From the IMG/VR virus record IMGVR_UViG_3300017605_000212, positions 2,173 to 66,172 of that record: 64,000 nucleotides of DNA, one strand, 5' to 3'. Shown here piece by piece: positions 1 to 64,000 of the stretch; positions within the stretch are counted from its first letter, which is position 1; each line of letters begins with the position of its first letter. This stretch comes from a virus. Taxonomy: Duplodnaviria > Caudoviricetes. The translations under genes were made by a program, and so were the position numbers. The notes under the pieces are model-generated. The model did no database searches. It was not told the origin of the DNA and saw only the letters and a program-made list of their open reading frames with translations.

Positions 1-217
1 CGCCGTTCTTCACGCCCTTGCCAGTGAGCCACGCGGGCGGCTCGGGGGTGTGTTCTGCGAGTTGGAAGATTGTGCGCCGGATACTTTCGGCGGTGTCCTC
101 TTGCAGATGCAGCGTTTTAAGCTGTTTCTTGAGGTCGTCCAGTTCTCTGTTCTTTTTTCTTATGAGCGCGGCGGCGTCGAGCAGCTTCTCGGCGTCGGTC
201 TTCACGGGCGGGGCCAT
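1..217 (-). CDS. Partial gene running off the left edge (MAPPVKTDAEKLL...PEPPAWLTGKGVKNG), N-terminal coiled coil; function unknown, possibly a metallophosphoesterase
   Basis: AAGGAG RBS 5 nt before ATG at 217, immediately after the terS stop; open to the window edge. Not in the ORF track. The function is a guess. Confidence 0.7.
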   Translation of the reverse strand, partial: MAPPVKTDAEKLLDAAALIRKKNRELDDLKKQLKTLHLQEDTAESIRRTIFQLAEHTPEPPAWLTGKGVKNG

Positions 218-219
218 TT

Positions 220-900
220 CTACTCCTTCGGTTCAGTTCTTGGCGTTGGAGGGTCAAGGTGTAGCGGCGCTGCGTCTCGCGCCCCTTCGGGCTCTGCTCG
301 TAGCGGCGTTGCGTCTCCCTGCCCTTCGCGGTTTTGCGGTATTTCTTCTGCCGCAACAGATGGAGCAATCGCTTGTTCGAGGACGATTTTTTCGTTGTTT
401 CCGAGGTTGATGCTGATAGTGATCTTTTCGCCGGTTCCAGCCTCAGCAGCACGTTCTCCAATGCCCGCAACCTTGGCGAATAGCTTGGCGGCTTCGACTG
501 CTTTGTTGAGGTCTTCATCTTTGGACTGCATCCGGGCCCCGAGCGTGGGTAGCGCCTCTTCCAAGGCAACAGCGGCCTTGAGCCTCACCCTCTCCGGGGT
601 GTTCGTAGCGGCTTCCCACTCGATTACCGATGCCTCTAGTGTGCGGCGAAAGTAAGGCATTACCTCGATAGACGCAAACTGAGACTGTGTCAACTTGTAG
701 GCTTTGAGGATCGTGGCCTTGTTCTGCATGTCGTACGCGAGTTCGCGTGCCAGCTTGACGATCTGGTTCTCTGTCAGCGTTACCGGCTCGGTAACAACGG
801 GCAGGGCGGCGATTGGGTTGGTGTGCAACGGCTCTACCGTGCAGACGCCCAGTTCAAGCGGGGCGAAGCACACGTCACAGCGGGCAGTAAGGTCGGTCAT
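220..900 (-). CDS. terS: Putative terminase small subunit
   Basis: 226 aa, helical, with a C-terminal ITISINLG beta-strand typical of TerS; divergent from the portal; same strand as the terL fragment at the far end. Confidence 0.55.
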   Translation of the reverse strand: MTDLTARCDVCFAPLELGVCTVEPLHTNPIAALPVVTEPVTLTENQIVKLARELAYDMQNKATILKAYKLTQSQFASIEVMPYFRRTLEASVIEWEAATNTPERVRLKAAVALEEALPTLGARMQSKDEDLNKAVEAAKLFAKVAGIGERAAEAGTGEKITISINLGNNEKIVLEQAIAPSVAAEEIPQNREGQGDATPLRAEPEGARDAAPLHLDPPTPRTEPKE

Positions 901-934
901 AGGGGGCCTCCGTGGCTGGGATACGCGCTAGTCG

Positions 935-949
935 TTAATTACTCCTTAG
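935..949. promoter_or_regulatory. CtrA-like box (TTAA-N7-TTAG) in the divergent terS/portal intergenic region
   Basis: TTAATTACTCCTTAG, one mismatch to TTAA-N7-TTAA. Confidence 0.4.
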
Positions 950-996
950 CATGTTCCGATTACGGTGCGGCTGTCACACTATCCACCGGGACGCAC

Positions 997-3315
997 ATGG
1001 CTGACACACTAAGACAATCCGGCGTACTACAGGTCATTCCCCCGGCGCAGTTGGAGGCTCAGCTTCAGAAGCGGGCGGACGACGCCGCCGCAGCCGCTGC
1101 CCCGAAGCCCCCTGACATTACGCCCCTCGCTGGGTACATTCGTACACAATTTGAGATAATGCGAAACCACAGAAACACGCAGGCCGGGTGGTCGAACCGC
1201 CTGATCGGCGCGTTGCGGGTGTTCAACGGGCAATATGACCCGACCAAAATCCAAGAAATCCAGAAGATGGGCGGCAGCGAGGTGTTTGCCCGCCTGATCG
1301 CCCAGAAATGCCGCGCCGCCTCTTCGCTGCTGCGGGACATTTACCTCGGGCAAGATCGCCCGTGGGCCCTCAAGCCGCCTACGTCCCCGACCATTCCGCC
1401 TGACGTGATGCAGAACATCGACGTTCTGTTGCAGCACGAGCATACGATGGTGTCGCAGTCCCAAGGCGGGACGCCGCCCTCTGTTTCCGACGCCAAAAAG
1501 CGCCGCGACGCCCTTATGAGGAGCGCCACCGATGCCGCCAAGAAGAAATCCGCTGCCCAGTGCCGCATCAGTGAAGACAAGATCGAAGACATACTACGCC
1601 AAGGTGGGTACTATCATGCTCTTGCCGAGTTCCTTGTGGACCTCCCCATATTCGTCTTCGGATGTATCAAGGGCCCTGTCGTTAAGATTGTGCCAGAGGT
1701 GCAATGGCCACCCGGTGGTGGTCAGCCTAATGTCGTCCAATCGCCTCGTCTTACGTGGAACCGCGTCTCGCCATTCGACATTTGGATGACCCCGGGCGTT
1801 GCCGATATTGAAAACGCCGACGTTATCGAGAAAATGCGCCTCACCCGCGCCGAACTGAACGACCTGCTGGACCTCCCGGGATACAACACCGACGAAATCC
1901 GCGCTGTTCTTGACGAATACGGGCGGGGTGGCCTCTACGACAACTGGGATACCACGGACGCTGAGCGGGCCGTGCTGGAGAGCCGCGAGAACCCGGCGTG
2001 GAACCGGTCCGCAATGATTACAATGATGGAGTTCAACGGCAATGTTCAAGGCCGTACGCTCCAAGAATATGGCCTCGCGGTCCCCGACGAACTGCGGGAC
2101 TACTCCGTGCAGGCGTGGGTCATCGGGTCGCACGTTATCAAGTGTCAACTGAGCCCGAGCCCGCGCAAACGTCATCCGTATTTCATCACCTCCTTCGAGA
2201 AGGTCCCCGGCACCCCGGTCGGCAACGGCTTGACGGACCTCCTTGCCGACCTACAGGAAGTAGCCAATGCCACGTTGCGAAGTTTGGTCAACAATATCTC
2301 CATCGCCTCCGGTCCTCAGGTGGTCATCAACGACGACCGGCTCTCTCCCGAGGAAAATGGCGAGGATATGTACCCTTGGAAGCGCTGGCACACACGCAAC
2401 GACCCCGTTGGGTCCAATTCACAGGTGCCCATCAGCTTCTTCATGCCGACCTCGAACGCGCAGCAGCTTATCGCCGTCTTCCAAGAGTTCGTTTCCATAG
2501 CCGACGATGTGTCGGCCATACCGAAGTACGTAGGCGGACAAGCCAGTTCCGGTGGCGCAGGCCGTACAGCTTCGGGGCTGGCGATGCTCATGGGCAACGC
2601 CAGCAAAATTCTACAGACTGTCAGCGCGAACGTCGACCGCGATGTGGTCGAGCCGTCTCTGTTGCAGTTGACCGACATGATTATGCTCACGGACACGTCG
2701 GGCCTCCTCACGGGCGAAGAGAAAATTACGGTCCAAGGCGTCAACGTCGCCATCCAGCGCGAGACGCTGCGGCAGCGCCAGATCGAGTTCCTGCAAGCCA
2801 CGCAGAACCCGGTGGACAGCCATATCGTCGGGCTCAAGGGCCGCGCGGCCATGCTACGGTCGGTCGCCGCGACCCTCGGTATGGACGGCGAAGAAATCGT
2901 TCCGCCCGAGGAAGTCATCGAGCAGATGGACAAGGAGCAGAAGGACAAGGCGAAAAACGCGCAGCAGGGCGCTCTCGAACAGAAAGTCGAGGAGGGCATC
3001 CAAGCTGGCGTCAAGGCGGGCGTTTCCCGAATTTCGACCGAACTCACGGCGGGCGTCCTTGCCGAACGCGCCCAGTTGCCGGAAGGCAATCCGACGCACT
3101 TGGGCACACTCCCGATTGGAAACGGCAATGTGCCCCCGGCTGCACCGCACCCGCAGGGAAATACGCCGGGTACTGACTTGCGGCAGATGGCGGCTCACGC
3201 GCAAGGTACGAAGCCAAAACGGATGACCGGTGGCGGAATGTCGCCGCAGGTCGCCAATTTGACCAGTCGTTCGAGAGGACCGGGCGCTCGCCCGATTTCT
3301 CCCGGCGTCGGTTAA
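997..3315 (+). CDS. Portal (head-tail connector) protein
   Basis: About 772 aa from ATG 997; podovirus portal-like segments (RVSPFDIW, HPYFITSFEKVPGTPVGNGL, RTASGLAMLMGNA); first gene of the structural arm. Confidence 0.85.
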   Translation: MADTLRQSGVLQVIPPAQLEAQLQKRADDAAAAAAPKPPDITPLAGYIRTQFEIMRNHRNTQAGWSNRLIGALRVFNGQYDPTKIQEIQKMGGSEVFARLIAQKCRAASSLLRDIYLGQDRPWALKPPTSPTIPPDVMQNIDVLLQHEHTMVSQSQGGTPPSVSDAKKRRDALMRSATDAAKKKSAAQCRISEDKIEDILRQGGYYHALAEFLVDLPIFVFGCIKGPVVKIVPEVQWPPGGGQPNVVQSPRLTWNRVSPFDIWMTPGVADIENADVIEKMRLTRAELNDLLDLPGYNTDEIRAVLDEYGRGGLYDNWDTTDAERAVLESRENPAWNRSAMITMMEFNGNVQGRTLQEYGLAVPDELRDYSVQAWVIGSHVIKCQLSPSPRKRHPYFITSFEKVPGTPVGNGLTDLLADLQEVANATLRSLVNNISIASGPQVVINDDRLSPEENGEDMYPWKRWHTRNDPVGSNSQVPISFFMPTSNAQQLIAVFQEFVSIADDVSAIPKYVGGQASSGGAGRTASGLAMLMGNASKILQTVSANVDRDVVEPSLLQLTDMIMLTDTSGLLTGEEKITVQGVNVAIQRETLRQRQIEFLQATQNPVDSHIVGLKGRAAMLRSVAATLGMDGEEIVPPEEVIEQMDKEQKDKAKNAQQGALEQKVEEGIQAGVKAGVSRISTELTAGVLAERAQLPEGNPTHLGTLPIGNGNVPPAAPHPQGNTPGTDLRQMAAHAQGTKPKRMTGGGMSPQVANLTSRSRGPGARPISPGVG

Positions 3316-3370
3316 ACATTTAGCAACGAGTAGTGTGTAGACACAGAGGACCAGATAGGGGTTTCACGAT

Positions 3371-3811
3371 ATGTCGATTATCTCATCCAAGGACTACGAC
3401 AAACAGTCCATCCCGGGTATTTTGCGGCAGGTCGTTGATCGCCTCAATCTCGGTGGAACGGGCGCAACAGGTCCCACAGGTGGAACGGGCGCAACTGGCT
3501 CAACCGGCTCAACAGGCCCGACCGGCGCGAACGGCGCGGCGGGCGCAACCGGCGCAACTGGCCCGACTGGCCACGCTGGTCTTCGCGGACCGGCTGGCGC
3601 GGCCACTCCGGGCCCGACAGGCGCAGCAGGCGCGACTGGCCCGACCGGCGTCACCGGCCCCGCGTTTGGACCGACTGGTCCGACCGGCGCAGTAGGCGCA
3701 ACTGGCCCAACAGGTTCAGACACTGTCTTCATTGCTCCCGATGCCGATCCCGGCGTGACTGGCGCGGTGTGGAATGATAACGGCGATCTTCGCGTTTCAG
3801 CAGGAGCTTAA
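3371..3811 (+). CDS. Short collagen-like (Gly-X-Thr) fibre/decoration protein
   Basis: GPT/GAT repeats; C-terminal [19 protein letters not shown]. Confidence 0.85.
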
Positions 3812-3814
3812 CCG

Positions 3815-4294
3815 ATGCCCCCGGCACGTATCAATGTGCCTGTAAATCCTGACGATCAGGGTATTCAGGTCGCTCTGAAAGCCTCCGTCGACCGCGTCAA
3901 TGCCGCCGACATAGTCGGTGTTGACGGGCCCGCAGGCGCAGCAGGCGCAGCAGGCGCGACTGGCCCGACCGGCAATACTGGCGCTACCGGCGCAAGCCCG
4001 ACTGGGCCGACTGGCCCTACCGGCGCGATTGGCGTCACCGGCACTTCGACGCCTACAGGCCCAACGGGTCCGACCGGGTCCTCGCAAGTCACGGGACCGG
4101 CTGGTCCTAATAGTACGCCGACCGGCGCGACCGGCCCGACAGGCCCGCGCGGCGCGACCGGCGCACAAGGCCCCAACCCGAAAGAGGTTGACAATCTTTT
4201 TATTCCGCCTACAACTAACCCCGGCGTGACCGGGCAGGTGTGGAACGACGAAGGCGTCCTTCAAGTATCACGAGGTCCGACACCCGGCGAATAA
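3815..4294 (+). CDS. Short collagen-like fibre/decoration protein, paralog of the upstream gene
   Basis: GPT repeats; C-terminal [19 protein letters not shown]. Confidence 0.85.
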
Positions 4295-4327
4295 AAAGAC
4301 TACCCTAGACCCCACTAGGAGACGGAA

Positions 4328-6304
4328 GTGAAAATCTGCCTGAACATGATCGTCCGCAATGAAGCGGATAAGATCGCCCGCTGCCTATCAAGCCTCGTTG
4401 ACCACATTGACTGTTGGTCTATAACGGACACCGGATCGTCGGACGGGACACCCGAGGCGATCACGGCGTTCTTCAAAAAGCACAACAAACCCGGATGCCT
4501 CCACCATGAGCCGTTCGTCAACTTCGAGCAGGCGCGGAACGCCGCGCTTACTCACGCCCGCACCGACCCCATTGAATGGGATTATATCCTCCTCTGCGAT
4601 GCCGACATGTCCCTTGTCGTCAAGGACAAGGACTGGCGAAAGGCGCTCGCTGGGGGTCAGTCTTACGAAGCGGTACAACGAGGTGGGACACTCACTTATT
4701 TCAACAAGCGATTTGTTAAACGTGGCGAGACCGGCCTCTATCGCGGCGTCACCCACGAGTACCTCGACATACCGTCCAGCGGGTGGGTGGATGGTATTAT
4801 CTTCAAGGATTACGGCGATGGGACGAACCGCAAAGATAAATTTGTTCGAGACATTGCGCTCCTCTTGGACGGACTTCGGACCGAGCCCAATAACGCCCGA
4901 TACTGGTTCTATCTTGCGTCATCTTACAAGGATGCAGGCGATAACGAAAAAGCAGCGGAGGCCTACCGGCAACGCGCCCTGATGGGCGGCTGGGACGAGG
5001 AAGTCTGGTACTCCCTCTACCAGCGTGCAATCTGCCTGAAAGATTTGGGCCGCGATGCTGAGTTTATACAGCAGACCATTGATGCCTTTAATCGCCGTCC
5101 GACGCGGGCCGAGACGTGCTGGCTGCTGGCCAACTATTTCCGGCATAACGGCATGAACGAAGCGGGCCTTATGTGGGCCGAGCGCGGCTTGCAAATACCG
5201 TATCCGACGGACCGGCTGTTTGTGAATGACTACATGTACCGGACGGGGCTCATGGAAGAGTACTCGATCATGGGCTTCTACAACGAGCGCCATCGCCCGT
5301 TTGCCGCCAAGTGCTGCAACAAGCTGATGCTCGATAAGGAAGGGACCGACGCCTCGCGAAATCAGGCGCGGTTCAATATCTACCACTTCCTCAAGCCGTT
5401 GAAGGACCGCTGCAAGTCGTTCAATGCGAAGAAGCTGGAGGTCGACGTACCAGAGGGATGGGTGCCGCTTAACCCGTCAGTGACAACGTACAATGGGGCG
5501 TTATACACGACGATCCGCACCGTCAATTATGAGATTGACCACGACGGTCGGTACAACATCGCAGGGCACGGGCCCGAAATCGACGCGAACAATCCGATAC
5601 GAACCCGTACTCTACTCGCAACTCTCAGCCCCGCAACTCTTGGGGTTACTGGATATGCACCTCTCGAATTGCCTCCAATGCGCCCGCCCGAATATAAGCT
5701 CGTCAGGGGCTTTGAGGACTGCCGTCTCTTCGAGTATGGCGGCGAACTCTGCGTATCAGCGTGCTGTCGCGAAACAACCCCCGAAGGCTGGTGCGAACAA
5801 GTCTTCGCGAAAGTAGGCAAGAACAACGTCCTCTATGACTGGCACCGCATGTTGCCAGAGACACGCCAACATGAGAAAAACTGGATGCCGCGCGTGAAGG
5901 ACGGCGAATTGCAGTTCTTCTACCGGCTGGGCACGGTGGTCGATGAACACGCCAAAGTTATACGGGAGAAGGAGACACCTCTTGCGACTGAGAGAATTAG
6001 CGGTGGGTCGCAGGCAATACCATACGGCAACGGATGGCTCGCGGTCGTTCATGAGGCTAACTTCATCCCGGGCACCCAGCGACGGTATTACCTGCATCGC
6101 TTTGTGTGGTGGGACCAATATTCCAATGTTAGGCGCATCAGTGATCCATTCGTATTCAATGGACGATCCATTGAGTTTTGCGCCGGTATCACGGTCCACC
6201 CGAACGGCAAGGCCCTCGTGGTATCCTACGGCGTTGCGGACCGCGAAGCATGGATCGGCGTGATTTCCAAGGAAGACGTAGATGGGATGGTGTTCGATGA
6301 GTAA
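4328..6304 (+). CDS. Family 2 glycosyltransferase with TPR repeats and a C-terminal beta-propeller-like domain
   Basis: ICLNMIVRNE, DTGSSDGT, FEQARNAAL, LCDAD (DxD) and GVTHEYL are GT2 motifs; TPR helices (PNNARYWFYLA); C-terminal EDCRLF/EKNWMP/YLHRF/IEFCAG. Confidence 0.88.
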   Translation: MKICLNMIVRNEADKIARCLSSLVDHIDCWSITDTGSSDGTPEAITAFFKKHNKPGCLHHEPFVNFEQARNAALTHARTDPIEWDYILLCDADMSLVVKDKDWRKALAGGQSYEAVQRGGTLTYFNKRFVKRGETGLYRGVTHEYLDIPSSGWVDGIIFKDYGDGTNRKDKFVRDIALLLDGLRTEPNNARYWFYLASSYKDAGDNEKAAEAYRQRALMGGWDEEVWYSLYQRAICLKDLGRDAEFIQQTIDAFNRRPTRAETCWLLANYFRHNGMNEAGLMWAERGLQIPYPTDRLFVNDYMYRTGLMEEYSIMGFYNERHRPFAAKCCNKLMLDKEGTDASRNQARFNIYHFLKPLKDRCKSFNAKKLEVDVPEGWVPLNPSVTTYNGALYTTIRTVNYEIDHDGRYNIAGHGPEIDANNPIRTRTLLATLSPATLGVTGYAPLELPPMRPPEYKLVRGFEDCRLFEYGGELCVSACCRETTPEGWCEQVFAKVGKNNVLYDWHRMLPETRQHEKNWMPRVKDGELQFFYRLGTVVDEHAKVIREKETPLATERISGGSQAIPYGNGWLAVVHEANFIPGTQRRYYLHRFVWWDQYSNVRRISDPFVFNGRSIEFCAGITVHPNGKALVVSYGVADREAWIGVISKEDVDGMVFDE

Positions 6305-7004
6305 CCCGATTGCGAACCTTGACTGGGTCAATACGCAGACCAACTCCGCGCTCCAATCCGAGCACGAAGTCGGATACGCCCGCGTCCTCACGCTGGAGGA
6401 CGGCTACAATTTCCACAACGAGCGGTGGAAGAACTGGGACAACTACGCGGCACTGCACCATACGTTCCTGCTGACAAGCGCCGACGACCTTATAGTGGAC
6501 GCTGGCGCTTGCCGCGACCCAAAATACCCATCGGCATATCTCCCGACGCTGGCCAAGCGCGGCTATCGCGACTTGATGGGTGTCAATCTGGACGAGAAGA
6601 CGCCGTACAGCTTCGAGAGTGGGGTCGTGTACCGACAAGGAAACATCGAGCATATGGGGTTCCTCTCCACGAAATCGGTGGCTTTCCTCGCCTGCCTCAG
6701 CACTATCGAGCACGGAGTGAATTTGGAGAAGTTCTTCCACGAGGCTGGGCGCGTTCTCCAGCGCAATGGTCACCTGTTTGTGTCCTTCGACTACTGGAAG
6801 GACCCGGTCGATACGCGCGGGATGCACGCCTTCGGCGTCCCGATCAAGATTTTCGACGAAGCTGACGTGCGCCAGATGGTTGAACTGGCCTACGCGAATG
6901 ACATGGACCTAACGTCCCCATTCGTGCCCGACTGCCGCGACCGGGTCGTGAAGTGGATGGGCCTCGAATACACGTTCGCCAACCTTCTCCTCCGTAAGAA
7001 ATAA
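6297..7004 (+). CDS. Class I SAM-dependent methyltransferase
   Basis: IVDAGA motif I, CLSTIEHG, FFHEAGRVLQRNGHLFVSFD; overlaps the GT stop (translational coupling). Confidence 0.8.
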   Translation: MSNPIANLDWVNTQTNSALQSEHEVGYARVLTLEDGYNFHNERWKNWDNYAALHHTFLLTSADDLIVDAGACRDPKYPSAYLPTLAKRGYRDLMGVNLDEKTPYSFESGVVYRQGNIEHMGFLSTKSVAFLACLSTIEHGVNLEKFFHEAGRVLQRNGHLFVSFDYWKDPVDTRGMHAFGVPIKIFDEADVRQMVELAYANDMDLTSPFVPDCRDRVVKWMGLEYTFANLLLRKK

Positions 7005-7063
7005 TTTACGCCTTAGCCTTATCAGTTGGAGCCATCGCGATATGGTTCCAACTGGAGGCTCCT

Positions 7064-7282
7064 ATGGCCACTAACGAAAAGTCCCACAACGTCGAGTTCG
7101 CCAAGGGCGGCAAGACGAAGATGTTTGGCAAGCAAGCTGCGGGTCCGCAGAAGCCTGCTGACACTGCCCATGACGTAACTGGCGGTGCCCCGGGCGACAA
7201 GTACGCCTGCGGTGGCTCCACGAAAATGTTTGGGTTCGCAGGCTCGCAGCCCGCACAGGCTGGCAAGACCAGCGCCCGATAA
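7064..7282 (+). CDS. Small basic protein, likely virion-internal
   Basis: GGAGG RBS; internal repeat FAKGGKTKMFG / YACGGSTKMFG. Confidence 0.75.
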   Translation: MATNEKSHNVEFAKGGKTKMFGKQAAGPQKPADTAHDVTGGAPGDKYACGGSTKMFGFAGSQPAQAGKTSAR

Positions 7283-7500
7283 TGTCCTTCGGCTCGATCA
7301 AGGGCGGCGGGAAAAAGGGTCCATCACGAGTGCCTGCGCCGCGCGGCGAGGCAAAATTCGTGCTGGGTTCGCGCCCGTCTGCCTTTCGATCACCGACGCC
7401 TAAGGGCATCAAACCCGAGACGCAGAAGCCCACTCGGGACTACGGCAAACCGGAGAACCTTCCGGGCTTCGACAAAACCGGCCTGACCGGGGAGAGTTAA
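7282..7500 (+). CDS. Small basic hypothetical protein
   Basis: TAATG coupling with the previous gene. Confidence 0.6.
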   Translation: MSFGSIKGGGKKGPSRVPAPRGEAKFVLGSRPSAFRSPTPKGIKPETQKPTRDYGKPENLPGFDKTGLTGES

Positions 7501-7501
7501 C

Positions 7502-7687
7502 ATGCCCGTGTTCAAGAAACACCTGACGCCCCTCACGAAGAAGGGCCAGATCGACAAACACGAGGGCAAGGGCGCGAGAGTATTCAAGCCTGCCCCTCAG
7601 CAGTCGTTCAATAACTTCGCCAAGTCGACGCCTATGGCGAACCCGCAACCGCCGAGCCTTCCCGATACAGACATGGACGGGATGTAA
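7502..7687 (+). CDS. Small hypothetical protein
   Basis: Tight operon packing; GGAG RBS. Confidence 0.6.
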   Translation: MPVFKKHLTPLTKKGQIDKHEGKGARVFKPAPQQSFNNFAKSTPMANPQPPSLPDTDMDGM

Positions 7688-7923
7688 TGACGCCAGTTCA
7701 GGGGGTGGCGCAACGCGCCGCCTTCCTCAAGCACGCTGCCCCCAGTGAGTTTGAGGAGTTCGTTAAGGCTTTATCAGCCTATTCGGACCATATCCTACGA
7801 GGAGTGATTGCCGCGCCTTCCGATGAAGTCCTTGTGGCTCAGGGGAACGCGCAAATGCTGCTGAAGGTCGTACAGACGCTAGTCGAGTGCGATAGCCCGA
7901 AGCAGAACCGACCCACACCGTAA
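7687..7923 (+). CDS. Small hypothetical protein upstream of the scaffold
   Basis: TAATG coupling; EVLVAQGNAQML resembles small pre-scaffold podovirus proteins. Confidence 0.7.
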   Translation: MTPVQGVAQRAAFLKHAAPSEFEEFVKALSAYSDHILRGVIAAPSDEVLVAQGNAQMLLKVVQTLVECDSPKQNRPTP

Positions 7924-7962
7924 GCCCCCCAAGCCCCGTGTGCGTCAACAGGAGTTTGAGCT

Positions 7963-9039
7963 ATGACGACCCAGCCCGCCCCGGCTGATCGGGTGGACCC
8001 CAATGTCCGTATGCCCGACAGCGTAAGAGCAGCCGCAGCCAAAGCCGCATCGTTTTACGAACAACCCCCAGCAGACGCGCCCGCAAGCGCGGAACCGGCA
8101 AAAGAACCGGCTGCTGAGGGCGTTACCGAACCGGTAACACCAGCGCAGCCGCCCGCCGCCGCTGCCCCTGAACCGGCGAAAGAACCGGCAGCAGCCCCCG
8201 CCGCCCCGGTCCAACCGGTTGAACCCCAACAGCCGGAACCCACAGAGCAGGATTGGCATCACCGCTTCCTGTCCATGCAGGGGCGCTACAACGCCTCACA
8301 GAAGACCATCGGCTCCTTGCAGGAGCAGATCGCCCAGATGGGCGACGAACTCATGCGTATGCAGGGTGCGCTTCAAGGCCAGCCGCCAACACAGGGCCAG
8401 CAGCCGGACACGCGGTATCAGAAGCTGACCGAGAAGGATGTGCAGGAGTACGGCACCGAGTTGATCGACGTGGTGAAGCGGGCCGCAGCCGAGGTTGTTG
8501 CTCCTGAGTTGGAAAGCGTCAAGGCCGAAAATGCGGAGTTGAAACGGGAGGTTGCCTATACTGCCCGCGAGCGCCTGTTGCAGCATCTGGACACCGCGCT
8601 GCCCGAGTGGCGCACCATCAACAAGGACCAGCGTTTCCTCCAGTGGCTCAATTTACCAAATGTTTACACTGGGGTGATAAGAAAACAGATGTTGAACCAA
8701 GCCTATCAAGCGGCTCATGCCCCTAGGGTGCTTGCGTTCTTCAAGGACTTCCTCTCAGAGGAACGTGCCACGGGTCATAGCACAACCCCGACGCAGCCAG
8801 CGGCCCCAGCGGCCCCTCGCACAGCGGCGGTCCAGTTGGAAACGCTTGCAGCCCCCGGCAAAGCTCGACCGGCCTCAGGTAACACTGACGCGCCCGCCGA
8901 CAAACCAGTATTCACTCGTGCCCAGATTGCGGCGTTCTACGCGGACGTTCGCGCCCAGCGATATGCTGGACGTGACGCCGAGAAGAACCGCCTCGAACAG
9001 GAGATTTTCGCGGCGCAGCGAGAAGGGCGTGTACGTTAA
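7963..9039 (+). CDS. Capsid scaffolding protein
   Basis: Pro/Ala-rich N-terminus, coiled coil, C-terminal EQEIFAAQREGRV; directly upstream of the MCP; AGGAG RBS. Confidence 0.75.
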   Translation: MTTQPAPADRVDPNVRMPDSVRAAAAKAASFYEQPPADAPASAEPAKEPAAEGVTEPVTPAQPPAAAAPEPAKEPAAAPAAPVQPVEPQQPEPTEQDWHHRFLSMQGRYNASQKTIGSLQEQIAQMGDELMRMQGALQGQPPTQGQQPDTRYQKLTEKDVQEYGTELIDVVKRAAAEVVAPELESVKAENAELKREVAYTARERLLQHLDTALPEWRTINKDQRFLQWLNLPNVYTGVIRKQMLNQAYQAAHAPRVLAFFKDFLSEERATGHSTTPTQPAAPAAPRTAAVQLETLAAPGKARPASGNTDAPADKPVFTRAQIAAFYADVRAQRYAGRDAEKNRLEQEIFAAQREGRVR

Positions 9040-9076
9040 ACCGGGGACCTAACCGTCCCCACAAATGGAGGGGACA

Positions 9077-10087
9077 ATGGGTATCCCAACCGCAGGATTT
9101 CCGGGTGCAACCTCAGGCTCAACGCCTGCAATTTACCCGGTAGGCTCGACTACCAACGGCCTTCAGGCTTCGGGGTTTATTCCCGAAATCTGGTCGGGCA
9201 AGTTGGTCGAGAAGTTTTACGCCTCGACGGTCCTTGCTGCTATCAGCAACACGGACTACGAGGGTGAAATCAAGAACAAGGGTGACCGGGTCAAAATCCG
9301 CACCAAACCGACGATCAGCATCCACGACTACAAGTCGGACGGATTGCTGGGCCTTGACCGCCCGACTGGCGGCACGGTTGAGTTGTATATCGGCAACGGC
9401 AAGTACTTCTCGCTCATCCTCGACGACGTGATGGAAGTCCAGAGCGATCTGAACGTCCTCAGCATGTGGTCGGACGATGCGGCGCAGCAGTTGAAGATCG
9501 CTGTCGATACCGACGTGCTGGACGGCATTGTCGGCCAGTGCAACGCGGCCAACAAGGGTACGTCGGCTGGCGCGATCACCGCCTCGATCAACCTTGGCGT
9601 GAAAGGCACGCCGCTCTCCGTCGTGGGCAAGAACCCCGACACGGGCGACGTGGAGTTGCTGGACGTGCTTATGCGTCTGGGTCAGGTCCTTGACGAACAG
9701 AACATCCCCGAAGAGGGACGTTGGGTCGTCATGCCTGCTTGGGCTGGCCGCATGATTAAGCAGTCAGAACTCCGTCAGGCGTACCTGTCTGGCGACAGCG
9801 TGTCGATGCTCCGCAATGGACGCCTCGGCATGGTGGATCGGTTCACGATCTACATCAGCAACCTGCTCCCGACCAACGCGACGGACAGCGCGAACTTCGA
9901 CAGCGGCGAATGGCCCATCTTTGCGGGTCACGCGCACGGTCTGACGTTCGCCTCTCAGATCAGCAAGGTCGAGACGCTGCGCTCGGAGTTGACCTTCGGT
10001 CAAATCCTGCGCGGTTTGCAGGTCTACGGCTACCAAGTCGTGGACGGCAAGGCGCTGGCGCAGTCGATTGTGACGCCGAACTCCTAA
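9077..10087 (+). CDS. Major capsid protein (HK97 fold)
   Basis: FIPEIWSGKL, ISNTDYEGEI..GDRVKIR, RGLQVYGY; strong codon bias; GGAGG RBS; followed by a terminator. Confidence 0.92.
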   Translation: MGIPTAGFPGATSGSTPAIYPVGSTTNGLQASGFIPEIWSGKLVEKFYASTVLAAISNTDYEGEIKNKGDRVKIRTKPTISIHDYKSDGLLGLDRPTGGTVELYIGNGKYFSLILDDVMEVQSDLNVLSMWSDDAAQQLKIAVDTDVLDGIVGQCNAANKGTSAGAITASINLGVKGTPLSVVGKNPDTGDVELLDVLMRLGQVLDEQNIPEEGRWVVMPAWAGRMIKQSELRQAYLSGDSVSMLRNGRLGMVDRFTIYISNLLPTNATDSANFDSGEWPIFAGHAHGLTFASQISKVETLRSELTFGQILRGLQVYGYQVVDGKALAQSIVTPNS

Positions 10088-10111
10088 TCGGGGTTTGTGA
10101 CAACAAAGAAC

Positions 10112-10143
10112 AGGGCCCGGGGGCAACTCCGGGCTCTTTTGTT
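10112..10143 (+). terminator. Rho-independent terminator after the MCP
   Basis: GGGCCCGGGG-GCAA-CTCCGGGCTC followed by TTTTGTT. Confidence 0.8.
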
Positions 10144-10199
10144 ATGCAATCCTTAACCGGTAGTCGTTACCGTACGCGCACCAACCGACGGTGGGAAGC

Positions 10200-10616
10200 A
10201 TGAGTACCCTGAAAACAGTGAACGACTACATCAGCGACATGCGGACGCTCCTCTTGGATACCATCGCGCCCTATCGCTACGACGATCCGAGCCTGCTTAT
10301 CGCACTCAATCTGGCCTTCATGGAGGGGCGGCGTATCCGTCCTGACCTGTTCGTGTTCCACGACGAGGACGGCGACGGGGACGAGTTGCACACCTATCAC
10401 ACGGTCGATAACCGGCCCGTGCCTATGGAAAAGCCATTTCGGATGGCCTTCGTTTACGGGGCTTGCTCCCACGCCCTAGCCCGAGACCAAGAAGATGTTC
10501 AGGACAGTCGTTCTAACTCGTTCATGAATGTCTTCTCCTCGGTACTCACCGGCCTGAAACAGGCCCCCGTGCAGGGTGGCACTCCGGGCGGACCTCAGCA
10601 AAAGTCGGGGGGCTAA
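10200..10616 (+). CDS. Putative head-tail adaptor protein
   Basis: Position after the MCP; YRYDD..LLIALN..RIRPDLF pattern. Confidence 0.6.
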   Translation: MSTLKTVNDYISDMRTLLLDTIAPYRYDDPSLLIALNLAFMEGRRIRPDLFVFHDEDGDGDELHTYHTVDNRPVPMEKPFRMAFVYGACSHALARDQEDVQDSRSNSFMNVFSSVLTGLKQAPVQGGTPGGPQQKSGG

Positions 10617-10619
10617 CCT

Positions 10620-11252
10620 ATGGCGACCACACCTGATATGACCCGCCTCCTGCACCTGCTGGAAATGAAACTCCCGGGTGCGTCGAAGGCCGGTATCAAG
10701 GCCGAACTCTACGAGACTGTGAGCGAGTTCTTCCGCGACAGTTCGTCTTGGGTGGAAAAGATACAGGTTAACGTAGTGGCTGGTACCACCGAGTACGAAC
10801 TGACCCCCAGCGTTGGGCAAGTGATCCGCCTGTGGGGCGTCGTCGACGCCAACAATCTTCCTATTGCTGCCGTCATGCCGACGGTCGGCACGCTGCGCCT
10901 AGGCTACACGCCGAACCAGAACGCCACGTTCTTTGCCTACGCCGTTTTGAACGTCACGCTTCCTACAGACAGCGACAAGCTGCCGGTTCTCCCCGACTGG
11001 TTGCTGCAACTTTACACGCACGTCATTCTCGACGGCACCTTGGGCCGCATGTATGGCCAGCCGCAGAAGACGTACACTAACGACCAACTCATGGCGTACC
11101 ATCTGCGGCGCTTCCGCGACGGCGTTGCTATGGCCCGCGTGGCCACGATCCGCGCGAACACCGTTGGCACGCAGAATTGGCAGTACCCGAGACAGTTCAA
11201 GACCCAGAGCCAGCGCGGCGCGGTGTCAGTCGGCAATACACAGGGGTTCTAA
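10620..11252 (+). CDS. Putative head completion/tail adaptor protein
   Basis: Position; ILDGTLGRMYGQPQKTYTN. Confidence 0.6.
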   Translation: MATTPDMTRLLHLLEMKLPGASKAGIKAELYETVSEFFRDSSSWVEKIQVNVVAGTTEYELTPSVGQVIRLWGVVDANNLPIAAVMPTVGTLRLGYTPNQNATFFAYAVLNVTLPTDSDKLPVLPDWLLQLYTHVILDGTLGRMYGQPQKTYTNDQLMAYHLRRFRDGVAMARVATIRANTVGTQNWQYPRQFKTQSQRGAVSVGNTQGF

Positions 11253-11253
11253 G

Positions 11254-11631
11254 ATGAGCGACGTAACCTGCGCGGTAGTGGAAATCGAGGTTGCCAACAA
11301 CGCGACGTTCTTGGATGCGTGGCAGTTTGGTGACGCTGACGATTTTACGTGGGACCTAGTTGGCCAGAACTTCAAGTTGGAGGTCAAGGCGAGTAGGGAT
11401 GACGTTTCTGCTCTTTTGTCATTGAGCAGCGTGGATGGCACGCTAGTGGTGGACGACACCACGGCTCGCATTATCCATGCGAACCTTGACGACAACGACC
11501 TTCGGGCGGCTCTACCGGTTGGCGAGTATGTCTACGACCTCATCATGTATGACGGATCGGCCCCGCCTGTTCGTATCCGCCTCATGCGCGGCAAGTTCAA
11601 GGTGCGCCAAGGCGTAACGGGAGAAGAATAA
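11254..11631 (+). CDS. Fibre-associated beta-sandwich protein (BppU-N-like)
   Basis: [13 protein letters not shown] ... GEYVYDL ... [14 protein letters not shown]. Confidence 0.65.
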
Positions 11632-12428
11632 TGTCCTTCGTAATCTCACCAGCACCTATTGCAGCCATGCCGGTCCGCGTGATTGGCGGACCTACTGGCC
11701 CTTCGGGCGGACCGACTGGGTCCACCGGCCCTACTGGTTTTGGCCCTACTGGTCCGTCTGGACCGCTCGGGACGGGACCGACTGGACCGACTGGCTTCGG
11801 CGCGACTGGGCCGACCGGGTACCCCGGCTTGACCGGCGCAACTGGCCCGGTTGGCGTTGCCGTGACTGGCGCGACCGGACCTTCTGGTGCTGATGGTGGC
11901 GCGGGTGATGACGGCGCAACTGGCCCGACCGGCCCTACCGGATCATCCGGTGCCGCGTCAACAGTTACAGGACCGACGGGAGACCCGGGTGGACCGACTG
12001 GCCCGACTGGGGCTGGTGGACCGACGGGCTCAGTGGGCGCGACCGGCCCCAGCCCGCTTGCGGATATTACGTTCCTCATTGATGGGGGCGGTGTCGCGAT
12101 TTCTACGGGCGTGAAGGGCTACATCACGGTGGATTTTGCCTGCACGATCCTGCAAGCCACGCTGCTTGCGGATCAGACCGGCAGCATCATTGTGGACATT
12201 TTCAAGTGTACCTACACAAACTTCGATGCGGGCTCTACGCACCCGGTGTCAGGCGACAAGATTACGGCATCGGCCCCGCCGACGATCACGTCGACATATA
12301 AGTCGAAGGACGCGACACTGACGGGGTGGACGACTTCTATCGCGGCAGGTGATGTATTGGCGTTCAACGTCAATAGCGTTTCGACCATTACGCGCTGCGC
12401 TGTGATGCTTACTGTCCAACGCGCCTAA
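11631..12428 (+). CDS. Collagen-like tail fibre protein A1
   Basis: GPT repeats plus a C-terminal domain ITFLIDGGG...[10 protein letters not shown]. Confidence 0.85.
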
Positions 12429-12440
12429 CCGGAGGGGATA

Positions 12441-13094
12441 ATGGCTATTCCCTCTTTTGTGAACTCGGGCACCCGCAGTTCCACGGGCTTTGGTACTTCG
12501 GTTAATCCGGGGTACCCAGCGTCGTGCGTTGCGGGTAACATCGCCTTCTTGATAATGATGAACCCGATTGCTACCCGTACGCCGAACTGGCCTGCCGGGT
12601 TCACTCAGATTTACCTCGATAACGTCCATTTTACGTTCGCGGTTGCATACAAAATACTTGCTGGGGGTGAGAGTGGCACCGTAAACGTCTCGTGGACTTC
12701 GGCCACTTCAGGCCACGCTTACATGGTGCAGTACACGGGCAACGTCGCCCTTGCGGCGTGCTTGGGACAGACAAAACAAGATGCCTCAGGCTCCGCTACC
12801 AGTTGGAGTTACACGTCTATCGCGACCACCTCTAACAACAGTTTGGTGATAGCGTTCTGCGGCGACGGCAACAATAACTACACGTCGATCAGTGCCCCCA
12901 GCGGCTGGACGAAAGATTTAGGCGCTTCTAGCGACTTTGTGATTTCGGCAGGGATAGCTTCATCGGGCAACCAGCCTACTTCGCCATTTGGCGTATCCGG
13001 GTTGTCCAACGGCTCGTTCCACAAGACGTTCCAGCAGGAACTGCGCTCTGTCATTCCGGGCCTGAAATGGTCCCAAACCGCGATGGTGGGATAA
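12441..13094 (+). CDS. Ser/Thr-rich fibre tip / putative receptor-binding partner B1
   Basis: GGAGG RBS; beta-rich 217 aa; paralogous to 16604-17254. Confidence 0.65.
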   Translation: MAIPSFVNSGTRSSTGFGTSVNPGYPASCVAGNIAFLIMMNPIATRTPNWPAGFTQIYLDNVHFTFAVAYKILAGGESGTVNVSWTSATSGHAYMVQYTGNVALAACLGQTKQDASGSATSWSYTSIATTSNNSLVIAFCGDGNNNYTSISAPSGWTKDLGASSDFVISAGIASSGNQPTSPFGVSGLSNGSFHKTFQQELRSVIPGLKWSQTAMVG

Positions 13095-13096
13095 TC

Positions 13097-13225
13097 ATGC
13101 CGCAGCCAGTCGGACCCACCGGACCGTTTATTGTTACCGAACCGGTAACATTTGTGGTTCATGAAGATAGGGAACACACATACTTTTACGTTCGCGCTGA
13201 TGACCCAAGCGACGACGAGGACTAA
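13097..13225 (+). CDS. 42-aa small ORF ([19 protein letters not shown]...DDED)
   Basis: Fills the gap between neighbours exactly (2 nt each side); below the ORF-track cutoff; carries one palindrome copy. Confidence 0.6.
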
Positions 13226-13227
13226 CG

Positions 13228-14274
13228 ATGCCTACAGGAACGGTCGTACAGGTTGAGAATTTTGAGGAGTTGATGCTCTCCATCCTTGGGGCCACTGGTC
13301 CTACGGGCGCGGCTGGGCGCGACGGTGAATTTGGTGGGCCGACTGGCCCGACGGGTGACCCGGGCTCCGACGGTTCCGAGGGCCCGACCGGCCCTGCTGG
13401 TCAGCAAGGCAACCAAGGCCCGACCGGGCACAACTCGAATGTGACTGGCCCGACCGGCCCGACTGGCGATGCGGGCGACCCGGGCTCCGACGGAGCCGAC
13501 GGCCCCACCGGGCCTACCGGCGCAACTGGTGCCGCCAGCACGGTTACCGGCCCGACCGGCGCAACTGGTGCCGATGGTATAGCAGCAGCTACAGGCGCGA
13601 CCGGACCTACGGGCCCGGGCGTGGGTGCTACCGGCCCGACCGGTCCTCAGGGGACCGTAGGCGCGACCGGACCGACCGGGCCTACAGGCACCACCGGTCC
13701 CACAGGTTCTGCTTCGACTGTTACAGGACCGACCGGCAACACCGGCTCAGCCAGCACGGTTACCGGCCCGACTGGCCCGACTGGGCGGCAGGGCATTGCA
13801 GGCCCGACGGGCCCCGCTGGCGGACAAGGAAATCAGGGCGTTACCGGCCCCACCGGAAACACGGGCCCGACCGGCCCCACCGGTGCAGATAGCACAGTGA
13901 CGGGCCCCACGGGCTTTACTGGCCCTGCGGGCGAAGTTGCGGCGACTGGCGCTACCGGCCCAACGGGTCCGAGCAATGGCATCACTGGGCCAACGGGCGC
14001 AAGCGCACCGTTCACTACGCTCATCACTAACGTGACGCAGGTAGTCACCGTGACTGCCCCGAGCGCAGGCATATTGGTGGGTAACATCGCGGTCCCCGGT
14101 CTGTTGACGACCGATGCCGTTCACGCGGAGGTGGTTGGCACGGTACCCCTTAACTGGTGTCCGTTCAACTTCTCTTGTAACACGAACGACGTACTGACGA
14201 TCACATTCCTGAAACTGAAGGCTACCACCAGCTTCGGTACCGTTTCGTTGCGGATTACTGTGGTGAGGGTGTAA
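13228..14274 (+). CDS. Collagen-like fibre protein
   Basis: About 240 aa of Gly-X-Y repeats; C-terminal globular domain. Confidence 0.85.
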
Positions 14275-15644
14275 TGCTCATAGGAAAAACAACGCAGGTC
14301 GTCAACGCCAACACCCGTCTTGAGGTGGACTATTCGCATTTTTGCCAAGCTCACAACGATCAGTTGGCGAGCGTTAACGTCACCGTTGACAATGGTCTGG
14401 CGACGATCAGCGACATTGTGATTTCCCCGAACAAGCACCGGGTCACGTTCCTATTGAACGGTGGTACGGTGTTCGATCAGTTCAACGTCATCATTGAGGC
14501 GGGCTTCACTTCAACGGTTATCCGGTTCGACCACATCGAAGTATCTGTCGTTACGAACGGCGGCACGACCTTTGTCTCTGGCAATGCCGAGACGATGCTG
14601 TCAATTATTGGCGCAACTGGTCCTTCTGGCGCGACCGGACCCGCTGGTCCTATCACCAGCTTCCCCGGGCCGACGGGTAACACTGGCCCCACCGGAAATA
14701 CTGGACCGACCGGCCCCACCGGAAATACTGGACCGACCGGCCCCACCGGAAATACTGGACCGACCGGCCCTACCGGAAATACTGGATCGACTGGACCGAC
14801 GGGTAACACTGGCCCGACGGGCTCCCAAGGTATTCAGGGCGTCCAAGGTATTCAGGGCATCCAAGGCGACACTGGTCCTACTGGATTTACTGGCCCCGCT
14901 GGTGCGGTTGCCGCGACCGGCGCAACGGGGAACACGGGACCGACCGGCGATACCGGCGCTCAGGGCGCTGCGTCGACTGTGACCGGCCCGACTGGCAACA
15001 CGGGCCCGACCGGCCCTACTGGCGCAACCGGCGCTCAAGGGGCGGCGTCTACCGTTACGGGTCCCACTGGGGCAACCGGCGCTGGCGGATCGTCTGGATA
15101 CATGATCGGAGGCTGGATTGGTGTCAACGTAGGCACTGTCTCAGGTAATGCGTTCGCCACGCAAGGGCAGTTCTATTACGGCGACCGGTCTATTGATGTG
15201 TCGCATGTGCGGGCTATTATTGCCGCGAACGGGGCCAACCAAGTCTTCAAGGCCATAATCTGTACGATTGACAGTTCTCACAACATCACGGGGACCGTGG
15301 GTTCGTCGACGACGACGTACACCAGCGCAGGTACTGAGACGGTGCAGACGGAATTTGCTTTCAGCGCCGACGTGACGCTGGCCGCAAACACCCGCTACGT
15401 CATCGCGATTGTCCGCACGGACGCCACCGGCACGACCAATGCCCGGGTGCTTTCTTGGGCTTCATCGCAGGCTCCCGCCGCTGTCGGCCTGCCGTACAAT
15501 CCAACTCAGTTGTACGCTGATAACTCGATGGCCCAGAGGGCGCTCAACTACAACAATACAAGTTCTTCACCGACGAGCGTCACGCTGGGTAGCGGGAACA
15601 GCAACGCGCAGTATGCGTACCAACTGCGGTTCAAATTCTCATAG
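14274..15644 (+). CDS. Collagen-like tail fibre protein with N-terminal adaptor and C-terminal head domains
   Basis: GPTGNT tandem repeats flanked by globular domains. Confidence 0.85.
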
Positions 15645-15651
15645 GTGTAAC

Positions 15652-16602
15652 ATGCCATCCACACTCATCCGTGGCGTGTTGACGCCAACCCAGATCACCC
15701 AACTTACGGGCCCTACCGGTCCAGATGGGCCTACCGGCGACGTGGGACCGACTGGTCCACCGGCTGGCCCGACTGGGCCTACTGGCGTGACAGGCTCAAC
15801 TGGTCCTTCGCAAGGCCCGACTGGGCATACTGGCCCGACCGGACCCACCGGAAATACTGGTCCAGAAGGCCAGTTTGGTAATGACGGCGCTACCGGGCCG
15901 ACTGGCCCGACCGGCGCTCAGGGCGCTGCCTCGACTGTGACCGGCCCCACCGGAAACACTGGCCCGACAGGGCCGACCGGCGCTACCGGCGCTCAGGGCG
16001 CTGCGTCTACTGTGACCGGCCCAACGGGGAACACGGGACCGACCGGCGATACCGGCGCGGCAGGTGCAGATAGCGTCGTAACAGGTCCGACTGGTAATAC
16101 TGGCCCGACCGGCGCTGCCGGTGCAGATAGCACAGTGACGGGCCCCACAGGAAACACGGGCCCCACAGGTGCAGGCGGCGCGGCCAGCACCGTTACAGGG
16201 CCAACTGGACCGACCGGCGCGGCGGGCTCGGCGTCTATTGAGTTCGTGATCGACGGCGCAGGCGCGGTCATCACTACGGGCCTTAAAGGCTATATCTACG
16301 CCCCCTTCGCTGGAACGATAACGGTGGCGAGCCTGCTTGCTGACGTGGGCGGCGCTATTGTCGTGAATATCTGGAAATGTACGTACTCGCAATTCGATGC
16401 AGGCTCTACGCACCCTGTGGTGGGGGATAAAATAACGGCCTCTGCCCCACCGACGATTGCCGCTACCAATACGAAGTCGACTGACAGTACGTTGACAGGA
16501 TGGTCGAAGACTTTCTCTGCGGGCGACGTGTTCGCCTTTAACGTAGACAGCGTGACGACGATTACGCGGGTGACGGTGGTCCTAGAAGTAGTGAGGTCAT
16601 AA
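15652..16602 (+). CDS. Collagen-like tail fibre protein A2 (paralog of 11631-12428)
   Basis: GPT repeats plus IEFVIDGAG...[10 protein letters not shown] domain; AGGTG RBS before ATG 15652. Confidence 0.85.
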
Positions 16603-16603
16603 C

Positions 16604-17254
16604 ATGGCACTCACGTTTCGAGGGGTGAACGGTCTTGCGCCCGCAACCAACGTCACGTCACAGAACCCGCCTAAGTTTGCCTCGCAGGCCTCCGGTGATT
16701 TGATCTTTACCGAGTGCTTTGTCTCTGCGGTTCGCACCTTGTCGATCACCGCAGGATGGGAAATCCTGTTTCAGGCCAACAACGGCAGCATGACCTATGG
16801 GATTGCGTTTAAGGTCGCGGCCAACACCACAGAGACGCCAACTTGGTCGTGGTCAGGCGGGGCCGACACGTTGGGGTCCAATAACTGGGATTTCGCAGGG
16901 CAATGGTCTGGCGGACGACCGATTGGTGCGACCAATTTTACGGGCCCGACAGCGTCCCAAACGACGATTTCTAACACTATCGGGAACATCACGTCGGATG
17001 GGGCCGAAGTGGTGGCGTGGCACAACGCCTTCAATAACCAAACGGTTCCGGTCCCGTCCGGTTTTACAAGTCTTAATAATTTCAGTGGAGCATCAGCCAG
17101 CGAACGGGTCAGCAAAAAGACGACGACCGCAAACCACGGCGACAGCGTAACTGCGACCGCGACTGTGACTACGGTTACTGTGGAAGGTTCTCTGGTCGAA
17201 ATTCGTATGGCTGCTCCCGTTGCGGTCCGACCGCAAGTCGTGATTATCCGATAG
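16604..17254 (+). CDS. Fibre tip / putative receptor-binding partner B2
   Basis: 216 aa; similar size and motifs to 12441-13094 (AFKVA/AYKIL, PSGFT/PSGWT). Confidence 0.65.
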   Translation: MALTFRGVNGLAPATNVTSQNPPKFASQASGDLIFTECFVSAVRTLSITAGWEILFQANNGSMTYGIAFKVAANTTETPTWSWSGGADTLGSNNWDFAGQWSGGRPIGATNFTGPTASQTTISNTIGNITSDGAEVVAWHNAFNNQTVPVPSGFTSLNNFSGASASERVSKKTTTANHGDSVTATATVTTVTVEGSLVEIRMAAPVAVRPQVVIIR

Positions 17255-17263
17255 GAGACTGTT

Positions 17264-18253
17264 ATGGACGTGAGTACCCCTGCTCTCATCGCCGCCAACC
17301 AGCAACGCTGGGAGGTGGCCGCGTACAACGAACACGCCAAGGCTCTTGCGGCTCGCGTGGCCGAACGCTTGTGTGCCGAGAAGGCCAAGTCCGTGTACCT
17401 CGCGCTAGAACATACCACGGGCGTGCCGTGGTATGCCGTCGCGATGATCCATGAGCGTGAGGCTTCCCAGTCGTGGAAGGCCAACATCGCGCAGGGTGAT
17501 CCGTGGAACAGGCGCAGCGTTCACGTCCCGAAAAATCGCGGGCCTTTCAACTCTTTTATCGAAGCTGCTGTAGATGCTTTGACGAACTGTCCTCCCTATG
17601 CGGCCCGGTGGAAAGACTGGAGCATGGGCGGGCTTCTCACGCTACTCGAACTGTATAATGGCGTCGGGTATGAGAAGTATCATAACATGGCTTCGCCGTA
17701 CATCTGGGCCGGATCGGACCAGTATACGCGAGGAAAGTACGTTTCTGATGGTCATTTTGACCCCTCTGTGGTTGACAGCCAGTTGGGATGCGCTGTGCTA
17801 CTTCATGCGATGGCTGAGCGCGATCCTTCAATAAGCATCGACGGCAGTGTTACCGAGCCGGTAACAGCCGACTTGGACGGCCCTCCCGAGGTGGATGACA
17901 CTGTTTTTGGTCGCCCCAATGCGCCTATCACCACCTCTGAGCACGGGCGCGTGGACCCCGGAAACGACTATTTTTCGTCCCCGAACGTGCCCGATTGGCT
18001 GGTGCAGCAGGCCAAATCACCTGCGGTCCTCCAGACTGGAAAATCGCTGTGGCGGTCCAGAATTGGTTGGGGAACCATAGGCTTAGCCGGGTCTTCGACT
18101 GCTACCGCTATGGCCTCGACCCCGTCGTCGGTCCTCGACCGCGTTAGTCTTCTTGTGCAAAGCCCTATGTTTTGGCTCATCACGCTTAACATTGGCTTAG
18201 CAGGTTTCATCCTATACAGGTACTGGCGCGATCACGGGAAGGGGCGCGGGTAA
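17264..18253 (+). CDS. Endolysin, lysozyme-family (COG5526-like), with C-terminal hydrophobic segments
   Basis: GVPWYAVAMIHEREAS, YNGVGY, SPYIWAGSDQYTRGKYVSDG, DSQLGCA. Confidence 0.8.
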   Translation: MDVSTPALIAANQQRWEVAAYNEHAKALAARVAERLCAEKAKSVYLALEHTTGVPWYAVAMIHEREASQSWKANIAQGDPWNRRSVHVPKNRGPFNSFIEAAVDALTNCPPYAARWKDWSMGGLLTLLELYNGVGYEKYHNMASPYIWAGSDQYTRGKYVSDGHFDPSVVDSQLGCAVLLHAMAERDPSISIDGSVTEPVTADLDGPPEVDDTVFGRPNAPITTSEHGRVDPGNDYFSSPNVPDWLVQQAKSPAVLQTGKSLWRSRIGWGTIGLAGSSTATAMASTPSSVLDRVSLLVQSPMFWLITLNIGLAGFILYRYWRDHGKGRG

Positions 18254-18603
18254 TGTTCGCTTTGAAGCTGGCCTTCGCAGGAGCGTGGTCATACATCTGG
18301 CACTGGGGGACCGGTGTCGGCCTGATCGTCCTCGCCCTCGCGCTGGCCTATTTCACGCAGGCGGTGCCCTTAATTGGCCCGTATTTGGGGCGTTTCCGCA
18401 AGGATTTGTGCTGGTTTGCCGTAGCTGTGGCCGTTCTTCTGGCGGGCCAGTACGTCGGCAGCGAAGACTGCAAAGCGCGGTTCGCTGCCCAGAAGCTGAT
18501 CGTGAAAGAGCGCGTGAACGACGTTGTGGACAAAGTAAAGTCAGAGCCGCCGCCCGCTGACGGGCGAGCACCGAGAGACAAGTGGGATAGCCCGGAGAAC
18601 TAA
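18253..18603 (+). CDS. Membrane protein, putative i-spanin (Rz-like) or holin
   Basis: Hydrophobic segments then a coiled coil; lies between the lysin and a lipoprotein. Confidence 0.55.
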   Translation: MFALKLAFAGAWSYIWHWGTGVGLIVLALALAYFTQAVPLIGPYLGRFRKDLCWFAVAVAVLLAGQYVGSEDCKARFAAQKLIVKERVNDVVDKVKSEPPPADGRAPRDKWDSPEN

Positions 18604-18604
18604 G

Positions 18605-18835
18605 ATGCGGAGAATAGCACTCATAATCGCCGCAGGCCTGATGCTGGCCGCGTGTGACCCGAAAGACCTCCCGCCCGCGTCCGTTGCCGACATATGCGTC
18701 GCACTTATAGGGCCGATCAGCTATAACTCCACCAACCCGCAGAGTAAGCGGTACGCCGCCTATCTGCTTGCCTTGGACCTCCACCAAAGGAACGAAGTCG
18801 GACGCCGCCTCAAGTGTCCCAAGTACACCAAATAG
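18605..18835 (+). CDS. Lipoprotein, putative o-spanin (Rz1-like)
   Basis: Signal peptide with an LAAC lipobox. Confidence 0.65.
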   Translation: MRRIALIIAAGLMLAACDPKDLPPASVADICVALIGPISYNSTNPQSKRYAAYLLALDLHQRNEVGRRLKCPKYTK

Positions 18836-18844
18836 GAGGGTCCT

Positions 18845-19225
18845 GTGAACATACCGCACATTTGTGCTGCGACCGCGTTGGCCGTGGCATTACTCACCAG
18901 CTACGTCATTCCAACCAACCCCGCCACTGTCACGAAAGAGGCCGCGCCCGCCTGCATGACCGAGAAGGTCGTGATGGGAAAGGTGAAAGGCCAGAAGCCT
19001 CGGTTCGACCTGAAAGACGAGGAGTTGAAGGCTTTTAACGCCAATTTCAAGCAGTCCCAGAACCGCGATGCGCCCGCCCACGTCGACCGGATTATGGTGT
19101 GGGGTGAAGGCGAAGGAGAGGACGATACGCTTCTGTTCGTTGCCTTCTCCAAGGGCTGCGTCACTAGCGCCCAGTTTATTCCAGCCAACGTGTTCCTGAA
19201 AATCTACTACGGGAACCGAGCGTAG
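18845..19225 (+). CDS. Exported hypothetical protein
   Basis: AGGAGG RBS; N-terminal signal-like segment. Confidence 0.65.
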   Translation: MNIPHICAATALAVALLTSYVIPTNPATVTKEAAPACMTEKVVMGKVKGQKPRFDLKDEELKAFNANFKQSQNRDAPAHVDRIMVWGEGEGEDDTLLFVAFSKGCVTSAQFIPANVFLKIYYGNRA

Positions 19226-19413
19226 CATGTCGTTAACAAAACTTAAAGGCCTTCAGCGTAGCTTGCGCGTGGTAATGGCGGAAAGCGCAAGCCGACCGCT
19301 ATTACTCTGGTCGCAGGGCCGTGGTCACCGTGTGTCGCGTGGAGCGCGAGAGGGTGCAATCGGTACTCCGAACTTCAAGTTTTCCGGGTCATCCCCCAAC
19401 CGAGGAGCAGAAG

Positions 19414-19767
19414 ATGGATACGGACGAGCAGATGCAGAAGGACAAGGCAGCGAGGAAGCAAGCAGCGTCGGACAAGGCAGCGCAAAAGCGAAAAGATGAT
19501 TTCGCCAAGGCGATTGTCGAAGCCCGCCTCCCCCCGCCGCCTCCCCCGCCCCCGGCCCCAGTAGCCGCGAAAATCCTGTCTCGCACAGAGCGGGAAATCG
19601 AGGCTGGCCGCAATCGGGTCAAGCACTTCGCCCAGATCGAGAAGGCCCGCAAGGCCCTCCCGCGTCCGAGCGAGAATGAAGGCGGGTCGGTGCCCGTTTT
19701 CAGGCCGTCGGATTATGTCCCCAACATGAGCCAAGGCAAGAACAAGGCCACTTCGCTCAAGGGGTAA
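19414..19767 (+). CDS. Hypothetical protein with a polyproline tract
   Basis: GAGGAG RBS before ATG 19414. Confidence 0.7.
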   Translation: MDTDEQMQKDKAARKQAASDKAAQKRKDDFAKAIVEARLPPPPPPPPAPVAAKILSRTEREIEAGRNRVKHFAQIEKARKALPRPSENEGGSVPVFRPSDYVPNMSQGKNKATSLKG

Positions 19768-19770
19768 CAG

Positions 19771-22407
19771 ATGCCTGCGTTTAAGCTGGAACAATTCGGC
19801 GGGATGCTACCCGCATGGAGCGACCGGCTTCTGCCGCAGGGACAGGCCGCGTCATCGGAGAACGCTTATCTGTTCTCCGGTGAACTCCAAGGCTGGCGTC
19901 AGCCGAAGCTGCTCCGTGCCTTACAGAACAGCGCTGCCAAATGCGTCTTCCGTGTCCCCACGGTAACGACGCAGACGGCGGTAGGCACACTCACGTTCCT
20001 TGGTAACCCGACCCCCGGTGATACGGTGGCAATCGGGGAAGAGACGTACCTGTTCACCACTGGCGTCACCAAGGCGTACGACGTGCTTATCAGCGGCACG
20101 GCGGTAGAGACAGCGGGCAACCTGCTCATGGCTCTGACCGAGGGTGACGGCGGCGGTGACAAATATGGCACCGGCTGTATCAAGAACATTTCAATCTCGC
20201 AGGTGGGAGGCGAGTGCTACATAGACAACTACGGCCCTAATCCAATTATGTACCTGAAAGCTCCCGACTTCGGCGCTGCCTACAATGGCACCCATCTGGT
20301 GGCGAGTAATACATCGTCGATTACGGTCGGAGCTTTTACCGGGGGCGCTAACGAGACGTTCGATGGCGAGGTCACCGGCGCGGGCGTGTGGCTGGAGTTT
20401 GCCGACGAAGATACCGACGTGCTGCGTTCGCCTGTGGTGGACGACAGCTTCAATCGGTACTACTTCGCGAGCCCCAGCGAGCCGCCCAAATACAACACCT
20501 ATACCCGTATTCAGAACGAGGATGACCCGTGGTTGCTCGGGCTGAACCCTCCGGGGTGCGCCCCCACCGTAGAGGTGGTAGGAGGCGGCAGCTTGCAGCA
20601 GGTCGGGTTGACAGTGGACGGGGGCGGCGCGGAAACCGTGATCGCCAACCAATGTGTCCTGTTCCCCTTCACGCCGCAGGGCGCGATGCAGTTGGATCAG
20701 GTTAATTTTACCCCGGCCTCGACGCTGGCTACGGGGCGCTTCCTTGCCGTGTTGTACGATGACGATGGCTCTGGCACACAGCCGGGGCAGTTCCTGAACC
20801 GTGGCGAAGGCGTTATCGGCTGGACGGCTGGCACGGATGCTACTGATACTTTTCTGAACCCAACGCCGCTGCTGGCGGGGGTCCAGTACTGGATCGGCGT
20901 CATGTTCGACAATATCATCGACATAACAACCGGATTTGGCTCCAATCCTGTCTCCACGTTCTTGCAGCCGTTCGACAACGGCGCTCCCGGCTTCGCGCCT
21001 CCTGTGGCTGCTCCCGGCTTCTCGTTCAAGCTGTGGGCCGACCTGACCACGAGCAGCACTCTATCCGCCCGGAGCTACGTATACACTTGGCTCAGCGAGT
21101 ACGCCGAGGAGAGCCCGCCGTCGCCACCCACGTTGCAGAACGGGTGGACGAACGGGACGTGGACCATCGGCCTTTTCACGCCCCCGCCCGACGACTTGGG
21201 CGTGGTTCGCAACATCAAGAAGGTGCGTATTTATCGCACGATTGCTGCTATTTCCGGCCAGACAGACTACTTCTGGGTGGCCGACGTAGATGTGGGCACA
21301 GTGTCGTACGTCGACACTATCAGCGACGACATAGTCGCTCTGAACACAATTCTGCCTAGCACCCAGTGGTTCCCACCGCCCCCGGGCCTGCTCGGCATGT
21401 GCGTAATGCCTAACGGCATCTTCGTGGGGTTCAAGGGTAACGAATTGTGGTTCTCCGAACCCTATCGTCCTCATGCGTGGCCCCCGGGCTACGTGATAAC
21501 CACGGAGTTTCCTATCATCGGCATCGGCGTCACCGGACAAGCTGTCGTTGCCTGCACGGGGAGCACACCGTACCTCGCGTACGGCGTGAACCCGGGTTCT
21601 ATGGTCCTGAACAAAATCCAAAACGTCGAGCCGTGCCTGTCGCGCGGGTCGATCATTGGGAACGATCAGGGAGTGTACTATTGCAGCCCGAACGGTCTCA
21701 TACAGGTGAGCCCCACGGGCAAAGCCGAGAACACCACCGAAAGCTGGATCACCCGCGAGCGATGGCGCAAGCTGACGCCGCAAACTGGCCAGCACGCTAT
21801 CCCGCTGCACGGCATGTATATGTGTTACAGCATGACGGATCAGGTCGGTTTCACCATCGACTTGTCGCCGTATGACGCGCAGTCGTTTACCATTTGGCCG
21901 CAACCCGGTGGGCACCGTATCGGCTTCGGCAAAATGACCGTGCCGAACGATCTTCCGTTGACACACATCCAGCTTGACCCGTGGTCAGGCGTTGGCCTCA
22001 CCATCCAAGATGGCAACATCTACTACTGGGACTTCCAAGATTTGGCCCCGACGCTGATGAAATACGTCTGGCGCTCGAAGAAGTATCAGCAGACCACGAA
22101 GAAGAACTTCGAGGCCATGAAGGTGTTCTTCGACACCCCGGCTGGCACTCCCGACCAGAGTGCGACGCGGCTGGAGGCCAATACCGACGACGCCGTATGG
22201 AACACGCTGGCTACCGGCCAGTACGGCATTATACGGGTGTACGCCGACGATGTGCTGGTGACTACCCGGGAAATCCGCACCAACGCGGAGGTCTTGCGTA
22301 TTCTGTCGGGGTTCAAGGCGGACACATGGCAGTGGGAAATCGAGGGCATCGTGCCAATTTCTAACATCCAGATCGCTACTAGCATCAAAGAACTGTCGAG
22401 CGTGTAA
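19771..22407 (+). CDS. Tail tubular/nozzle (stabilization)-like protein
   Basis: 878 aa; RSYVYTW..EESPPSP, LWFSEPYRPHAWP, YVWRSKKY; typical of podovirus tail protein B-like proteins. Confidence 0.75.
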   Translation: MPAFKLEQFGGMLPAWSDRLLPQGQAASSENAYLFSGELQGWRQPKLLRALQNSAAKCVFRVPTVTTQTAVGTLTFLGNPTPGDTVAIGEETYLFTTGVTKAYDVLISGTAVETAGNLLMALTEGDGGGDKYGTGCIKNISISQVGGECYIDNYGPNPIMYLKAPDFGAAYNGTHLVASNTSSITVGAFTGGANETFDGEVTGAGVWLEFADEDTDVLRSPVVDDSFNRYYFASPSEPPKYNTYTRIQNEDDPWLLGLNPPGCAPTVEVVGGGSLQQVGLTVDGGGAETVIANQCVLFPFTPQGAMQLDQVNFTPASTLATGRFLAVLYDDDGSGTQPGQFLNRGEGVIGWTAGTDATDTFLNPTPLLAGVQYWIGVMFDNIIDITTGFGSNPVSTFLQPFDNGAPGFAPPVAAPGFSFKLWADLTTSSTLSARSYVYTWLSEYAEESPPSPPTLQNGWTNGTWTIGLFTPPPDDLGVVRNIKKVRIYRTIAAISGQTDYFWVADVDVGTVSYVDTISDDIVALNTILPSTQWFPPPPGLLGMCVMPNGIFVGFKGNELWFSEPYRPHAWPPGYVITTEFPIIGIGVTGQAVVACTGSTPYLAYGVNPGSMVLNKIQNVEPCLSRGSIIGNDQGVYYCSPNGLIQVSPTGKAENTTESWITRERWRKLTPQTGQHAIPLHGMYMCYSMTDQVGFTIDLSPYDAQSFTIWPQPGGHRIGFGKMTVPNDLPLTHIQLDPWSGVGLTIQDGNIYYWDFQDLAPTLMKYVWRSKKYQQTTKKNFEAMKVFFDTPAGTPDQSATRLEANTDDAVWNTLATGQYGIIRVYADDVLVTTREIRTNAEVLRILSGFKADTWQWEIEGIVPISNIQIATSIKELSSV

Positions 22408-22408
22408 C

Positions 22409-22786
22409 ATGGGCGCACCTATTTGTCATATCGTTCCGCCGTCTACGGTCGTTAACGACCGAACGCAGACGCATGGCCCGCAGATGGCGGAAATCCCCGA
22501 GGCCACGGACTTGGCCAGCGCCCTTGCCGCTATCCGCGTCATGACGGACCTCATCCGACGTTTGTCGAACCAAGAGCCAAAGCGCGGCGGCGGCACAGGC
22601 GGCAGCACCAAGCAAAAAGAGCCATCGAAACCGGGGCGCTACGTAGAGAAGCGTGAGGCCCGCACAGTCAACGAAATTGTAGTCCACAGTAAGGACGACC
22701 CGGAAGTTCAGATGACGTTCAAGCGGATTGACGGCTTGACGTTCGTGGACAGCAAGACCGGGGAAGAGTGGATTTGGAAGCGGTAA
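22409..22786 (+). CDS. Hypothetical virion protein
   Basis: Operon packing. Confidence 0.65.
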   Translation: MGAPICHIVPPSTVVNDRTQTHGPQMAEIPEATDLASALAAIRVMTDLIRRLSNQEPKRGGGTGGSTKQKEPSKPGRYVEKREARTVNEIVVHSKDDPEVQMTFKRIDGLTFVDSKTGEEWIWKR

Positions 22787-22787
22787 C

Positions 22788-23924
22788 ATGGCCGACGACA
22801 ACGCCATCCTCGGTCCTGACGGCAGGATGATCCAGCTTGGCTGGATGGACGATATTATAGATTTCAAGCTGCCACACGGCGGCTTTGCCGTCCTGCATTA
22901 CAGCGGCACCGTGAGTAGTTCCAAGGTAACAGCCACTACGACAACTGGCGTACTCGATACGTGGCCGTACGGCGCGACGATCCTCAAGCCCGCCCTCCTT
23001 GCCGGGAAGTTCATGGAGAACAGCATCGAGGTTCTCAAGAAGAAGAAACTCGTCGCGAAGTCGTTCGAGCCGTGGAGAAAGCAGACCTTTTTCAGTACGA
23101 CCGGGAGCACGACATATGACTACCAATCCGCCACTGTCGTGGCCGGGTTAAAGGGTGCCCCCTTTGCGGTCCGCAACTCTGCGGTAGGCCACGGGGTTCA
23201 CAGCGATGAAACCTTCATAAATGGTCAGGCTCAGATTTTGACCGGCTGGGAGCAGGAGTTTGGCTGGGATACCCAGACCGCTATTGAACACATCGGCTTC
23301 ATGCTGTTCTACTACGACTTCCTCGTCCAGATCGGCTCTGCCCCGCTGAACGACAACCCCACAAACTGGGACCCGTCTGCCGTTGTGACCGTTCACCCCG
23401 TCCTAGACGAGCAGATGGAGGTCCACAAGCAGCAGGCCGTGGTCCTCGATCTGAACGGTATCAAAGACCCCAAGCAGAAGACTGTCACCATACAGGTTCG
23501 CGCCGAGGGTTCCGGGCAGGATCGCGGTCGGCAGGGGCACTACGTGACCCTTTGGACATACAAAAAGAAGCCTAAGGACTGGGACATTAACGACCTAAAT
23601 CTGGGCCAGTGGGACCTGTTCTCCAACAGCGTGCAGGACGCAACCTCGGGTCTGAGCGGGGAAGGCTTCTTCGAGCAGCGGAACGTCTCTACCGGAGCCG
23701 TCAATACTGACATTGCCGGTAGCTATGCCGGGAACAATTTTGAACCGTTCAGGGACGACGGTATCACGTTCCAACTGCCTGATGAGGCTACAGACTATCG
23801 GGCGGTATCGGGCCTAGACAACAGCGAGGACATTCAAGTCGGGGCGTTTCAGCCGACTATCACGGTGACGTTCGTGGTAAATCTGAAGACCATGCAGATC
23901 ATCAGCGCGACCCGATCCGCTTGA
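22788..23924 (+). CDS. Hypothetical virion protein
   Basis: 378-aa ORF, tightly coupled to its neighbours. Confidence 0.7.
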   Translation: MADDNAILGPDGRMIQLGWMDDIIDFKLPHGGFAVLHYSGTVSSSKVTATTTTGVLDTWPYGATILKPALLAGKFMENSIEVLKKKKLVAKSFEPWRKQTFFSTTGSTTYDYQSATVVAGLKGAPFAVRNSAVGHGVHSDETFINGQAQILTGWEQEFGWDTQTAIEHIGFMLFYYDFLVQIGSAPLNDNPTNWDPSAVVTVHPVLDEQMEVHKQQAVVLDLNGIKDPKQKTVTIQVRAEGSGQDRGRQGHYVTLWTYKKKPKDWDINDLNLGQWDLFSNSVQDATSGLSGEGFFEQRNVSTGAVNTDIAGSYAGNNFEPFRDDGITFQLPDEATDYRAVSGLDNSEDIQVGAFQPTITVTFVVNLKTMQIISATRSA

Positions 23925-23987
23925 GTTAACAGTATCTAAAGGGGTTGGCCTTAAGCATTGGGGGCCATTACAATTCGGGGCAGGCAC

Positions 23988-25874
23988 ATGGCCGACAGCT
24001 TTCAGTCCAGTTTCAATAGTTCTAGCTCGTCCTCTGGGTCCTTCATCCCCGATTACCCCCAGTCCGGCTTCCTGATGCAGGTGGCTCAACTGGCCCAGCA
24101 GTACGGCCAGCAGACAATGGGCTGGGCGCTCAACCAGTTCGCCAAGACCGACGCCCTCACCGATAAGGCCATTGACAACTACGTGACTGCCTCTACAAAG
24201 GCGATGGAGTTGGCGAACGGCGAGTTGGACCGCTATCAGAACGTCTTCCAGCCGCAGGAAGACGCCCTTATCCGTGATGCGAACACCTATGCCTCGGGTG
24301 ACCGTATCCGACAGGATATGGGCGCTGCCGAGAGCGGACAGGAACAGGCCTCTAATGCAGCCCGTATACAAGCCGAACAACAGCTTGAGAGCTATGGTAT
24401 TGACCCGTCCTCAGGACGCTACGCAGCACTCGATAGGGTCGCCCGCACTCAAGGAGGAGCAGCGGCGGCAGGCGCTGCGGACGTTGCTCGTAGAAGCGCA
24501 GAGGCTACGGGCCGAGGCCTACGCCAGCAGGCTATTCAGATCGGGCAGATGAAGCCCGCCAATGTCATCAATTCGTTGAACCAATACGCGCAAGACGTGC
24601 AGGGGGCGGTCAACGCCGACCTTGCGCGTGACCAAGTTGGCACGCAACTGCATCAAGCCGCAAATCCCTATTTGAATACAGCCTCTTCGCTAAAGTACCC
24701 CCCTCTCGGGCAGAAGTCCCAGAGCCAGTCTTCGGGCTCCAGCCAAGGGCAGTCCCGAGGTGACAGTGGCAGCAAGGGCGACAAGAGCGGCTCAGACCGC
24801 AGCGGTGGCGGCGGTGATCCCGGCGACGGTAGCGGCGGTCGCGGTCGTATGTCTCCTGCTCAGGAGGCGGCGGCTCTCGGCTACGGCGGCTTCGGCAAGG
24901 GCGGCGGTGGCTACACCCACCCCAAGATCATGAACCTCGACAAGCTGGGCATTACCAAAGAGGGCGGCGAGCCCGGGGGTGACATTAGTTACGCCCAGCT
25001 TCAAGGTATTGATGACGGCGTCGGCGGAAAATATGATTGGCAGATTGGCACCGACGCGATGATGGGCCCCAACGGCATCCCGATCACGGATACCGACGCG
25101 GGCGTCGACGCTTGGAACCAAGGGTTTGGCGACGTGGGCGAGGACTATTACGACTACGGCCAAGGCACCGGTGGCGACTATTTCAGCGGTGGCGAGGACG
25201 ACCAGTCGTACTACGACAATTTCGATCCCACTGCCGACTGGAATTATGACCCCAACGCAGAGAGCGGCGACAACTATTACGGCGACCAGAGCGGCTATGG
25301 TTACGACGATCCCAATGCGTCAGGTGACTATGGCTTCGATCCCTCACAGTCTTACGACTACAGCGACCCCAATGCGTCAGGTGATTATGGCTTCGATCCC
25401 TCACAGTCTTACGACTACGGCGGCGGTGACAATACGGCCTACGATACGTCGTACAACGACCAGTCCTATGACACGGGCGGGGACTATTTCAGTGGGGGCG
25501 GGGACTATGACTACAGTAGCTACGGCGATTTTGGAGGCGATTATGCACGGGGTGGTCCGGTTCGCAGGGCTCCTGCTGCTCGCCGCCCTAGTGTTTCACG
25601 CGGTGCGATCCCAACGTCGCCGGATGCAACAACGGGAGGCTTTGTGCCCCGTTCGCTCTCACCGTCGCAGGGACGGCAGACAGACGACATTCCCGCGAAT
25701 TTGAACGCCGGGGAGTTCGTCCTGCCGAAGGACGTGGTCAAGTGGAAGGGCGAGGAGTACTTCCAGAAACTTATTCAGCAGGCCCGCAAGGCGCGGGTCG
25801 GCGCACCCGGCAAGGCCACTCAGGGTAAACCAGCCCAAGGCCCAAGTCGGTTTCAGTCAAGGCCGATGAGGTAA
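23988..25874 (+). CDS. Internal virion/ejection protein 1
   Basis: Helical Ala/Gln-rich N-terminus (YGIDPSSGRY), Asp/Tyr/Gly-rich middle, C-terminal TDDIPANLNAGEFVLP motif. Confidence 0.7.
   Translation: MADSFQSSFNSSSSSSGSFIPDYPQSGFLMQVAQLAQQYGQQTMGWALNQFAKTDALTDKAIDNYVTASTKAMELANGELDRYQNVFQPQEDALIRDANTYASGDRIRQDMGAAESGQEQASNAARIQAEQQLESYGIDPSSGRYAALDRVARTQGGAAAAGAADVARRSAEATGRGLRQQAIQIGQMKPANVINSLNQYAQDVQGAVNADLARDQVGTQLHQAANPYLNTASSLKYPPLGQKSQSQSSGSSQGQSRGDSGSKGDKSGSDRSGGGGDPGDGSGGRGRMSPAQEAAALGYGGFGKGGGGYTHPKIMNLDKLGITKEGGEPGGDISYAQLQGIDDGVGGKYDWQIGTDAMMGPNGIPITDTDAGVDAWNQGFGDVGEDYYDYGQGTGGDYFSGGEDDQSYYDNFDPTADWNYDPNAESGDNYYGDQSGYGYDDPNASGDYGFDPSQSYDYSDPNASGDYGFDPSQSYDYGGGDNTAYDTSYNDQSYDTGGDYFSGGGDYDYSSYGDFGGDYARGGPVRRAPAARRPSVSRGAIPTSPDATTGGFVPRSLSPSQGRQTDDIPANLNAGEFVLPKDVVKWKGEEYFQKLIQQARKARVGAPGKATQGKPAQGPSRFQSRPMR
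25311..25418 (+). repeat. Near-perfect tandem duplication, 57-nt period (19 aa DPNASGDYGFDPSQSYDYS)
   Basis: CCCAATGCGTCAGGTGA(C/T)TATGGCTTCGATCCCTCACAGTCTTACGACTAC at 25311 and 25368. Confidence 0.9.
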
Positions 25875-25877
25875 CCG

Positions 25878-28526
25878 ATGATAAGCGGACGCGCCAACTG
25901 GGCAGGTCGATACCGACCTCAGCGTTCCACGCAGGCACCCGCGCCTGCGGGGACAGGCGGGTCTATGCCTCCTCCGGTCGTCAACCAAGGCGGCAGCGTC
26001 GGCGGCATTAACTGGTCGCGGACCGGTTATGGTGCGCCTCCGATGAGCGGCGGTCGCCGTGGCGGCGGCTTCGGTTTGCCGGTGAACAATCAGGCGATCC
26101 CTGACCAGACAAGCCCAATGAGCGCGTCGGCTCCCCCGTCAGCGGCCCCGGCGTTCAGCAAAGGTGGCCCTGTTCGCAGGATGGCCCGTAACTACGCCAA
26201 CGGCGGGTTTGTTGACCCGCGCCAGCGGCGCTCCACGGCCATTGACGAGGGCCCGGAGAATATGGGTGACTGGTTCCGTGCCCAGATGGGGAACGTGAGC
26301 AGGTCGCCTATTGGGCAGTTGGCGGGCAAATATCTTGACCCTGACACCTATCGCACTCCGACCCCGGCCCCGCAGGGTTCGCTGGAGGCCGACGCTGGTA
26401 TCAATGACATTGCGGCGTTGGGGAAGACCGACGAAGTAACAAAGGCAGCGCATTGGTTGCCTAATGAGCGCAGAGGCCCGCCCGCAGATGACGGCTCGGG
26501 GTCGCTTCTGCAACAGACCGACGACGGCAGGGAGCAGTTCAACGGTATGGATTACGCGAACAACTCAACCCCCGAGGACGATAGCCGTCTGCAAGGGTTC
26601 ATGGAGCAGGTCAACGACCTGTTCAACCGTACGTACGAGCAGTTTGGGGTCGCCCGTGGCGGCAACCTAGATGAGCAGGGCGTTCCGCAGGCTATGCCCG
26701 ACGAGCCCGAGGCCGAGGACAACTCACAAGAGGAAGCCGCCGAGTTCGCTGACGGCGGACCCGTGGAAGACCCAAATGGTAACCCAGCGGAGGAAACTTT
26801 CTCAGGAAAGATCAGGCGCGGGTTCAAAGAGGCCGACGAGAGCCTCGGCAAGGGAGCCGACCAACTGGGCGAGCATATCAAGCGCGTCCTGCCGAAGACC
26901 AAGAATTACGCCGAGGGCGGCTACGTCGACGACGAGGAACTGCCAGAGGAAACGGGCGCGGTGCCTGAGGACGGCGATGTTACCGGCTCGGTAACAGAGG
27001 ACTTGTCGGCCCGCAGCAAACAGGCTCCCGACGACAGCGAGGACACCGTTCTCGATGTTGCTGGACGCGGCCTGAAAAGGGCGGGCTCGTGGCTTGCTGA
27101 TAAGGCGATCCCCGAGGAGGGTTACGATTACATGGGCGGCGTACCCCCGGCGTACCAGACGCAGCCTGCGGCTCGCCCCGGTCAGGTGCCAAAACCCGCT
27201 GATCCCAATGCGGGAACATTTAAGATGCTCGCAGGCGTAGACGCGATGGACCCGCAGGAGTACGAGAAATACGCCGACTTCTACGGCCAGCAGCTTGACC
27301 CGCAAGGCCTCATGAGTGACACCGACCGCAAGGACTTGGTGCTGAGCGAAATCTACAAGAAGAACCCCGACGATGCGAAGCGGGTTCTCCAGCTTTACCG
27401 TGGGCGTTTTCTGGGCTACCAGATGGACGCGCTTGCTGCCTTTCAAGGCACGCAAGAGAAACCCGCTGACTACGGGCGGGCGGTTGACGACCTCAACAGC
27501 ATGTTCCCGCACCTGCCGGGTGCCCCCGCCGTCAAGTTCGTGGCCGGGGCCAACGGCGTAAGTGCAATGGTGATGACCAAGGACGGCATCGAGAACCTGC
27601 AACTGACGTACCCGCAGGCGTACAACCTCGCCAAGCTGAGCCAGTTCGATAACGCCTACCATAAGGGCCTCCCGGCTATTATTGCTGAGGCTATGAAGGG
27701 CCAAGGCGACAGCGGCGGGCTCAACAAGAACTTCCAGCAGTCCGATCAGGGACCGCCACAGGCGTCCGCTGATGAGGCCGCGCAGCAGCAGGCGGCTCAG
27801 GCCGCGCAAAAAGCTGATGCGGACGTGAACGCCGATACGAAACAACGCCTGCGTCAGGTGGGCGAGGACGCCAAAGTGCGGCGCGAGCAGGCTGAGTTCT
27901 ACCATGCAGAGGGCCAGAAACTGTTTCCGTTCGATGAGGCCAAGGCCCAAGATTACGCTGCCGCCCGTATGCGGCAGGCGCAGTTGCAGGAGGGCGTTGA
28001 AAGCCGCGAGGGTATTAAGGCTGAAGGCGGCGTGAACCGGGCTCAGGTTACCGGCCAGAGCCGAGAGCGCGTCGCCGCTACGCGGGCCCAAACCGAGGAT
28101 AAGAAGATCGCTGCCGCGATGGAGCGGCTTACGACCGCCGAAGCTGGCAAAATGTCCCGCTTGGTGGAGCAGCACCTTGGCAGGATGGAGGAAGGCCAGC
28201 AGAAGCGCGAAGGTGCGGCTGTTGTCGCTGCCCTCAAAAACCCGGCCAACATCGACGGTGAGGGCGTGAACCAGATGCTCAAGAGCATCGGCATTGACCC
28301 GACGAAATTGTATTCGGTCGCGACCGGAAAGGCCCCGACCGACCAAGTACCCAAGGCTGCTGGCGAAGTCCAACAGCGCGAGGCCGTTCAACCCGGAACA
28401 GAGGGGACAAGCCGACAGCCCCTCCCGCCGAAGCCCGGGTTTGAGGTCGTCAGAAATAAGCGGACTGGTGAGTACAAATACCGCCCGGTCCAGCAGGAGG
28501 CTGCTCCAGACGATGTAGCAGAGTAA
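25878..28526 (+). CDS. Internal virion/ejection protein 2
   Basis: 882 aa, low complexity, four [FY][AS]xGG motifs; position between ejection-like genes. Confidence 0.7.
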   Translation: MISGRANWAGRYRPQRSTQAPAPAGTGGSMPPPVVNQGGSVGGINWSRTGYGAPPMSGGRRGGGFGLPVNNQAIPDQTSPMSASAPPSAAPAFSKGGPVRRMARNYANGGFVDPRQRRSTAIDEGPENMGDWFRAQMGNVSRSPIGQLAGKYLDPDTYRTPTPAPQGSLEADAGINDIAALGKTDEVTKAAHWLPNERRGPPADDGSGSLLQQTDDGREQFNGMDYANNSTPEDDSRLQGFMEQVNDLFNRTYEQFGVARGGNLDEQGVPQAMPDEPEAEDNSQEEAAEFADGGPVEDPNGNPAEETFSGKIRRGFKEADESLGKGADQLGEHIKRVLPKTKNYAEGGYVDDEELPEETGAVPEDGDVTGSVTEDLSARSKQAPDDSEDTVLDVAGRGLKRAGSWLADKAIPEEGYDYMGGVPPAYQTQPAARPGQVPKPADPNAGTFKMLAGVDAMDPQEYEKYADFYGQQLDPQGLMSDTDRKDLVLSEIYKKNPDDAKRVLQLYRGRFLGYQMDALAAFQGTQEKPADYGRAVDDLNSMFPHLPGAPAVKFVAGANGVSAMVMTKDGIENLQLTYPQAYNLAKLSQFDNAYHKGLPAIIAEAMKGQGDSGGLNKNFQQSDQGPPQASADEAAQQQAAQAAQKADADVNADTKQRLRQVGEDAKVRREQAEFYHAEGQKLFPFDEAKAQDYAAARMRQAQLQEGVESREGIKAEGGVNRAQVTGQSRERVAATRAQTEDKKIAAAMERLTTAEAGKMSRLVEQHLGRMEEGQQKREGAAVVAALKNPANIDGEGVNQMLKSIGIDPTKLYSVATGKAPTDQVPKAAGEVQQREAVQPGTEGTSRQPLPPKPGFEVVRNKRTGEYKYRPVQQEAAPDDVAE

Positions 28527-28531
28527 GTGCC

Positions 28532-31500
28532 GTGTCGAACAAGGCATACGACGCAGAGTTCAGGAAGGCGTTCGCCTCAGCATTGGCGGATAACGGGGAA
28601 CTGCAATCTTTTGCCGAAGGAGGCCCAGTCGAAGACGAGTGGGAAGTAGTAGATGACAGCACAACCACCCTGTCCGCCAAATCAAAAGCCCCCGCAGCGG
28701 ACGACGACGAGTGGGAACCCGTTACGCCTAGTCGCGCACAATCGCGGCCTGCTGCGTCCGATGCCGACGAGTGGGAACCCGTTGCGCCTCGTGGCCAGCA
28801 ACCACCTCAGCGAGTACGAACTCCTGATGATGCGCGTCAACCGGGCGCTCGGCCTGCTCCCGAAGGAGAATTAGCGACTATTGGACGGGAGGGCGCTCAT
28901 GGCGCAGGTGGTATCGCGGGCGCTCTCATGGGTGGCGCTGGTGCAGCGGCATTGGTACCGGGTGCAGGTTGGCCTGTCGCTGCTGCTCTTGCTATTGGTG
29001 GTGCTGTCGCTGGCGGTGCAGTAGGCGCTGGCGCACAGAAGCTGGTCGAACGGGCTCTCGGAGTTAACGACGACGAGCAGCGGCAGGTAAACGCCGAAGC
29101 CAACCCCATTTCAGCCGAAATCGGCAAGATCGCGCCGCAGCTTGCGACCGGGGCCGTGGGCGCTGGTGCTCAACTGGCCAAGCGCGGCATCAACGCCGCT
29201 GCGATGGGTGGCCTGACGGCGGTCGAGCAGGCCTACGAAGGTGAGTTCAACCCCAAGGATATTGCTCTAGCCGCAGCAACCGGCTTCGTGCTGCCTGATG
29301 TTAACAGGCTGGGGAGGGTTTTCACGCGGCCCGGTGAGAAGCTGGGAGCCGCCGCTGCCGCCAAAATTAACTCTCGTGTCAAGGAGGTCGATAGCGGTCT
29401 TGATCCCACGTCGGATCAGGGCGAGGAGACGCCTACGCCGCCGCCCGCCGTCAAATCTAAGGGCGTGGCCGCGAGTGAAGGGCCCCCGCCCGACATTGCG
29501 TTGGAAGGTAACACGGTCAACCCGCGTAACCGCGAGCCCGCCAACGAGAAGTACCTCAAAAAGGTCGGCAAGAAGGCCGAAACTATCGGGGACATTTGGG
29601 AGGAGGACGGGCTTTCGCAGAGCCAGCGTACCACCTTGGCACTCAGCCTCCAGAAGACCTCTGGGCGCGAGGATTTCCATATTCTCAATCAGAAAGAGGA
29701 GCCGCTTCCACTTCAGAACCAGACGAACAAGGTCGCGCTCCAAGAGCCGCCCGGTCCGGCAGACGCCGTACAAGCTGAGGCCTCGGTTGCAGAACCTGCC
29801 CCCCGGGGCCCGGAGCCGGAACCGCCTCGGGCTACCGCTGAGCAGATCGCCGCGCATAACGCGGAGATACAGGCCAACATTGATCGCGCCCAAGAAATGC
29901 AGCGGCGGGATACCCCCGGCACGCAGCCGCCTGTGGAGACTGGGCTGGCTACGCCGTGGCAGCGCGAGTTGGTCAAGTGGGGATACCCGCCCGACATGGC
30001 CGCGCAGGTGAAGAACCCGGCTATCGCCAAAAAGATAATCGACGACTACAAGGCCAAGAACCAAGGCAAGCCGCCTGAGCCTGCCGAGGAAATGCGCCAG
30101 CCCATAGAGGACTTCGGGGACCGGGCAGTAGAGCATCTGGAGAAGGAGCCTGTTACCGAGCCGGTAACAGAGGACCTGTCGGCTCGCGCCAAGCGGGTCG
30201 AGGACCAACTTGCCGCTGCCAAAGCCAAGCAGGCTGAACTGGAAGCCACAACGAAAACTGAGAGTACTTCAGGGGTGCAGTCTTCGGAAGCACCTGAGCA
30301 ACGGGCGCGTCGGTCGAAGAAAGCCGACATGACCCCGGGCAATATCGACATTGAGGGTGACATTCCTGCCCAGATCAAGGAGCATCTGGCAGACCCGAAA
30401 TGGGGTAAAGGGGTGACCGGACGCCGCCCGCTGATGGAGCGCGTTGCCAACCATCCCGATCTGTCCGATGACACCAAAGGACACTTCTTCAATAACGTGC
30501 ATCGGCTCTCGCCCAAGGCGATTGCCGACCTCAATAACACCTATCGACAGGCGGACCTGCGGCCCACCACTGAGAGCGGCAAAGTGGCCAAGTCCGCTGA
30601 GGATGCCGCCCGCAAGTCGGAGGCTGGCAGGCGGGTGCAGCAGGCCTACGATATAGCGATGCGGGAGAGCGAGGCTCTCACGACCTCGCCTACGACGCTG
30701 GCCGACCGCCACCTCCAGACCCAGATTGCCAAGAAAGCGGTAGACAGCGTTCGCGAGCATCTTGCCACGTACAAGCCCGCCGAGAAGGATGCGGCCTACG
30801 TCTACATGCGGAAGGCGCAGGCCTTATTGGCGGGCAAGATTGACCACGGCACGTTCTGGCACGAGACGCAGGCCAACAAGTACCTGTCTCCGAAGGACGT
30901 GCGCGAGACTGACCGTATCGCGAGCGATACCCTTGAAACGCAGTCGCGCCCCGAGGCTGGCGAGTTGGCTGATCTGGGCCACGGTGCAACGGACATTACT
31001 GGCAGAGCGGCTGAGCATGACTTCGGCAGCGACAACGAGTATGGCCGGTCGGAACTGCTGACCCCCAAGGACTTGGAGGTCAAGGATACCAACAAGGAAA
31101 TCGACTTGCTGCACTTGGACAGCACCGAGGGTGGGCGCGAAATGGCGCAGCAGATGCAGCAGATCATCCACAATCTCGTCAACGAGAAGCCGCCGCAGCC
31201 CGGTACCAAGAAGCGCACCAAGTACACGGAGGAAGCCGAGAAGCTGGTGAAGGACAAAGTTACCGAGCCGGTAACAGACTATGAGACGAAGCGCGTCACG
31301 ACGAAAGAGGGCAAGAAGGCCCCCATGACCGTGAGCAAAGCCTACGACAAGGGTCGCCACATTGAAGTGACCCCCGAAATCGAGGCCAAGTATGGCAACC
31401 ACTTGGAGGAGGGGGTCGACCCCAAGGCTGTGGCTGACGTGCGCGAAGCCGACATGAGCGAGGCGGCTCGCAAGGGCGTCTCCGACGCCACTGACAAGGT

Positions 31501-34402
31501 GGAGAAGCCGCCGCGCAAACGGAAGAAGGTCAAGCCGGGTCAGGTGGACACTGAGACGACCCCCGTTCCGTTCGAGAACCTGCCTGCCAAGTTCCTCAAG
31601 GACGAGGCTGGCGGCGGTAAGGTCCTCAACACGGTGTACCTTGACGCAACGTGGCGCACCAAAGTCAACAAGGCCATGAAGTGGGCCAACGATATTATCG
31701 GGCATTGGACCACCGAGCCCGAGATTAAAGCCGACGCCATTCTCGCCGGGATGCAGTCGTCCACCCACCGGGTGGAAAGCTGGCTCGCGCACGAGTTGGA
31801 CGCTCGCTTCTATCGCTTCCTCAAACACTCTACGCATGAAGATCAACTGAACTACCTTCACACCATCGAGCAGTCGAAAGCGTGGGACAAGGATGGCAAC
31901 TTCAATGAGACGATGTTCAAGACCGAGTTGAAAGACGCCGGTCTGTCCGAGAAGCAGTCAGAGTGGATGGCCGACGAGGCTAAGTTCCACAAGCAATTCA
32001 TGGACCTGATCTGGCAGCACGAGCGGCTGCTTGGCTCCGAGGCGGACTACGTAGAGAACTACGTGTCGCACATCTTCAAGAAGGAGAAGGAAGCCCGCGA
32101 GTACATGCAGAAGTTCATGGACGAGCAGATCAAAAAGCACGGCGAGGACTGGTTCACCAAGGGTCGGTCGTTCGACCTATTGAAGCAGGCTATCGACGCT
32201 GGGTTCGAGTTGAAGTACAAGAACCCTATCGACATTATTAACGCTCGCGCCCGGGCGTCTCTCAAATATCAGCACATCCTATACTCGCTCCGCGAGTTGC
32301 AGGACATGGGCGTGGCCACCCGTGTCCAAGACGCGACCAAGTCCCAGAAGATGACGTGGAAGTCTGAACTGCTTGCTGCTGACGGGAAGCGGTGGCTCAT
32401 CGCCCCCGAAGTGTCGAACCTTGTTAAGAACGCCATTACCTCGGTTGGTCTGCGGGACCGCAACGACGTTATCGGCAGCGTCTATCGTGGCTGGATGGAT
32501 GTTAAGAACACGCTCGTCCCGATCAAGTTGGGCCTGTCGGGCTTCCACTGGGTCCACGTTGTGCTGAACGTGAACCTCGCAGCCAACGTCGCGCGGGAGT
32601 TCACTCGGGCCGCTAACCTGACGAAGGGTGGCCTTAACATGGCCGAGGCTGCGGAGCGGGCCAAGACGGACGTGAGTTACCTCAACGCTAAGCCGGGTGA
32701 CGCCTCGTGGTGGGAGAAGACTAAGGCGCTGGGGACCGGACTTGGGCGAGCGACTAAGTTGAGCGCGGGCGACACGTTGTTCTCGCTGCCGTTCGATAAG
32801 TTCGGATACCAAGGCAAGACCGCGCGTAATGCGTGGGACACCGCCGACGATAACCTGTCGCCCCTACAGCGGTTCTCGAATAACCTTATTCAGGAGAGCG
32901 GCGGCATCCCGCACCGTAACCCGCAAGAGTTGATGCGCGACCGCAAGTTGATGGATGAACTGTTGGAGGAGGGGAAGTACATTCGCGCCGTACCCGCTGC
33001 TATTCAGCAGGGCGTCAAGGTTTCAAGCGCGTTCATGTTCGAGCATCAAATCCCCAACCTCAAGACTGCCTCGTTCTTGCGGGACGCGCAGGCGCTGTTC
33101 GAGCGTCGCCCTGATCTACTCAACAACCCGGTGCAGCGTAAGGTCGCGCTAAGGGCGATCATGCAGTCGGTGGACAATCGCTACGGCGAAATGTTCTACA
33201 ACTCGCTGTTCATGAACAAGGTCCTGAAAGAGAGTTCTATCGGCGCGTTCTTGTCGCTGGGCTGGAACCTCGGTCAGGTCCGTGAGTTCGGCGGCGCTGC
33301 GGCCAACCTTATCACCGGTAAGGGACGCCTTGCAGCGGCGCAGGACAAGTATAAGAACGCGACTGCCCGCGAAGACGTAGACAAGTACACCGCCGCTGAG
33401 AAGGGGCTGGGTATCTCACAGCGTACACGGTACGAGGCGACTAACAAGGGCGCGTACACGGCGGCTTATGCCGCTATCTCGATGGCATCAGCAGCGGCAC
33501 TATCTTACGCGCTGAGCGGCGTCTTCCCGTCAGACTGGAAGGACTGGTTCTTCCCCCGGGTCGGCGGCGTCGATCCCGAAGGACAGCCGCGCCGTGTCAC
33601 CACACCGTTCAACACTCGCGAGCCGATCATGCTCAAGGCGCACATGGACAGCGAGGGCGTTGTCGGCGGCATGGGCGCGTTCCTGTGGAACAAGATGATC
33701 CTGAGCCCGCTAGTGGACGCTGTGAAGAACCGCGACTACTTCGGTAACGAACTGTTCGACACCAACGCGCCGTGGTACAAGGCGGCGTTCCAACTGGTGG
33801 ACAGCTTCTTGGGCGAGAACCTAATGCCGATCACCGGCAGCGGCTATCAGCGCGGTACCGCGCAGGGCGGCTCGCCTCTCAAGACGGCGCTGACCTCGGT
33901 TGTGGGCCTCGGGCCAGCCCCGGCGTACGTGAACCGGTCACCGCTGCAACGGCGTCTCACGCAGTTGTATAACGAACACGTTGTCCCGCACTCGCGCCCA
34001 TATGAGGATCGAGGGCCAATGCACGCCGTCTACAACTGGGCGGTAGGCGAGGAGGCCACCAAGAACCAGAAGATCAGGAAGGCGATGCAGGACTACAATC
34101 AGGCGTTCCAGTCCAACGATACTGCTGCCATGAAGCAGGCGCAGAAGGACATGATCCGCGCTGGCATGTCGCCGGATACGGCACTGCATATGCGCCCCGG
34201 TGACGCCGACAAGCGCAAGTTCGCCCGCCTCGACGTGAAGGACCAGCTTGCCCTATCCAAGGATATGGACGACGCCGACTTCAAAAAGTACGTCCTCCAG
34301 AACCCCAAGGTCCACGGGAAGAACCGGGTCGAACTGCTCCGTTTACGAAAAAGTAGCAAACCGGGCGTAGCGTTACCGACCGGTAACACCGACGAGGAAT
34401 AG
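28532..34402 (+). CDS. Large internal virion/ejection protein 3
   Basis: 1956 aa; N-terminal DEWEPV repeats, Gly/Ala hydrophobic segment, C-terminal NRDYFGNEL; no RNA polymerase motifs seen. Confidence 0.75.
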   Translation: MSNKAYDAEFRKAFASALADNGELQSFAEGGPVEDEWEVVDDSTTTLSAKSKAPAADDDEWEPVTPSRAQSRPAASDADEWEPVAPRGQQPPQRVRTPDDARQPGARPAPEGELATIGREGAHGAGGIAGALMGGAGAAALVPGAGWPVAAALAIGGAVAGGAVGAGAQKLVERALGVNDDEQRQVNAEANPISAEIGKIAPQLATGAVGAGAQLAKRGINAAAMGGLTAVEQAYEGEFNPKDIALAAATGFVLPDVNRLGRVFTRPGEKLGAAAAAKINSRVKEVDSGLDPTSDQGEETPTPPPAVKSKGVAASEGPPPDIALEGNTVNPRNREPANEKYLKKVGKKAETIGDIWEEDGLSQSQRTTLALSLQKTSGREDFHILNQKEEPLPLQNQTNKVALQEPPGPADAVQAEASVAEPAPRGPEPEPPRATAEQIAAHNAEIQANIDRAQEMQRRDTPGTQPPVETGLATPWQRELVKWGYPPDMAAQVKNPAIAKKIIDDYKAKNQGKPPEPAEEMRQPIEDFGDRAVEHLEKEPVTEPVTEDLSARAKRVEDQLAAAKAKQAELEATTKTESTSGVQSSEAPEQRARRSKKADMTPGNIDIEGDIPAQIKEHLADPKWGKGVTGRRPLMERVANHPDLSDDTKGHFFNNVHRLSPKAIADLNNTYRQADLRPTTESGKVAKSAEDAARKSEAGRRVQQAYDIAMRESEALTTSPTTLADRHLQTQIAKKAVDSVREHLATYKPAEKDAAYVYMRKAQALLAGKIDHGTFWHETQANKYLSPKDVRETDRIASDTLETQSRPEAGELADLGHGATDITGRAAEHDFGSDNEYGRSELLTPKDLEVKDTNKEIDLLHLDSTEGGREMAQQMQQIIHNLVNEKPPQPGTKKRTKYTEEAEKLVKDKVTEPVTDYETKRVTTKEGKKAPMTVSKAYDKGRHIEVTPEIEAKYGNHLEEGVDPKAVADVREADMSEAARKGVSDATDKVEKPPRKRKKVKPGQVDTETTPVPFENLPAKFLKDEAGGGKVLNTVYLDATWRTKVNKAMKWANDIIGHWTTEPEIKADAILAGMQSSTHRVESWLAHELDARFYRFLKHSTHEDQLNYLHTIEQSKAWDKDGNFNETMFKTELKDAGLSEKQSEWMADEAKFHKQFMDLIWQHERLLGSEADYVENYVSHIFKKEKEAREYMQKFMDEQIKKHGEDWFTKGRSFDLLKQAIDAGFELKYKNPIDIINARARASLKYQHILYSLRELQDMGVATRVQDATKSQKMTWKSELLAADGKRWLIAPEVSNLVKNAITSVGLRDRNDVIGSVYRGWMDVKNTLVPIKLGLSGFHWVHVVLNVNLAANVAREFTRAANLTKGGLNMAEAAERAKTDVSYLNAKPGDASWWEKTKALGTGLGRATKLSAGDTLFSLPFDKFGYQGKTARNAWDTADDNLSPLQRFSNNLIQESGGIPHRNPQELMRDRKLMDELLEEGKYIRAVPAAIQQGVKVSSAFMFEHQIPNLKTASFLRDAQALFERRPDLLNNPVQRKVALRAIMQSVDNRYGEMFYNSLFMNKVLKESSIGAFLSLGWNLGQVREFGGAAANLITGKGRLAAAQDKYKNATAREDVDKYTAAEKGLGISQRTRYEATNKGAYTAAYAAISMASAAALSYALSGVFPSDWKDWFFPRVGGVDPEGQPRRVTTPFNTREPIMLKAHMDSEGVVGGMGAFLWNKMILSPLVDAVKNRDYFGNELFDTNAPWYKAAFQLVDSFLGENLMPITGSGYQRGTAQGGSPLKTALTSVVGLGPAPAYVNRSPLQRRLTQLYNEHVVPHSRPYEDRGPMHAVYNWAVGEEATKNQKIRKAMQDYNQAFQSNDTAAMKQAQKDMIRAGMSPDTALHMRPGDADKRKFARLDVKDQLALSKDMDDADFKKYVLQNPKVHGKNRVELLRLRKSSKPGVALPTGNTDEE

Positions 34403-34405
34403 GTC

Positions 34406-34711
34406 ATGCCATACCGCAAAGTGGGGCCTGACGACTACGTGTCCCCGTCAGGGAAGCACATAAACGGCAAGCAGAACAGGCTGTGGCACACCCTAGGGGG
34501 CCGCTGGCCGGGGGAAACAAGGTCGGAGGAACCCATGAGTAAGGTTGGAGCCAAGGCGTCGAGAGCCTCGTATGCGAAGGGTGGTCCGGTGCTGGGCCGT
34601 ACTCGGGACTTCATTAAGGAACCCGACAATTTCCGTGAGGACGGGCAGAAAAAGGATTATTCTTCAAAGGGTAAGGGCCCGGGCTCCCGCGAGAACAAGG
34701 TCATCAAGTAA
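34406..34711 (+). CDS. Small basic protein with a YAKGGPV motif
   Basis: Follows the large ejection gene; possible internal start at MSKVG with a GGAGG RBS. Confidence 0.65.
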   Translation: MPYRKVGPDDYVSPSGKHINGKQNRLWHTLGGRWPGETRSEEPMSKVGAKASRASYAKGGPVLGRTRDFIKEPDNFREDGQKKDYSSKGKGPGSRENKVIK

Positions 34712-34737
34712 GCCTCAACCTTTCTCGGATACAACTG

Positions 34738-34761
34738 CCCCCTCACCTAAGAGGGGGTTTT
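34738..34761 (+). terminator. Rho-independent terminator ending the structural arm
   Basis: CCCCCTC-ACCTAA-GAGGGGG-TTTT. Confidence 0.75.
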
Positions 34762-34764
34762 GTC

Positions 34765-35232
34765 GTGCGTACGCGGATCAAGGGTCACACTCGTGGTCTG
34801 AGCCGCAGGAAAGTCCGTGAGGCCCTCTGGTTCTTCGCGGACGAACTGGGTATCAAGAAAGCCACCATCAACCTCAGCTTCTCCTCTGACTTCCCCCGAG
34901 GCCCGGGGGCGGAAATGCTGCGCCTGTCCGCCGCTAAGCGGACGTTCAGTATCAAGTGTTCCACCAAGAACGGCCCCTACCGGACGCTGGAAGACCTCGC
35001 CCACGAAATGATCCACGTCAAGCAGTTCCTCAGCGGCACCCTGACCGAGAGGGGACATTGCACCGCGTGGCGGGGGCAGGTCTACCGAGGCTACGATGTG
35101 CGCGAGAACGAGAAATACTGGAACGCCCCTTGGGAAATAGATGCCTACGGGCGCAGCTATTGGCTCTACAAAAAGTGCCGGTTGCATTTGCTCCGGTGCG
35201 GGTATAGGCTACGCAAATGCTCAAAATCCTAG
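34765..35232 (+). CDS. Putative zinc metallopeptidase-like protein
   Basis: LAHEMIHVKQF (HExxH) and PWEIDAY. Confidence 0.65.
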   Translation: MRTRIKGHTRGLSRRKVREALWFFADELGIKKATINLSFSSDFPRGPGAEMLRLSAAKRTFSIKCSTKNGPYRTLEDLAHEMIHVKQFLSGTLTERGHCTAWRGQVYRGYDVRENEKYWNAPWEIDAYGRSYWLYKKCRLHLLRCGYRLRKCSKS

Positions 35233-35447
35233 CCGCTTTCGGCGCGATGGTCGCCCTCGACTTTGCATGGGCGAAGTACACCATCTATTGCGCCGACCGC
35301 AGGCCTGCCCATGCCGCTGCTATTGCCAGCATCATCTTCGGGCTCGGGGCTTACGTGACCCTCACTTACGTGGACGACCCTTGGATGCTGCTCCCGGCTA
35401 CTGCTGGGGCCCTTGTTGGGACGTATCTGGCTGTGCGGCAGGCATAA
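35217..35447 (+). CDS. Small membrane protein
   Basis: Three hydrophobic segments. Confidence 0.6.
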   Translation: MLKILAAFGAMVALDFAWAKYTIYCADRRPAHAAAIASIIFGLGAYVTLTYVDDPWMLLPATAGALVGTYLAVRQA

Positions 35448-38424
35448 CCGCCACCGGCTGCGTATACGATGCATGGGCGTCGAGCAGTTCCTCCAGTGCG
35501 CTTCCCGGTTTCACGTCGATCTGGAAGACGTGCTCCTGACCGGAGCCGTATTGCGTTCCTGCTCCCAGCTTCACGAACATGGATTTCATGTTGAAGTGGT
35601 CGACCAGCCCGTTCACGATGGGGCGCTTCATGGTTTTCTTCGTCTCCAAAAACGAGTAGAACTCCGGTCGGGAAAACCTTATGACCCGGCTGTCCACGCA
35701 ATACTGCACTTGGATGCCGCGTGGGAAGCGGGCGTCGGGCCACCACAGCGGCTTCACGCTGTTCTTGAGGACCTTGCCGGGGGCCGGGAACTTGTCCGTG
35801 TATAGGCTTTCACCCATGTACGCCTTGAAGAACTGTGTCAGCACCTCCTCAGTATGGATAGCGGTGCCGCCTACTGTGGAGTTGTCCTTCTGTCGGCGGC
35901 GGTTCTCATAGAACTGCTTGATGAGGAAGTCCTTTATCTCCTTCTCGGAGAAGTTGGCTCCGATAGCGTTGGCCAACTGAGCCCCAACGATTATACAGGC
36001 CATGACAACGGTCCAGAACCGTTCCGGCTGGAGGGGCTTTAGCCGCGCGTCCAGTTCATTCTGAACATGAGTGACCAGCTTGAGCATCCCCTCTGGATCG
36101 CTGCCCAGCACTCGCGCGTAACGAAGCCCCATATGGCCAAAATTACTTTCAAGATCAGCAACCAGACGAGTAGCTTCGTGAGTAGGGGTACCGGTACCAC
36201 CCGGCTGCATCTTTTTGATTTCATATTCAAAGGTCCTAAGCACGCCAGCGTCCGTCGTCTTCTGGACGCTCTCGATATAGTCGATGAAGCTGTGGTTAGA
36301 GCAAATAGTCATGAGCGTATTCCACAGGCCGCGCGGCTTCGTCTCGGCGTTCACGTTGAGGCGGCTCGCTCCCACGCCTTCGGTGCTGCTAAATAGCACC
36401 TTGAATACGTGCGCCTGAATGGACGGATCAAAAATCTCGTCCCAGTAGAGCGGCAAGTTGCGGATTTCCTCCATGCGCTTGACAATGGAGCGGGCCGTGG
36501 ACTGCTGCACTTCCTTGCTCAGCTTGGGGTGCCCCCAGACTGCCAACCCCGTGGACAACGCGGTGGTCTTACCGCCGCCGCTTTCGCCCCACACGCTCAG
36601 CGTAACGCAGTTCTGGCCGGTCAGGGTCATGAGCGGGGCAGCGAACGACGCCGCGCAGATTATCTCAAGGTCAGGCCGGTTCCGCCCGCAGAACAACGCC
36701 GCTGCCTTGTGCCACGCCGTTGAGGTGCCGGTCGGCAGGTACTGCTTCCGCAGGTTGCTGTCGCCAACCCCCGCGCTGCTCACGCTCTTGTCGGAATGAA
36801 AAATATGGCCTCCGTAGATGAAGCCTGTTCGGGGGCCTACCCCGTCCTTCTGGTACCACCCAAACGGGCGGGCCTGAATGGAGGCGGCTGCTTCTTGCAG
36901 CTTCTGCATGAATGACACGAAAAACTCCTGTATTGCCCCGATGTACTTCGGGCTGAATAGAACGTCTTGGTCGGACAGGCTGCTGCTGAGTTCGGCGGAA
37001 TTGGTTATGTCAGTCAGCTTGAGCATGACCTCGGTGTCGCTGCCCTTATCTGTGCTCACACGGAAGACGATCCCGGTGGGCGTCTTCTGCATGTATGGTT
37101 CCTTGGTCCACTTGCAGCGGAATAGAGGGATAAGCGGTTGGACCGGGCTGTCATCCTTGTCCTTCTGGACAACTACAACTCCGATGTACCCATCTTGGTC
37201 AAAACCGTACCCCCTCGGCAGATCGAAGACTACCGGCGCGTTCGTTTTCGGCTGTGTTTGCTGCGCCGCGTGGGCAACGAGCGGGACCGCGAGCGAGAGC
37301 GGTGACTTGATCTTGCCGAAGTGCGGGCAGGTTTTGCAATGGGCACTTCCTGCGGATTGTATAGCACCACAACTTGGCCATCCCAGTCCTCGGCCATCAC
37401 GCTCTTTAAGTTTTCGGTCCCATAGACTGTCGGTACTTCCACGGCTATAGCCCGGGTGTAGTCGCCCCATCGCATGAGCAATCGCATTTCCGTCCTCCAT
37501 GAACGTCGCGGCCAACGTAGTTAGGTTCCACTCGGGCTGCGCGTAGTCCTTGCCACCGGTCTTTAGTGCGTTCGCCAGCCAAGGGCAACCCTTAAATATA
37601 CCGACCGGGTCGAGTAACGTGTCGTCGTACCCGAGGCCGTCGTCAAGGCTGTCGTCCAGCTTACCAAATGCTGGCCGCTGCCCCCTCAAGGCTCCCATGT
37701 CCACCGTGTCAGCGGTTATCGACGCCGTAACGTGCGGCGCAATCGTCGGCAGAAGCGCCAGAGAAGCGGCAAAATCATAATCGGCGGGCTCCAGATGCAG
37801 TAACTTGACTGGCTTGGGCGGGTTAGTCTTGTGGTTCAGCGTCCCCGGTACGCGCAGTATGCGGACAATGTCGGAGGTTACACCGGCATCGCAGCGGAGG
37901 TTGTGTTTGAGTGCCAGAGCCTTGAGCCCCTCGGCGTAGGGACGCCACTCGATTTCGGTGAGCGGCTTGTCGCTGATCCAGTAGACGTGCAAGCCGCCGC
38001 CTGAGGCCACGAGCGCCGTGGGCGTTGGCAGGCTGGCGTCCTTGCAGAACGTCACGACCGCTGCCACGGCGTCTTCAAGCGTGGCATACCCCTTCGGCGG
38101 GTCCTTCACGTCCACGTCGAGCCATAGTGCCTTGACCGCTGTCACATTGGTGTGGTGGCGCAGCGGCTTGGCCCGTCCCGCACGGTTCTTCGTCGCCTTC
38201 TCCTGCGTGGAGAGGCAATAATAAATGTCCTTGATGACGTTCTTTTTGTTCAGACCCCAGTTCACCGTGTCGATGAACTTCTGGAGGGTCGTAGACGGAA
38301 CGCCCGACCAAAACTGTTTGGCCGGGTCGTTCTTGTCGTACAACGTCCAGTGAATGTTAACGTAGCCGGGTTGTCCCCCCGGCCACGCCACAACCCGCGT
38401 GAGGAATTGTTGGGTGGCCGACAT
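35398..38424 (-). CDS. Primase-helicase fusion (RepB/AEP-like primase N-terminus plus DUF927-type helicase)
   Basis: ALWLDVD, SGGGLHVYW, RILRVPGTLNHK primase motifs; C..C..C zinc region; Walker A GESGGGKTT and Walker B PLYWDE. Confidence 0.85.
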   Translation of the reverse strand: MSATQQFLTRVVAWPGGQPGYVNIHWTLYDKNDPAKQFWSGVPSTTLQKFIDTVNWGLNKKNVIKDIYYCLSTQEKATKNRAGRAKPLRHHTNVTAVKALWLDVDVKDPPKGYATLEDAVAAVVTFCKDASLPTPTALVASGGGLHVYWISDKPLTEIEWRPYAEGLKALALKHNLRCDAGVTSDIVRILRVPGTLNHKTNPPKPVKLLHLEPADYDFAASLALLPTIAPHVTASITADTVDMGALRGQRPAFGKLDDSLDDGLGYDDTLLDPVGIFKGCPWLANALKTGGKDYAQPEWNLTTLAATFMEDGNAIAHAMGRLHPGYSRGSTDSLWDRKLKERDGRGLGWPSCGAIQSAGSAHCKTCPHFGKIKSPLSLAVPLVAHAAQQTQPKTNAPVVFDLPRGYGFDQDGYIGVVVVQKDKDDSPVQPLIPLFRCKWTKEPYMQKTPTGIVFRVSTDKGSDTEVMLKLTDITNSAELSSSLSDQDVLFSPKYIGAIQEFFVSFMQKLQEAAASIQARPFGWYQKDGVGPRTGFIYGGHIFHSDKSVSSAGVGDSNLRKQYLPTGTSTAWHKAAALFCGRNRPDLEIICAASFAAPLMTLTGQNCVTLSVWGESGGGKTTALSTGLAVWGHPKLSKEVQQSTARSIVKRMEEIRNLPLYWDEIFDPSIQAHVFKVLFSSTEGVGASRLNVNAETKPRGLWNTLMTICSNHSFIDYIESVQKTTDAGVLRTFEYEIKKMQPGGTGTPTHEATRLVADLESNFGHMGLRYARVLGSDPEGMLKLVTHVQNELDARLKPLQPERFWTVVMACIIVGAQLANAIGANFSEKEIKDFLIKQFYENRRRQKDNSTVGGTAIHTEEVLTQFFKAYMGESLYTDKFPAPGKVLKNSVKPLWWPDARFPRGIQVQYCVDSRVIRFSRPEFYSFLETKKTMKRPIVNGLVDHFNMKSMFVKLGAGTQYGSGQEHVFQIDVKPGSALEELLDAHASYTQPVAVMPAAQPDTSQQGPQQ

Positions 38425-38439
38425 TCTGCATCCTGTTTT

Positions 38440-39453
38440 TTACTTTATTGTTTTGAGCAGGTTCGCGACACGGGCGTTCATCGCCTCGTCCGCTTCTGTC
38501 GGTTCTCCTGTGTCCGCGACTGTCTGCGCTGCGGGCGCTACCGGTGCCGCCTGCATGGGGGCCGGGTTCGCCTGCAAATTGAGGAACCCCGTATTCACCG
38601 TCTCGGGCTCCCTCGGCTGGGGCGGTGTTACCGGCGCGGTAACCTGCGGCTGCGGCGCAGCGATCTGCGGGTTCTGCGGCAGAATACCGATCTGCGGCAG
38701 GTGCGGCGTCACGCCGTGCTTGTCGTCGCCCGTGATGCGAAGGCTCTGCTGGTCCTCACGCAGGGGGAGGATCACCGGGGCCTCGGCGTCGGTCAACGCT
38801 TGCAGCGGCTGGAACATCATCTTCGGGTGCGGCTGGTTCGGGTCGAACTTCACCCGCGTCACGACCGCGTAGTAGGGCCAGCCCATCTTCGTAAGCTGCT
38901 CGCCGTAGGTGGCGAGATTGTTCAACGACGCAGGTGGGATACGCAGGAACACCGGCTCCATGAGCGGGGCTCCCAACACTTGCTGCGACTGCGACGGCAG
39001 GAGGAGAACCGCCAGCCGCTTGTAGTCGGTGCAGTCGCGGGCCTTGCTGCCGTCTGCGTTGGTGCGCCACGCATTGCGCGGGCAGATGGCGCAGGCCGTT
39101 GCCTGCTTGTTGACCACCTCGTCATCCGGCGTCACGCCGTTGAGCGAAGCGCAGATCGGGCGCATACCCTCGCTGGCGCTCGGATCGTACTTCTCGTAGT
39201 ACGACTTCGATTTGTTCTTGGCCTGACGCAATATAATTACGTCGAGGTGATTGGCTGGCGAACCATCGTCGGGGCGGACGAAGGTGTATTTCTCACCGCG
39301 CAAGCGCAGCGTCCACACCTTGCCCTTGTACCCAAGGATGCCATAGCTGCTGCCGATACCCTCGGCTAGGCTCTCCTGCTCTCCGATAGCGCCAAAGGCC
39401 TGTGCAGGCTTCTGACCCTTGAAAGCAGACATATCAATCAGTTCTTGTCCCAT
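38440..39453 (-). CDS. Putative single-stranded DNA-binding/replication protein
   Basis: PICAS.NG, CAICPRN, RLAV, LRIPPASL motifs; Pro/Ala-rich and acidic tail; adjacent to the primase. Confidence 0.6.
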   Translation of the reverse strand: MGQELIDMSAFKGQKPAQAFGAIGEQESLAEGIGSSYGILGYKGKVWTLRLRGEKYTFVRPDDGSPANHLDVIILRQAKNKSKSYYEKYDPSASEGMRPICASLNGVTPDDEVVNKQATACAICPRNAWRTNADGSKARDCTDYKRLAVLLLPSQSQQVLGAPLMEPVFLRIPPASLNNLATYGEQLTKMGWPYYAVVTRVKFDPNQPHPKMMFQPLQALTDAEAPVILPLREDQQSLRITGDDKHGVTPHLPQIGILPQNPQIAAPQPQVTAPVTPPQPREPETVNTGFLNLQANPAPMQAAPVAPAAQTVADTGEPTEADEAMNARVANLLKTIK

Positions 39454-39490
39454 AGGGGGGCTCCATGCGATGTTACCGGACCGGTAACGG

Positions 39491-39895
39491 TTACGTGCTT
39501 CTCACTCCAACGGATTTAACAGCACTCAGGTTGCAGCCGGGGGGCAGCGCCTTGTGTTCTTCTATGTACGCCTTGACTGCGGTGCTGTTGGCCTTGCGGT
39601 CAAGGAGGTCGAACAATTTGTGTTCAATAACGAAACTCATAAACGCCTCGGGGTCGGGCAAAGACGCTTGGTGCTTGACAGTAAGGTACGCCGTGCCAGC
39701 AGCCGTCTTCGCTGCGGAAGTACCACTGGTTTCTAAAAAATTCATTAGCCACGCACCGATTTCATCGCGAGCTTCTGTCCACGCTTTCTTAGCTTCTTCG
39801 TGGGCAGCATCCATCTTTTTGATCTGTTCGCGGATCATGCGGTACTGCTCAATCCGCTGAGCCACGTTCTTGTGTACTGATGTTGCATCACTCAT
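39491..39895 (-). CDS. Conserved phage replication-region protein
   Basis: Coiled coil followed by KTAAGTAY, FDLLDRK, LPPG. Confidence 0.65.
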   Translation of the reverse strand: MSDATSVHKNVAQRIEQYRMIREQIKKMDAAHEEAKKAWTEARDEIGAWLMNFLETSGTSAAKTAAGTAYLTVKHQASLPDPEAFMSFVIEHKLFDLLDRKANSTAVKAYIEEHKALPPGCNLSAVKSVGVRST

Positions 39896-41448
39896 GATCT
39901 GGCTCCGTCGCGCTTTGCGGTTGCATCCTCAAACATATCCAGCAGTTGATCTTGCACCTTCTGCTTGCCGCGCAGGAGAGCGTATATCTTTTTCTCCACG
40001 GGCGTACCTTGCAGGTGCAGGATTTGCTGCTTGTGTTTTTGGCCGACGCGACGGATGCGGGCGTTGGCTTGCTCGTAGATTTCGAGCGATGCTGTTGGTC
40101 CGTACCATATCACAGTGTCAGCGGCAGTCAAGGTCACGCCGTGCGCCAGACATTCTGGGTGCGCGAGCAGTACCTTGTATTTCTCGGTGTTCTGAAACAG
40201 ATGGAATATCTTGTCGCGATTGGGAGTGCCCCCGTGGACGGTGACGTTCTCGTACCCCTCTTTGTCTAGGTGTTTGGCGAGGCCGGTCAGCGAGTGCCGG
40301 AATGGCACAAACACCATCACCTTGCGTTCAGTGCCCTCCAGTATGTCCATCAGCGCCTCGATGCGCGGCGTTGCATCCAACTCCACATACTCGGGGCTCG
40401 TCGTGTAGACCCACCCTTGCGACACCTGCAACAGCTTGGACATAGCAGCGGCGGCGTTGAGAGCCGTGATCGCCTTGTCCTCCACCATCGTTCTAAATTC
40501 GCGAGCCAGCTTGTCGTAGGCCTTGGACTGTTCCTTGCTGAGGGGCACGTCGATCACCCGGCTTACCAACTCGGGCAATTCCACAACGTCATCCAAGGCG
40601 AAGCGCACGCTGGGTTGCATCCATTTGAACGCCTTCTCGACTGCGTCGGGCTTGGGGACCAGCTTGAATTGGCTGATCCGGTTCATCAGGATGCTCTCGG
40701 CCTGACGATAAAATTGCGGTACAGTTTGCGGGGTGACGATTTTGCACTGAGCCCACACGTCAGTAGGCTTATTTGGCATAGGGGCACCAGACATTCCCCA
40801 TACACAAGAGAACCGTTGGGCGAATTTACGCATAGCTTTGCTACGCTGTGAGTTGTTGCGGTAGACCGCGAGTTCATCGAGGATGAGTACGTCAATATCT
40901 GTTCGTGCATGGAGGTCTGCCTCGATCACTTTAAGGCCGTCGTGATTGATAATGAAAATGTCCGCTCCTGAGCCAGCTAGAGCCGACAACCTTTCGGCCT
41001 TCGTACCGTGCAGGACTGACACCTTTCGGCGTGGTAAGGTAGCAAAAGCTTCGCGGGCCCATACGAAGTGCAGAGTAGATAGGGGTGCCACGATAAGCGC
41101 TTTGCCGCAGAGGCCTTGCTGGTATAAGTAGTCCCATGACCACAGGGCCGTTTTCGTCTTCCCCGTTCCCATATGATTTAATACGTATGCTCGGGGATTT
41201 TCTGTGAGAAGGGCGCATGTCTGCCTCTGCACCTCGAACGGTTGCGCTGCTCCCCAGTCATAGTAGGCGAGCATCGGGTTCGGGGTTTTGTATCCAATGT
41301 GACGGAGAAGGTGGCTCTCGTGCAGCGTGTGCGGCACGACCAAATTGTTACCGCCCGGTAACTCGGGGGCACCGGGGAATAGGTTCTTCGTCGCTGTGGT
41401 CTTGGGTATGACCAGCGACTTGTGTTCCCTTGAGACGACGACGTTCAT
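39892..41448 (-). CDS. SNF2-family superfamily II helicase
   Basis: MGTGKT, ILDE, SGAP, HGVTLTAA, EQANARIRRVGQ. Confidence 0.9.
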   Translation of the reverse strand: MNVVVSREHKSLVIPKTTATKNLFPGAPELPGGNNLVVPHTLHESHLLRHIGYKTPNPMLAYYDWGAAQPFEVQRQTCALLTENPRAYVLNHMGTGKTKTALWSWDYLYQQGLCGKALIVAPLSTLHFVWAREAFATLPRRKVSVLHGTKAERLSALAGSGADIFIINHDGLKVIEADLHARTDIDVLILDELAVYRNNSQRSKAMRKFAQRFSCVWGMSGAPMPNKPTDVWAQCKIVTPQTVPQFYRQAESILMNRISQFKLVPKPDAVEKAFKWMQPSVRFALDDVVELPELVSRVIDVPLSKEQSKAYDKLAREFRTMVEDKAITALNAAAAMSKLLQVSQGWVYTTSPEYVELDATPRIEALMDILEGTERKVMVFVPFRHSLTGLAKHLDKEGYENVTVHGGTPNRDKIFHLFQNTEKYKVLLAHPECLAHGVTLTAADTVIWYGPTASLEIYEQANARIRRVGQKHKQQILHLQGTPVEKKIYALLRGKQKVQDQLLDMFEDATAKRDGARS

Positions 41449-41738
41449 AGTAACGACCGTATGTACGACAATGCTTCCGCAAGTGAAGGTTTATCCTTCA
41501 CCACGAACACCTTGCCACCGGCTATCTCAATAGCCGCTTTAGTCTCTATTTGGCGCGGTGTCAACTCCTTCCCCGGCACTTTGGTTTCAATCGCAACGAA
41601 CTGACCACCAGCGCAGAGGAAGTAGTCCAAACCGGGCGATCCGTACCCGGTCTGGACTGGCATAAACTTGAAGACGTAGGGCCGAAACTCTTTCAGCCCT
41701 TCGTTCACCATGTGTTTAACGCGACCCTCTGGGGTCAC
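41445..41738 (-). CDS. VRR-NUC domain nuclease
   Basis: TPEGRVK, GLDY, FVAIETK, LTPRQ. Confidence 0.85.
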   Translation of the reverse strand: MTPEGRVKHMVNEGLKEFRPYVFKFMPVQTGYGSPGLDYFLCAGGQFVAIETKVPGKELTPRQIETKAAIEIAGGKVFVVKDKPSLAEALSYIRSLL

Positions 41739-42412
41739 GCCACGCCCTCGATCTTGCCCTTGCGGAGCATGACCCAGCCACCGGCTGAAATGATAATCAG
41801 CCCCTCATCCACCATCTTGCCCAGCAAGGTGTGAATTGCTCCCTTGCCGCCCGCTTCAAGGAACTTCTGGTGAAGCACCTTTTTGTGGAGGGCGGTCGGA
41901 TGCACCTTCGCCAGCACGTCCAGAATGATAGTCCGTGCTTTGTTGATACGCTCCGCTTGGGCAGCGGCGGCTGCTTCCCGTTCCTCTTTGGACCGCCACG
42001 CACCCTTTTTACGGGCGACGTGGGTGTCGCCGGTTACCGGCGCGGTAACACCGTTCGGTTTCACCGCGATCTGGACATTCTTGAGGACGACAATGGTGTA
42101 ACGCTCGTAGGTCGCGCCACGTCCACTGTTGAACCAGATAATGTCCTCCACGCGCAGCCGCCGCATACCGGCAAGGATCGTCGTCCGAGTGTAACCATAC
42201 TCGGTTTTCAGGTCCGCTATCAACTGCTTGAAGTTCTGGTGGTAGTGGTGTCGGAACAGGTACTCCTTGATTACCATGTCGACAGTCACACGCGCCGGGG
42301 GTGATACCGCCTGCTTGGGCATGGCGGTTCTCATTTTGGCCAACGCGGCGGCAACCTTCGCTGCCACGGCGTCGTCAATCATCTTCTGCATCTTGCGATC
42401 TGTTTTAGTCAT
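41735..42412 (-). CDS. Hypothetical protein, possibly two winged-helix-like domains
   Basis: Two basic helical domains separated by a linker that holds a palindrome copy. Confidence 0.55.
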   Translation of the reverse strand: MTKTDRKMQKMIDDAVAAKVAAALAKMRTAMPKQAVSPPARVTVDMVIKEYLFRHHYHQNFKQLIADLKTEYGYTRTTILAGMRRLRVEDIIWFNSGRGATYERYTIVVLKNVQIAVKPNGVTAPVTGDTHVARKKGAWRSKEEREAAAAAQAERINKARTIILDVLAKVHPTALHKKVLHQKFLEAGGKGAIHTLLGKMVDEGLIIISAGGWVMLRKGKIEGVA

Positions 42413-42425
42413 CTGGAGTGTGCTT

Positions 42426-42959
42426 TCACCTTTTGTGATACAGCCTGTTGATAGGAGACGCCTGCGCGGTCTGCGGCATTGCGTTGCAGTCCTCTGCGGT
42501 GTCTTTTGGTTGGAGTTGCTGGAGCAACCCGATTTTTGCGAGCAGCGCGTCAGACGGATATAGGTGAATATCGTCCTCGATAATCACCGGGTCTGCACCG
42601 TACTGCTGCACAAACACGAATACTTTTCCGTTGTGGGCGCACACACTCATGTGGGCGGGTCCGTTGTAGAGGCGACCGGGCTCCATGCCGGGGTGCTTCG
42701 ACGCCTGCGCGGCTGTTTCCGCCATACGCATACGGTCAAGCAGCGGGCCCAGCATTACGCTACAGTCGTATACCGTTTCCCTCCGCGATGGCGGATCAGG
42801 CCGCACTTGGTGCATTATCTCTTTGAAGTCCATCTTCACGCCTGCTTGGGCAAGCGCGACTATCTCGCTCACCCCCAAGACGTGGCGCGGCGGCTCCGTC
42901 GGATGACCACCTATTACATAGGGCTCGGGGTATTGCGGATCGTAGATGCTGTTGCTCAT
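42426..42959 (-). CDS. Hypothetical protein
   Basis: Coupled start; PVIIEDD..LYPSDALL. Confidence 0.65.
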   Translation of the reverse strand: MSNSIYDPQYPEPYVIGGHPTEPPRHVLGVSEIVALAQAGVKMDFKEIMHQVRPDPPSRRETVYDCSVMLGPLLDRMRMAETAAQASKHPGMEPGRLYNGPAHMSVCAHNGKVFVFVQQYGADPVIIEDDIHLYPSDALLAKIGLLQQLQPKDTAEDCNAMPQTAQASPINRLYHKR

Positions 42960-43627
42960 GATGCCCTCAGATCGCGTTCAAGAATTGTGATCGGGCGATA
43001 GTCCCAGACCGGTTCGCCTAGGTTGTGGTTACGTTTCCGCAGGCACTTCTCCAGCCACATGACATAGCCGTCCTGCCGGGACCACCTCGGCACCCAGCAG
43101 AACATCGGGTGCCAGTTGTCCAGTCGCTTTGTCTTTTCATCGGGGGTTTCGTATCGCCACCTCATTGGATGATCCCCAGATTATCCAAGGCCTTTATGGT
43201 TGTGACGAGCCCAATTACGAACAGGATGACGCAGACAATCACCACCACAGTCCACACCATCACGACTAAACTCGCCAGATACCACAAGAGCATCAGGCCG
43301 GGTGCCAGCATCAACGCGATGCCCGTAGCCAAGGACATTTTGTACCACGTCGAATTTTCAATCTCTCGGCGCATGTTATCTGCTCTCCACTTTTATGTCA
43401 ACTACGTCCACGCGCTTGTCCGTCACGAACATGCCCCCGAAAACGGGCTTGCCCTCGAAGTCTGCGCGGAACACTATGATTTCTCCGACCGTTACAGGGC
43501 CGGGTATCCAGCCCCGTATCAAGTCCCCTTGCTCAGGTCCGCCGCCAGCGATAGCGGCAAAGTGGCACCCATTAGGGTACACCCTTTCCACCTTCTGGCG
43601 GCTGACCACTTCAAAGTCTGCGATCAT
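42956..43627 (-). CDS. Three small coupled genes (42956-43165; 43162-43374 membrane; 43376-43627)
   Basis: ATGA overlaps and tight packing. Confidence 0.55.
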
Positions 43628-44010
43628 AGTTTGTTTTTCCGGTTGAACTCCAGCAGGTCGAACTTACGCGCTTGCAAGGCCTTCCTTGCCCGCTCTACGT
43701 CTGACGGGTCCACATTGCCCTTTGACATAGCTGCTAGGCGCTGCTCCCACTCCCGTATCTCGGAACGTAACTTCCGCCGTTGACGCTTGAGGAAGCGGAG
43801 CCTGCCCTCCGGTGTCTCCGCTTGGGTGGCTATACGCGGCGCGGAGGTCTGAGGCTCGCTTGGCCGAGAAGGCCACGCTGGCCTCACTTCGCCCTCGTGG
43901 CGTCGCAGAAATGAGGGTATCGGCTCCCCCTCCTGCGGCCACGGGCACTCCAGCGCCCAGCGCCGCCCCTCGTCGTCGATGATATGGTCCGCGTGAAACT
44001 TCACGGGCAT
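43624..44010 (-). CDS. Hypothetical protein
   Basis: AAGGA RBS; IPSFLRR motif. Confidence 0.6.
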   Translation of the reverse strand: MPVKFHADHIIDDEGRRWALECPWPQEGEPIPSFLRRHEGEVRPAWPSRPSEPQTSAPRIATQAETPEGRLRFLKRQRRKLRSEIREWEQRLAAMSKGNVDPSDVERARKALQARKFDLLEFNRKNKL

Positions 44011-44224
44011 ATGGTCGTCCTTTCTTCGGTTTTGTTACCGGCTCGGTAACAGGCTCGCCCAACAGTTGTTGGATCAGCGGTCGAAGCAGGTCCACCTTGC
44101 TGAGGTTCAACTCCCTCGCACGGCTATCCAGCTTGTCCCACAGGGGCCGGTCCAACGAAATTGAAATCGACCTTGGTAGGCCCATTGTCGTGTCGATCCC
44201 ACGAGTATGATACTTCGTTGCCAT
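43664..44224 (-). CDS. Ribbon-helix-helix (CopG/Arc-like) DNA-binding protein; long C-terminal extension overlaps the next gene
   Basis: RSISISLDRPLWDKLDSRARELNLSKVDLLRPLIQQLL fits the RHH pattern. Confidence 0.6.
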   Translation of the reverse strand: MATKYHTRGIDTTMGLPRSISISLDRPLWDKLDSRARELNLSKVDLLRPLIQQLLGEPVTEPVTKPKKGRPYAREVSRGPYHRRRGAALGAGVPVAAGGGADTLISATPRGRSEASVAFSAKRASDLRAAYSHPSGDTGGQAPLPQASTAEVTFRDTGVGAAPSSYVKGQCGPVRRRAGKEGLASA

Positions 44225-44344
44225 TGGCATCAGCCCCTTTGATTGCTTTCCTTGCTCTGCGCTCACCGCTCTCGATCAGCAGGACCATGAACAGTATGAT
44301 CCCCACCGCTATCGCAGCGGCCTTGTACGGGTTCATGCGGAACA

Positions 44345-45022
44345 TCAGTAACTCCCTTTGCCGTGGTACGGGCAGGTAGTGACGGGGCAGTATCGCTTGC
44401 ACAGTCGCCCCGGTTGCGGAGGATAGTTCTGAGTGTTGTGCGCCACGGATAGCGCCTCAACCCTTGGATACATCCCCTTCCACTCACCCGCCACGGCTTT
44501 GCGGGTGAACACTATCTCGGTGTTGGTGTTGTCCTTGATCCAAATGTAGTCCGTTCTCACCATCTGTACGCGCGGGTAATGCACGAACACGCATTGCGCG
44601 AGCAGGAACATCTGCGCGTGATCCTCCAGCACCTTGCCGGTTTTCCAGTCGATAGCCCACGCGAAGGTATCGTCAACACGAAGGGCGTCGGCAATGGTGC
44701 GTAGCCATACGTCTTTATCGAACCATCCTGTCTTTTTGAAGGCCTCGGTGATGGCGAACCGTTGCTCCACCATCAACTTGCCGGGGCCAGCCGCTACAAT
44801 GTCTACCCACTTCTGGTACTGCGCGAACTCAGGCGGCAGCGGAGTGCCAGTCTCCAGCGCGTTCTGCATGACCTTGTGCAGCCGGTTGCCCCAGTCCAAC
44901 GGGCCTCCCGGTACGACCGCCTCGGCAAAGTTCTTGAGTATGTCCACCTCGTGATGGCGCTTGGGACACGCTTCGTAGTTCTTCATACGAGAGTAGGACC
45001 ATGCGAACGGTTTACTTGTCAT
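44345..45022 (-). CDS. PD-(D/E)XK (Cas4/RecB-like) exonuclease
   Basis: WSYSR..YEACP, AD..IDWKTGK, C-terminal LCKRYCPVTTCPY. Confidence 0.85.
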   Translation of the reverse strand: MTSKPFAWSYSRMKNYEACPKRHHEVDILKNFAEAVVPGGPLDWGNRLHKVMQNALETGTPLPPEFAQYQKWVDIVAAGPGKLMVEQRFAITEAFKKTGWFDKDVWLRTIADALRVDDTFAWAIDWKTGKVLEDHAQMFLLAQCVFVHYPRVQMVRTDYIWIKDNTNTEIVFTRKAVAGEWKGMYPRVEALSVAHNTQNYPPQPGRLCKRYCPVTTCPYHGKGSY

Positions 45023-45272
45023 CTGGGAACCTCGGGGAGCAGTAGGCCAGCGCGTGGCTCCATGTGGTCGGCTCCCACAGGTCATACTCTGGGTCGCCGC
45101 CGTTGTGATCCGCTACATAGACCCATCCGTACATCGGGACGTGCGAGGTCTTGCCCCACTGAGTGCGGCGCTTAATTCCCCCCCGCTTGCCGACGATCCA
45201 CGTCCCATCCTTGGGCGCGGTGCCGATAGGCTTCCAGCGGTTGGTAGTGAGACTGCTGTAGGCGTGAAGCAT
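45012..45272 (-). CDS. Small DUF551-like protein
   Basis: WKPIGTAPKDGT ... EPTTW. Confidence 0.65.
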   Translation of the reverse strand: MLHAYSSLTTNRWKPIGTAPKDGTWIVGKRGGIKRRTQWGKTSHVPMYGWVYVADHNGGDPEYDLWEPTTWSHALAYCSPRFPDDK

Positions 45273-45275
45273 TGC

Positions 45276-45656
45276 TTACGCGACCCAACTAAGGGCGTCC
45301 TTTATGCGGAAATGATAGTGGATGCCGTGGCTGCACGTTTGGGCCTTATCAGGGTTGAACTGATCGGGGTAGACGGTCGTGCCAATCTTGTACTCCAAGC
45401 GCGTGCCGCTGCCGTAGACAGCGTTGCGCCCCACCACGGTTTTCAGTCGCCTGCCTTTTTTGTACCCACGATGCCAGCCCCCGGCCACCTGATAGATAGC
45501 TATGACCTTGGCCTCGCTCGCCCGCGACTTCCCGGTAAAGTGGACGTGCTTTGCACGAGCGGGAATAGCCAGCCGTACAAGCAGCGGCTTGTAGCCGTGA
45601 AGTGAACGGCAGTATTTCCAGCCCAAGTGGCGCTGGCCTTTTTTGGGTTTCTTCAT
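45276..45656 (-). CDS. DUF5758-like protein
   Basis: KSRASEAKV, YKIGTTVYPDQF, CSHGIHY. Confidence 0.6.
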   Translation of the reverse strand: MKKPKKGQRHLGWKYCRSLHGYKPLLVRLAIPARAKHVHFTGKSRASEAKVIAIYQVAGGWHRGYKKGRRLKTVVGRNAVYGSGTRLEYKIGTTVYPDQFNPDKAQTCSHGIHYHFRIKDALSWVA

Positions 45657-46189
45657 GGTGTACCTTTCTTTGGTGGAGGGGCTGTTACCGGTCGGTAACG
45701 CGGTCCTGTGGGTGCAGCAGGCCCGGTCGCACCGGTCGCACCGGTCGCACCGGGTACCCCGTACCCATACGGGTGCGTCAGCATGTGCATCTTGTATTGT
45801 TCCAGCAGCGTTGGGTCCTTCACGATGCACTCCATGCAAATGTCGGCCCCCATTAACTTCGTAATGTGGTCGGGGCTCATTGGGTCGTGACAGTAGGCAC
45901 ACTTCGGCTTGTTGAACTCCAGCGCAAGATGCACATTGGCGAGCATTTTCTCGCTCGGAAACTCCTTCGCCAATTCTGACCAGCCTATCTCCATACGCGG
46001 TATCTTGACGCCGACGACTTCGGCCAAGTCCTCGCATGTCTTATAATAGGACACCTCGATCAGCCTGCGCTTCACCCATGCCTCGACCGTACCCATGCGA
46101 GCGTGTCGCGCTGTTACCTTCGCACCTTGCTCCATTTCGGCAAGGCGCTTGGCCATGTGGTAGAACTCTTTGACCTTGTTCTCGGTCAC
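45653..46189 (-). CDS. Hypothetical protein with a C4 zinc finger and a short collagen-like tail
   Basis: CAYC...ICMEC; [11 protein letters not shown]. Confidence 0.65.
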   Translation of the reverse strand: MTENKVKEFYHMAKRLAEMEQGAKVTARHARMGTVEAWVKRRLIEVSYYKTCEDLAEVVGVKIPRMEIGWSELAKEFPSEKMLANVHLALEFNKPKCAYCHDPMSPDHITKLMGADICMECIVKDPTLLEQYKMHMLTHPYGYGVPGATGATGATGPAAPTGPRYRPVTAPPPKKGTP

Positions 46190-46731
46190 TGGATCACCTT
46201 CATGCAGTCGATGACATACTTGGCTTGGGCCGCAGCGTCGTCCGCTGCATCGTGTTCTACCTCAGGCACCGGACGCGGCACATGAGTGCAGGGGCGCAGG
46301 GCCGCGAGTGTGCGAATGTCACGCACAGTACGGAAGCCCCACGGCACCTCCAGCTTGCAGCGCCGGTAGGCGCTCTCCATCAGCGATACGTCAAACGTAG
46401 CGCCAAAGCCCCACGGACAAAAGCCGGGGTACATGTGGTTCTCGATAAAGGCCGAGGTGACACGCAAGGCATCTTGCAGGAGGACACCCTGCTGGGTTGC
46501 CATACCCAACCGGGCTTTCTCATTCTGTTTTAGCCACCACGCAATCGTCGGCCACGTCACTGTCATGCCAAGGTCGAGGCACGATTGCGGCTCTACCGCG
46601 ATCTTGATGGGCTTTCCTATCTCCCCGGTCGAAGCGTTGAAGGGGCACAGGCCGATCTGTGTGATGACAGCATCGGGGTGGGTACCCAGCGTTTCGAGGT
46701 CTATGCTCAGATCAGTGTATCTTTCGGTCAT
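46186..46731 (-). CDS. DEDDh 3'-5' exonuclease (DUF5051-like)
   Basis: IDLETLG, GATFD, HDAADDA. Confidence 0.85.
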   Translation of the reverse strand: MTERYTDLSIDLETLGTHPDAVITQIGLCPFNASTGEIGKPIKIAVEPQSCLDLGMTVTWPTIAWWLKQNEKARLGMATQQGVLLQDALRVTSAFIENHMYPGFCPWGFGATFDVSLMESAYRRCKLEVPWGFRTVRDIRTLAALRPCTHVPRPVPEVEHDAADDAAAQAKYVIDCMKVIQ

Positions 46732-47170
46732 GGATTGCCCTTCCTGACTTCCATCCAGCGACCACTACCTTCGCGCAATTTCTTGTCGAGGTTGTAGTCC
46801 CGCAACTCAGCCGTCTCGTACTTGGCCCAGACCCGCCACTCGCTCCAGTATTTGTCACGCCAGAGCCTCCAGCGGTACTCAATCGTGAAGGGGCGCACCC
46901 TCTTTCTGGCACGGCTTCGCGGCTTCCACTCATCGGAAGCTACCGCCGCCTTGCCGGGGTCGCCCTGCTTGCTCATCAGAACTTTTTCGCTTTGTTCCTG
47001 CGTCTGCGCCAGTCCCTGACGAACGCCGTCGCGACCCACCATAACAGCCAGTAGATCGTGCCGACGCCCATGATCGTGATGAACACTGGCCCCGCGTTGT
47101 AGTTCACGCAGAGCCAAACGATGAAGCCCAGACAGGCCAGTCCGCAGAGGGCGAGGAAGTGGCTAATCAT
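46728..47170 (-). CDS. Two small genes (46728-46976; 46976-47170 membrane protein)
   Basis: Coupled starts and stops. Confidence 0.5.
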
Positions 47171-47624
47171 TGGTCGAACCCCGCGAGATAGGCTTGCCAG
47201 TCGCCTGCTCCATTTCGATCTGGAGGAGGGCGAGAACGCGCCAAGCCGCCTTTGCCATATGGCGTTGGCCGTCAATGTCGAAGCTGCCTCTCTCCATGAT
47301 GTGCCGTACAATGGTGTCGGCTTGATCCATTGATTTCCCCCGCGCCCAATGCAGCGGCTCGCCGGGGTTGTGTTGGTCGTTGCCCGCCTTACTGACACGG
47401 GCAACCTCCAGCAGCGCGAGCGGGAAGTAGTCGAGAACACCGGTGCAAATTGGGTACTCCTTTCGCTCCTTCGGGTCGGTCGGCAGATAAGGCTCCGTCT
47501 GCTCGGTCGAAACTTTGGTTAAGTCTTCAATTCGGCGCGTGTTACCGATCCGGTAACGAGCGGCGGTTTGCTCCGGGCTCTCGCCTTCGCGAGGGGTGTT
47601 GGTCAAGAAAACTGCGGGGTTCAT
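47163..47624 (-). CDS. dATP/dGTP diphosphohydrolase (DUF5664-like)
   Basis: LDYFPLALLEVARVS..GN.QH, DTIVRH, HMAKAAWR. Confidence 0.75.
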   Translation of the reverse strand: MNPAVFLTNTPREGESPEQTAARYRIGNTRRIEDLTKVSTEQTEPYLPTDPKERKEYPICTGVLDYFPLALLEVARVSKAGNDQHNPGEPLHWARGKSMDQADTIVRHIMERGSFDIDGQRHMAKAAWRVLALLQIEMEQATGKPISRGSTND

Positions 47625-47832
47625 TGGTAACTCCATTTGGCGAGGGCACACCTTGGTTGCGTGTGTGTCACGACAATCTAAGCAGTACCACGGCATGGTT
47701 GAGGAGGACCACCGTATTGCTACGGCGGTCCCTCTGGTTGTGGCCCTCAGGAGGACCATTTGCTGGCGTTCCACCAGCCAGTTAGATAGCGGACATTGCC
47801 CCGGTCGTGAAGTGGGGTTTTACGCTACCCGT

Positions 47833-48183
47833 TCATAGGTAGATAAACTTTAGACCCAGCGCCTTTGCAGTATGCCACTCAGCACTCACGCCAGTGGAGG
47901 CTTCCCAACCGGGGAGACACGCGATGGCTTCGGCATGAGCGCAAATCCACTCAAGGTCCTCACCCAGCGCCTGCCGTAAGGAGAAGTTATGCTCCTTCGC
48001 GGCCTGCTCAACACTACCAGACACATTGCCTTTCGATATATCGGTTCCGTGACGCTCCATGTCCTTCTCAGCGGGGCTGAACACTACATGGCCTTGTTCG
48101 CGTAGTTTCGCTGCCGCAACGTGGAAGGCAGGGAAATTAAACTCAGGGTATCCTCTCATAGGACCCGCAAGGTATATCCTCAC
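47833..48183 (-). CDS. DUF4406 / nucleoside deoxyribosyltransferase-like protein
   Basis: IYLAGPMRG.PEFNFPAF, LPGWEAS.G..AE. Confidence 0.8.
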   Translation of the reverse strand: MRIYLAGPMRGYPEFNFPAFHVAAAKLREQGHVVFSPAEKDMERHGTDISKGNVSGSVEQAAKEHNFSLRQALGEDLEWICAHAEAIACLPGWEASTGVSAEWHTAKALGLKFIYL

Positions 48184-50075
48184 TTGGCTTCTCCATATGA
48201 TCCACCCACACCCATGTCGGCTGTAAGCGGAATGTTTTTGGCCCACGATGGCGGGCGGACCATTTCAGTGTGAATGATTTCCTTCGCCTTGTCAACCTCA
48301 CTTTCGTGGACGATAAACACGAGTTCATCGTGCGCCTGCAATACGAATTTGTAGCCCCGGTCGGCAATGCGAAGCGCCGCGTTCATCACCACGATACGCG
48401 CCAGCGCCTGCACGATGTTCTCTAGCAGCTTCGCCCCGTAAATCTTGTGCGTGAACCGCCCGTAGTTATACAGGAGGTCGTTCGTTTCGGGGTCGACGCG
48501 CGGCGCGTCATATTGAAGCGCGAGCCCGTTCGGCAAATCGACGCGCCCCTTTGATATTGTGACCGGGCCAAAGGCTTTCGGTGGCCCCTTGCCTAGCCAT
48601 GCGGTGGTCAGGAAATTGTCTAGTATACTCCACGAGTGTTTGATGCGGTAATTCACCGTGCGATATTTCTCCACCGAGGTCTGGGCCAGTTTGCTGTCCC
48701 ATCTGCTCCCGAGTGTTAATCCCTGCATCCGTGCCGAGGTCACTACCATGCTGTCGAACTTGACCGCGCCACAGCCGTAGCCGAGACCCAGAATAGCGGT
48801 CTTACCGATGAACCTTTCAACCTTGTGCAGGGTCGGGTTTACGTTCATGTTGAAGATGTGGCTCGCCATAATCGCGTATGGGTCCAGCTTCTGGCGAAAC
48901 TGCTCCAGCAGGCTGTCTTGTCCGCAAATCCACGCCACCAGACGGGCTTCTATTTGGCCGAGGTCTGTGACGATCACCTTGTGGTGGGGCGGTGCGACGA
49001 GAGCCTTGCGAAGTTTCGACGCGCCCTTGCTCCCGCGCTCCGTCGGCATGTTCTGCATGTTCATGCCCCAGTCGCCGCTCAGCCGGTGGGTGTGCGCTCC
49101 ACCGTACCGAAGTGGGACCGGCATCGTGCCGCCCGAGTAAAGACGCAAGTTACCGTCCGGTAACACGCTCCACGGAAGTTCAGAGATTTCGAGCAGCTTC
49201 TTGGCGCGGGTTTCTTCAATAGTCGATTTCAGTCCCAAACGCGCAGCGGCCAAAGCCTGCACGGAAGGGTTCTCATGTTCGAGCAAGTCCGCCATGAACC
49301 GATCCGTCTTGGCGAACGCGGGCACGGACCTTCCGCTCGGGCTGGTTTTGTATTCAATCGGCACCCCGAAAGCCTCAAGCAGCACCTTGAATTTGTCGGC
49401 GCTCATTACATCGCCGCCCACCACGCCTGCCTTGGCGAGCAGTTCTCCCTTGTGGATGATGATCTGCTTGAGGTGGTCAGACAGCATTGGCCGGTCAATA
49501 TGAAAGCGGGGTTGGACCGCGCAGCGCAGCACTAAGTCCATCACTCTTTGCTCACTGGCCGGAAACATCGGCAGGAGCCGGTCAAAGATAGCAGCGCAAA
49601 GGCCCGCGTCGTTAGCCGCGTAGTCGCAGAACTCTCTCCATAGTCCATGCGCCATGATCTGGTCGCGCCTCATTCCTATGACTTTGGGCAGCGCCCCGGT
49701 CTTGCTCCCTAGCTGTAGGTGCTTGGACACGGCATCCAGAGAAAAGCGTGTCAACTCGTGGCCAAGCAGCGCCCGCGCCATACCCATCGCGTCTAGCATA
49801 CGCTTCGGCACAAAGCCGTAGCGGTATGCTAGGATGCAGTTGTCGAACAGGGCGTTAAACGTGACTGTGGTGGTGGTGTTGGGGTCGTATTTGGCAAGGA
49901 ACCGGGGGAAGTCTGGGCCGTCAACGGTGAAGGGCGTGGGGTTGTCGTCCTCCTTCACCCCGCAGCATATGCACTCAAAGCGAGTGTCAAGAATATAGGC
50001 AGGCGGGGGCATAGCCGTTAGGCTATACTCCCGACTGTAGTGCGTCTCAAAATCTAGTACAAGCAGCCGGTGCAT
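48180..50075 (-). CDS. polA: Family A DNA polymerase with 3'-5' exonuclease
   Basis: DFET (ExoI), NMQN, DLGQIEAR (A), RFIGKTAILGLGYG (B), AHDE (C). Confidence 0.93.
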   Translation of the reverse strand: MHRLLVLDFETHYSREYSLTAMPPPAYILDTRFECICCGVKEDDNPTPFTVDGPDFPRFLAKYDPNTTTTVTFNALFDNCILAYRYGFVPKRMLDAMGMARALLGHELTRFSLDAVSKHLQLGSKTGALPKVIGMRRDQIMAHGLWREFCDYAANDAGLCAAIFDRLLPMFPASEQRVMDLVLRCAVQPRFHIDRPMLSDHLKQIIIHKGELLAKAGVVGGDVMSADKFKVLLEAFGVPIEYKTSPSGRSVPAFAKTDRFMADLLEHENPSVQALAAARLGLKSTIEETRAKKLLEISELPWSVLPDGNLRLYSGGTMPVPLRYGGAHTHRLSGDWGMNMQNMPTERGSKGASKLRKALVAPPHHKVIVTDLGQIEARLVAWICGQDSLLEQFRQKLDPYAIMASHIFNMNVNPTLHKVERFIGKTAILGLGYGCGAVKFDSMVVTSARMQGLTLGSRWDSKLAQTSVEKYRTVNYRIKHSWSILDNFLTTAWLGKGPPKAFGPVTISKGRVDLPNGLALQYDAPRVDPETNDLLYNYGRFTHKIYGAKLLENIVQALARIVVMNAALRIADRGYKFVLQAHDELVFIVHESEVDKAKEIIHTEMVRPPSWAKNIPLTADMGVGGSYGEAK

Positions 50076-50794
50076 TAGAGAGCCAGTGTCAATGATTGCG
50101 CCCGTATTTCCACGCCGCTCTTGTGCGTGAACTTGCGGGTACTGATTTCCAGCTTCATGCCAGCCTTAGCATCATATGTCTTGTCTGGCAATAGCAGGGC
50201 ACTGGCCACCGTTGCTTGCGTCTCCCGTATCAACTCCAGCATGGGACCGATAGGTTGCTTGGGAACAACATAACGCACAGGCTCCCCGCCTTGCAGTTCC
50301 TCATGGTCAGGAGCCAACGCTCCCATCGTAGGCCAGTAATGGCGTACCGCCCCAGCCGTACAGTGGGTGTCCAGCCAGCGCATCGTCTCCAACACGCACT
50401 GGAATTGGTCGTGGATAGCCTTGACGTGATCCACAAGGTCAACCAGTGGCTTCGCCTGCTGGTGGTTAATCTCCAGCATGGTGTCCGCCGCAGACAGCAT
50501 CTTGAGGTGATCCTCGTAGTCGATGGTCAGCGTTACGTCGTCTGTCAGGTCATAGGACACCCACTTGTCGTAAAGCGGGGTAAGCCCATAGGCAGCTTTC
50601 AGCCGCTCGATAGTGTCTGCCGCGAACAGCCAAGGGATAACGTCCTTAGCCGTATAGCGGAAGTCCATCGTCGCGTAGATCACGCGCTTGCACAGCTTCT
50701 CGATGTTCTGCTCCGCAGTTGAGAAGTGCCCACCTAGGACACTGTTGCTGCTTTGCAGATGGTTGAACTTGCGGCGTCGTTTAGGCCATGCCAT
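50075..50794 (-). CDS. Hypothetical protein
   Basis: GGAGG RBS; coupled to the polymerase gene. Confidence 0.7.
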   Translation of the reverse strand: MAWPKRRRKFNHLQSSNSVLGGHFSTAEQNIEKLCKRVIYATMDFRYTAKDVIPWLFAADTIERLKAAYGLTPLYDKWVSYDLTDDVTLTIDYEDHLKMLSAADTMLEINHQQAKPLVDLVDHVKAIHDQFQCVLETMRWLDTHCTAGAVRHYWPTMGALAPDHEELQGGEPVRYVVPKQPIGPMLELIRETQATVASALLLPDKTYDAKAGMKLEISTRKFTHKSGVEIRAQSLTLAL

Positions 50795-50936
50795 TGTCGT
50801 CAGCCTCCATCTTCATTTTGAGTTCAAAGAATTTCTGGACTAGCGCCTCGTGGTCCCACGGCTTCTCCAGCCGCATGACTTGTCGGTGCGCCCAGATGTT
50901 ACCGGGCCGGTAACAGGGGTGGCGGAACTGTGACAT
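50781..50936 (-). CDS. 51-aa small ORF (MSQFRHPCYRPGNIW...)
   Basis: AGGAG RBS; below the track cutoff; contains a palindrome copy. Confidence 0.5.
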   Translation of the reverse strand: MSQFRHPCYRPGNIWAHRQVMRLEKPWDHEALVQKFFELKMKMEADDNGMA

Positions 50937-50967
50937 TGAAATCTCCTAATTCTGCGTTGTTTAGGTG

Positions 50968-52254
50968 TTAGCGGTCAGCCGCGACATTGCGGAGTATGTT
51001 TTTAACTTTCTCCGTCAATGCGTCCCATTCCTCGTCACTAAGATCGAACTGAGCCATAACGAAGCTATCCTCGTCTGATTGCGACCATTCGTAAGCTTGC
51101 GGAGCGGGCTTAGTCCCCAAAATCTCATGAATGGGGTGTTCCGGGTCGCAAGTGCAGAGGTCTGGCCAAAGCCGACAATGACGACATACGATGCCATCTG
51201 CGGTTTCGATTGTTTCGCATTTGAAAGTCATGGTTCACGGTTTTCCGTATTTGATGATTGACTGAACTTTGGAGGAATAGAACGGGTCTTGCGGGTCTAG
51301 TTTCGCGATTTCCTCTTTAACCTCGCGCCTTGATTCTTCGTCCCATGTGCGGCGATCCATTGGGTTGGGCTGAATATAGAAACTCATGGTTTGCTCCTCG
51401 CATAGGGGACTTTCAGTGGTTGGTCCGGCATAGCAGCACCAGTAACACAACCACCACGACAATGGAAAGGGCCATCATCGTTTCACCTCGGCCAGCAGTT
51501 CTCCCGCCAGAGCCAGTACCGTGGCCTTGCGATGGTCAGGGTCCATCAGGTCCGCAATAGGTCCGGTGTATAAGCACCGGTAGGTTGCGTCCCCATGCGG
51601 GCCTATCCGTAGGGTAACGCAGTCTCGATCTTGTGCGTCCACCCATAGGTTGACCTGCATGTCGGCGGTATGGCTCATAGCCGTCATTCGTAGCCCAGAG
51701 GAAGCGTGACCCAAGCGGTGGGCCTCTCCCCGGTTGCCTTGTACCTCTCCTAAAAATCTAGCCATTCACGGCTCCTTGACTTGAGAAGGGACACCGTGTT
51801 ATCGGTTGCGTTACCAACCGATAACACGGTAAGTGGACTTGTCCAGCCGCTCGATAGGTGCGGCACTACAGTCTCGCTTGTCGATCACCTCGATCTTGGA
51901 TTTGCTGGTGCCTATAGCAAACCAAATCAGAGCCAGCCAGAAGCATGGCCACCAGAAGCTGAACTTCTCATTCATTCGCTTCCTCCGCTAGCTTGACCAA
52001 CTCCCACAGGATTTCCTCATCCTGCTCTGTCAGGTTCCATTCCTCAGCGCCGATCAATAGCTGTAACGCCCTTGACCTTAGCACCTTGGCAATCACCTGC
52101 TTTTCCTCAGGCGTAAAGGGTCTGCTCATTTGTCCTCCTGTCCGTAGCCTGTCTCATCCTCGTAGCCAGTCGGAGCGTAGTGCGTGGCAAACGCCAGCCA
52201 CACAATCCATGCCGCCGCTGATATTCCCACCAGAATTAGCCATCCGGTTTCCAT
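50968..52254 (-). CDS. Cluster of small early genes (50968-51231, 51235-51387, 51475-51765, 51811-51975, 51968-52129 and a short membrane ORF ending near 52126)
   Basis: Most have GGAG/AGGAGG RBS; tight packing. Confidence 0.55.
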
Positions 52255-52398
52255 TAACGGCTCCAAATAGTCTGCCTGACCGACAAGTCTAGGCGCATTG
52301 GACTTGTTTCACCTCCGCACCGGAATAGTACGGGCCTCTTGTCGGGGCTCTGTAAAGGGCCAAACGCGCCTGTTACCGGACCGGTAACAGGCGCAATA

Positions 52399-53766
52399 TC
52401 ACTCTCGGTTAATACGTTTGATGCGGACCACCTCACCCCACGGAAATTCCTTGTCAGTGGTGGAGGCCCAGATCACCGGGAAAGCCGGTTCTTTCTTCGG
52501 GAAGGGCTCGCAGTATCCATCGGTGAAACCCATGAACACGTCGGGCACGTCCGTCTGCTCTTTCAGCCAGTCAAAGGCCAGCATGACGCGGGTACCCCCG
52601 CCGCCGCCCACGCCACGAGACTTGATGGTCTGCAAGTCGCTTGCGTCGGCCACCTCATCCTCGTGGCATACCTTGGTGTCACCCCACAGGATCGTGATGC
52701 GCTTGGGCCGCACGTCCTCGATGATACCGGCAACCTCGGCAAGGCAACGCTCTAACTCGCCCTTGCCCATGCTGCCAGAGGTGTCACCCCACAGCACAAT
52801 CCAGCCCGCACCGAAGCCGCTCCTGCCGGGGCAGTACATGTCCCGCACGATGAAGCGCCTGTCAGGCTTGCGCCAATTATAGCTGCCAGAGCCGACCTTG
52901 CGGGCCAACTCCGTGCGGATATGCTCGGTCCAATCAACCTCAGGCTCCAGTATCTCTTGGAACATGCGTTGAAGGGCACCGCCCATCTTACCTTGTGACC
53001 GCTTGTTCTCCAACTCACGGGCCACAGCTACCTCAACCTGCCACTGTTGCGAATTGCGTTGCTGCGCCTGCTGAGCGTTGCCCGTGCTCTTACCGGGCGA
53101 CAGGACCATATCAAAGCCCTGCGGGTTGCTGCCGCCGCCACCGCTACCGCCCTTATTCTGGGGACGTTTCTTGAAAATCTTCTCGTAGATTTCCCACGCC
53201 CCTTCCTTGCCTTCCTTGCAGATCGCGGGGTCATAGATACCGACCTGCTTGCCGTTCAGGTCCTTCGGCATCGAGCCCATGCGACTTGCCACCAGCAGCG
53301 CGTTGATGCGGTGGTCCATCGCGGTCTGGTACTGGTCATTGTCGAAGGGCAGCGGGCCCTTGGTAGGGCATGGCACCGTGCCGCTCTTGGTCAGGCGGTG
53401 CATGGTCCGCACGTCGTCGTAGACGTTGTGTTGTATCTCGTGGATCAGGATGAACACCCGCTCTTTGAGCCCGAACTCAAAGAACGTATCGGGGTTGAGC
53501 AAGATGTTCTGGCCATCGGTAGCCGCTATAGGCACTAGGCGGGTGAACACCGCCATGTGCCCATGTTTGTTGTCGTGATTTACGAGCAGCTTGTAGAAGA
53601 TATGCCGGAAGCCCGGTGCCATCCACGCCATATAGGACATGGTGTCCGCCCAAAGCTGCTTCTGCTTGGGCGTCAAGTCCTCCGGTGTGATAGGGCCGGT
53701 CAGCTTGTCCAGTATATCTGCGATCTGCTCTGGCGTTGCGCCAGCAGGTATCGTGATCTGGGTCAT
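52399..53766 (-). CDS. DUF2201-type metallopeptidase-like plus VWA domain protein
   Basis: AATDG, HEIQH (HExxH), DTSGSM (MIDAS), GGGGT, FTDGY. Confidence 0.88.
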   Translation of the reverse strand: MTQITIPAGATPEQIADILDKLTGPITPEDLTPKQKQLWADTMSYMAWMAPGFRHIFYKLLVNHDNKHGHMAVFTRLVPIAATDGQNILLNPDTFFEFGLKERVFILIHEIQHNVYDDVRTMHRLTKSGTVPCPTKGPLPFDNDQYQTAMDHRINALLVASRMGSMPKDLNGKQVGIYDPAICKEGKEGAWEIYEKIFKKRPQNKGGSGGGGSNPQGFDMVLSPGKSTGNAQQAQQRNSQQWQVEVAVARELENKRSQGKMGGALQRMFQEILEPEVDWTEHIRTELARKVGSGSYNWRKPDRRFIVRDMYCPGRSGFGAGWIVLWGDTSGSMGKGELERCLAEVAGIIEDVRPKRITILWGDTKVCHEDEVADASDLQTIKSRGVGGGGGTRVMLAFDWLKEQTDVPDVFMGFTDGYCEPFPKKEPAFPVIWASTTDKEFPWGEVVRIKRINRE

Positions 53767-54068
53767 TTGTTATCCTTCATTGCGTCCAGCAGGTCTTGGC
53801 TGATAGCCGGGGCTTCGCTCGTATCCCCTGCCTCGGCCAACTCTGCATCGCCCTTGGCTACCACGTCCTCAAGGAACACAAAGTCCTCGTGTCCCGAGAA
53901 AAAGTCATCCGAGAATATGGCGATCTTGGGCTTGATGCCGTCAGCCAGTAGGGCCATGTTCGCAAACGCGCGAGTACCCAACTGCTGCATGATTTTCTTG
54001 GCAACCTCGTGCTTATCAAGGTCACCGAAGTCAACCGCTATCTCTAGCGTGTAGGTTCTCTGGGCCAT
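53763..54068 (-). CDS. Hypothetical protein between the AAA and VWA genes
   Basis: GGAGG RBS; ATGA coupling. Confidence 0.65.
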   Translation of the reverse strand: MAQRTYTLEIAVDFGDLDKHEVAKKIMQQLGTRAFANMALLADGIKPKIAIFSDDFFSGHEDFVFLEDVVAKGDAELAEAGDTSEAPAISQDLLDAMKDNK

Positions 54069-54191
54069 AGTATCCTGCCTCCATACCTCTCTGGCGAGCC
54101 CTGTGTAGACCGGCCCCGTATCCTGCCCGTTCGCAATCATGCGAGCGTGTCGTCTACGGAGCCGTAACCTATAAGCCATGCGGCCCACCGC

Positions 54192-55310
54192 TCAGTTGCT
54201 CAGGCTCGCTATGAGCGACACAAGCTGGGCGTTCTTGTTCACCCAACTCTGCATCGCAGGCTCATTGATGAGCCCCTTGTAGTCCCTGCGGAGCAGGCTG
54301 CTCACGTAAGTCACAGCCATATCCTTCGGGAAGCGGTTCATATAGGTGATGCACGGGGCAAGGTCGGCCCTTTGCGTCCACCCAGCCAACTCATAGGCCA
54401 TCAGCATGAGCAGGTCTGGCCGGGTCGGCACTGGTGTACCGCTCGGATCAGACACCACCTCTGCGTAGCTCGGGAGTTGGGTGCGGAACTCGATATGACC
54501 CACTAGGGATTGTGTGGCGGGCATACCGATAGTACCAGCCAACCCCTCGATAGTGCGCGGGTCGGTCGGCACCTGTCCCTTGTTCATGTCGGCTTTGACC
54601 TGCAAGTAACGGTCAGCCGCCGTAAGAGTACGCGGGTTGCACCACGGGCCCTGCTCTTTGGGTTCGCTCTCGAACAGGAGGTCAGGATGCGTAGCCGCCC
54701 ATGCCTTGGTTACAGGCATGACCTGCCACTCTTTGCCTTGATAGCTGTACGGCTTGTCCGCAAAGTCCTCCAGCCATACGTTCACATCGCCCGTAACCTT
54801 GAGCAGAGTGCGACGGGCGATACAGAAGTCAAAGTCCTTCGTAACGCCGTAGCGGGAGCCCTTGTTGGTGAAGGCGATACGGATGCTGCCTTGCGGCAGA
54901 TACCACGGTGGGGTGCCACCGTTCAGGAAGATTTCCGCGATAGCCCGCTTCACATCGGCCTCGCCCTGCCCGTACTCCTCGATGATGAGCACGAATAGGT
55001 CGTACATATAGGCGGGCTTGCCCTCCGTACTGATGAACCACAGCGGGCAGGAAGGATCAGTCACCGTAATCATACGGCCACCAATCTCTCGCTCGCCCTT
55101 GAACTGATAGCCAATCAAGTCCGGTGGGGTCTGCGTAGCGGCGAAGATGATCCCCAACCCCACGGTCTTACCGGGATTGTCCAGCTTCGTCTGCTCGTAG
55201 ATACGGAAGCCCATCTGGGACTTGCCAAGGCCCGAAGGGCTCTCGACTAGCGATGAGTTGCCCGCTCTGGCGTTCGCCAGAACTTCCGTATAGCACTCAC
55301 GTAGGTTCAT
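54192..55310 (-). CDS. MoxR-like AAA+ ATPase
   Basis: Walker A SPSGLGKS, DLIGY, Walker B IIEE, NPRT sensor. Confidence 0.85.
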   Translation of the reverse strand: MNLRECYTEVLANARAGNSSLVESPSGLGKSQMGFRIYEQTKLDNPGKTVGLGIIFAATQTPPDLIGYQFKGEREIGGRMITVTDPSCPLWFISTEGKPAYMYDLFVLIIEEYGQGEADVKRAIAEIFLNGGTPPWYLPQGSIRIAFTNKGSRYGVTKDFDFCIARRTLLKVTGDVNVWLEDFADKPYSYQGKEWQVMPVTKAWAATHPDLLFESEPKEQGPWCNPRTLTAADRYLQVKADMNKGQVPTDPRTIEGLAGTIGMPATQSLVGHIEFRTQLPSYAEVVSDPSGTPVPTRPDLLMLMAYELAGWTQRADLAPCITYMNRFPKDMAVTYVSSLLRRDYKGLINEPAMQSWVNKNAQLVSLIASLSN

Positions 55311-55348
55311 TGGTCACCTCTTGGTTGCGTGTTACCGGGCGGTAACAT

Positions 55349-55582
55349 CTAGCGTCGGATCAGGTAGTACTCGCTCTGCTTGCCGGTGCGCGTCTGGATC
55401 AGGCGGACAGCACCCGCTTGATACAGCGTATAGATCGCCTCGGCCATCGTATCTAACCGCTTGTCACACAGGCGGTCCTCAAAGAGGAAGCCCGTGTGGT
55501 AGTGCAGCTTCTCGCCCTTCTTCATGCCTCTGATGAAAGACTTGAAGGTGTCGATGTTATCGGCTTCGTTAAGTACGGCCAT
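55349..55582 (-). CDS. Small hypothetical protein
   Basis: AAGGAG RBS; YHTGFL..DR. Confidence 0.6.
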   Translation of the reverse strand: MAVLNEADNIDTFKSFIRGMKKGEKLHYHTGFLFEDRLCDKRLDTMAEAIYTLYQAGAVRLIQTRTGKQSEYYLIRR

Positions 55583-55716
55583 CGGTTCACTCCTTGTCAG
55601 AACAGCGCTCCTGCTGCTCTGTGAAAGAGTGGTGACCGGTCGGGAGAACCACCAACCCAACCGGTCACCGTATGCGAGCGCAGGACAAGAGGCGATACCC
55701 CGCGCTCAAGCACTCA

Positions 55717-56466
55717 TTACGCGACCTTTGCCTTCGTGGTCGCGGCCTTGGCGGTAGGCAGCGGAGCCTTCGCCTTGGCAATTTCGGCCAACCGTAGGGT
55801 CAGCTTCTCGACGGCTTCCTTCACAAGGCTCGATGCGTCCTGCGCCGTGCCCTGCGATGCCTTGCCGCTAATCAGGTTCTGTAGCGACTTGCGAGCAGCC
55901 TGAATGATTTCCTCGCCAGTCGCCATGTCACCCTTGGCCTTGAAGATGAACTGCTTGAGTTCGTCCTCGGGGATGAGTTGGTCCCGCTTGACCTGCTCAC
56001 GGGCAAACCGGAGCAGCGTATTGCTCGGGTCGTCCAACTGCTTCGCAAGCTGCGGCTGAGCCTTCGCCTTGCCGCGCATGGTCAACAGCGTGTTAACCGT
56101 CGCCAGAGGCTCGCCCTGTCCGCCCTTGGTCCAGCCGCCAAGCTGTGTAACCTTGCGGACACAGGCAGCAGCCTTGCGGGCGTTACCAGCCTTGTGATCG
56201 TAGATCACAGCGCCGGTCTGGCCCTTCACCCAACGCTCGGTCAGCATGTGGGCATCGTCGATGCCAACCCCATGCTTATCGCGGGTCAGGTCGATAGCAC
56301 CGTGATACCCGCCCTCGATACAGCGGTAGAGGAACTTGGACCAACTGTCCTTGCCCTTGCCGTTGTCAGCACCGAGCGTCTCGGCTTCCTTGAGCAGGCT
56401 ATCAAGCGTGATGCGGTTAACCTGCGCCTGCTGGGCCGGTTGACCTGCGGTCGATTGATTGCTCAT
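55717..56466 (-). CDS. Hypothetical early protein (249 aa, basic tail)
   Basis: GGAGG RBS; strong codon bias. Confidence 0.75.
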   Translation of the reverse strand: MSNQSTAGQPAQQAQVNRITLDSLLKEAETLGADNGKGKDSWSKFLYRCIEGGYHGAIDLTRDKHGVGIDDAHMLTERWVKGQTGAVIYDHKAGNARKAAACVRKVTQLGGWTKGGQGEPLATVNTLLTMRGKAKAQPQLAKQLDDPSNTLLRFAREQVKRDQLIPEDELKQFIFKAKGDMATGEEIIQAARKSLQNLISGKASQGTAQDASSLVKEAVEKLTLRLAEIAKAKAPLPTAKAATTKAKVA

Positions 56467-56539
56467 GCAATCCTCCGTTGTTGTCGCGTTACCGGTCGGT
56501 AACACGCTCCTATCGCGTCGAACAAAAACAGCATTACCG

Positions 56540-58924
56540 CTACAGCAGCGGGTTGCTGCGGAACCGTTTGTTGGGGAGAATTACCCCAATGAAAGGCCCT
56601 CCCTTGACCGTCACAGGCTCGCGATACGCCTGCCACAGTTCGCGGAACCCCAGCACTTTGCTGTTGTCCCGGCAATGGTTACGCCGCGCCCCACGGTATG
56701 TCGCGTGGTTGCGCGGTGTCTTAGCCGTGCGCCCAAAGTTGCGCTTTACCCCGATCTTCATATGTCACCCTCATGTCTGGTGTCGTAGAAGGATACCTCT
56801 GCGACAAACCCAAAGGCTCCCACCATAAACGATATGTTGGGACTGTGATCGCCCCTAAGGCGACAAGTCAAGTCGATGATGAACATAGTACCGTGCCACC
56901 GTTGGGCAGCGAACTCTAGCACCTTGTTACCGTTAGCGAAGGTGATGCTCTTGCAGATCATGGGTGGTGCCCTATAGCTGTATCGACCCACACATCGGAG
57001 CCGAAGTCTTTCTGTCGAAAGCAGTATTCAGTGTAGGCAGCGGTGGCACGTTTCACGCCTACCGTTGCCTGCCGGTCGTGCAAGGTATACTTTTGCAACG
57101 CCTGCCCCAGCAGATGGATGAGGTCCCTATCTGTCATCGCAACCTCTCGTTACGTAGGGCAGCGTTGTGGGCTATCCGTATAGCCTCGGACAGTTCCTGC
57201 CGATAGCGTTTCACGATGCGGGCACGGCTCTCCCGCTCGTACAGGCTTCCGTACAGGGTTGCCTGTGCAAGCGTTCGCTCGGCATGGTCAAGGCGAGCCT
57301 GCGCCGTCAGCACCCCATGCTCCCAACTCAGGAAGCTGGTAGGGTGGCGGCTCTGCCCGCCTGCGTTGTAGGTCTTAGCCTTGGTCATCGTTGTATCTCG
57401 GGTCTGGCCAGTTGAGGTAGCTGGCTCCCTGTGGATGGGAGAACTCGCGCTCAAGGGCCACGTTAGCAAGCACCTGCTGGCAGGCCTTCTCGTGCATGAT
57501 GCTCTTGGAGAGGTCCGATGCGCTCTTGAGCAGCCCCAAGGCTGTATCCACCGCTGTCACGATGTTGCGGAAGGTAGTGGGTTGGGCGTTCATGGTCAGG
57601 ATAGCCCGCGCTATGATAGCCACCTGATCTGCCTGCTCTTTGCGGACAGCCAGCACAGGCGATGCGGTATCGCTCATGACAGGCTCTCCCATATCTGCGC
57701 GGCCAATGCGGCCAGCACGATAACGCAGGCGCTGCCTACCATCGCTACCATAACGGTGGCGGCAATGGCGTCATGCCATCTGGTCAGGTTGTCCATGTTC
57801 TCGATCCTTTGCGGTGGTCTGGAAACACGGAAAGCCCTACCCCCGTCGCTGGGGTAGGGCCTTCGATCTTGCCAGAACTAGGCGTTTTGTATGTCCCGCC
57901 TGTAGTCATTCATGGATTGCAGCGTGGTCATGCAGTTGCCGATAGCGAGCCCCACGCTCGTGGCATCGCCTATCGCCTCCACTATTTCCTCATCACTCCA
58001 GCACTCAACGAGAATGTCCCAGCCATCCTGCTCGTAGTTCTCGGTGGCGTACTGCCTTACAGCGGTCACTAGGTTAGTCACGCTCATGGTAGCCTCCTGT
58101 GGTGGTTCAACCTTGTTACCGGCTCGGTAACGCCTACTGCCACATTTGCAGACGTTGTTGGCGTAATCTGGCCGCTTTCAAGGCATTTTCGAGGTTTTGC
58201 ATCTTGGTTAAGGCTCGCCACTCGCCGGTGATAGGCTTCGACTTGGCAGGCGGCGGGCTCGGGTTCTTTAGGCGCACCGTATGGGGCGCAGACACGGCTT
58301 CTCGCTCCAGCCGCAGATTGTCCTGTAGGACTTTCTGCAACTGGAGCGCGATAGCCTCCATGCGTTCCTCAAGCGTGGGCATCAGGACCTCTGGACGATC
58401 TTGAGCAGGTGCCCGTTGTCCGTGACCTGCCCAGACTTGACCATCGCACCGATGATGGTCTGGTAGGTATCGAGGCTGAGCCCAAGGGGCATCAGCATCG
58501 CGTAGAGGTGGCCGCTCGGTACGCCAGCAGCGCCAGCCTCTCGGATGGCCTCCACGATGGTGCCGAGTACGAGTACAACAGCTTGTTTCTGGGTCATGTG
58601 ACCCTCCTTTCGGTTGGTGGTTAGGTGCGAGGCTTCCACTCGCTGCGGCACGGGTCGAACCCGTTGCCTCTGGAGGCCGCGAGCCTCCCTGTGTTACCGG
58701 CGCGGTAACTTGCGGTCGCCCCACCGCTCAAGCCCGAGCAGCGGGGCAGGATCAGCGTAGTAGTCGCCGTCCATGTGACAGCGGCTGCGGTAGCTTCCGT
58801 CGCCCAGTTCAGCAAAGGTGGCGAGGTCGAGTACGTGGTGCTGCTGGGAGTTGACCGGAGCCTGTATCTCATCGAAGCTGTGGGCTCGGTCGGGGTGGAT
58901 AAGGGGCTTCTTGTACTGGAGCAT
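56540..58924 (-). CDS. Cluster of small early genes (56540-56761, 56758-56991, 57134-57388, 57375-57692, 57878-58087, 58134-58382, 58382-58597, 58694-58924)
   Basis: Same-strand packing, several with strong RBS; functions unknown. Confidence 0.5.
57831..57860 (-). terminator. Hairpin terminator candidate
   Basis: GCCCTACCCC/GGGGTAGGGC stem followed by TTT on the - strand, downstream of the stop at 57878. Confidence 0.55.
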
Positions 58925-59099
58925 GGTGGTGTGTCCACTGTTGTGGTTCATTCGTCGCCCAACTACCGCGCCGAACAAAACGGGCGCTTTGGGGCTGCAC
59001 ATGGAAGTCGTGCCGTCCAAGGGCACCGAGGTGGTACGCATACATCGTATGCCGACACAATATGTAGTATGGGGTAGGGGCTGGGCGCACACCTTCCTA

Positions 59100-59530
59100 G
59101 GCCTGATAGAAATGCTGAAATGCTAGAAATGCTGGCATTTCTACGATAATACCTTGGGCTCCTCCATGCCCAACCTTAGAGTTGCCATCATGGGTACCTT
59201 ACAACCTAGAGTATACAGTTCATTGTTTGTTCTTGATAATATATAGACAGACCAATGATTTAGCAGTTTAACCTTTCTACCCCGTGGCTGCGCTTCTGCC
59301 GGTGAAAGGGTATGGAGGAGGGGGGCATGGAGGAGCCAAGGGGTTTTATCGCTGGAGAAAAAGCATTTCAGCATTTCTAGCCAAATTTTGTTCGATTTGC
59401 CAGTGGTATCAAGGTCTTATAGAAATGCTGATTTGTCGGGTAATAATATTGCTAAATCCCGCGTAAGCCCTTGAAAACACTCTAGGTATTAAACCTAAAG
59501 TGCTTGAAATGCTGATTATCAAACCTTAAC
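59100..59530. other. AT-rich non-coding region with GAAATGCT iterons and a long inverted repeat; putative replication origin
   Basis: Seven GAAATGCT/AGCATTTC octamers; arms 59107-59171 and 59323-59379 are complementary; strand switch point. Confidence 0.6.
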
Positions 59531-59700
59531 ACCTTGTTACTGCTCCCATGTGTCGCCATTAACTATACACTCATACCCACTACTAATAGACATATGACAG
59601 GTAGCAAGGTGACACGACTGCGACATATACCTATCGGCGTTTTGTTCGGCGCGACAGTGGCACGGCGGCAATCACGCCGACCGAAAATAGGAGAACCATC

Positions 59701-59973
59701 ATGTCAAAAGACCTTGAAGCCCGTCTGGCCGCTATGGAAGCGGCATTGGCTGCGGCCAACGCCCGCAACGCTGAACTTGAGGCCAAGGCGAATACGCCGC
59801 AGGTCATCACGTACAAGGTCAGCGAAAAGGGAGCCTTGTCCGCGTATGGTTTGGGCAAGTGGCCTTTCACGTTCTACCTTTCGCAGATTGAAAGGTTCGA
59901 CGGCGACATTGCCAACCGGCAGGCCTTCATCAAGGCCAACCGTGCCAAGTTCGCGACCAAGGCGAAGGCCTAA
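59701..59973 (+). CDS. Small highly expressed early protein
   Basis: AGGAGA RBS; coiled coil plus KVSEKGALSAYGLGKWPFTFY; followed by two hairpins. Confidence 0.8.
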   Translation: MSKDLEARLAAMEAALAAANARNAELEAKANTPQVITYKVSEKGALSAYGLGKWPFTFYLSQIERFDGDIANRQAFIKANRAKFATKAKA

Positions 59974-59983
59974 CCTACACTAT

Positions 59984-60053
59984 CCCCACAGCCCCACCGG
60001 GCTGTGGGGCTTAGCCTTGGCCTAGTGTCCCCACCGGGGACGCTGGCCAAGGC
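59984..60053 (+). terminator. Tandem hairpins downstream of 59701-59973
   Basis: CCCCACAGCCC-CACC-GGGCTGTGGGG and GCCTTGGCC(T)AGTGTCCCC-ACC-GGGGACGCTGGCCAAGGC. Confidence 0.55.
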
Positions 60054-60278
60054 CATTGGCCTCCGCGAAGAGGAGACTGTTCCAGAAATATGTAGGACCA
60101 AAAAAGGGACCGTTAACCATTTAATAAGGTATCACGGTGACACTCCCCAGTCTGGACGGGAAGTGGTACCGAAAGGGTCCGCCCTCAACAAGACCTCGTA
60201 GGGAAATGGGCGAGGTAACCCTCAGTCCAGCGACCCCGGCACGGATGTACTGCCGGGGTAACTTTTTGCGGGGGGCAC

Positions 60279-60713
60279 ATGTACTACCTTGTTACCGGAG
60301 CGGTAACGCTGGCTCTCCTCGCGGGGGTCATGAGCGCAGGCGCGAAGACATATGGCGAAAGCCAGTATGGCGGTGCAGACGAGAGCGAGTACTACGCTAC
60401 GCTTATGCAACCTGATTACCCTTCTACTTCGTGTTGCGGCGAGGCCGACGTTTACTATGCCGACGAGCAGGAAGAGGGGCCGGACGGCACCGTGATCGCG
60501 ATCATCACCGACACGCGCCCCGACGAGCGGACCCTCCCCGACGGCAGGGTCATCAAGCGGCAGCATATTCCGGTGGGTACTAAGGTGTTGGTCCCCAAGT
60601 ACAAAATGCGGAAACACTACACGCCCAACCCCACCGGCCACACCATCATCTTTTTGGCGGGGACCGAGGGGGGTTGGATCGTGTACTGCTACGAGCCTAT
60701 GCCGCTACTTTAG
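60279..60713 (+). CDS. Exported Cys-containing hypothetical protein
   Basis: Signal-like N-terminus; SCCGEAD ... NPTGHTIIF ... VYCYEP. Confidence 0.65.
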   Translation: MYYLVTGAVTLALLAGVMSAGAKTYGESQYGGADESEYYATLMQPDYPSTSCCGEADVYYADEQEEGPDGTVIAIITDTRPDERTLPDGRVIKRQHIPVGTKVLVPKYKMRKHYTPNPTGHTIIFLAGTEGGWIVYCYEPMPLL

Positions 60714-61485
60714 CGCGTACCCGCGCCAGTTCGCGCGACCGGTCCAGCATATGCTTGCGTAGCTGGTCAAGGTCATCTGAGTTGGCATAGCCTAGCACTG
60801 CTGCACCGAGTTCCACCAGATTATGGCCAGCATACATCGCTTGCTGGATGATCTGGTTGGGTGTGAGGGCGAAAAGGTCCACCCCGCGCACGATCCCCGG
60901 TTGCAGGTCAGGGCCCTTCTCGATGGTGATCGTCTCACCGAGATTGGCTGGCCGGTGCGACAACACCTGTTCCCCGGCCTTGTTGGCCAAGATACCCGTC
61001 TCAACCTGAGGGGGGAGCGGTGCCTTCGCCACCTTTTTACCTGACCGGCGCTTGTATTTGTCGAACATGATCGTCAACCCTTCGAGGTTGGTCACATGCT
61101 GCTGGGCCAGATACGCAACCAGCACGTTCACCGCCTCGTCGGGGGTAAACGCTTGGAGGACGCCTTGCTGGGGTCCGGCCACCTTGAACTTGTTGTGCAA
61201 GTGTGTGACGAACGCCCGCGCCAGTCCGATGTACTTGGCGATCTGACTTTCGCTGAGCCCTGTCTCGGCCACGTCGGCCTTGATCCGGGTCACCAGTTCC
61301 TCTTGGGTCTGAGGCGTGTCCGTGTTGGTGCCCACGATGAGGACCACTGCCGCCGAGCAGGCGAGAGTGATCGTCTGGCGCAGGTACCCGGTCGCGTTCG
61401 ACTTGAACTGGGTCATCGCTTCATCGGTCGTAATCAGAGCCGTCACCTTAACTGAGGTTGGCTCCGTCTTCTTGGGTCGAGCCAT
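60697..61485 (-). CDS. Hypothetical protein
   Basis: AAGGAG RBS before ATG 61485; strong codon bias. Confidence 0.75.
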   Translation of the reverse strand: MARPKKTEPTSVKVTALITTDEAMTQFKSNATGYLRQTITLACSAAVVLIVGTNTDTPQTQEELVTRIKADVAETGLSESQIAKYIGLARAFVTHLHNKFKVAGPQQGVLQAFTPDEAVNVLVAYLAQQHVTNLEGLTIMFDKYKRRSGKKVAKAPLPPQVETGILANKAGEQVLSHRPANLGETITIEKGPDLQPGIVRGVDLFALTPNQIIQQAMYAGHNLVELGAAVLGYANSDDLDQLRKHMLDRSRELARVRAKVAA

Positions 61486-61550
61486 TCCTAATACTCCTTG
61501 TGTTGAGCGGTCCATAAGCAAGGCACCGCACATAAGAACGTCGGTGTATA

Positions 61551-61566
61551 GTAATAGTTTCTTAAC
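61551..61566. promoter_or_regulatory. CtrA-type box GTAA-N7-TTAAC
   Basis: GTAATAGTTTCTTAAC in a divergent intergenic region. Confidence 0.5.
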
Positions 61567-61748
61567 GTCTAGGATTATTTCATATGGTGCGATCACGTTT
61601 TCGTGATCGAGAGTGTGCAAAAAGGAACAGTCGGCCACAAAAAAGACAAATTGGTTCCGTAGGCTGTAAAACTGTAGGGGGGCGATCCTGCCCCAGTTTC
61701 TCTTCATTGCTGACGTGCTTAACCCTCAAGCAAGGAGTTGCTGGCATT

Positions 61749-62084
61749 ATGCCCGACATGGCCAAGAAACAAAAAATCCTCACCAACGTGATCTGCCTCG
61801 GCAAGAAAACGCCGCTTACCAAGGCTGAGGCCGAGAAGCTGGCCGAGCCAGCGACACCCTTAGGCCTTACCCCCAAGAGAGGCTGGGAGACGGCGGTGGC
61901 CATGCTCCAGCAGACAATCGACGACATTGAGAGTGGCCGGATGAAGCCGCAGGATATTTTCATCGTCGCCACCAACGCGCCCTCGGAGAGCGACCAGTAT
62001 GCGGTCCACATCCGGCGCTTCAACTTGACCCCGCTCGAACTGATCGGGCGCATGTCTCACGTCCTGCGCGACCTCGACCCGTAA
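61749..62084 (+). CDS. Hypothetical protein
   Basis: AAGGAG upstream; typical codon usage. Confidence 0.65.
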   Translation: MPDMAKKQKILTNVICLGKKTPLTKAEAEKLAEPATPLGLTPKRGWETAVAMLQQTIDDIESGRMKPQDIFIVATNAPSESDQYAVHIRRFNLTPLELIGRMSHVLRDLDP

Positions 62085-62208
62085 GTTACTCCTTAATCTA
62101 ACTGTGTTTCTGTGAGGCGGGCCCGGTCCCCGGCAGGCTCGTCTGGAAAACGGCGTGCCAATGGGGGTGCTGTGCGGGCTGGGCCCACTTGTTACCGGCC
62201 CGGTAACA

Positions 62209-62223
62209 ATAACACTTTCTTAA
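62209..62223. promoter_or_regulatory. CtrA-type box ATAA-N7-TTAA upstream of the CtrA-like gene
   Basis: ATAACACTTTCTTAA directly adjacent to the palindrome copy at 62191-62207. Confidence 0.5.
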
Positions 62224-62273
62224 GCGGCCTTGACCTAGGTTAAGGAGTGTAGTTACACTCCTAGGAAAAGGCC

Positions 62274-62891
62274 ATGCAAGAGCCCAACAACAACGAAGTC
62301 CTCCCGCCAAGGGTGGCAAGGATCGTGGTGAGACTGGCGTCCGAGGGTATCCCCCTTCGCGCTATCGCCCGGTCAACGGAGTTTCCCAGCGCGGTAGTGC
62401 GGGAAGTTCTGATCGACGCTATTTCGTGCGGCCAGCTTATCGACCTCCCCAAGGACGACTGGCCACCGCTGCAAAACAGGGATGAGCGCGTGCCCCAGCC
62501 AGCCGGACCGCAGGCCGATGACCGGTCTCTCATCATTGACTGCACCCGTCTCTTCGGCGTGACGCGGTTGCAGGCCTCCCTCCTCTCGGTACTCATTCGA
62601 CGCAAGGAAGCCAGCAAGGACATGCTCCACCAAGTCGTGGAGACGTGCCGCCATACTCGCTTGAACAAGAGCGACGCGCTGGAGGCGACCGACCCCAAGA
62701 TCGTGGACGTGGTGGTGTGCCATCTTCGGAAGAAGCTGCGCCCATTCAATCTGGAAATAACGACGCTGTGGGGGAACGGTTACTACATGTCCGCCGAAAT
62801 GCGGAAGCGGGCGTTGGACCTGATCGCCACCCACTCCAAGTCGCAGGACATAGGGGTAGCCGATGCCGAGCCCACTGCTGAACGAGCCTGA
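62274..62891 (+). CDS. Transcription regulator: N-terminal HTH plus OmpR/CtrA-type winged-helix domain, no receiver domain
   Basis: KIVDVVVCHLRKKL..EITTLWGNGYYM resembles the CtrA C-terminus (KIIDVFICKLRKKL..IETVWGRGY); N-terminal GIPLRAIARST HTH. Confidence 0.78.
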   Translation: MQEPNNNEVLPPRVARIVVRLASEGIPLRAIARSTEFPSAVVREVLIDAISCGQLIDLPKDDWPPLQNRDERVPQPAGPQADDRSLIIDCTRLFGVTRLQASLLSVLIRRKEASKDMLHQVVETCRHTRLNKSDALEATDPKIVDVVVCHLRKKLRPFNLEITTLWGNGYYMSAEMRKRALDLIATHSKSQDIGVADAEPTAERA

Positions 62892-63222
62892 AATAATGCA
62901 GGCGCTGTCGCGTAAGGTCACGATGGACGATCTGGATAATATCCGGCTCGGGGTCATGCTTGCCACTATTGACGGGCGCGACCGCAAGATCACGCGCGAG
63001 CCTTTCGTGGACCTTGTCAACAGCGGCTTCAATCTGACGTGTTTGCTGGGGCGCATCTACGCCTACAACTACGTGAAGCAACTCCAAGTGGCGGGCCAGT
63101 TGGACCAGTTGGATGAACTGGTCTCGCAGCTTACGGTCCATGCCGAAGCCTTCAAGGCCAAGCTGTGCCATCAGATGGAACTGATCGCGCAGTGCCCCCA
63201 AGACGAGGACAGTAAGCATTAA
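62863..63222 (+). CDS. Hypothetical protein
   Basis: Coupled ORF. Confidence 0.55.
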   Translation: MPSPLLNEPEIMQALSRKVTMDDLDNIRLGVMLATIDGRDRKITREPFVDLVNSGFNLTCLLGRIYAYNYVKQLQVAGQLDQLDELVSQLTVHAEAFKAKLCHQMELIAQCPQDEDSKH

Positions 63223-63306
63223 ATAACGCCAGTCACATACGCTTAAGTTGAGTGGTGTCCCGAACAAAACGGATGCCAAGGTAGGGGGGTGGGCTCGCGC
63301 TAATCT

Positions 63307-63567
63307 ATGGGCTCAATCATGAAAATGGACTTCGAGGGACTGAACTGGATCGGGCACTCTGTCTCGACCGTGGCTATTCTCGGCACCCTCGCGGGTCTGT
63401 TGCCACCCATCGCCGCTCTCGCCGCGTTCCTCTGGTACTCGGTGCAGCTTTACGAGAGCAGGACTGTCCGTCACTACTTCGCCCACCGCCGCGCCAAGAA
63501 GATTGCGTCTCTCAAGGCCCGCCTTAAAGTACTCGAAGAAATCCATCACGAGGACGACAAACGATGA
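63307..63567 (+). CDS. Small membrane protein, possible holin
   Basis: Hydrophobic N-terminal half, basic C-terminus. Confidence 0.5.
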   Translation: MGSIMKMDFEGLNWIGHSVSTVAILGTLAGLLPPIAALAAFLWYSVQLYESRTVRHYFAHRRAKKIASLKARLKVLEEIHHEDDKR

Positions 63568-63683
63568 GTGCCTGTGCTACCGCCAAGCGCCGACGCCGCC
63601 AAGCCCGTCTAATTCACGGGCGCAAACCGAACCGACTTGACCTGAAAAGGGCGATGATCGCCAAGAGCCGCGCCCGCAAATAG
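63564..63683 (+). CDS. 39-aa Arg/Lys-rich ORF (MSACATAKRRRRQARL...)
   Basis: ATGA overlap with the previous stop; fills the gap before the terL stop. Confidence 0.4.
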   Translation: MSACATAKRRRRQARLIHGRKPNRLDLKRAMIAKSRARK

Positions 63684-63690
63684 AGGTGCG

Positions 63691-64000
63691 TTATGTCCAC
63701 GCTGCGCTTGATATGCGACGCTTTGGTGCTGTGGACCGTGGCCTCAACCGTCGGGAGATTTCTTCCACCACGTTACCGTGAACGGCAAGTGCGACGTATT
63801 GCAGAGCGTCTGCTACGTGAGAGAAACCTTCCCGGTCATTTTTATCCGGTATTGCTCCGAGCCGTCCAGACTTTGCCCGAACAAACCGATACCCACCCCC
63901 CAGAGCCCTACACAGCTTGGGGCAAGCGTCTCGGTTTATCAGTAGAGTGGGGCCCCCGTTCGTTTGACGGCCCAGCAATGCCTCAACTGCGCGTAGACGC
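63691..64000 (-). CDS. terL: Terminase large subunit, C-terminal fragment
   Basis: C..L.RALGGGYRF ... PDKN..FSHVADALQY nuclease-domain end; N-terminus lies beyond the window. Confidence 0.8.
   Translation of the reverse strand, partial: RLRAVEALLGRQTNGGPTLLINRDACPKLCRALGGGYRFVRAKSGRLGAIPDKNDREGFSHVADALQYVALAVHGNVVEEISRRLRPRSTAPKRRISSAAWT

What the first reader, a model, noticed from the sequence alone, without database searches (positions are those of the whole stretch)
779..62207. Genome-wide system of 24 palindromes with identical arms (GTTACCG-N2/3-CGGTAAC) written through coding sequence
Seen: 24 perfect copies (coordinates in the repeat feature). A rough chance expectation for 14 fixed bases at about 60% GC is about 0.0005 per 64 kb. 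About 17 copies lie inside genes, including terS, scaffold, endolysin, two ejection proteins, SSB, SNF2 helicase, RHH, the DUF5664-like gene and DNA polymerase. They are translated in three frames (VTEPVT/VTAPVT/VTGSVT, LPxGN, YRxGN/RYRPVT) on both strands, so selection acts on the nucleic acid, not the peptide. Every copy has an extra G on at least one arm (GTTACCGG-N1/2-CGGTAAC). Density is uneven: 16 copies in 38.6-62.2 kb versus 8 in 0-35 kb. Inference: this is a phage-wide cis-element network. Options are (a) repressor roadblock sites like mycobacteriophage stoperators, (b) parS/matS-like organising or ejection-pacing sites, (c) decoys that titrate a host regulator, or (d) ssDNA hairpins. 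I do not recognise it as a described element.
Basis: partly seen in the sequence, partly recalled or inferred. Interest (0 to 1): 0.93.

Follow-up and report, generated by a model that had tools for sequence, protein, structure and literature searches.

The report
Phage-wide co-evolving palindrome network
An uncultured soil phage carries 24 perfect copies of a 16-17-base palindrome, and its relatives, including a cultured Rhizobium phage, each carry their own version of it, so it is a conserved signal written into the DNA whose reader and purpose are still unknown.

Summary
There are 24 exact GTTACCG-N2/3-CGGTAAC copies, none in 100 shuffles, no one-mismatch copies, and all 24 have the extra inner G/C.

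It is not peculiar to this phage. Relatives carry 7-48 copies of a (G)TTAC...GTAA(C) palindrome. The inner bases differ by lineage, always on both arms:
- TTACCG in most relatives
- TTACCT in cultured Rhizobium phage RHph_TM3_14A
- TTACGG, TTACAG and TTACTG/T in others

Sites are kept at orthologous places and are enriched at gene junctions. Inside genes they are held by codon choice. The motif is not a repeat in the 301 alphaproteobacterial genomes searched.

Three or more independent lineages lack the palindromes. Each also lacks a five-gene block built around a MoxR-type AAA+ ATPase and a VWA/DUF2201 protein, which are homologues of N4 gp24/gp25. N4-like phages have that gene pair without palindromes.

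I favour short hairpins read in transcripts (0.35) over duplex operators (0.30).

The closest known case is the unexplained 17-bp dyad repeat of Cluster O mycobacteriophages. This scan has noted dispersed phage palindromes before, on other DNA.

The parts
779..795 (.). Palindrome copy 1 (spacer GCT). It lies in codons 36-41 of the called 226-aa ORF 220-900 (-), or just upstream of that gene's true start.
   Evidence: An orthologous site lies near the start of this terS-like gene in relatives. The PHROG match of the ORF begins at aa 39.
8122..8138 (.). Copy 2 (AAC), inside the 358-aa gene 7963-9039 (+) at aa 54, read as VTEPVT.
13133..13149 (.). Copy 3 (AAC), between genes 12441-13094 and 13228-14274. 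Only a weak 52-aa ORF call covers it.
17849..17865 (.). Copy 4 (AGC), inside the 329-aa gene 17264-18253 (+) at aa 196.
26979..26995 (.). Copy 5 (GCT), inside the 882-aa virion gene 25878-28526 (+) at aa 368, read as VTGSVT.
30152..30168 (.). Copy 6 (AGC), inside the 1956-aa gene 28532-34402 (+) at aa 541.
31259..31275 (.). Copy 7 (AGC), inside the 1956-aa gene at aa 910.
34372..34387 (.). Copy 8 (AC, 16-mer), in the last codons of the 1956-aa gene. It ends 12 nt before that gene's stop and 18 nt before the next start codon.
   Evidence: Relatives have a site at the same gene junction.
38627..38643 (.). Copy 9 (GCG), inside the 337-aa gene 38440-39453 (-) at aa 271, read as VTAPVT.
39472..39488 (.). 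Copy 10 (GAC), intergenic. It lies 3 nt after the stop of the 134-aa gene and 18 nt before the start of the 337-aa gene.
   Evidence: The same junction carries a site in G011, G013, G001, G015 and G005.
41347..41362 (.). Copy 11 (CC, 16-mer), inside the SNF2 helicase gene 39892-41448 (-) at aa 30.
42033..42049 (.). Copy 12 (GCG), inside the 225-aa gene 41735-42412 (-) at aa 122.
44034..44050 (.). Copy 13 (GCT), intergenic, 23 nt before the start of gene 43624-44010 (-).
45684..45699 (.). Copy 14 (GT, 16-mer), near the end of the 178-aa gene 45653-46189 (-), 27 nt before the next start codon.
47541..47557 (.). Copy 15 (ATC), inside the 153-aa gene 47163-47624 (-) at aa 23. The gene matches PF18909.
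49149..49164 (.). Copy 16 (TC, 16-mer), inside the DNA polymerase gene 48180-50075 (-) at aa 305.
50898..50914 (.). Copy 17 (GGC), about 100 nt upstream of the 239-aa module gene. Only a weak 51-aa ORF call covers it.
52372..52388 (.). Copy 18 (GAC), intergenic, 11 nt after the stop of the VWA gene. It is the core of a longer palindrome with 13-bp arms, followed by T-rich sequence.
   Evidence: folded as ssDNA: -17.2 kcal/mol, z -5.9.
55331..55346 (.). Copy 19 (GG, 16-mer), intergenic. It lies 3 nt after a stop codon and 21 nt before the start of the ATPase gene.
56488..56503 (.). Copy 20 (GT, 16-mer), intergenic, 22 nt before the start of the 249-aa module gene.
58115..58131 (.). Copy 21 (GCT), intergenic. 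It lies 3 nt after a stop codon and 28 nt before the next start codon.
58693..58709 (.). Copy 22 (GCG). The TAA within one arm is the stop codon of the 85-aa gene 58694-58951 (-).
60291..60307 (.). Copy 23 (GAG), at codons 5-10 of the called 144-aa ORF 60279-60713 (+).
62191..62207 (.). Copy 24 (GCC), intergenic. It lies 67 nt before the CtrA-like regulator gene and 23 nt before a sigma-70-like -35 hexamer.
54192..55310 (-). MoxR-class AAA+ ATPase, 372 aa, a homologue of N4 gp24. Its presence tracks the palindromes across relatives.
   Evidence: phrog_1297. Walker A and B motifs seen. The model has pLDDT 87. Best fold matches are NorQ (Z 12.9) and CbbQ (Z 12.7) over residues 1-273. Found in 16 of 16 palindrome-bearing and 0 of 4 palindrome-lacking genomes. 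N4 gp24 matches relatives G007, RHph and G011.
52399..53766 (-). DUF2201_N (metallopeptidase-like) plus VWA-like protein, 455 aa, a homologue of N4 gp25. Its presence tracks the palindromes.
   Evidence: PF13203 and PF09967. Found in 16 of 16 versus 0 of 4 genomes. tblastn with N4 gp25 hits it at E 5.5e-12.
53763..54068 (-). Acidic 101-aa protein encoded between the ATPase and VWA genes. Part of the module.
   Evidence: No family in any library. Found in 15 of 16 versus 0 of 4 genomes.
55717..56466 (-). All-helical 249-aa protein encoded upstream of the ATPase. Part of the module.
   Evidence: Found in 15 of 16 versus 0 of 4 genomes. The model has pLDDT 84 and no fold match at E<=0.001.
50075..50794 (-). 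239-aa protein encoded just upstream of the DNA polymerase. A looser member of the module.
   Evidence: Found in 13 of 16 versus 0 of 4 genomes. No family and no PDB match.

Best explanation
What it is (high confidence, about 0.8). The 24 palindromes are this lineage's version of a family-wide cis-element. Its frame, (G)TTAC...GTAA(C), is invariant. Its inner bases and spacer length are fixed within a genome but differ between lineages, always on both arms. That pattern implies a sequence-specific reader that co-evolves with its sites. Selection acts on the nucleic acid. Sites sit at gene junctions where a spacer exists, just after a stop codon and 18-28 nt before the next start. Elsewhere they are written into genes in the least harmful reading frame.

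How it works (my favoured reading; the confidence figure below refers to this part). The element is read as a short hairpin of 6-7 bp stem and 2-6 nt loop in single-stranded nucleic acid, most likely the transcript. It acts as punctuation of the long polycistronic early, middle and late RNAs. A phage factor recognises the stem and sets RNA 3' ends, RNA stability, or access to the ribosome site that follows. Because the stem is a palindrome, genes on either strand give the same hairpin.

It is not identified. Genetically, the element depends on, or travels with, a five-gene block: a 249-aa protein, a MoxR-type AAA+ ATPase, a 101-aa protein, a DUF2201/VWA protein and a 239-aa protein.

Shown: sequence conservation, concerted change of both arms, site placement, and co-loss with the gene block.
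Inferred: hairpin formation in vivo, RNA as the level of action, any binding, and any effect on expression.
For: Sharpness. 24 perfect copies, 0 one-mismatch copies.

Family-wide, with both arms changing together.
- TTACCG-N3-CGGTAA occurs 12-19 times in G011, G013, G014, G001, G015 and G005.
- RHph_TM3_14A has 34 TTACC-N5/6-GGTAA.
- G325 uses TTACGG, G326 GTTACA(G), G323 TTACTG and G330 GTTACT.
- At one orthologous DNA-polymerase site the arms read TTACC/GGTAA, TTACT/AGTAA and TTACG/CGTAA in three lineages.

Selection on the DNA. YRYGK is written as a palindrome only in the TTACCG lineages.

Placement.
- 114 of 341 sites in 16 genomes are not inside a called CDS, against 27.6 expected. In G000 the figure is 7 of 24, against 6.7% non-coding (p 8e-4).
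- CDS sites use frames 146/33/48. The frame that reads TAA is used least.
- G000 junction copies lie 3-37 nt after a stop and 18-28 nt before a start.
- In RHph_TM3_14A one copy exactly fills the gap between the converging terL and gene 20. Another lies at the second convergent junction, and one lies 1 nt after the major capsid gene's stop.
- Sites downstream of the capsid gene recur in G011 and G013.

Hairpin rather than fixed dyad. Spacer length varies within genomes while the arms stay perfect: G000 18:6, RHph 26:8, and CACTAC-N1-3-GTAGTG in distant relatives.

Link to ribosome sites. In one lineage the 3' arm is the Shine-Dalgarno sequence itself (TACCTC-G-GAGGTA, 3-5 nt before ATG). In another the stem abuts GGAG, 10-12 nt before ATG.

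Folding. The 7-bp stem forms in RNA and DNA folds.

Link to the gene block.
- Genome counts, palindrome-bearing versus palindrome-lacking: ATPase 16 of 16 vs 0 of 4; VWA 16 of 16 vs 0 of 4; 101-aa protein 15 of 16 vs 0 of 4; 249-aa protein 15 of 16 vs 0 of 4; 239-aa protein 13 of 16 vs 0 of 4.
- The lacking genomes fall in at least 3 places of a 5-protein tree.
- G324 lacks the block and keeps 10 degenerate sites against 1.6 expected, which looks like erosion.
- 72 further loci with ATPase homologues hold 484 TTAC-N6-8-GTAA against 25 of a control pattern in 1.156 Mb. 50 of the 62 loci of 10 kb or more have 3 or more sites.
Against: - Two thirds of sites lie inside genes, some far from any junction, and several of these are kept at orthologous places: the polymerase, the SNF2 helicase, the primase and an internal virion protein. 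A junction-based RNA role does not explain them.
- Reading of a stem sequence is more typical of proteins that bind duplex DNA than of RNA binders.
- The hairpin is weak. The RNA centroid is about -8 kcal/mol, and the surrounding RNA folds no better than shuffles.
- In relatives the inner Y and R are more often non-complementary than expected: 64 mixed versus 29 complementary, with 46.5 expected (p 3e-4). There is therefore no selection for a longer stem.
- Only 1 of 24 copies looks like an intrinsic terminator, and none of the 16 terminator-like hits in 44-64 kb coincides with a copy.
- Orientation to transcription is not significant.
- No RNA data exist for this phage.
- MoxR/VWA pairs are known as protein chaperones, and no nucleic-acid-binding domain was found in the block.
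- N4, LIT1 and RHph_X3_15 carry gp24/gp25 homologues but have no enriched palindrome. The block is therefore not sufficient, and the link may be only co-inheritance.
- The association p value (2e-4, Fisher) is not corrected for phylogeny and rests on 3-4 loss events.
Confidence: 0.35

Rival explanations
1. Duplex operator network. The palindromes are binding sites on double-stranded DNA for a dimeric phage-encoded protein that acts across the whole genome as a roadblock, silencer or organiser. This is what was proposed for the Cluster O dyad repeats.
For: - Perfect dyad symmetry with invariant arms.
- In relatives each half-site reads TTACCGY independently, with a fixed N3 spacer in 12-19 copies per genome.
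- Both arms change together between lineages.
- Sites avoid each other. The G000 right arm has a gap CV of 0.36 (p 5e-5), and the minimum gap is larger than random in 9 of 12 relatives tested.
- In-gene sites are conserved away from junctions.
- The authors of PMC4351075 predict dimeric DNA-binding proteins for their very similar repeat (passages).
Against: - Spacer length varies by 1-2 bp among perfect-armed copies within one genome. Most dimeric binders do not tolerate this.
- No HTH, RHH or ParB-type protein tracks the motif.
- The one clear DNA-binding candidate, the CtrA-like winged-helix protein at 62274-62891, is also present in palindrome-lacking genomes, and its recognition helix does not vary with motif type.
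- Only 1 of the 12 copies in 44-64 kb lies near a sigma-70-like promoter.
Confidence: 0.3
2. Single-stranded DNA hairpins. The sites fold when the DNA is unwound and act as signals for lagging-strand priming, fork handling, recombination or packaging. A palindrome gives the same hairpin on whichever strand is exposed.
For: - Variable loop with an invariant stem.
- No orientation to transcription.
- Regular spacing of about 1.6 kb in the replication arm.
- Conserved sites inside replication genes.
- The phage encodes its own primase-helicase, DNA polymerase, SNF2 helicase and nucleases.
- The nuclease next to terL differs between palindrome-bearing and palindrome-lacking relatives: phrog_284 in 10-11 of 16 bearing genomes, phrog_403 in 4 of 4 lacking genomes and 0 of 16 bearing genomes.
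Against: - The primase-helicase, polymerase and helicase are all present in the palindrome-lacking relatives.
- Enrichment at gene junctions and next to ribosome sites is not predicted by this model.
- There is no evidence of nicks or ends. Only assembled contigs were available.
Confidence: 0.15
3. Host-factor site. The palindrome binds a host protein, such as a transcription factor or a nucleoid protein. The phage exploits or titrates that protein, and the motif differs between lineages because the hosts differ.
For: - The frame TTAC-N7-GTAA resembles the CtrA box TTAA-N7-TTAA.
- A few alphaproteobacteria carry paired TTACCG-NN-CGGTAA sites as probable TetR-family operators, so bacterial proteins can read this word.
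Against: - In 301 alphaproteobacterial genomes the motif occurs at most 3 times per genome, in 55 of 301 genomes, no more often than a control.
- Loss of the motif coincides with loss of phage genes in at least 3 lineages.
- Sister phages use different inner bases.
Confidence: 0.07
4. Selfish or neutral small palindrome. The element spreads by insertion or gene conversion, like Rickettsia palindromic elements or cyanobacterial HIP1, and has no function for the phage.
For: - Copies occur inside genes in a tolerated reading frame.
- Two copies in different virion genes share 15 nt of downstream flank but have an inverted spacer.
Against: - Sites are held at orthologous places across genomes whose five core proteins are only 54-78% identical and whose flanking DNA no longer aligns.
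- There are no decayed copies in G000.
- Copies are over-dispersed, not clustered.
- The element is 15-17 bp long and carries no coding capacity.
Confidence: 0.05

Closest known systems
17-bp dyad repeats of Cluster O mycobacteriophages (Corndog and relatives; Cresawn et al. 2015, PMC4351075; passages read)
   Same: - 7-bp inverted arms around a 3-bp spacer.
- More than 30 copies with invariant arms and a variable centre.
- Spread over the whole genome and denser in the non-structural arm.
- Part of the copies lie inside genes.
- No clear orientation to transcription.
- The phage is apparently lytic, and the function is unknown.
- My script recovers 31 copies in Corndog bases 20001-69777.
   Different: - The word differs: TGTTCGG-N3-CCGAACA versus GTTACCG-N2/3-CGGTAAC.
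- The host phylum and the phage family differ.
- About one third of the Cluster O copies lie in genes, against about two thirds here.
- Their spacer is a fixed 3 bp.
- Corndog's AAA ATPase gp96 shows no similarity to the ATPase here.
- No change of motif between lineages and no link to a gene block is described in the passages I read.
Stoperators of Cluster A mycobacteriophages (as described in the discussion of PMC4351075; further details recalled)
   Same: Dozens of copies of one short site are spread over a phage genome, many at gene junctions and some in genes. They are read by one phage protein.
   Different: - Stoperators are asymmetric, and all point one way relative to transcription.
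- They serve the immunity repressor of temperate phages.
- Here the sites are symmetric, orientation is not significant, and no repressor or integrase was found.
Start-associated sequences of Cluster K mycobacteriophages (named in PMC4351075; details recalled)
   Same: A conserved short word sits just upstream of many start codons. In two distant lineages here the palindrome abuts or contains the Shine-Dalgarno sequence.
   Different: SAS is not a palindrome and is tied to starts. Here most copies are not at starts.
Hairpin promoters of the phage N4 virion RNA polymerase (recalled, no call)
   Same: - A DNA hairpin with a 5-7 bp stem and a 3-nt loop is read in a sequence-specific way.
- The ATPase/VWA pair of this phage family is homologous to N4 gp24/gp25.
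   Different: - N4 has three such promoters, upstream of early genes, and they are oriented.
- tblastn finds no homologue of N4 RNAP1, RNAP2 or vRNAP in this family.
- N4, LIT1 and RHph_X3_15 show no enriched palindrome.
MoxR AAA+ / VWA chaperone pairs such as NorQ-NorD and CbbQ-CbbO (PDB titles)
   Same: The ATPase model matches NorQ (Z 12.9, rmsd 3.9 over 228 residues) and CbbQ (Z 12.7). Its gene lies next to a VWA-domain gene, as in those pairs.
   Different: - Known pairs remodel proteins, and none is linked to a DNA or RNA motif.
- The phage ATPase has an extra C-terminal region of about 100 helical residues with no fold match.
- The VWA protein carries a metallopeptidase-like DUF2201_N domain.

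Membership tests
Cluster O-type dispersed dyad repeats | Many copies (30 or more) of a perfect inverted repeat with invariant arms and a variable centre | tested here: met
   24 copies with perfect arms and 0 one-mismatch copies. Relatives have 7-48 copies.
Cluster O-type dispersed dyad repeats | Fixed geometry of 7-bp arm, 3-bp spacer, 7-bp arm | tested here: inconclusive
   18 of 24 copies have a 3-nt spacer and 6 of 24 a 2-nt spacer. The near relatives have a fixed N3 spacer.
Cluster O-type dispersed dyad repeats | The same word (TGTTCGG-N3-CCGAACA) or a related phage | tested here: not met
   The word differs. Corndog gp96 versus the ATPase here gives BLASTP E 2.5. The likeness is therefore in kind, not by descent.
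Cluster A stoperators | Asymmetric site with a single orientation relative to transcription | tested here: not met
   The arms are symmetric. The orientation classes of the spacer are not significant, for example CCA:TGG 34:22 (p 0.14). In G000 alone the split is 15:5 (counted; p about 0.04 by my own arithmetic).
Cluster A stoperators | Temperate phage with an immunity repressor that reads the sites | tested here: inconclusive
   No integrase or repressor family appeared among the roughly 45 proteins scanned. Many small proteins were not scanned.
Intrinsic (Rho-independent) terminators | G+C-rich stem followed by a T run | tested here: not met
   None of the 16 terminator-like hits in 44-64 kb overlaps a copy. 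Only copy 18 sits in a longer palindrome followed by T-rich sequence.
N4 vRNAP hairpin promoters | Hairpin with a 5-7 bp stem and a 3-nt loop | tested here: met
   A 7-bp stem with a 3-nt loop is predicted in both DNA and RNA folds. The family's geometry is recalled.
N4 vRNAP hairpin promoters | A virion RNA polymerase of the N4 gp50 type, and a few oriented copies upstream of early genes | tested here: not met
   tblastn with N4 gp50, gp15 and gp16 gives no hit in G000, G011, RHph, G007 or G012. The 24 copies lie all over the genome.
CtrA-box regulon (TTAA-N7-TTAA) | Read by a CtrA-type winged-helix protein whose presence or specificity tracks the sites | tested here: not met
   The phage's CtrA-like protein is present in all 4 palindrome-lacking genomes. 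Its recognition helix is nearly invariant across motif types.
Host genome-wide repeats (REP, HIP1-like) | The motif is abundant in the host chromosome | tested here: not met
   Among 301 alphaproteobacterial genomes the maximum is 3 copies, 55 genomes have at least 1, and a control pattern is similar. The host is unknown, so this test is indirect.
parS/ParB or KorB-type dispersed centromere/operator sites | A ParB- or KorB-family protein encoded by the element | tested here: inconclusive
   No ParB or KorB family appeared among the proteins scanned. Not every ORF was scanned.
MoxR AAA+ / VWA pairs | AAA+ fold of the MoxR class, encoded next to a VWA-domain protein | tested here: met
   NorQ Z 12.9 and CbbQ Z 12.7. 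PF09967 VWA-like domain at E 2.6e-18. The two genes are adjacent in all 16 genomes.

The most novel reading that the evidence does not exclude
The N4 gp24/gp25-like MoxR ATPase and VWA/metallopeptidase-like protein, together with their two or three small partner proteins, form the machine that reads or works on these hairpins. This would be the first nucleic-acid-linked role for a MoxR-VWA pair. It would also give a function to a conserved but unexplained phage gene pair, and it would explain why the sites erode wherever the block is lost.
Probability: 0.15. Interest if true: 0.85.

Novelty: new variant of a known kind. Interest (0 to 1): 0.72.

Why it matters
Dispersed perfect palindromes in lytic phage genomes have been in print since 2015 (Cluster O) without an explanation.

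This family offers three things that case did not:
- A natural series of lineages in which the word changed on both arms.
- Natural knock-outs: at least three lineages that lost the sites.
- A short list of five candidate genes that were lost together with the sites.

It also has a cultured member, Rhizobium phage RHph_TM3_14A on Rhizobium etli, with 34 sites. The question of what reads these palindromes and what they do can therefore be taken to the bench.

If the MoxR/VWA block is involved, the result would reach the N4-like phages, where gp24 and gp25 are conserved and unexplained.

Tried and rejected
1. First phyletic profile. It used TTACC...GGTAA as the only 'positive' class and found no associated gene. 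That class was wrong, because G323, G325, G326 and G330 carry variant palindromes. The profile was redone.

2. Rejected.

3. Decay of sites by nucleotide alignment between sister genomes. The flanks no longer align: only 1-3 of 20-22 sites were spanned per pair. Erosion could therefore only be shown by counts in G324.

4. KPP25, the nearest named Pseudomonas phage by polymerase, has no palindrome in its first 50 kb.

5. Structure and profile searches.
- The 249-aa protein has no fold match at E<=0.001, and its profile hits only coiled-coil-like chains.
- The 239-aa family has no PDB match and only 2 relatives in the big protein search, one of them itself.
- The ATPase C-terminal part got no Atlas hit and is not covered by fold matches.
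- Sequence searches of PDB with the ATPase and the VWA protein found nothing. The ATPase profile gave only marginal P-loop hits.

6. Rfam gave no family in the window.

7. Sequencing runs. No RNA holder was listed, and all 14 runs are DNA contigs.
- Laying 4 runs gave low-depth fragments.
- None of the 40 listed variant places falls in a palindrome, but 151 more were not shown, so nothing can be concluded.
- Contigs cannot show ends or nicks.

8. Literature.
- 'RHph_TM3_14A' gave 0 papers.
- GTTACC + GGTAAC + phage gave primer noise.
- DUF2201 gave 4 papers, none relevant.
- bacteriophage + palindromic + MoxR + von Willebrand gave 69 papers, 12 of them listed. The one I opened (PMC7911831, passages) only notes an AAA/VWA gene pair and avoidance of palindromes.
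- I found no paper linking a MoxR/VWA pair to a DNA motif in these searches. Supplements were not consulted.

9. Peptide-level explanation (a repeated VTxPVT linker). Rejected, because three frames and both strands are used, and relatives keep the peptide without the palindrome.

10. Not run: complex prediction of the ATPase with the VWA protein. It would pass through likeness to NorQ-NorD and would not bear on the question.

Full report
OBSERVATION.
The window is bases 2173-66172 of a 66,172-bp IMG/VR virus record with a 141-bp terminal repeat. The pattern GTTACCG-N2/3-CGGTAAC occurs 24 times, at exactly the coordinates given. It occurs 0 times in 100 dinucleotide-preserving shuffles and nowhere else in the record.

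The motif is unusually sharp. There are 24 perfect copies, none with one arm mismatch, and 4 with two mismatches. 24 of 31 GTTACCG words and 24 of 27 CGGTAAC words lie inside the palindromes. All 24 spacers start with G or end with C. 16 copies lie in 38.6-62.2 kb and 8 in 0-35 kb.

By my own gene calls, 17 copies lie inside a called CDS and 7 do not. Three reading frames are used on both strands. Several of its gene names could not be confirmed.

IT IS A FAMILY TRAIT.
Relatives found through the DNA polymerase (52-61% identity) and the capsid protein (69-90%) carry the same kind of element:
- TTACCG-N3-CGGTAA occurs 15, 16, 12, 19, 12 and 16 times in G011, G013, G014, G001, G015 and G005.
- It occurs 11, 7 and 6 times in G010, G007 and G009.
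- G322, G334 and G320 have 18, 19 and 13 copies.
- In these genomes the spacer is Y-N-R, so each half-site reads TTACCGY.
- The cultured Rhizobium phage RHph_TM3_14A (MN988472, polymerase 45% identical) has 34 TTACC-N5/6-GGTAA with the consensus gTTACCT-N4-AGGTAAc.

Genomes that I first scored as negative turned out to carry other versions. G325 has TTACGG...CCGTAA (18 copies). G326 has GTTACA(G)...TGTAAC, G323 has TTACTG...CAGTAA, and G330 has GTTACT...AGTAAC.

The frame TTAC...GTAA is constant. The next two bases are lineage-specific, and they always change on both arms.

The clearest case is one orthologous place in the polymerase, the peptide TTTTV(T/S)F. G005 and G334 have TTACC..GGTAA there, G323 has TTACT..AGTAA, and G325 has TTACG..CGTAA.

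At another place the peptide YRYGK is written TTACCGCTACGGTAA in seven TTACCG-type genomes. In G323 and G325 the same peptide uses other synonymous codons and makes no palindrome. Selection is therefore on the DNA or RNA word, not on the peptide.

WHERE THE SITES SIT.
Across 16 palindrome-bearing genomes, 114 of 341 TTAC-N6-8-GTAA sites are not inside a called CDS, against 27.6 expected. In G000 the figure is 7 of 24 against a non-coding fraction of 6.7% (p 8e-4).

Inside genes the frames are used 146:33:48. The rarest frame is the one that reads the arm's TAA as a stop. It occurs only with even-length spacers or at gene ends.

G000 junction copies lie 3-37 nt after the upstream stop and 18-28 nt before the next start, just ahead of the ribosome site.

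In RHph_TM3_14A, using the depositors' annotation:
- One copy exactly fills the 16-nt gap between the converging terL and gene 20.
- One lies at the other convergent junction.
- One lies 1 nt after the capsid gene's stop.

Many places are shared between genomes: near the start of the terS-like gene, after the capsid gene, between the 134-aa and 337-aa genes (six genomes including G000), in the SNF2 helicase, the primase-helicase and the polymerase, and at the junction after the giant virion gene. Yet the flanking DNA no longer aligns.

Copies avoid each other. In the G000 right arm the 16 copies have a gap CV of 0.36 (p 5e-5; the region was chosen after looking at the data). The smallest gap is larger than random at p<0.05 in 9 of the 12 relatives tested.

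Orientation relative to transcription is not significant.

In relatives the inner Y and R are non-complementary more often than expected: 64 versus 29, with 46.5 expected (p 3e-4). The palindrome is therefore not being lengthened by selection.

NOT A HOST REPEAT.
The host is unknown. The nearest cultured phages infect Rhizobium, and the phage encodes a CtrA-like winged-helix protein.

In 301 alphaproteobacterial genomes TTACCG-N2/3-CGGTAA occurs at most 3 times. It is present in 55 of 301 genomes, no more often than a reversed control pattern.

The few paired bacterial copies lie between a TetR-family regulator gene and an NmrA-like gene, so they are probably ordinary operators.

WHAT TRACKS THE SITES.
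Four relatives lack the element:
- G012: 3 TTAC-N6-8-GTAA sites.
- G328: 0 sites.
- G327: 5 sites. All three are near the 1.8-1.9 expected.
- G324: 10 degenerate copies against 1.6 expected, mostly with one arm spoiled.

I clustered all called proteins of 20 genomes. I also ran an iterative profile search with every G000 protein. Five G000 genes are present in most or all of the 16 bearing genomes and in none of the 4 lacking ones:
- ATPase 54192-55310: 16 of 16.
- DUF2201/VWA protein 52399-53766: 16 of 16.
- 101-aa protein: 15 of 16.
- 249-aa protein: 15 of 16.
- 239-aa protein: 13 of 16.

They form one block with a conserved gene order.

The reverse pattern also exists. An RNase H-fold exonuclease with a zinc ribbon (phrog_403), encoded between the terS-like gene and terL, is found in 4 of 4 lacking and 0 of 16 bearing genomes.

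In a FastTree of five concatenated core proteins the lacking genomes fall in at least three places:
- G012 and G328 lie with G013 in a clade with support 0.999. The inner order of that clade is unresolved (support 0.17).
- G324 lies with G009 (0.998).
- G327 lies alone.

So there were at least three co-losses. The Fisher p of 2e-4 is not corrected for phylogeny.

I then searched IMG/VR with the ATPase profile. 72 loci (1.156 Mb, down to 26% identity) hold 484 TTAC-N6-8-GTAA sites against 25 of a control palindrome. 50 of the 62 loci of 10 kb or more have 3 or more sites, and 66 of 72 also encode the VWA protein.

The most distant loci have palindromes of their own: CACTAC-N1-3-GTAGTG (10-14 copies per 15-20 kb), TACTAC-NN-GTAGTA, TGCTAC-N-GTAGCA, TACTCC-N-GGAGTA and TACCTC-G-GAGGTA.

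In the last of these the 3' arm is the Shine-Dalgarno sequence, 3-5 nt before the ATG. In the CACTAC group the stem abuts GGAG, 10-12 nt before the ATG.

WHAT THE BLOCK IS.
The ATPase model (pLDDT 87) is a MoxR-class AAA+ protein over residues 1-273. Its best matches are NorQ (Z 12.9) and CbbQ (Z 12.7). The last 100 residues or so are helical and have no match.

Its partner carries DUF2201_N (metallopeptidase-like) and a VWA-like domain.

Both are homologues of phage N4 gp24 and gp25. RefSeq and PHROG 1314 call gp25 an 'HNH endonuclease', which the domains do not support.

The other three proteins have no family and no fold match.

The main caveat is that N4, LIT1 and RHph_X3_15 have the gp24/gp25 pair but no enriched palindrome. 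My method does recover 31 copies in the Corndog control. No N4-type RNA polymerase is found in this family. The block is therefore at most necessary, not sufficient, and the link may be co-inheritance of one variable genome region.

It is present in all four lacking genomes, and its recognition helix does not change with motif type.

HOW IT MOST LIKELY WORKS.
A sequence-specific, co-evolving reader is required by two facts: the arms are invariant within each genome, and both arms switch together between genomes. I put this at about 0.8.

For a hairpin:
- Perfect-armed copies differ in spacer length within one genome: G000 18:6, RHph 26:8, and 1-3 nt in the CACTAC group.
- A palindromic stem gives the same hairpin from either strand.
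- Copies sit right after stops, at convergent junctions, after the capsid gene, and next to or on ribosome sites.
- The 7-bp stem forms in RNA and DNA folds.

For a duplex site:
- The half-site logic holds, with a fixed N3 spacer in most relatives.
- In-gene copies are conserved far from junctions.
- Copies are over-dispersed.
- Sequence reading of a stem is typical of DNA binders.

Against a classical terminator: only copy 18 has a long stem plus a T run.

My figures are:
- RNA-level hairpin punctuation: 0.35
- Duplex operator network: 0.30
- ssDNA hairpin signals: 0.15
- Host factor: 0.07
- Selfish element: 0.05
- Something else: the remainder

COMPARISON AND NOVELTY.
The nearest thing in print is the Cluster O repeat 5'-TGTTCGG-N3-CCGAACA. 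It has 34 copies in Corndog, with invariant arms. It is denser towards the non-structural end, and about one third of copies lie in genes. It has no meaningful orientation and no known function, and its authors predict a dimeric DNA-binding protein (PMC4351075, passages). This is the same kind of thing, with another word in an unrelated phage.

Stoperators differ because they are asymmetric and oriented and belong to temperate phages. Start-associated sequences differ because they are not palindromes. N4 hairpin promoters differ because they are few and oriented and need a vRNAP. See the membership tests.

This scan has reported dispersed palindromes in other uncultured phages before (e1-5883777, e1-3292500). 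I did not test those.

New here:
- The family-wide series of motif versions.
- The both-arm changes at orthologous sites.
- The natural losses.
- The five-gene correlate.

I file the finding as a new variant of a known, unexplained kind.

Noticed in passing
window 3371-4294, 11631-12428 and 13228-16602; also G012 bases 280-3560 (L127): Six paralogous genes, probably fibre genes, carry 9-bp-periodic collagen-like (Gly-X-Y) repeats. These dominate the list of repeated 9-11-mers in G000, G012 and G009.
   Followed up: partly
window 47163-47624 and 47833-48183: A protein with the N-terminal domain of dATP/dGTP diphosphohydrolases (PF18909) is encoded next to a DUF4406 / nucleoside 2-deoxyribosyltransferase-like protein, beside the DNA polymerase. 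This could mean nucleotide-pool editing or DNA base modification.
   Followed up: no
window 46186-46731: An Rv2179c-like 3'-5' exoribonuclease (PF16473, E 1e-38) is present in only 4 of the 16 palindrome-bearing genomes.
   Followed up: no
G012 17690-18442 (L127) and its counterparts in G324, G327 and G328; G000 record 1286-2389 (L404): The gene between the terS-like gene and terL differs by class. The 4 palindrome-lacking genomes have an RNase H-fold exonuclease with a zinc ribbon (phrog_403). 10-11 of the 16 bearing genomes have a 367-aa phrog_284 exonuclease there.
   Followed up: partly
L280 3037-3074, L282 3064-3101 and similar places in G020, G149 and G232: Several alphaproteobacteria carry two TTACCG-NN-CGGTAA palindromes 10-36 bp apart. 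In L280 they lie between a TetR-family regulator gene and an NmrA-like NAD(P)H-binding gene. In L282 the flanking gene opposite the NmrA-like gene matched no family. They are probably TetR-type operators.
   Followed up: partly
N4 record NC_008720, gp25 (11164-12306); PHROG 1314: N4 gp25 and its PHROG are labelled 'HNH endonuclease'. The homologous protein here has DUF2201_N and VWA-like domains and no HNH domain, so the label looks like a carried-over annotation error.
   Followed up: partly
window 26979-27010 and 30152-30183: Two copies in different virion genes share the next 15 nt (agaggacYtgtcggc, peptide VTxxVTEDLSA). Their 3-nt spacers are reverse complements of each other (GCT versus AGC), as if the centre had been flipped.
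   Followed up: no
window 50918-51399: One contig of run X1 joins 50918 to 51399, skipping 480 nt. The joint starts 4 nt after palindrome copy 17. Its depth is about 4, and it was not checked further.
   Followed up: no
window 59100-59530: This AT-rich region between the leftward and rightward early genes holds four of the seven sigma-70-like promoter hits in 44-64 kb, on both strands.
   Followed up: no
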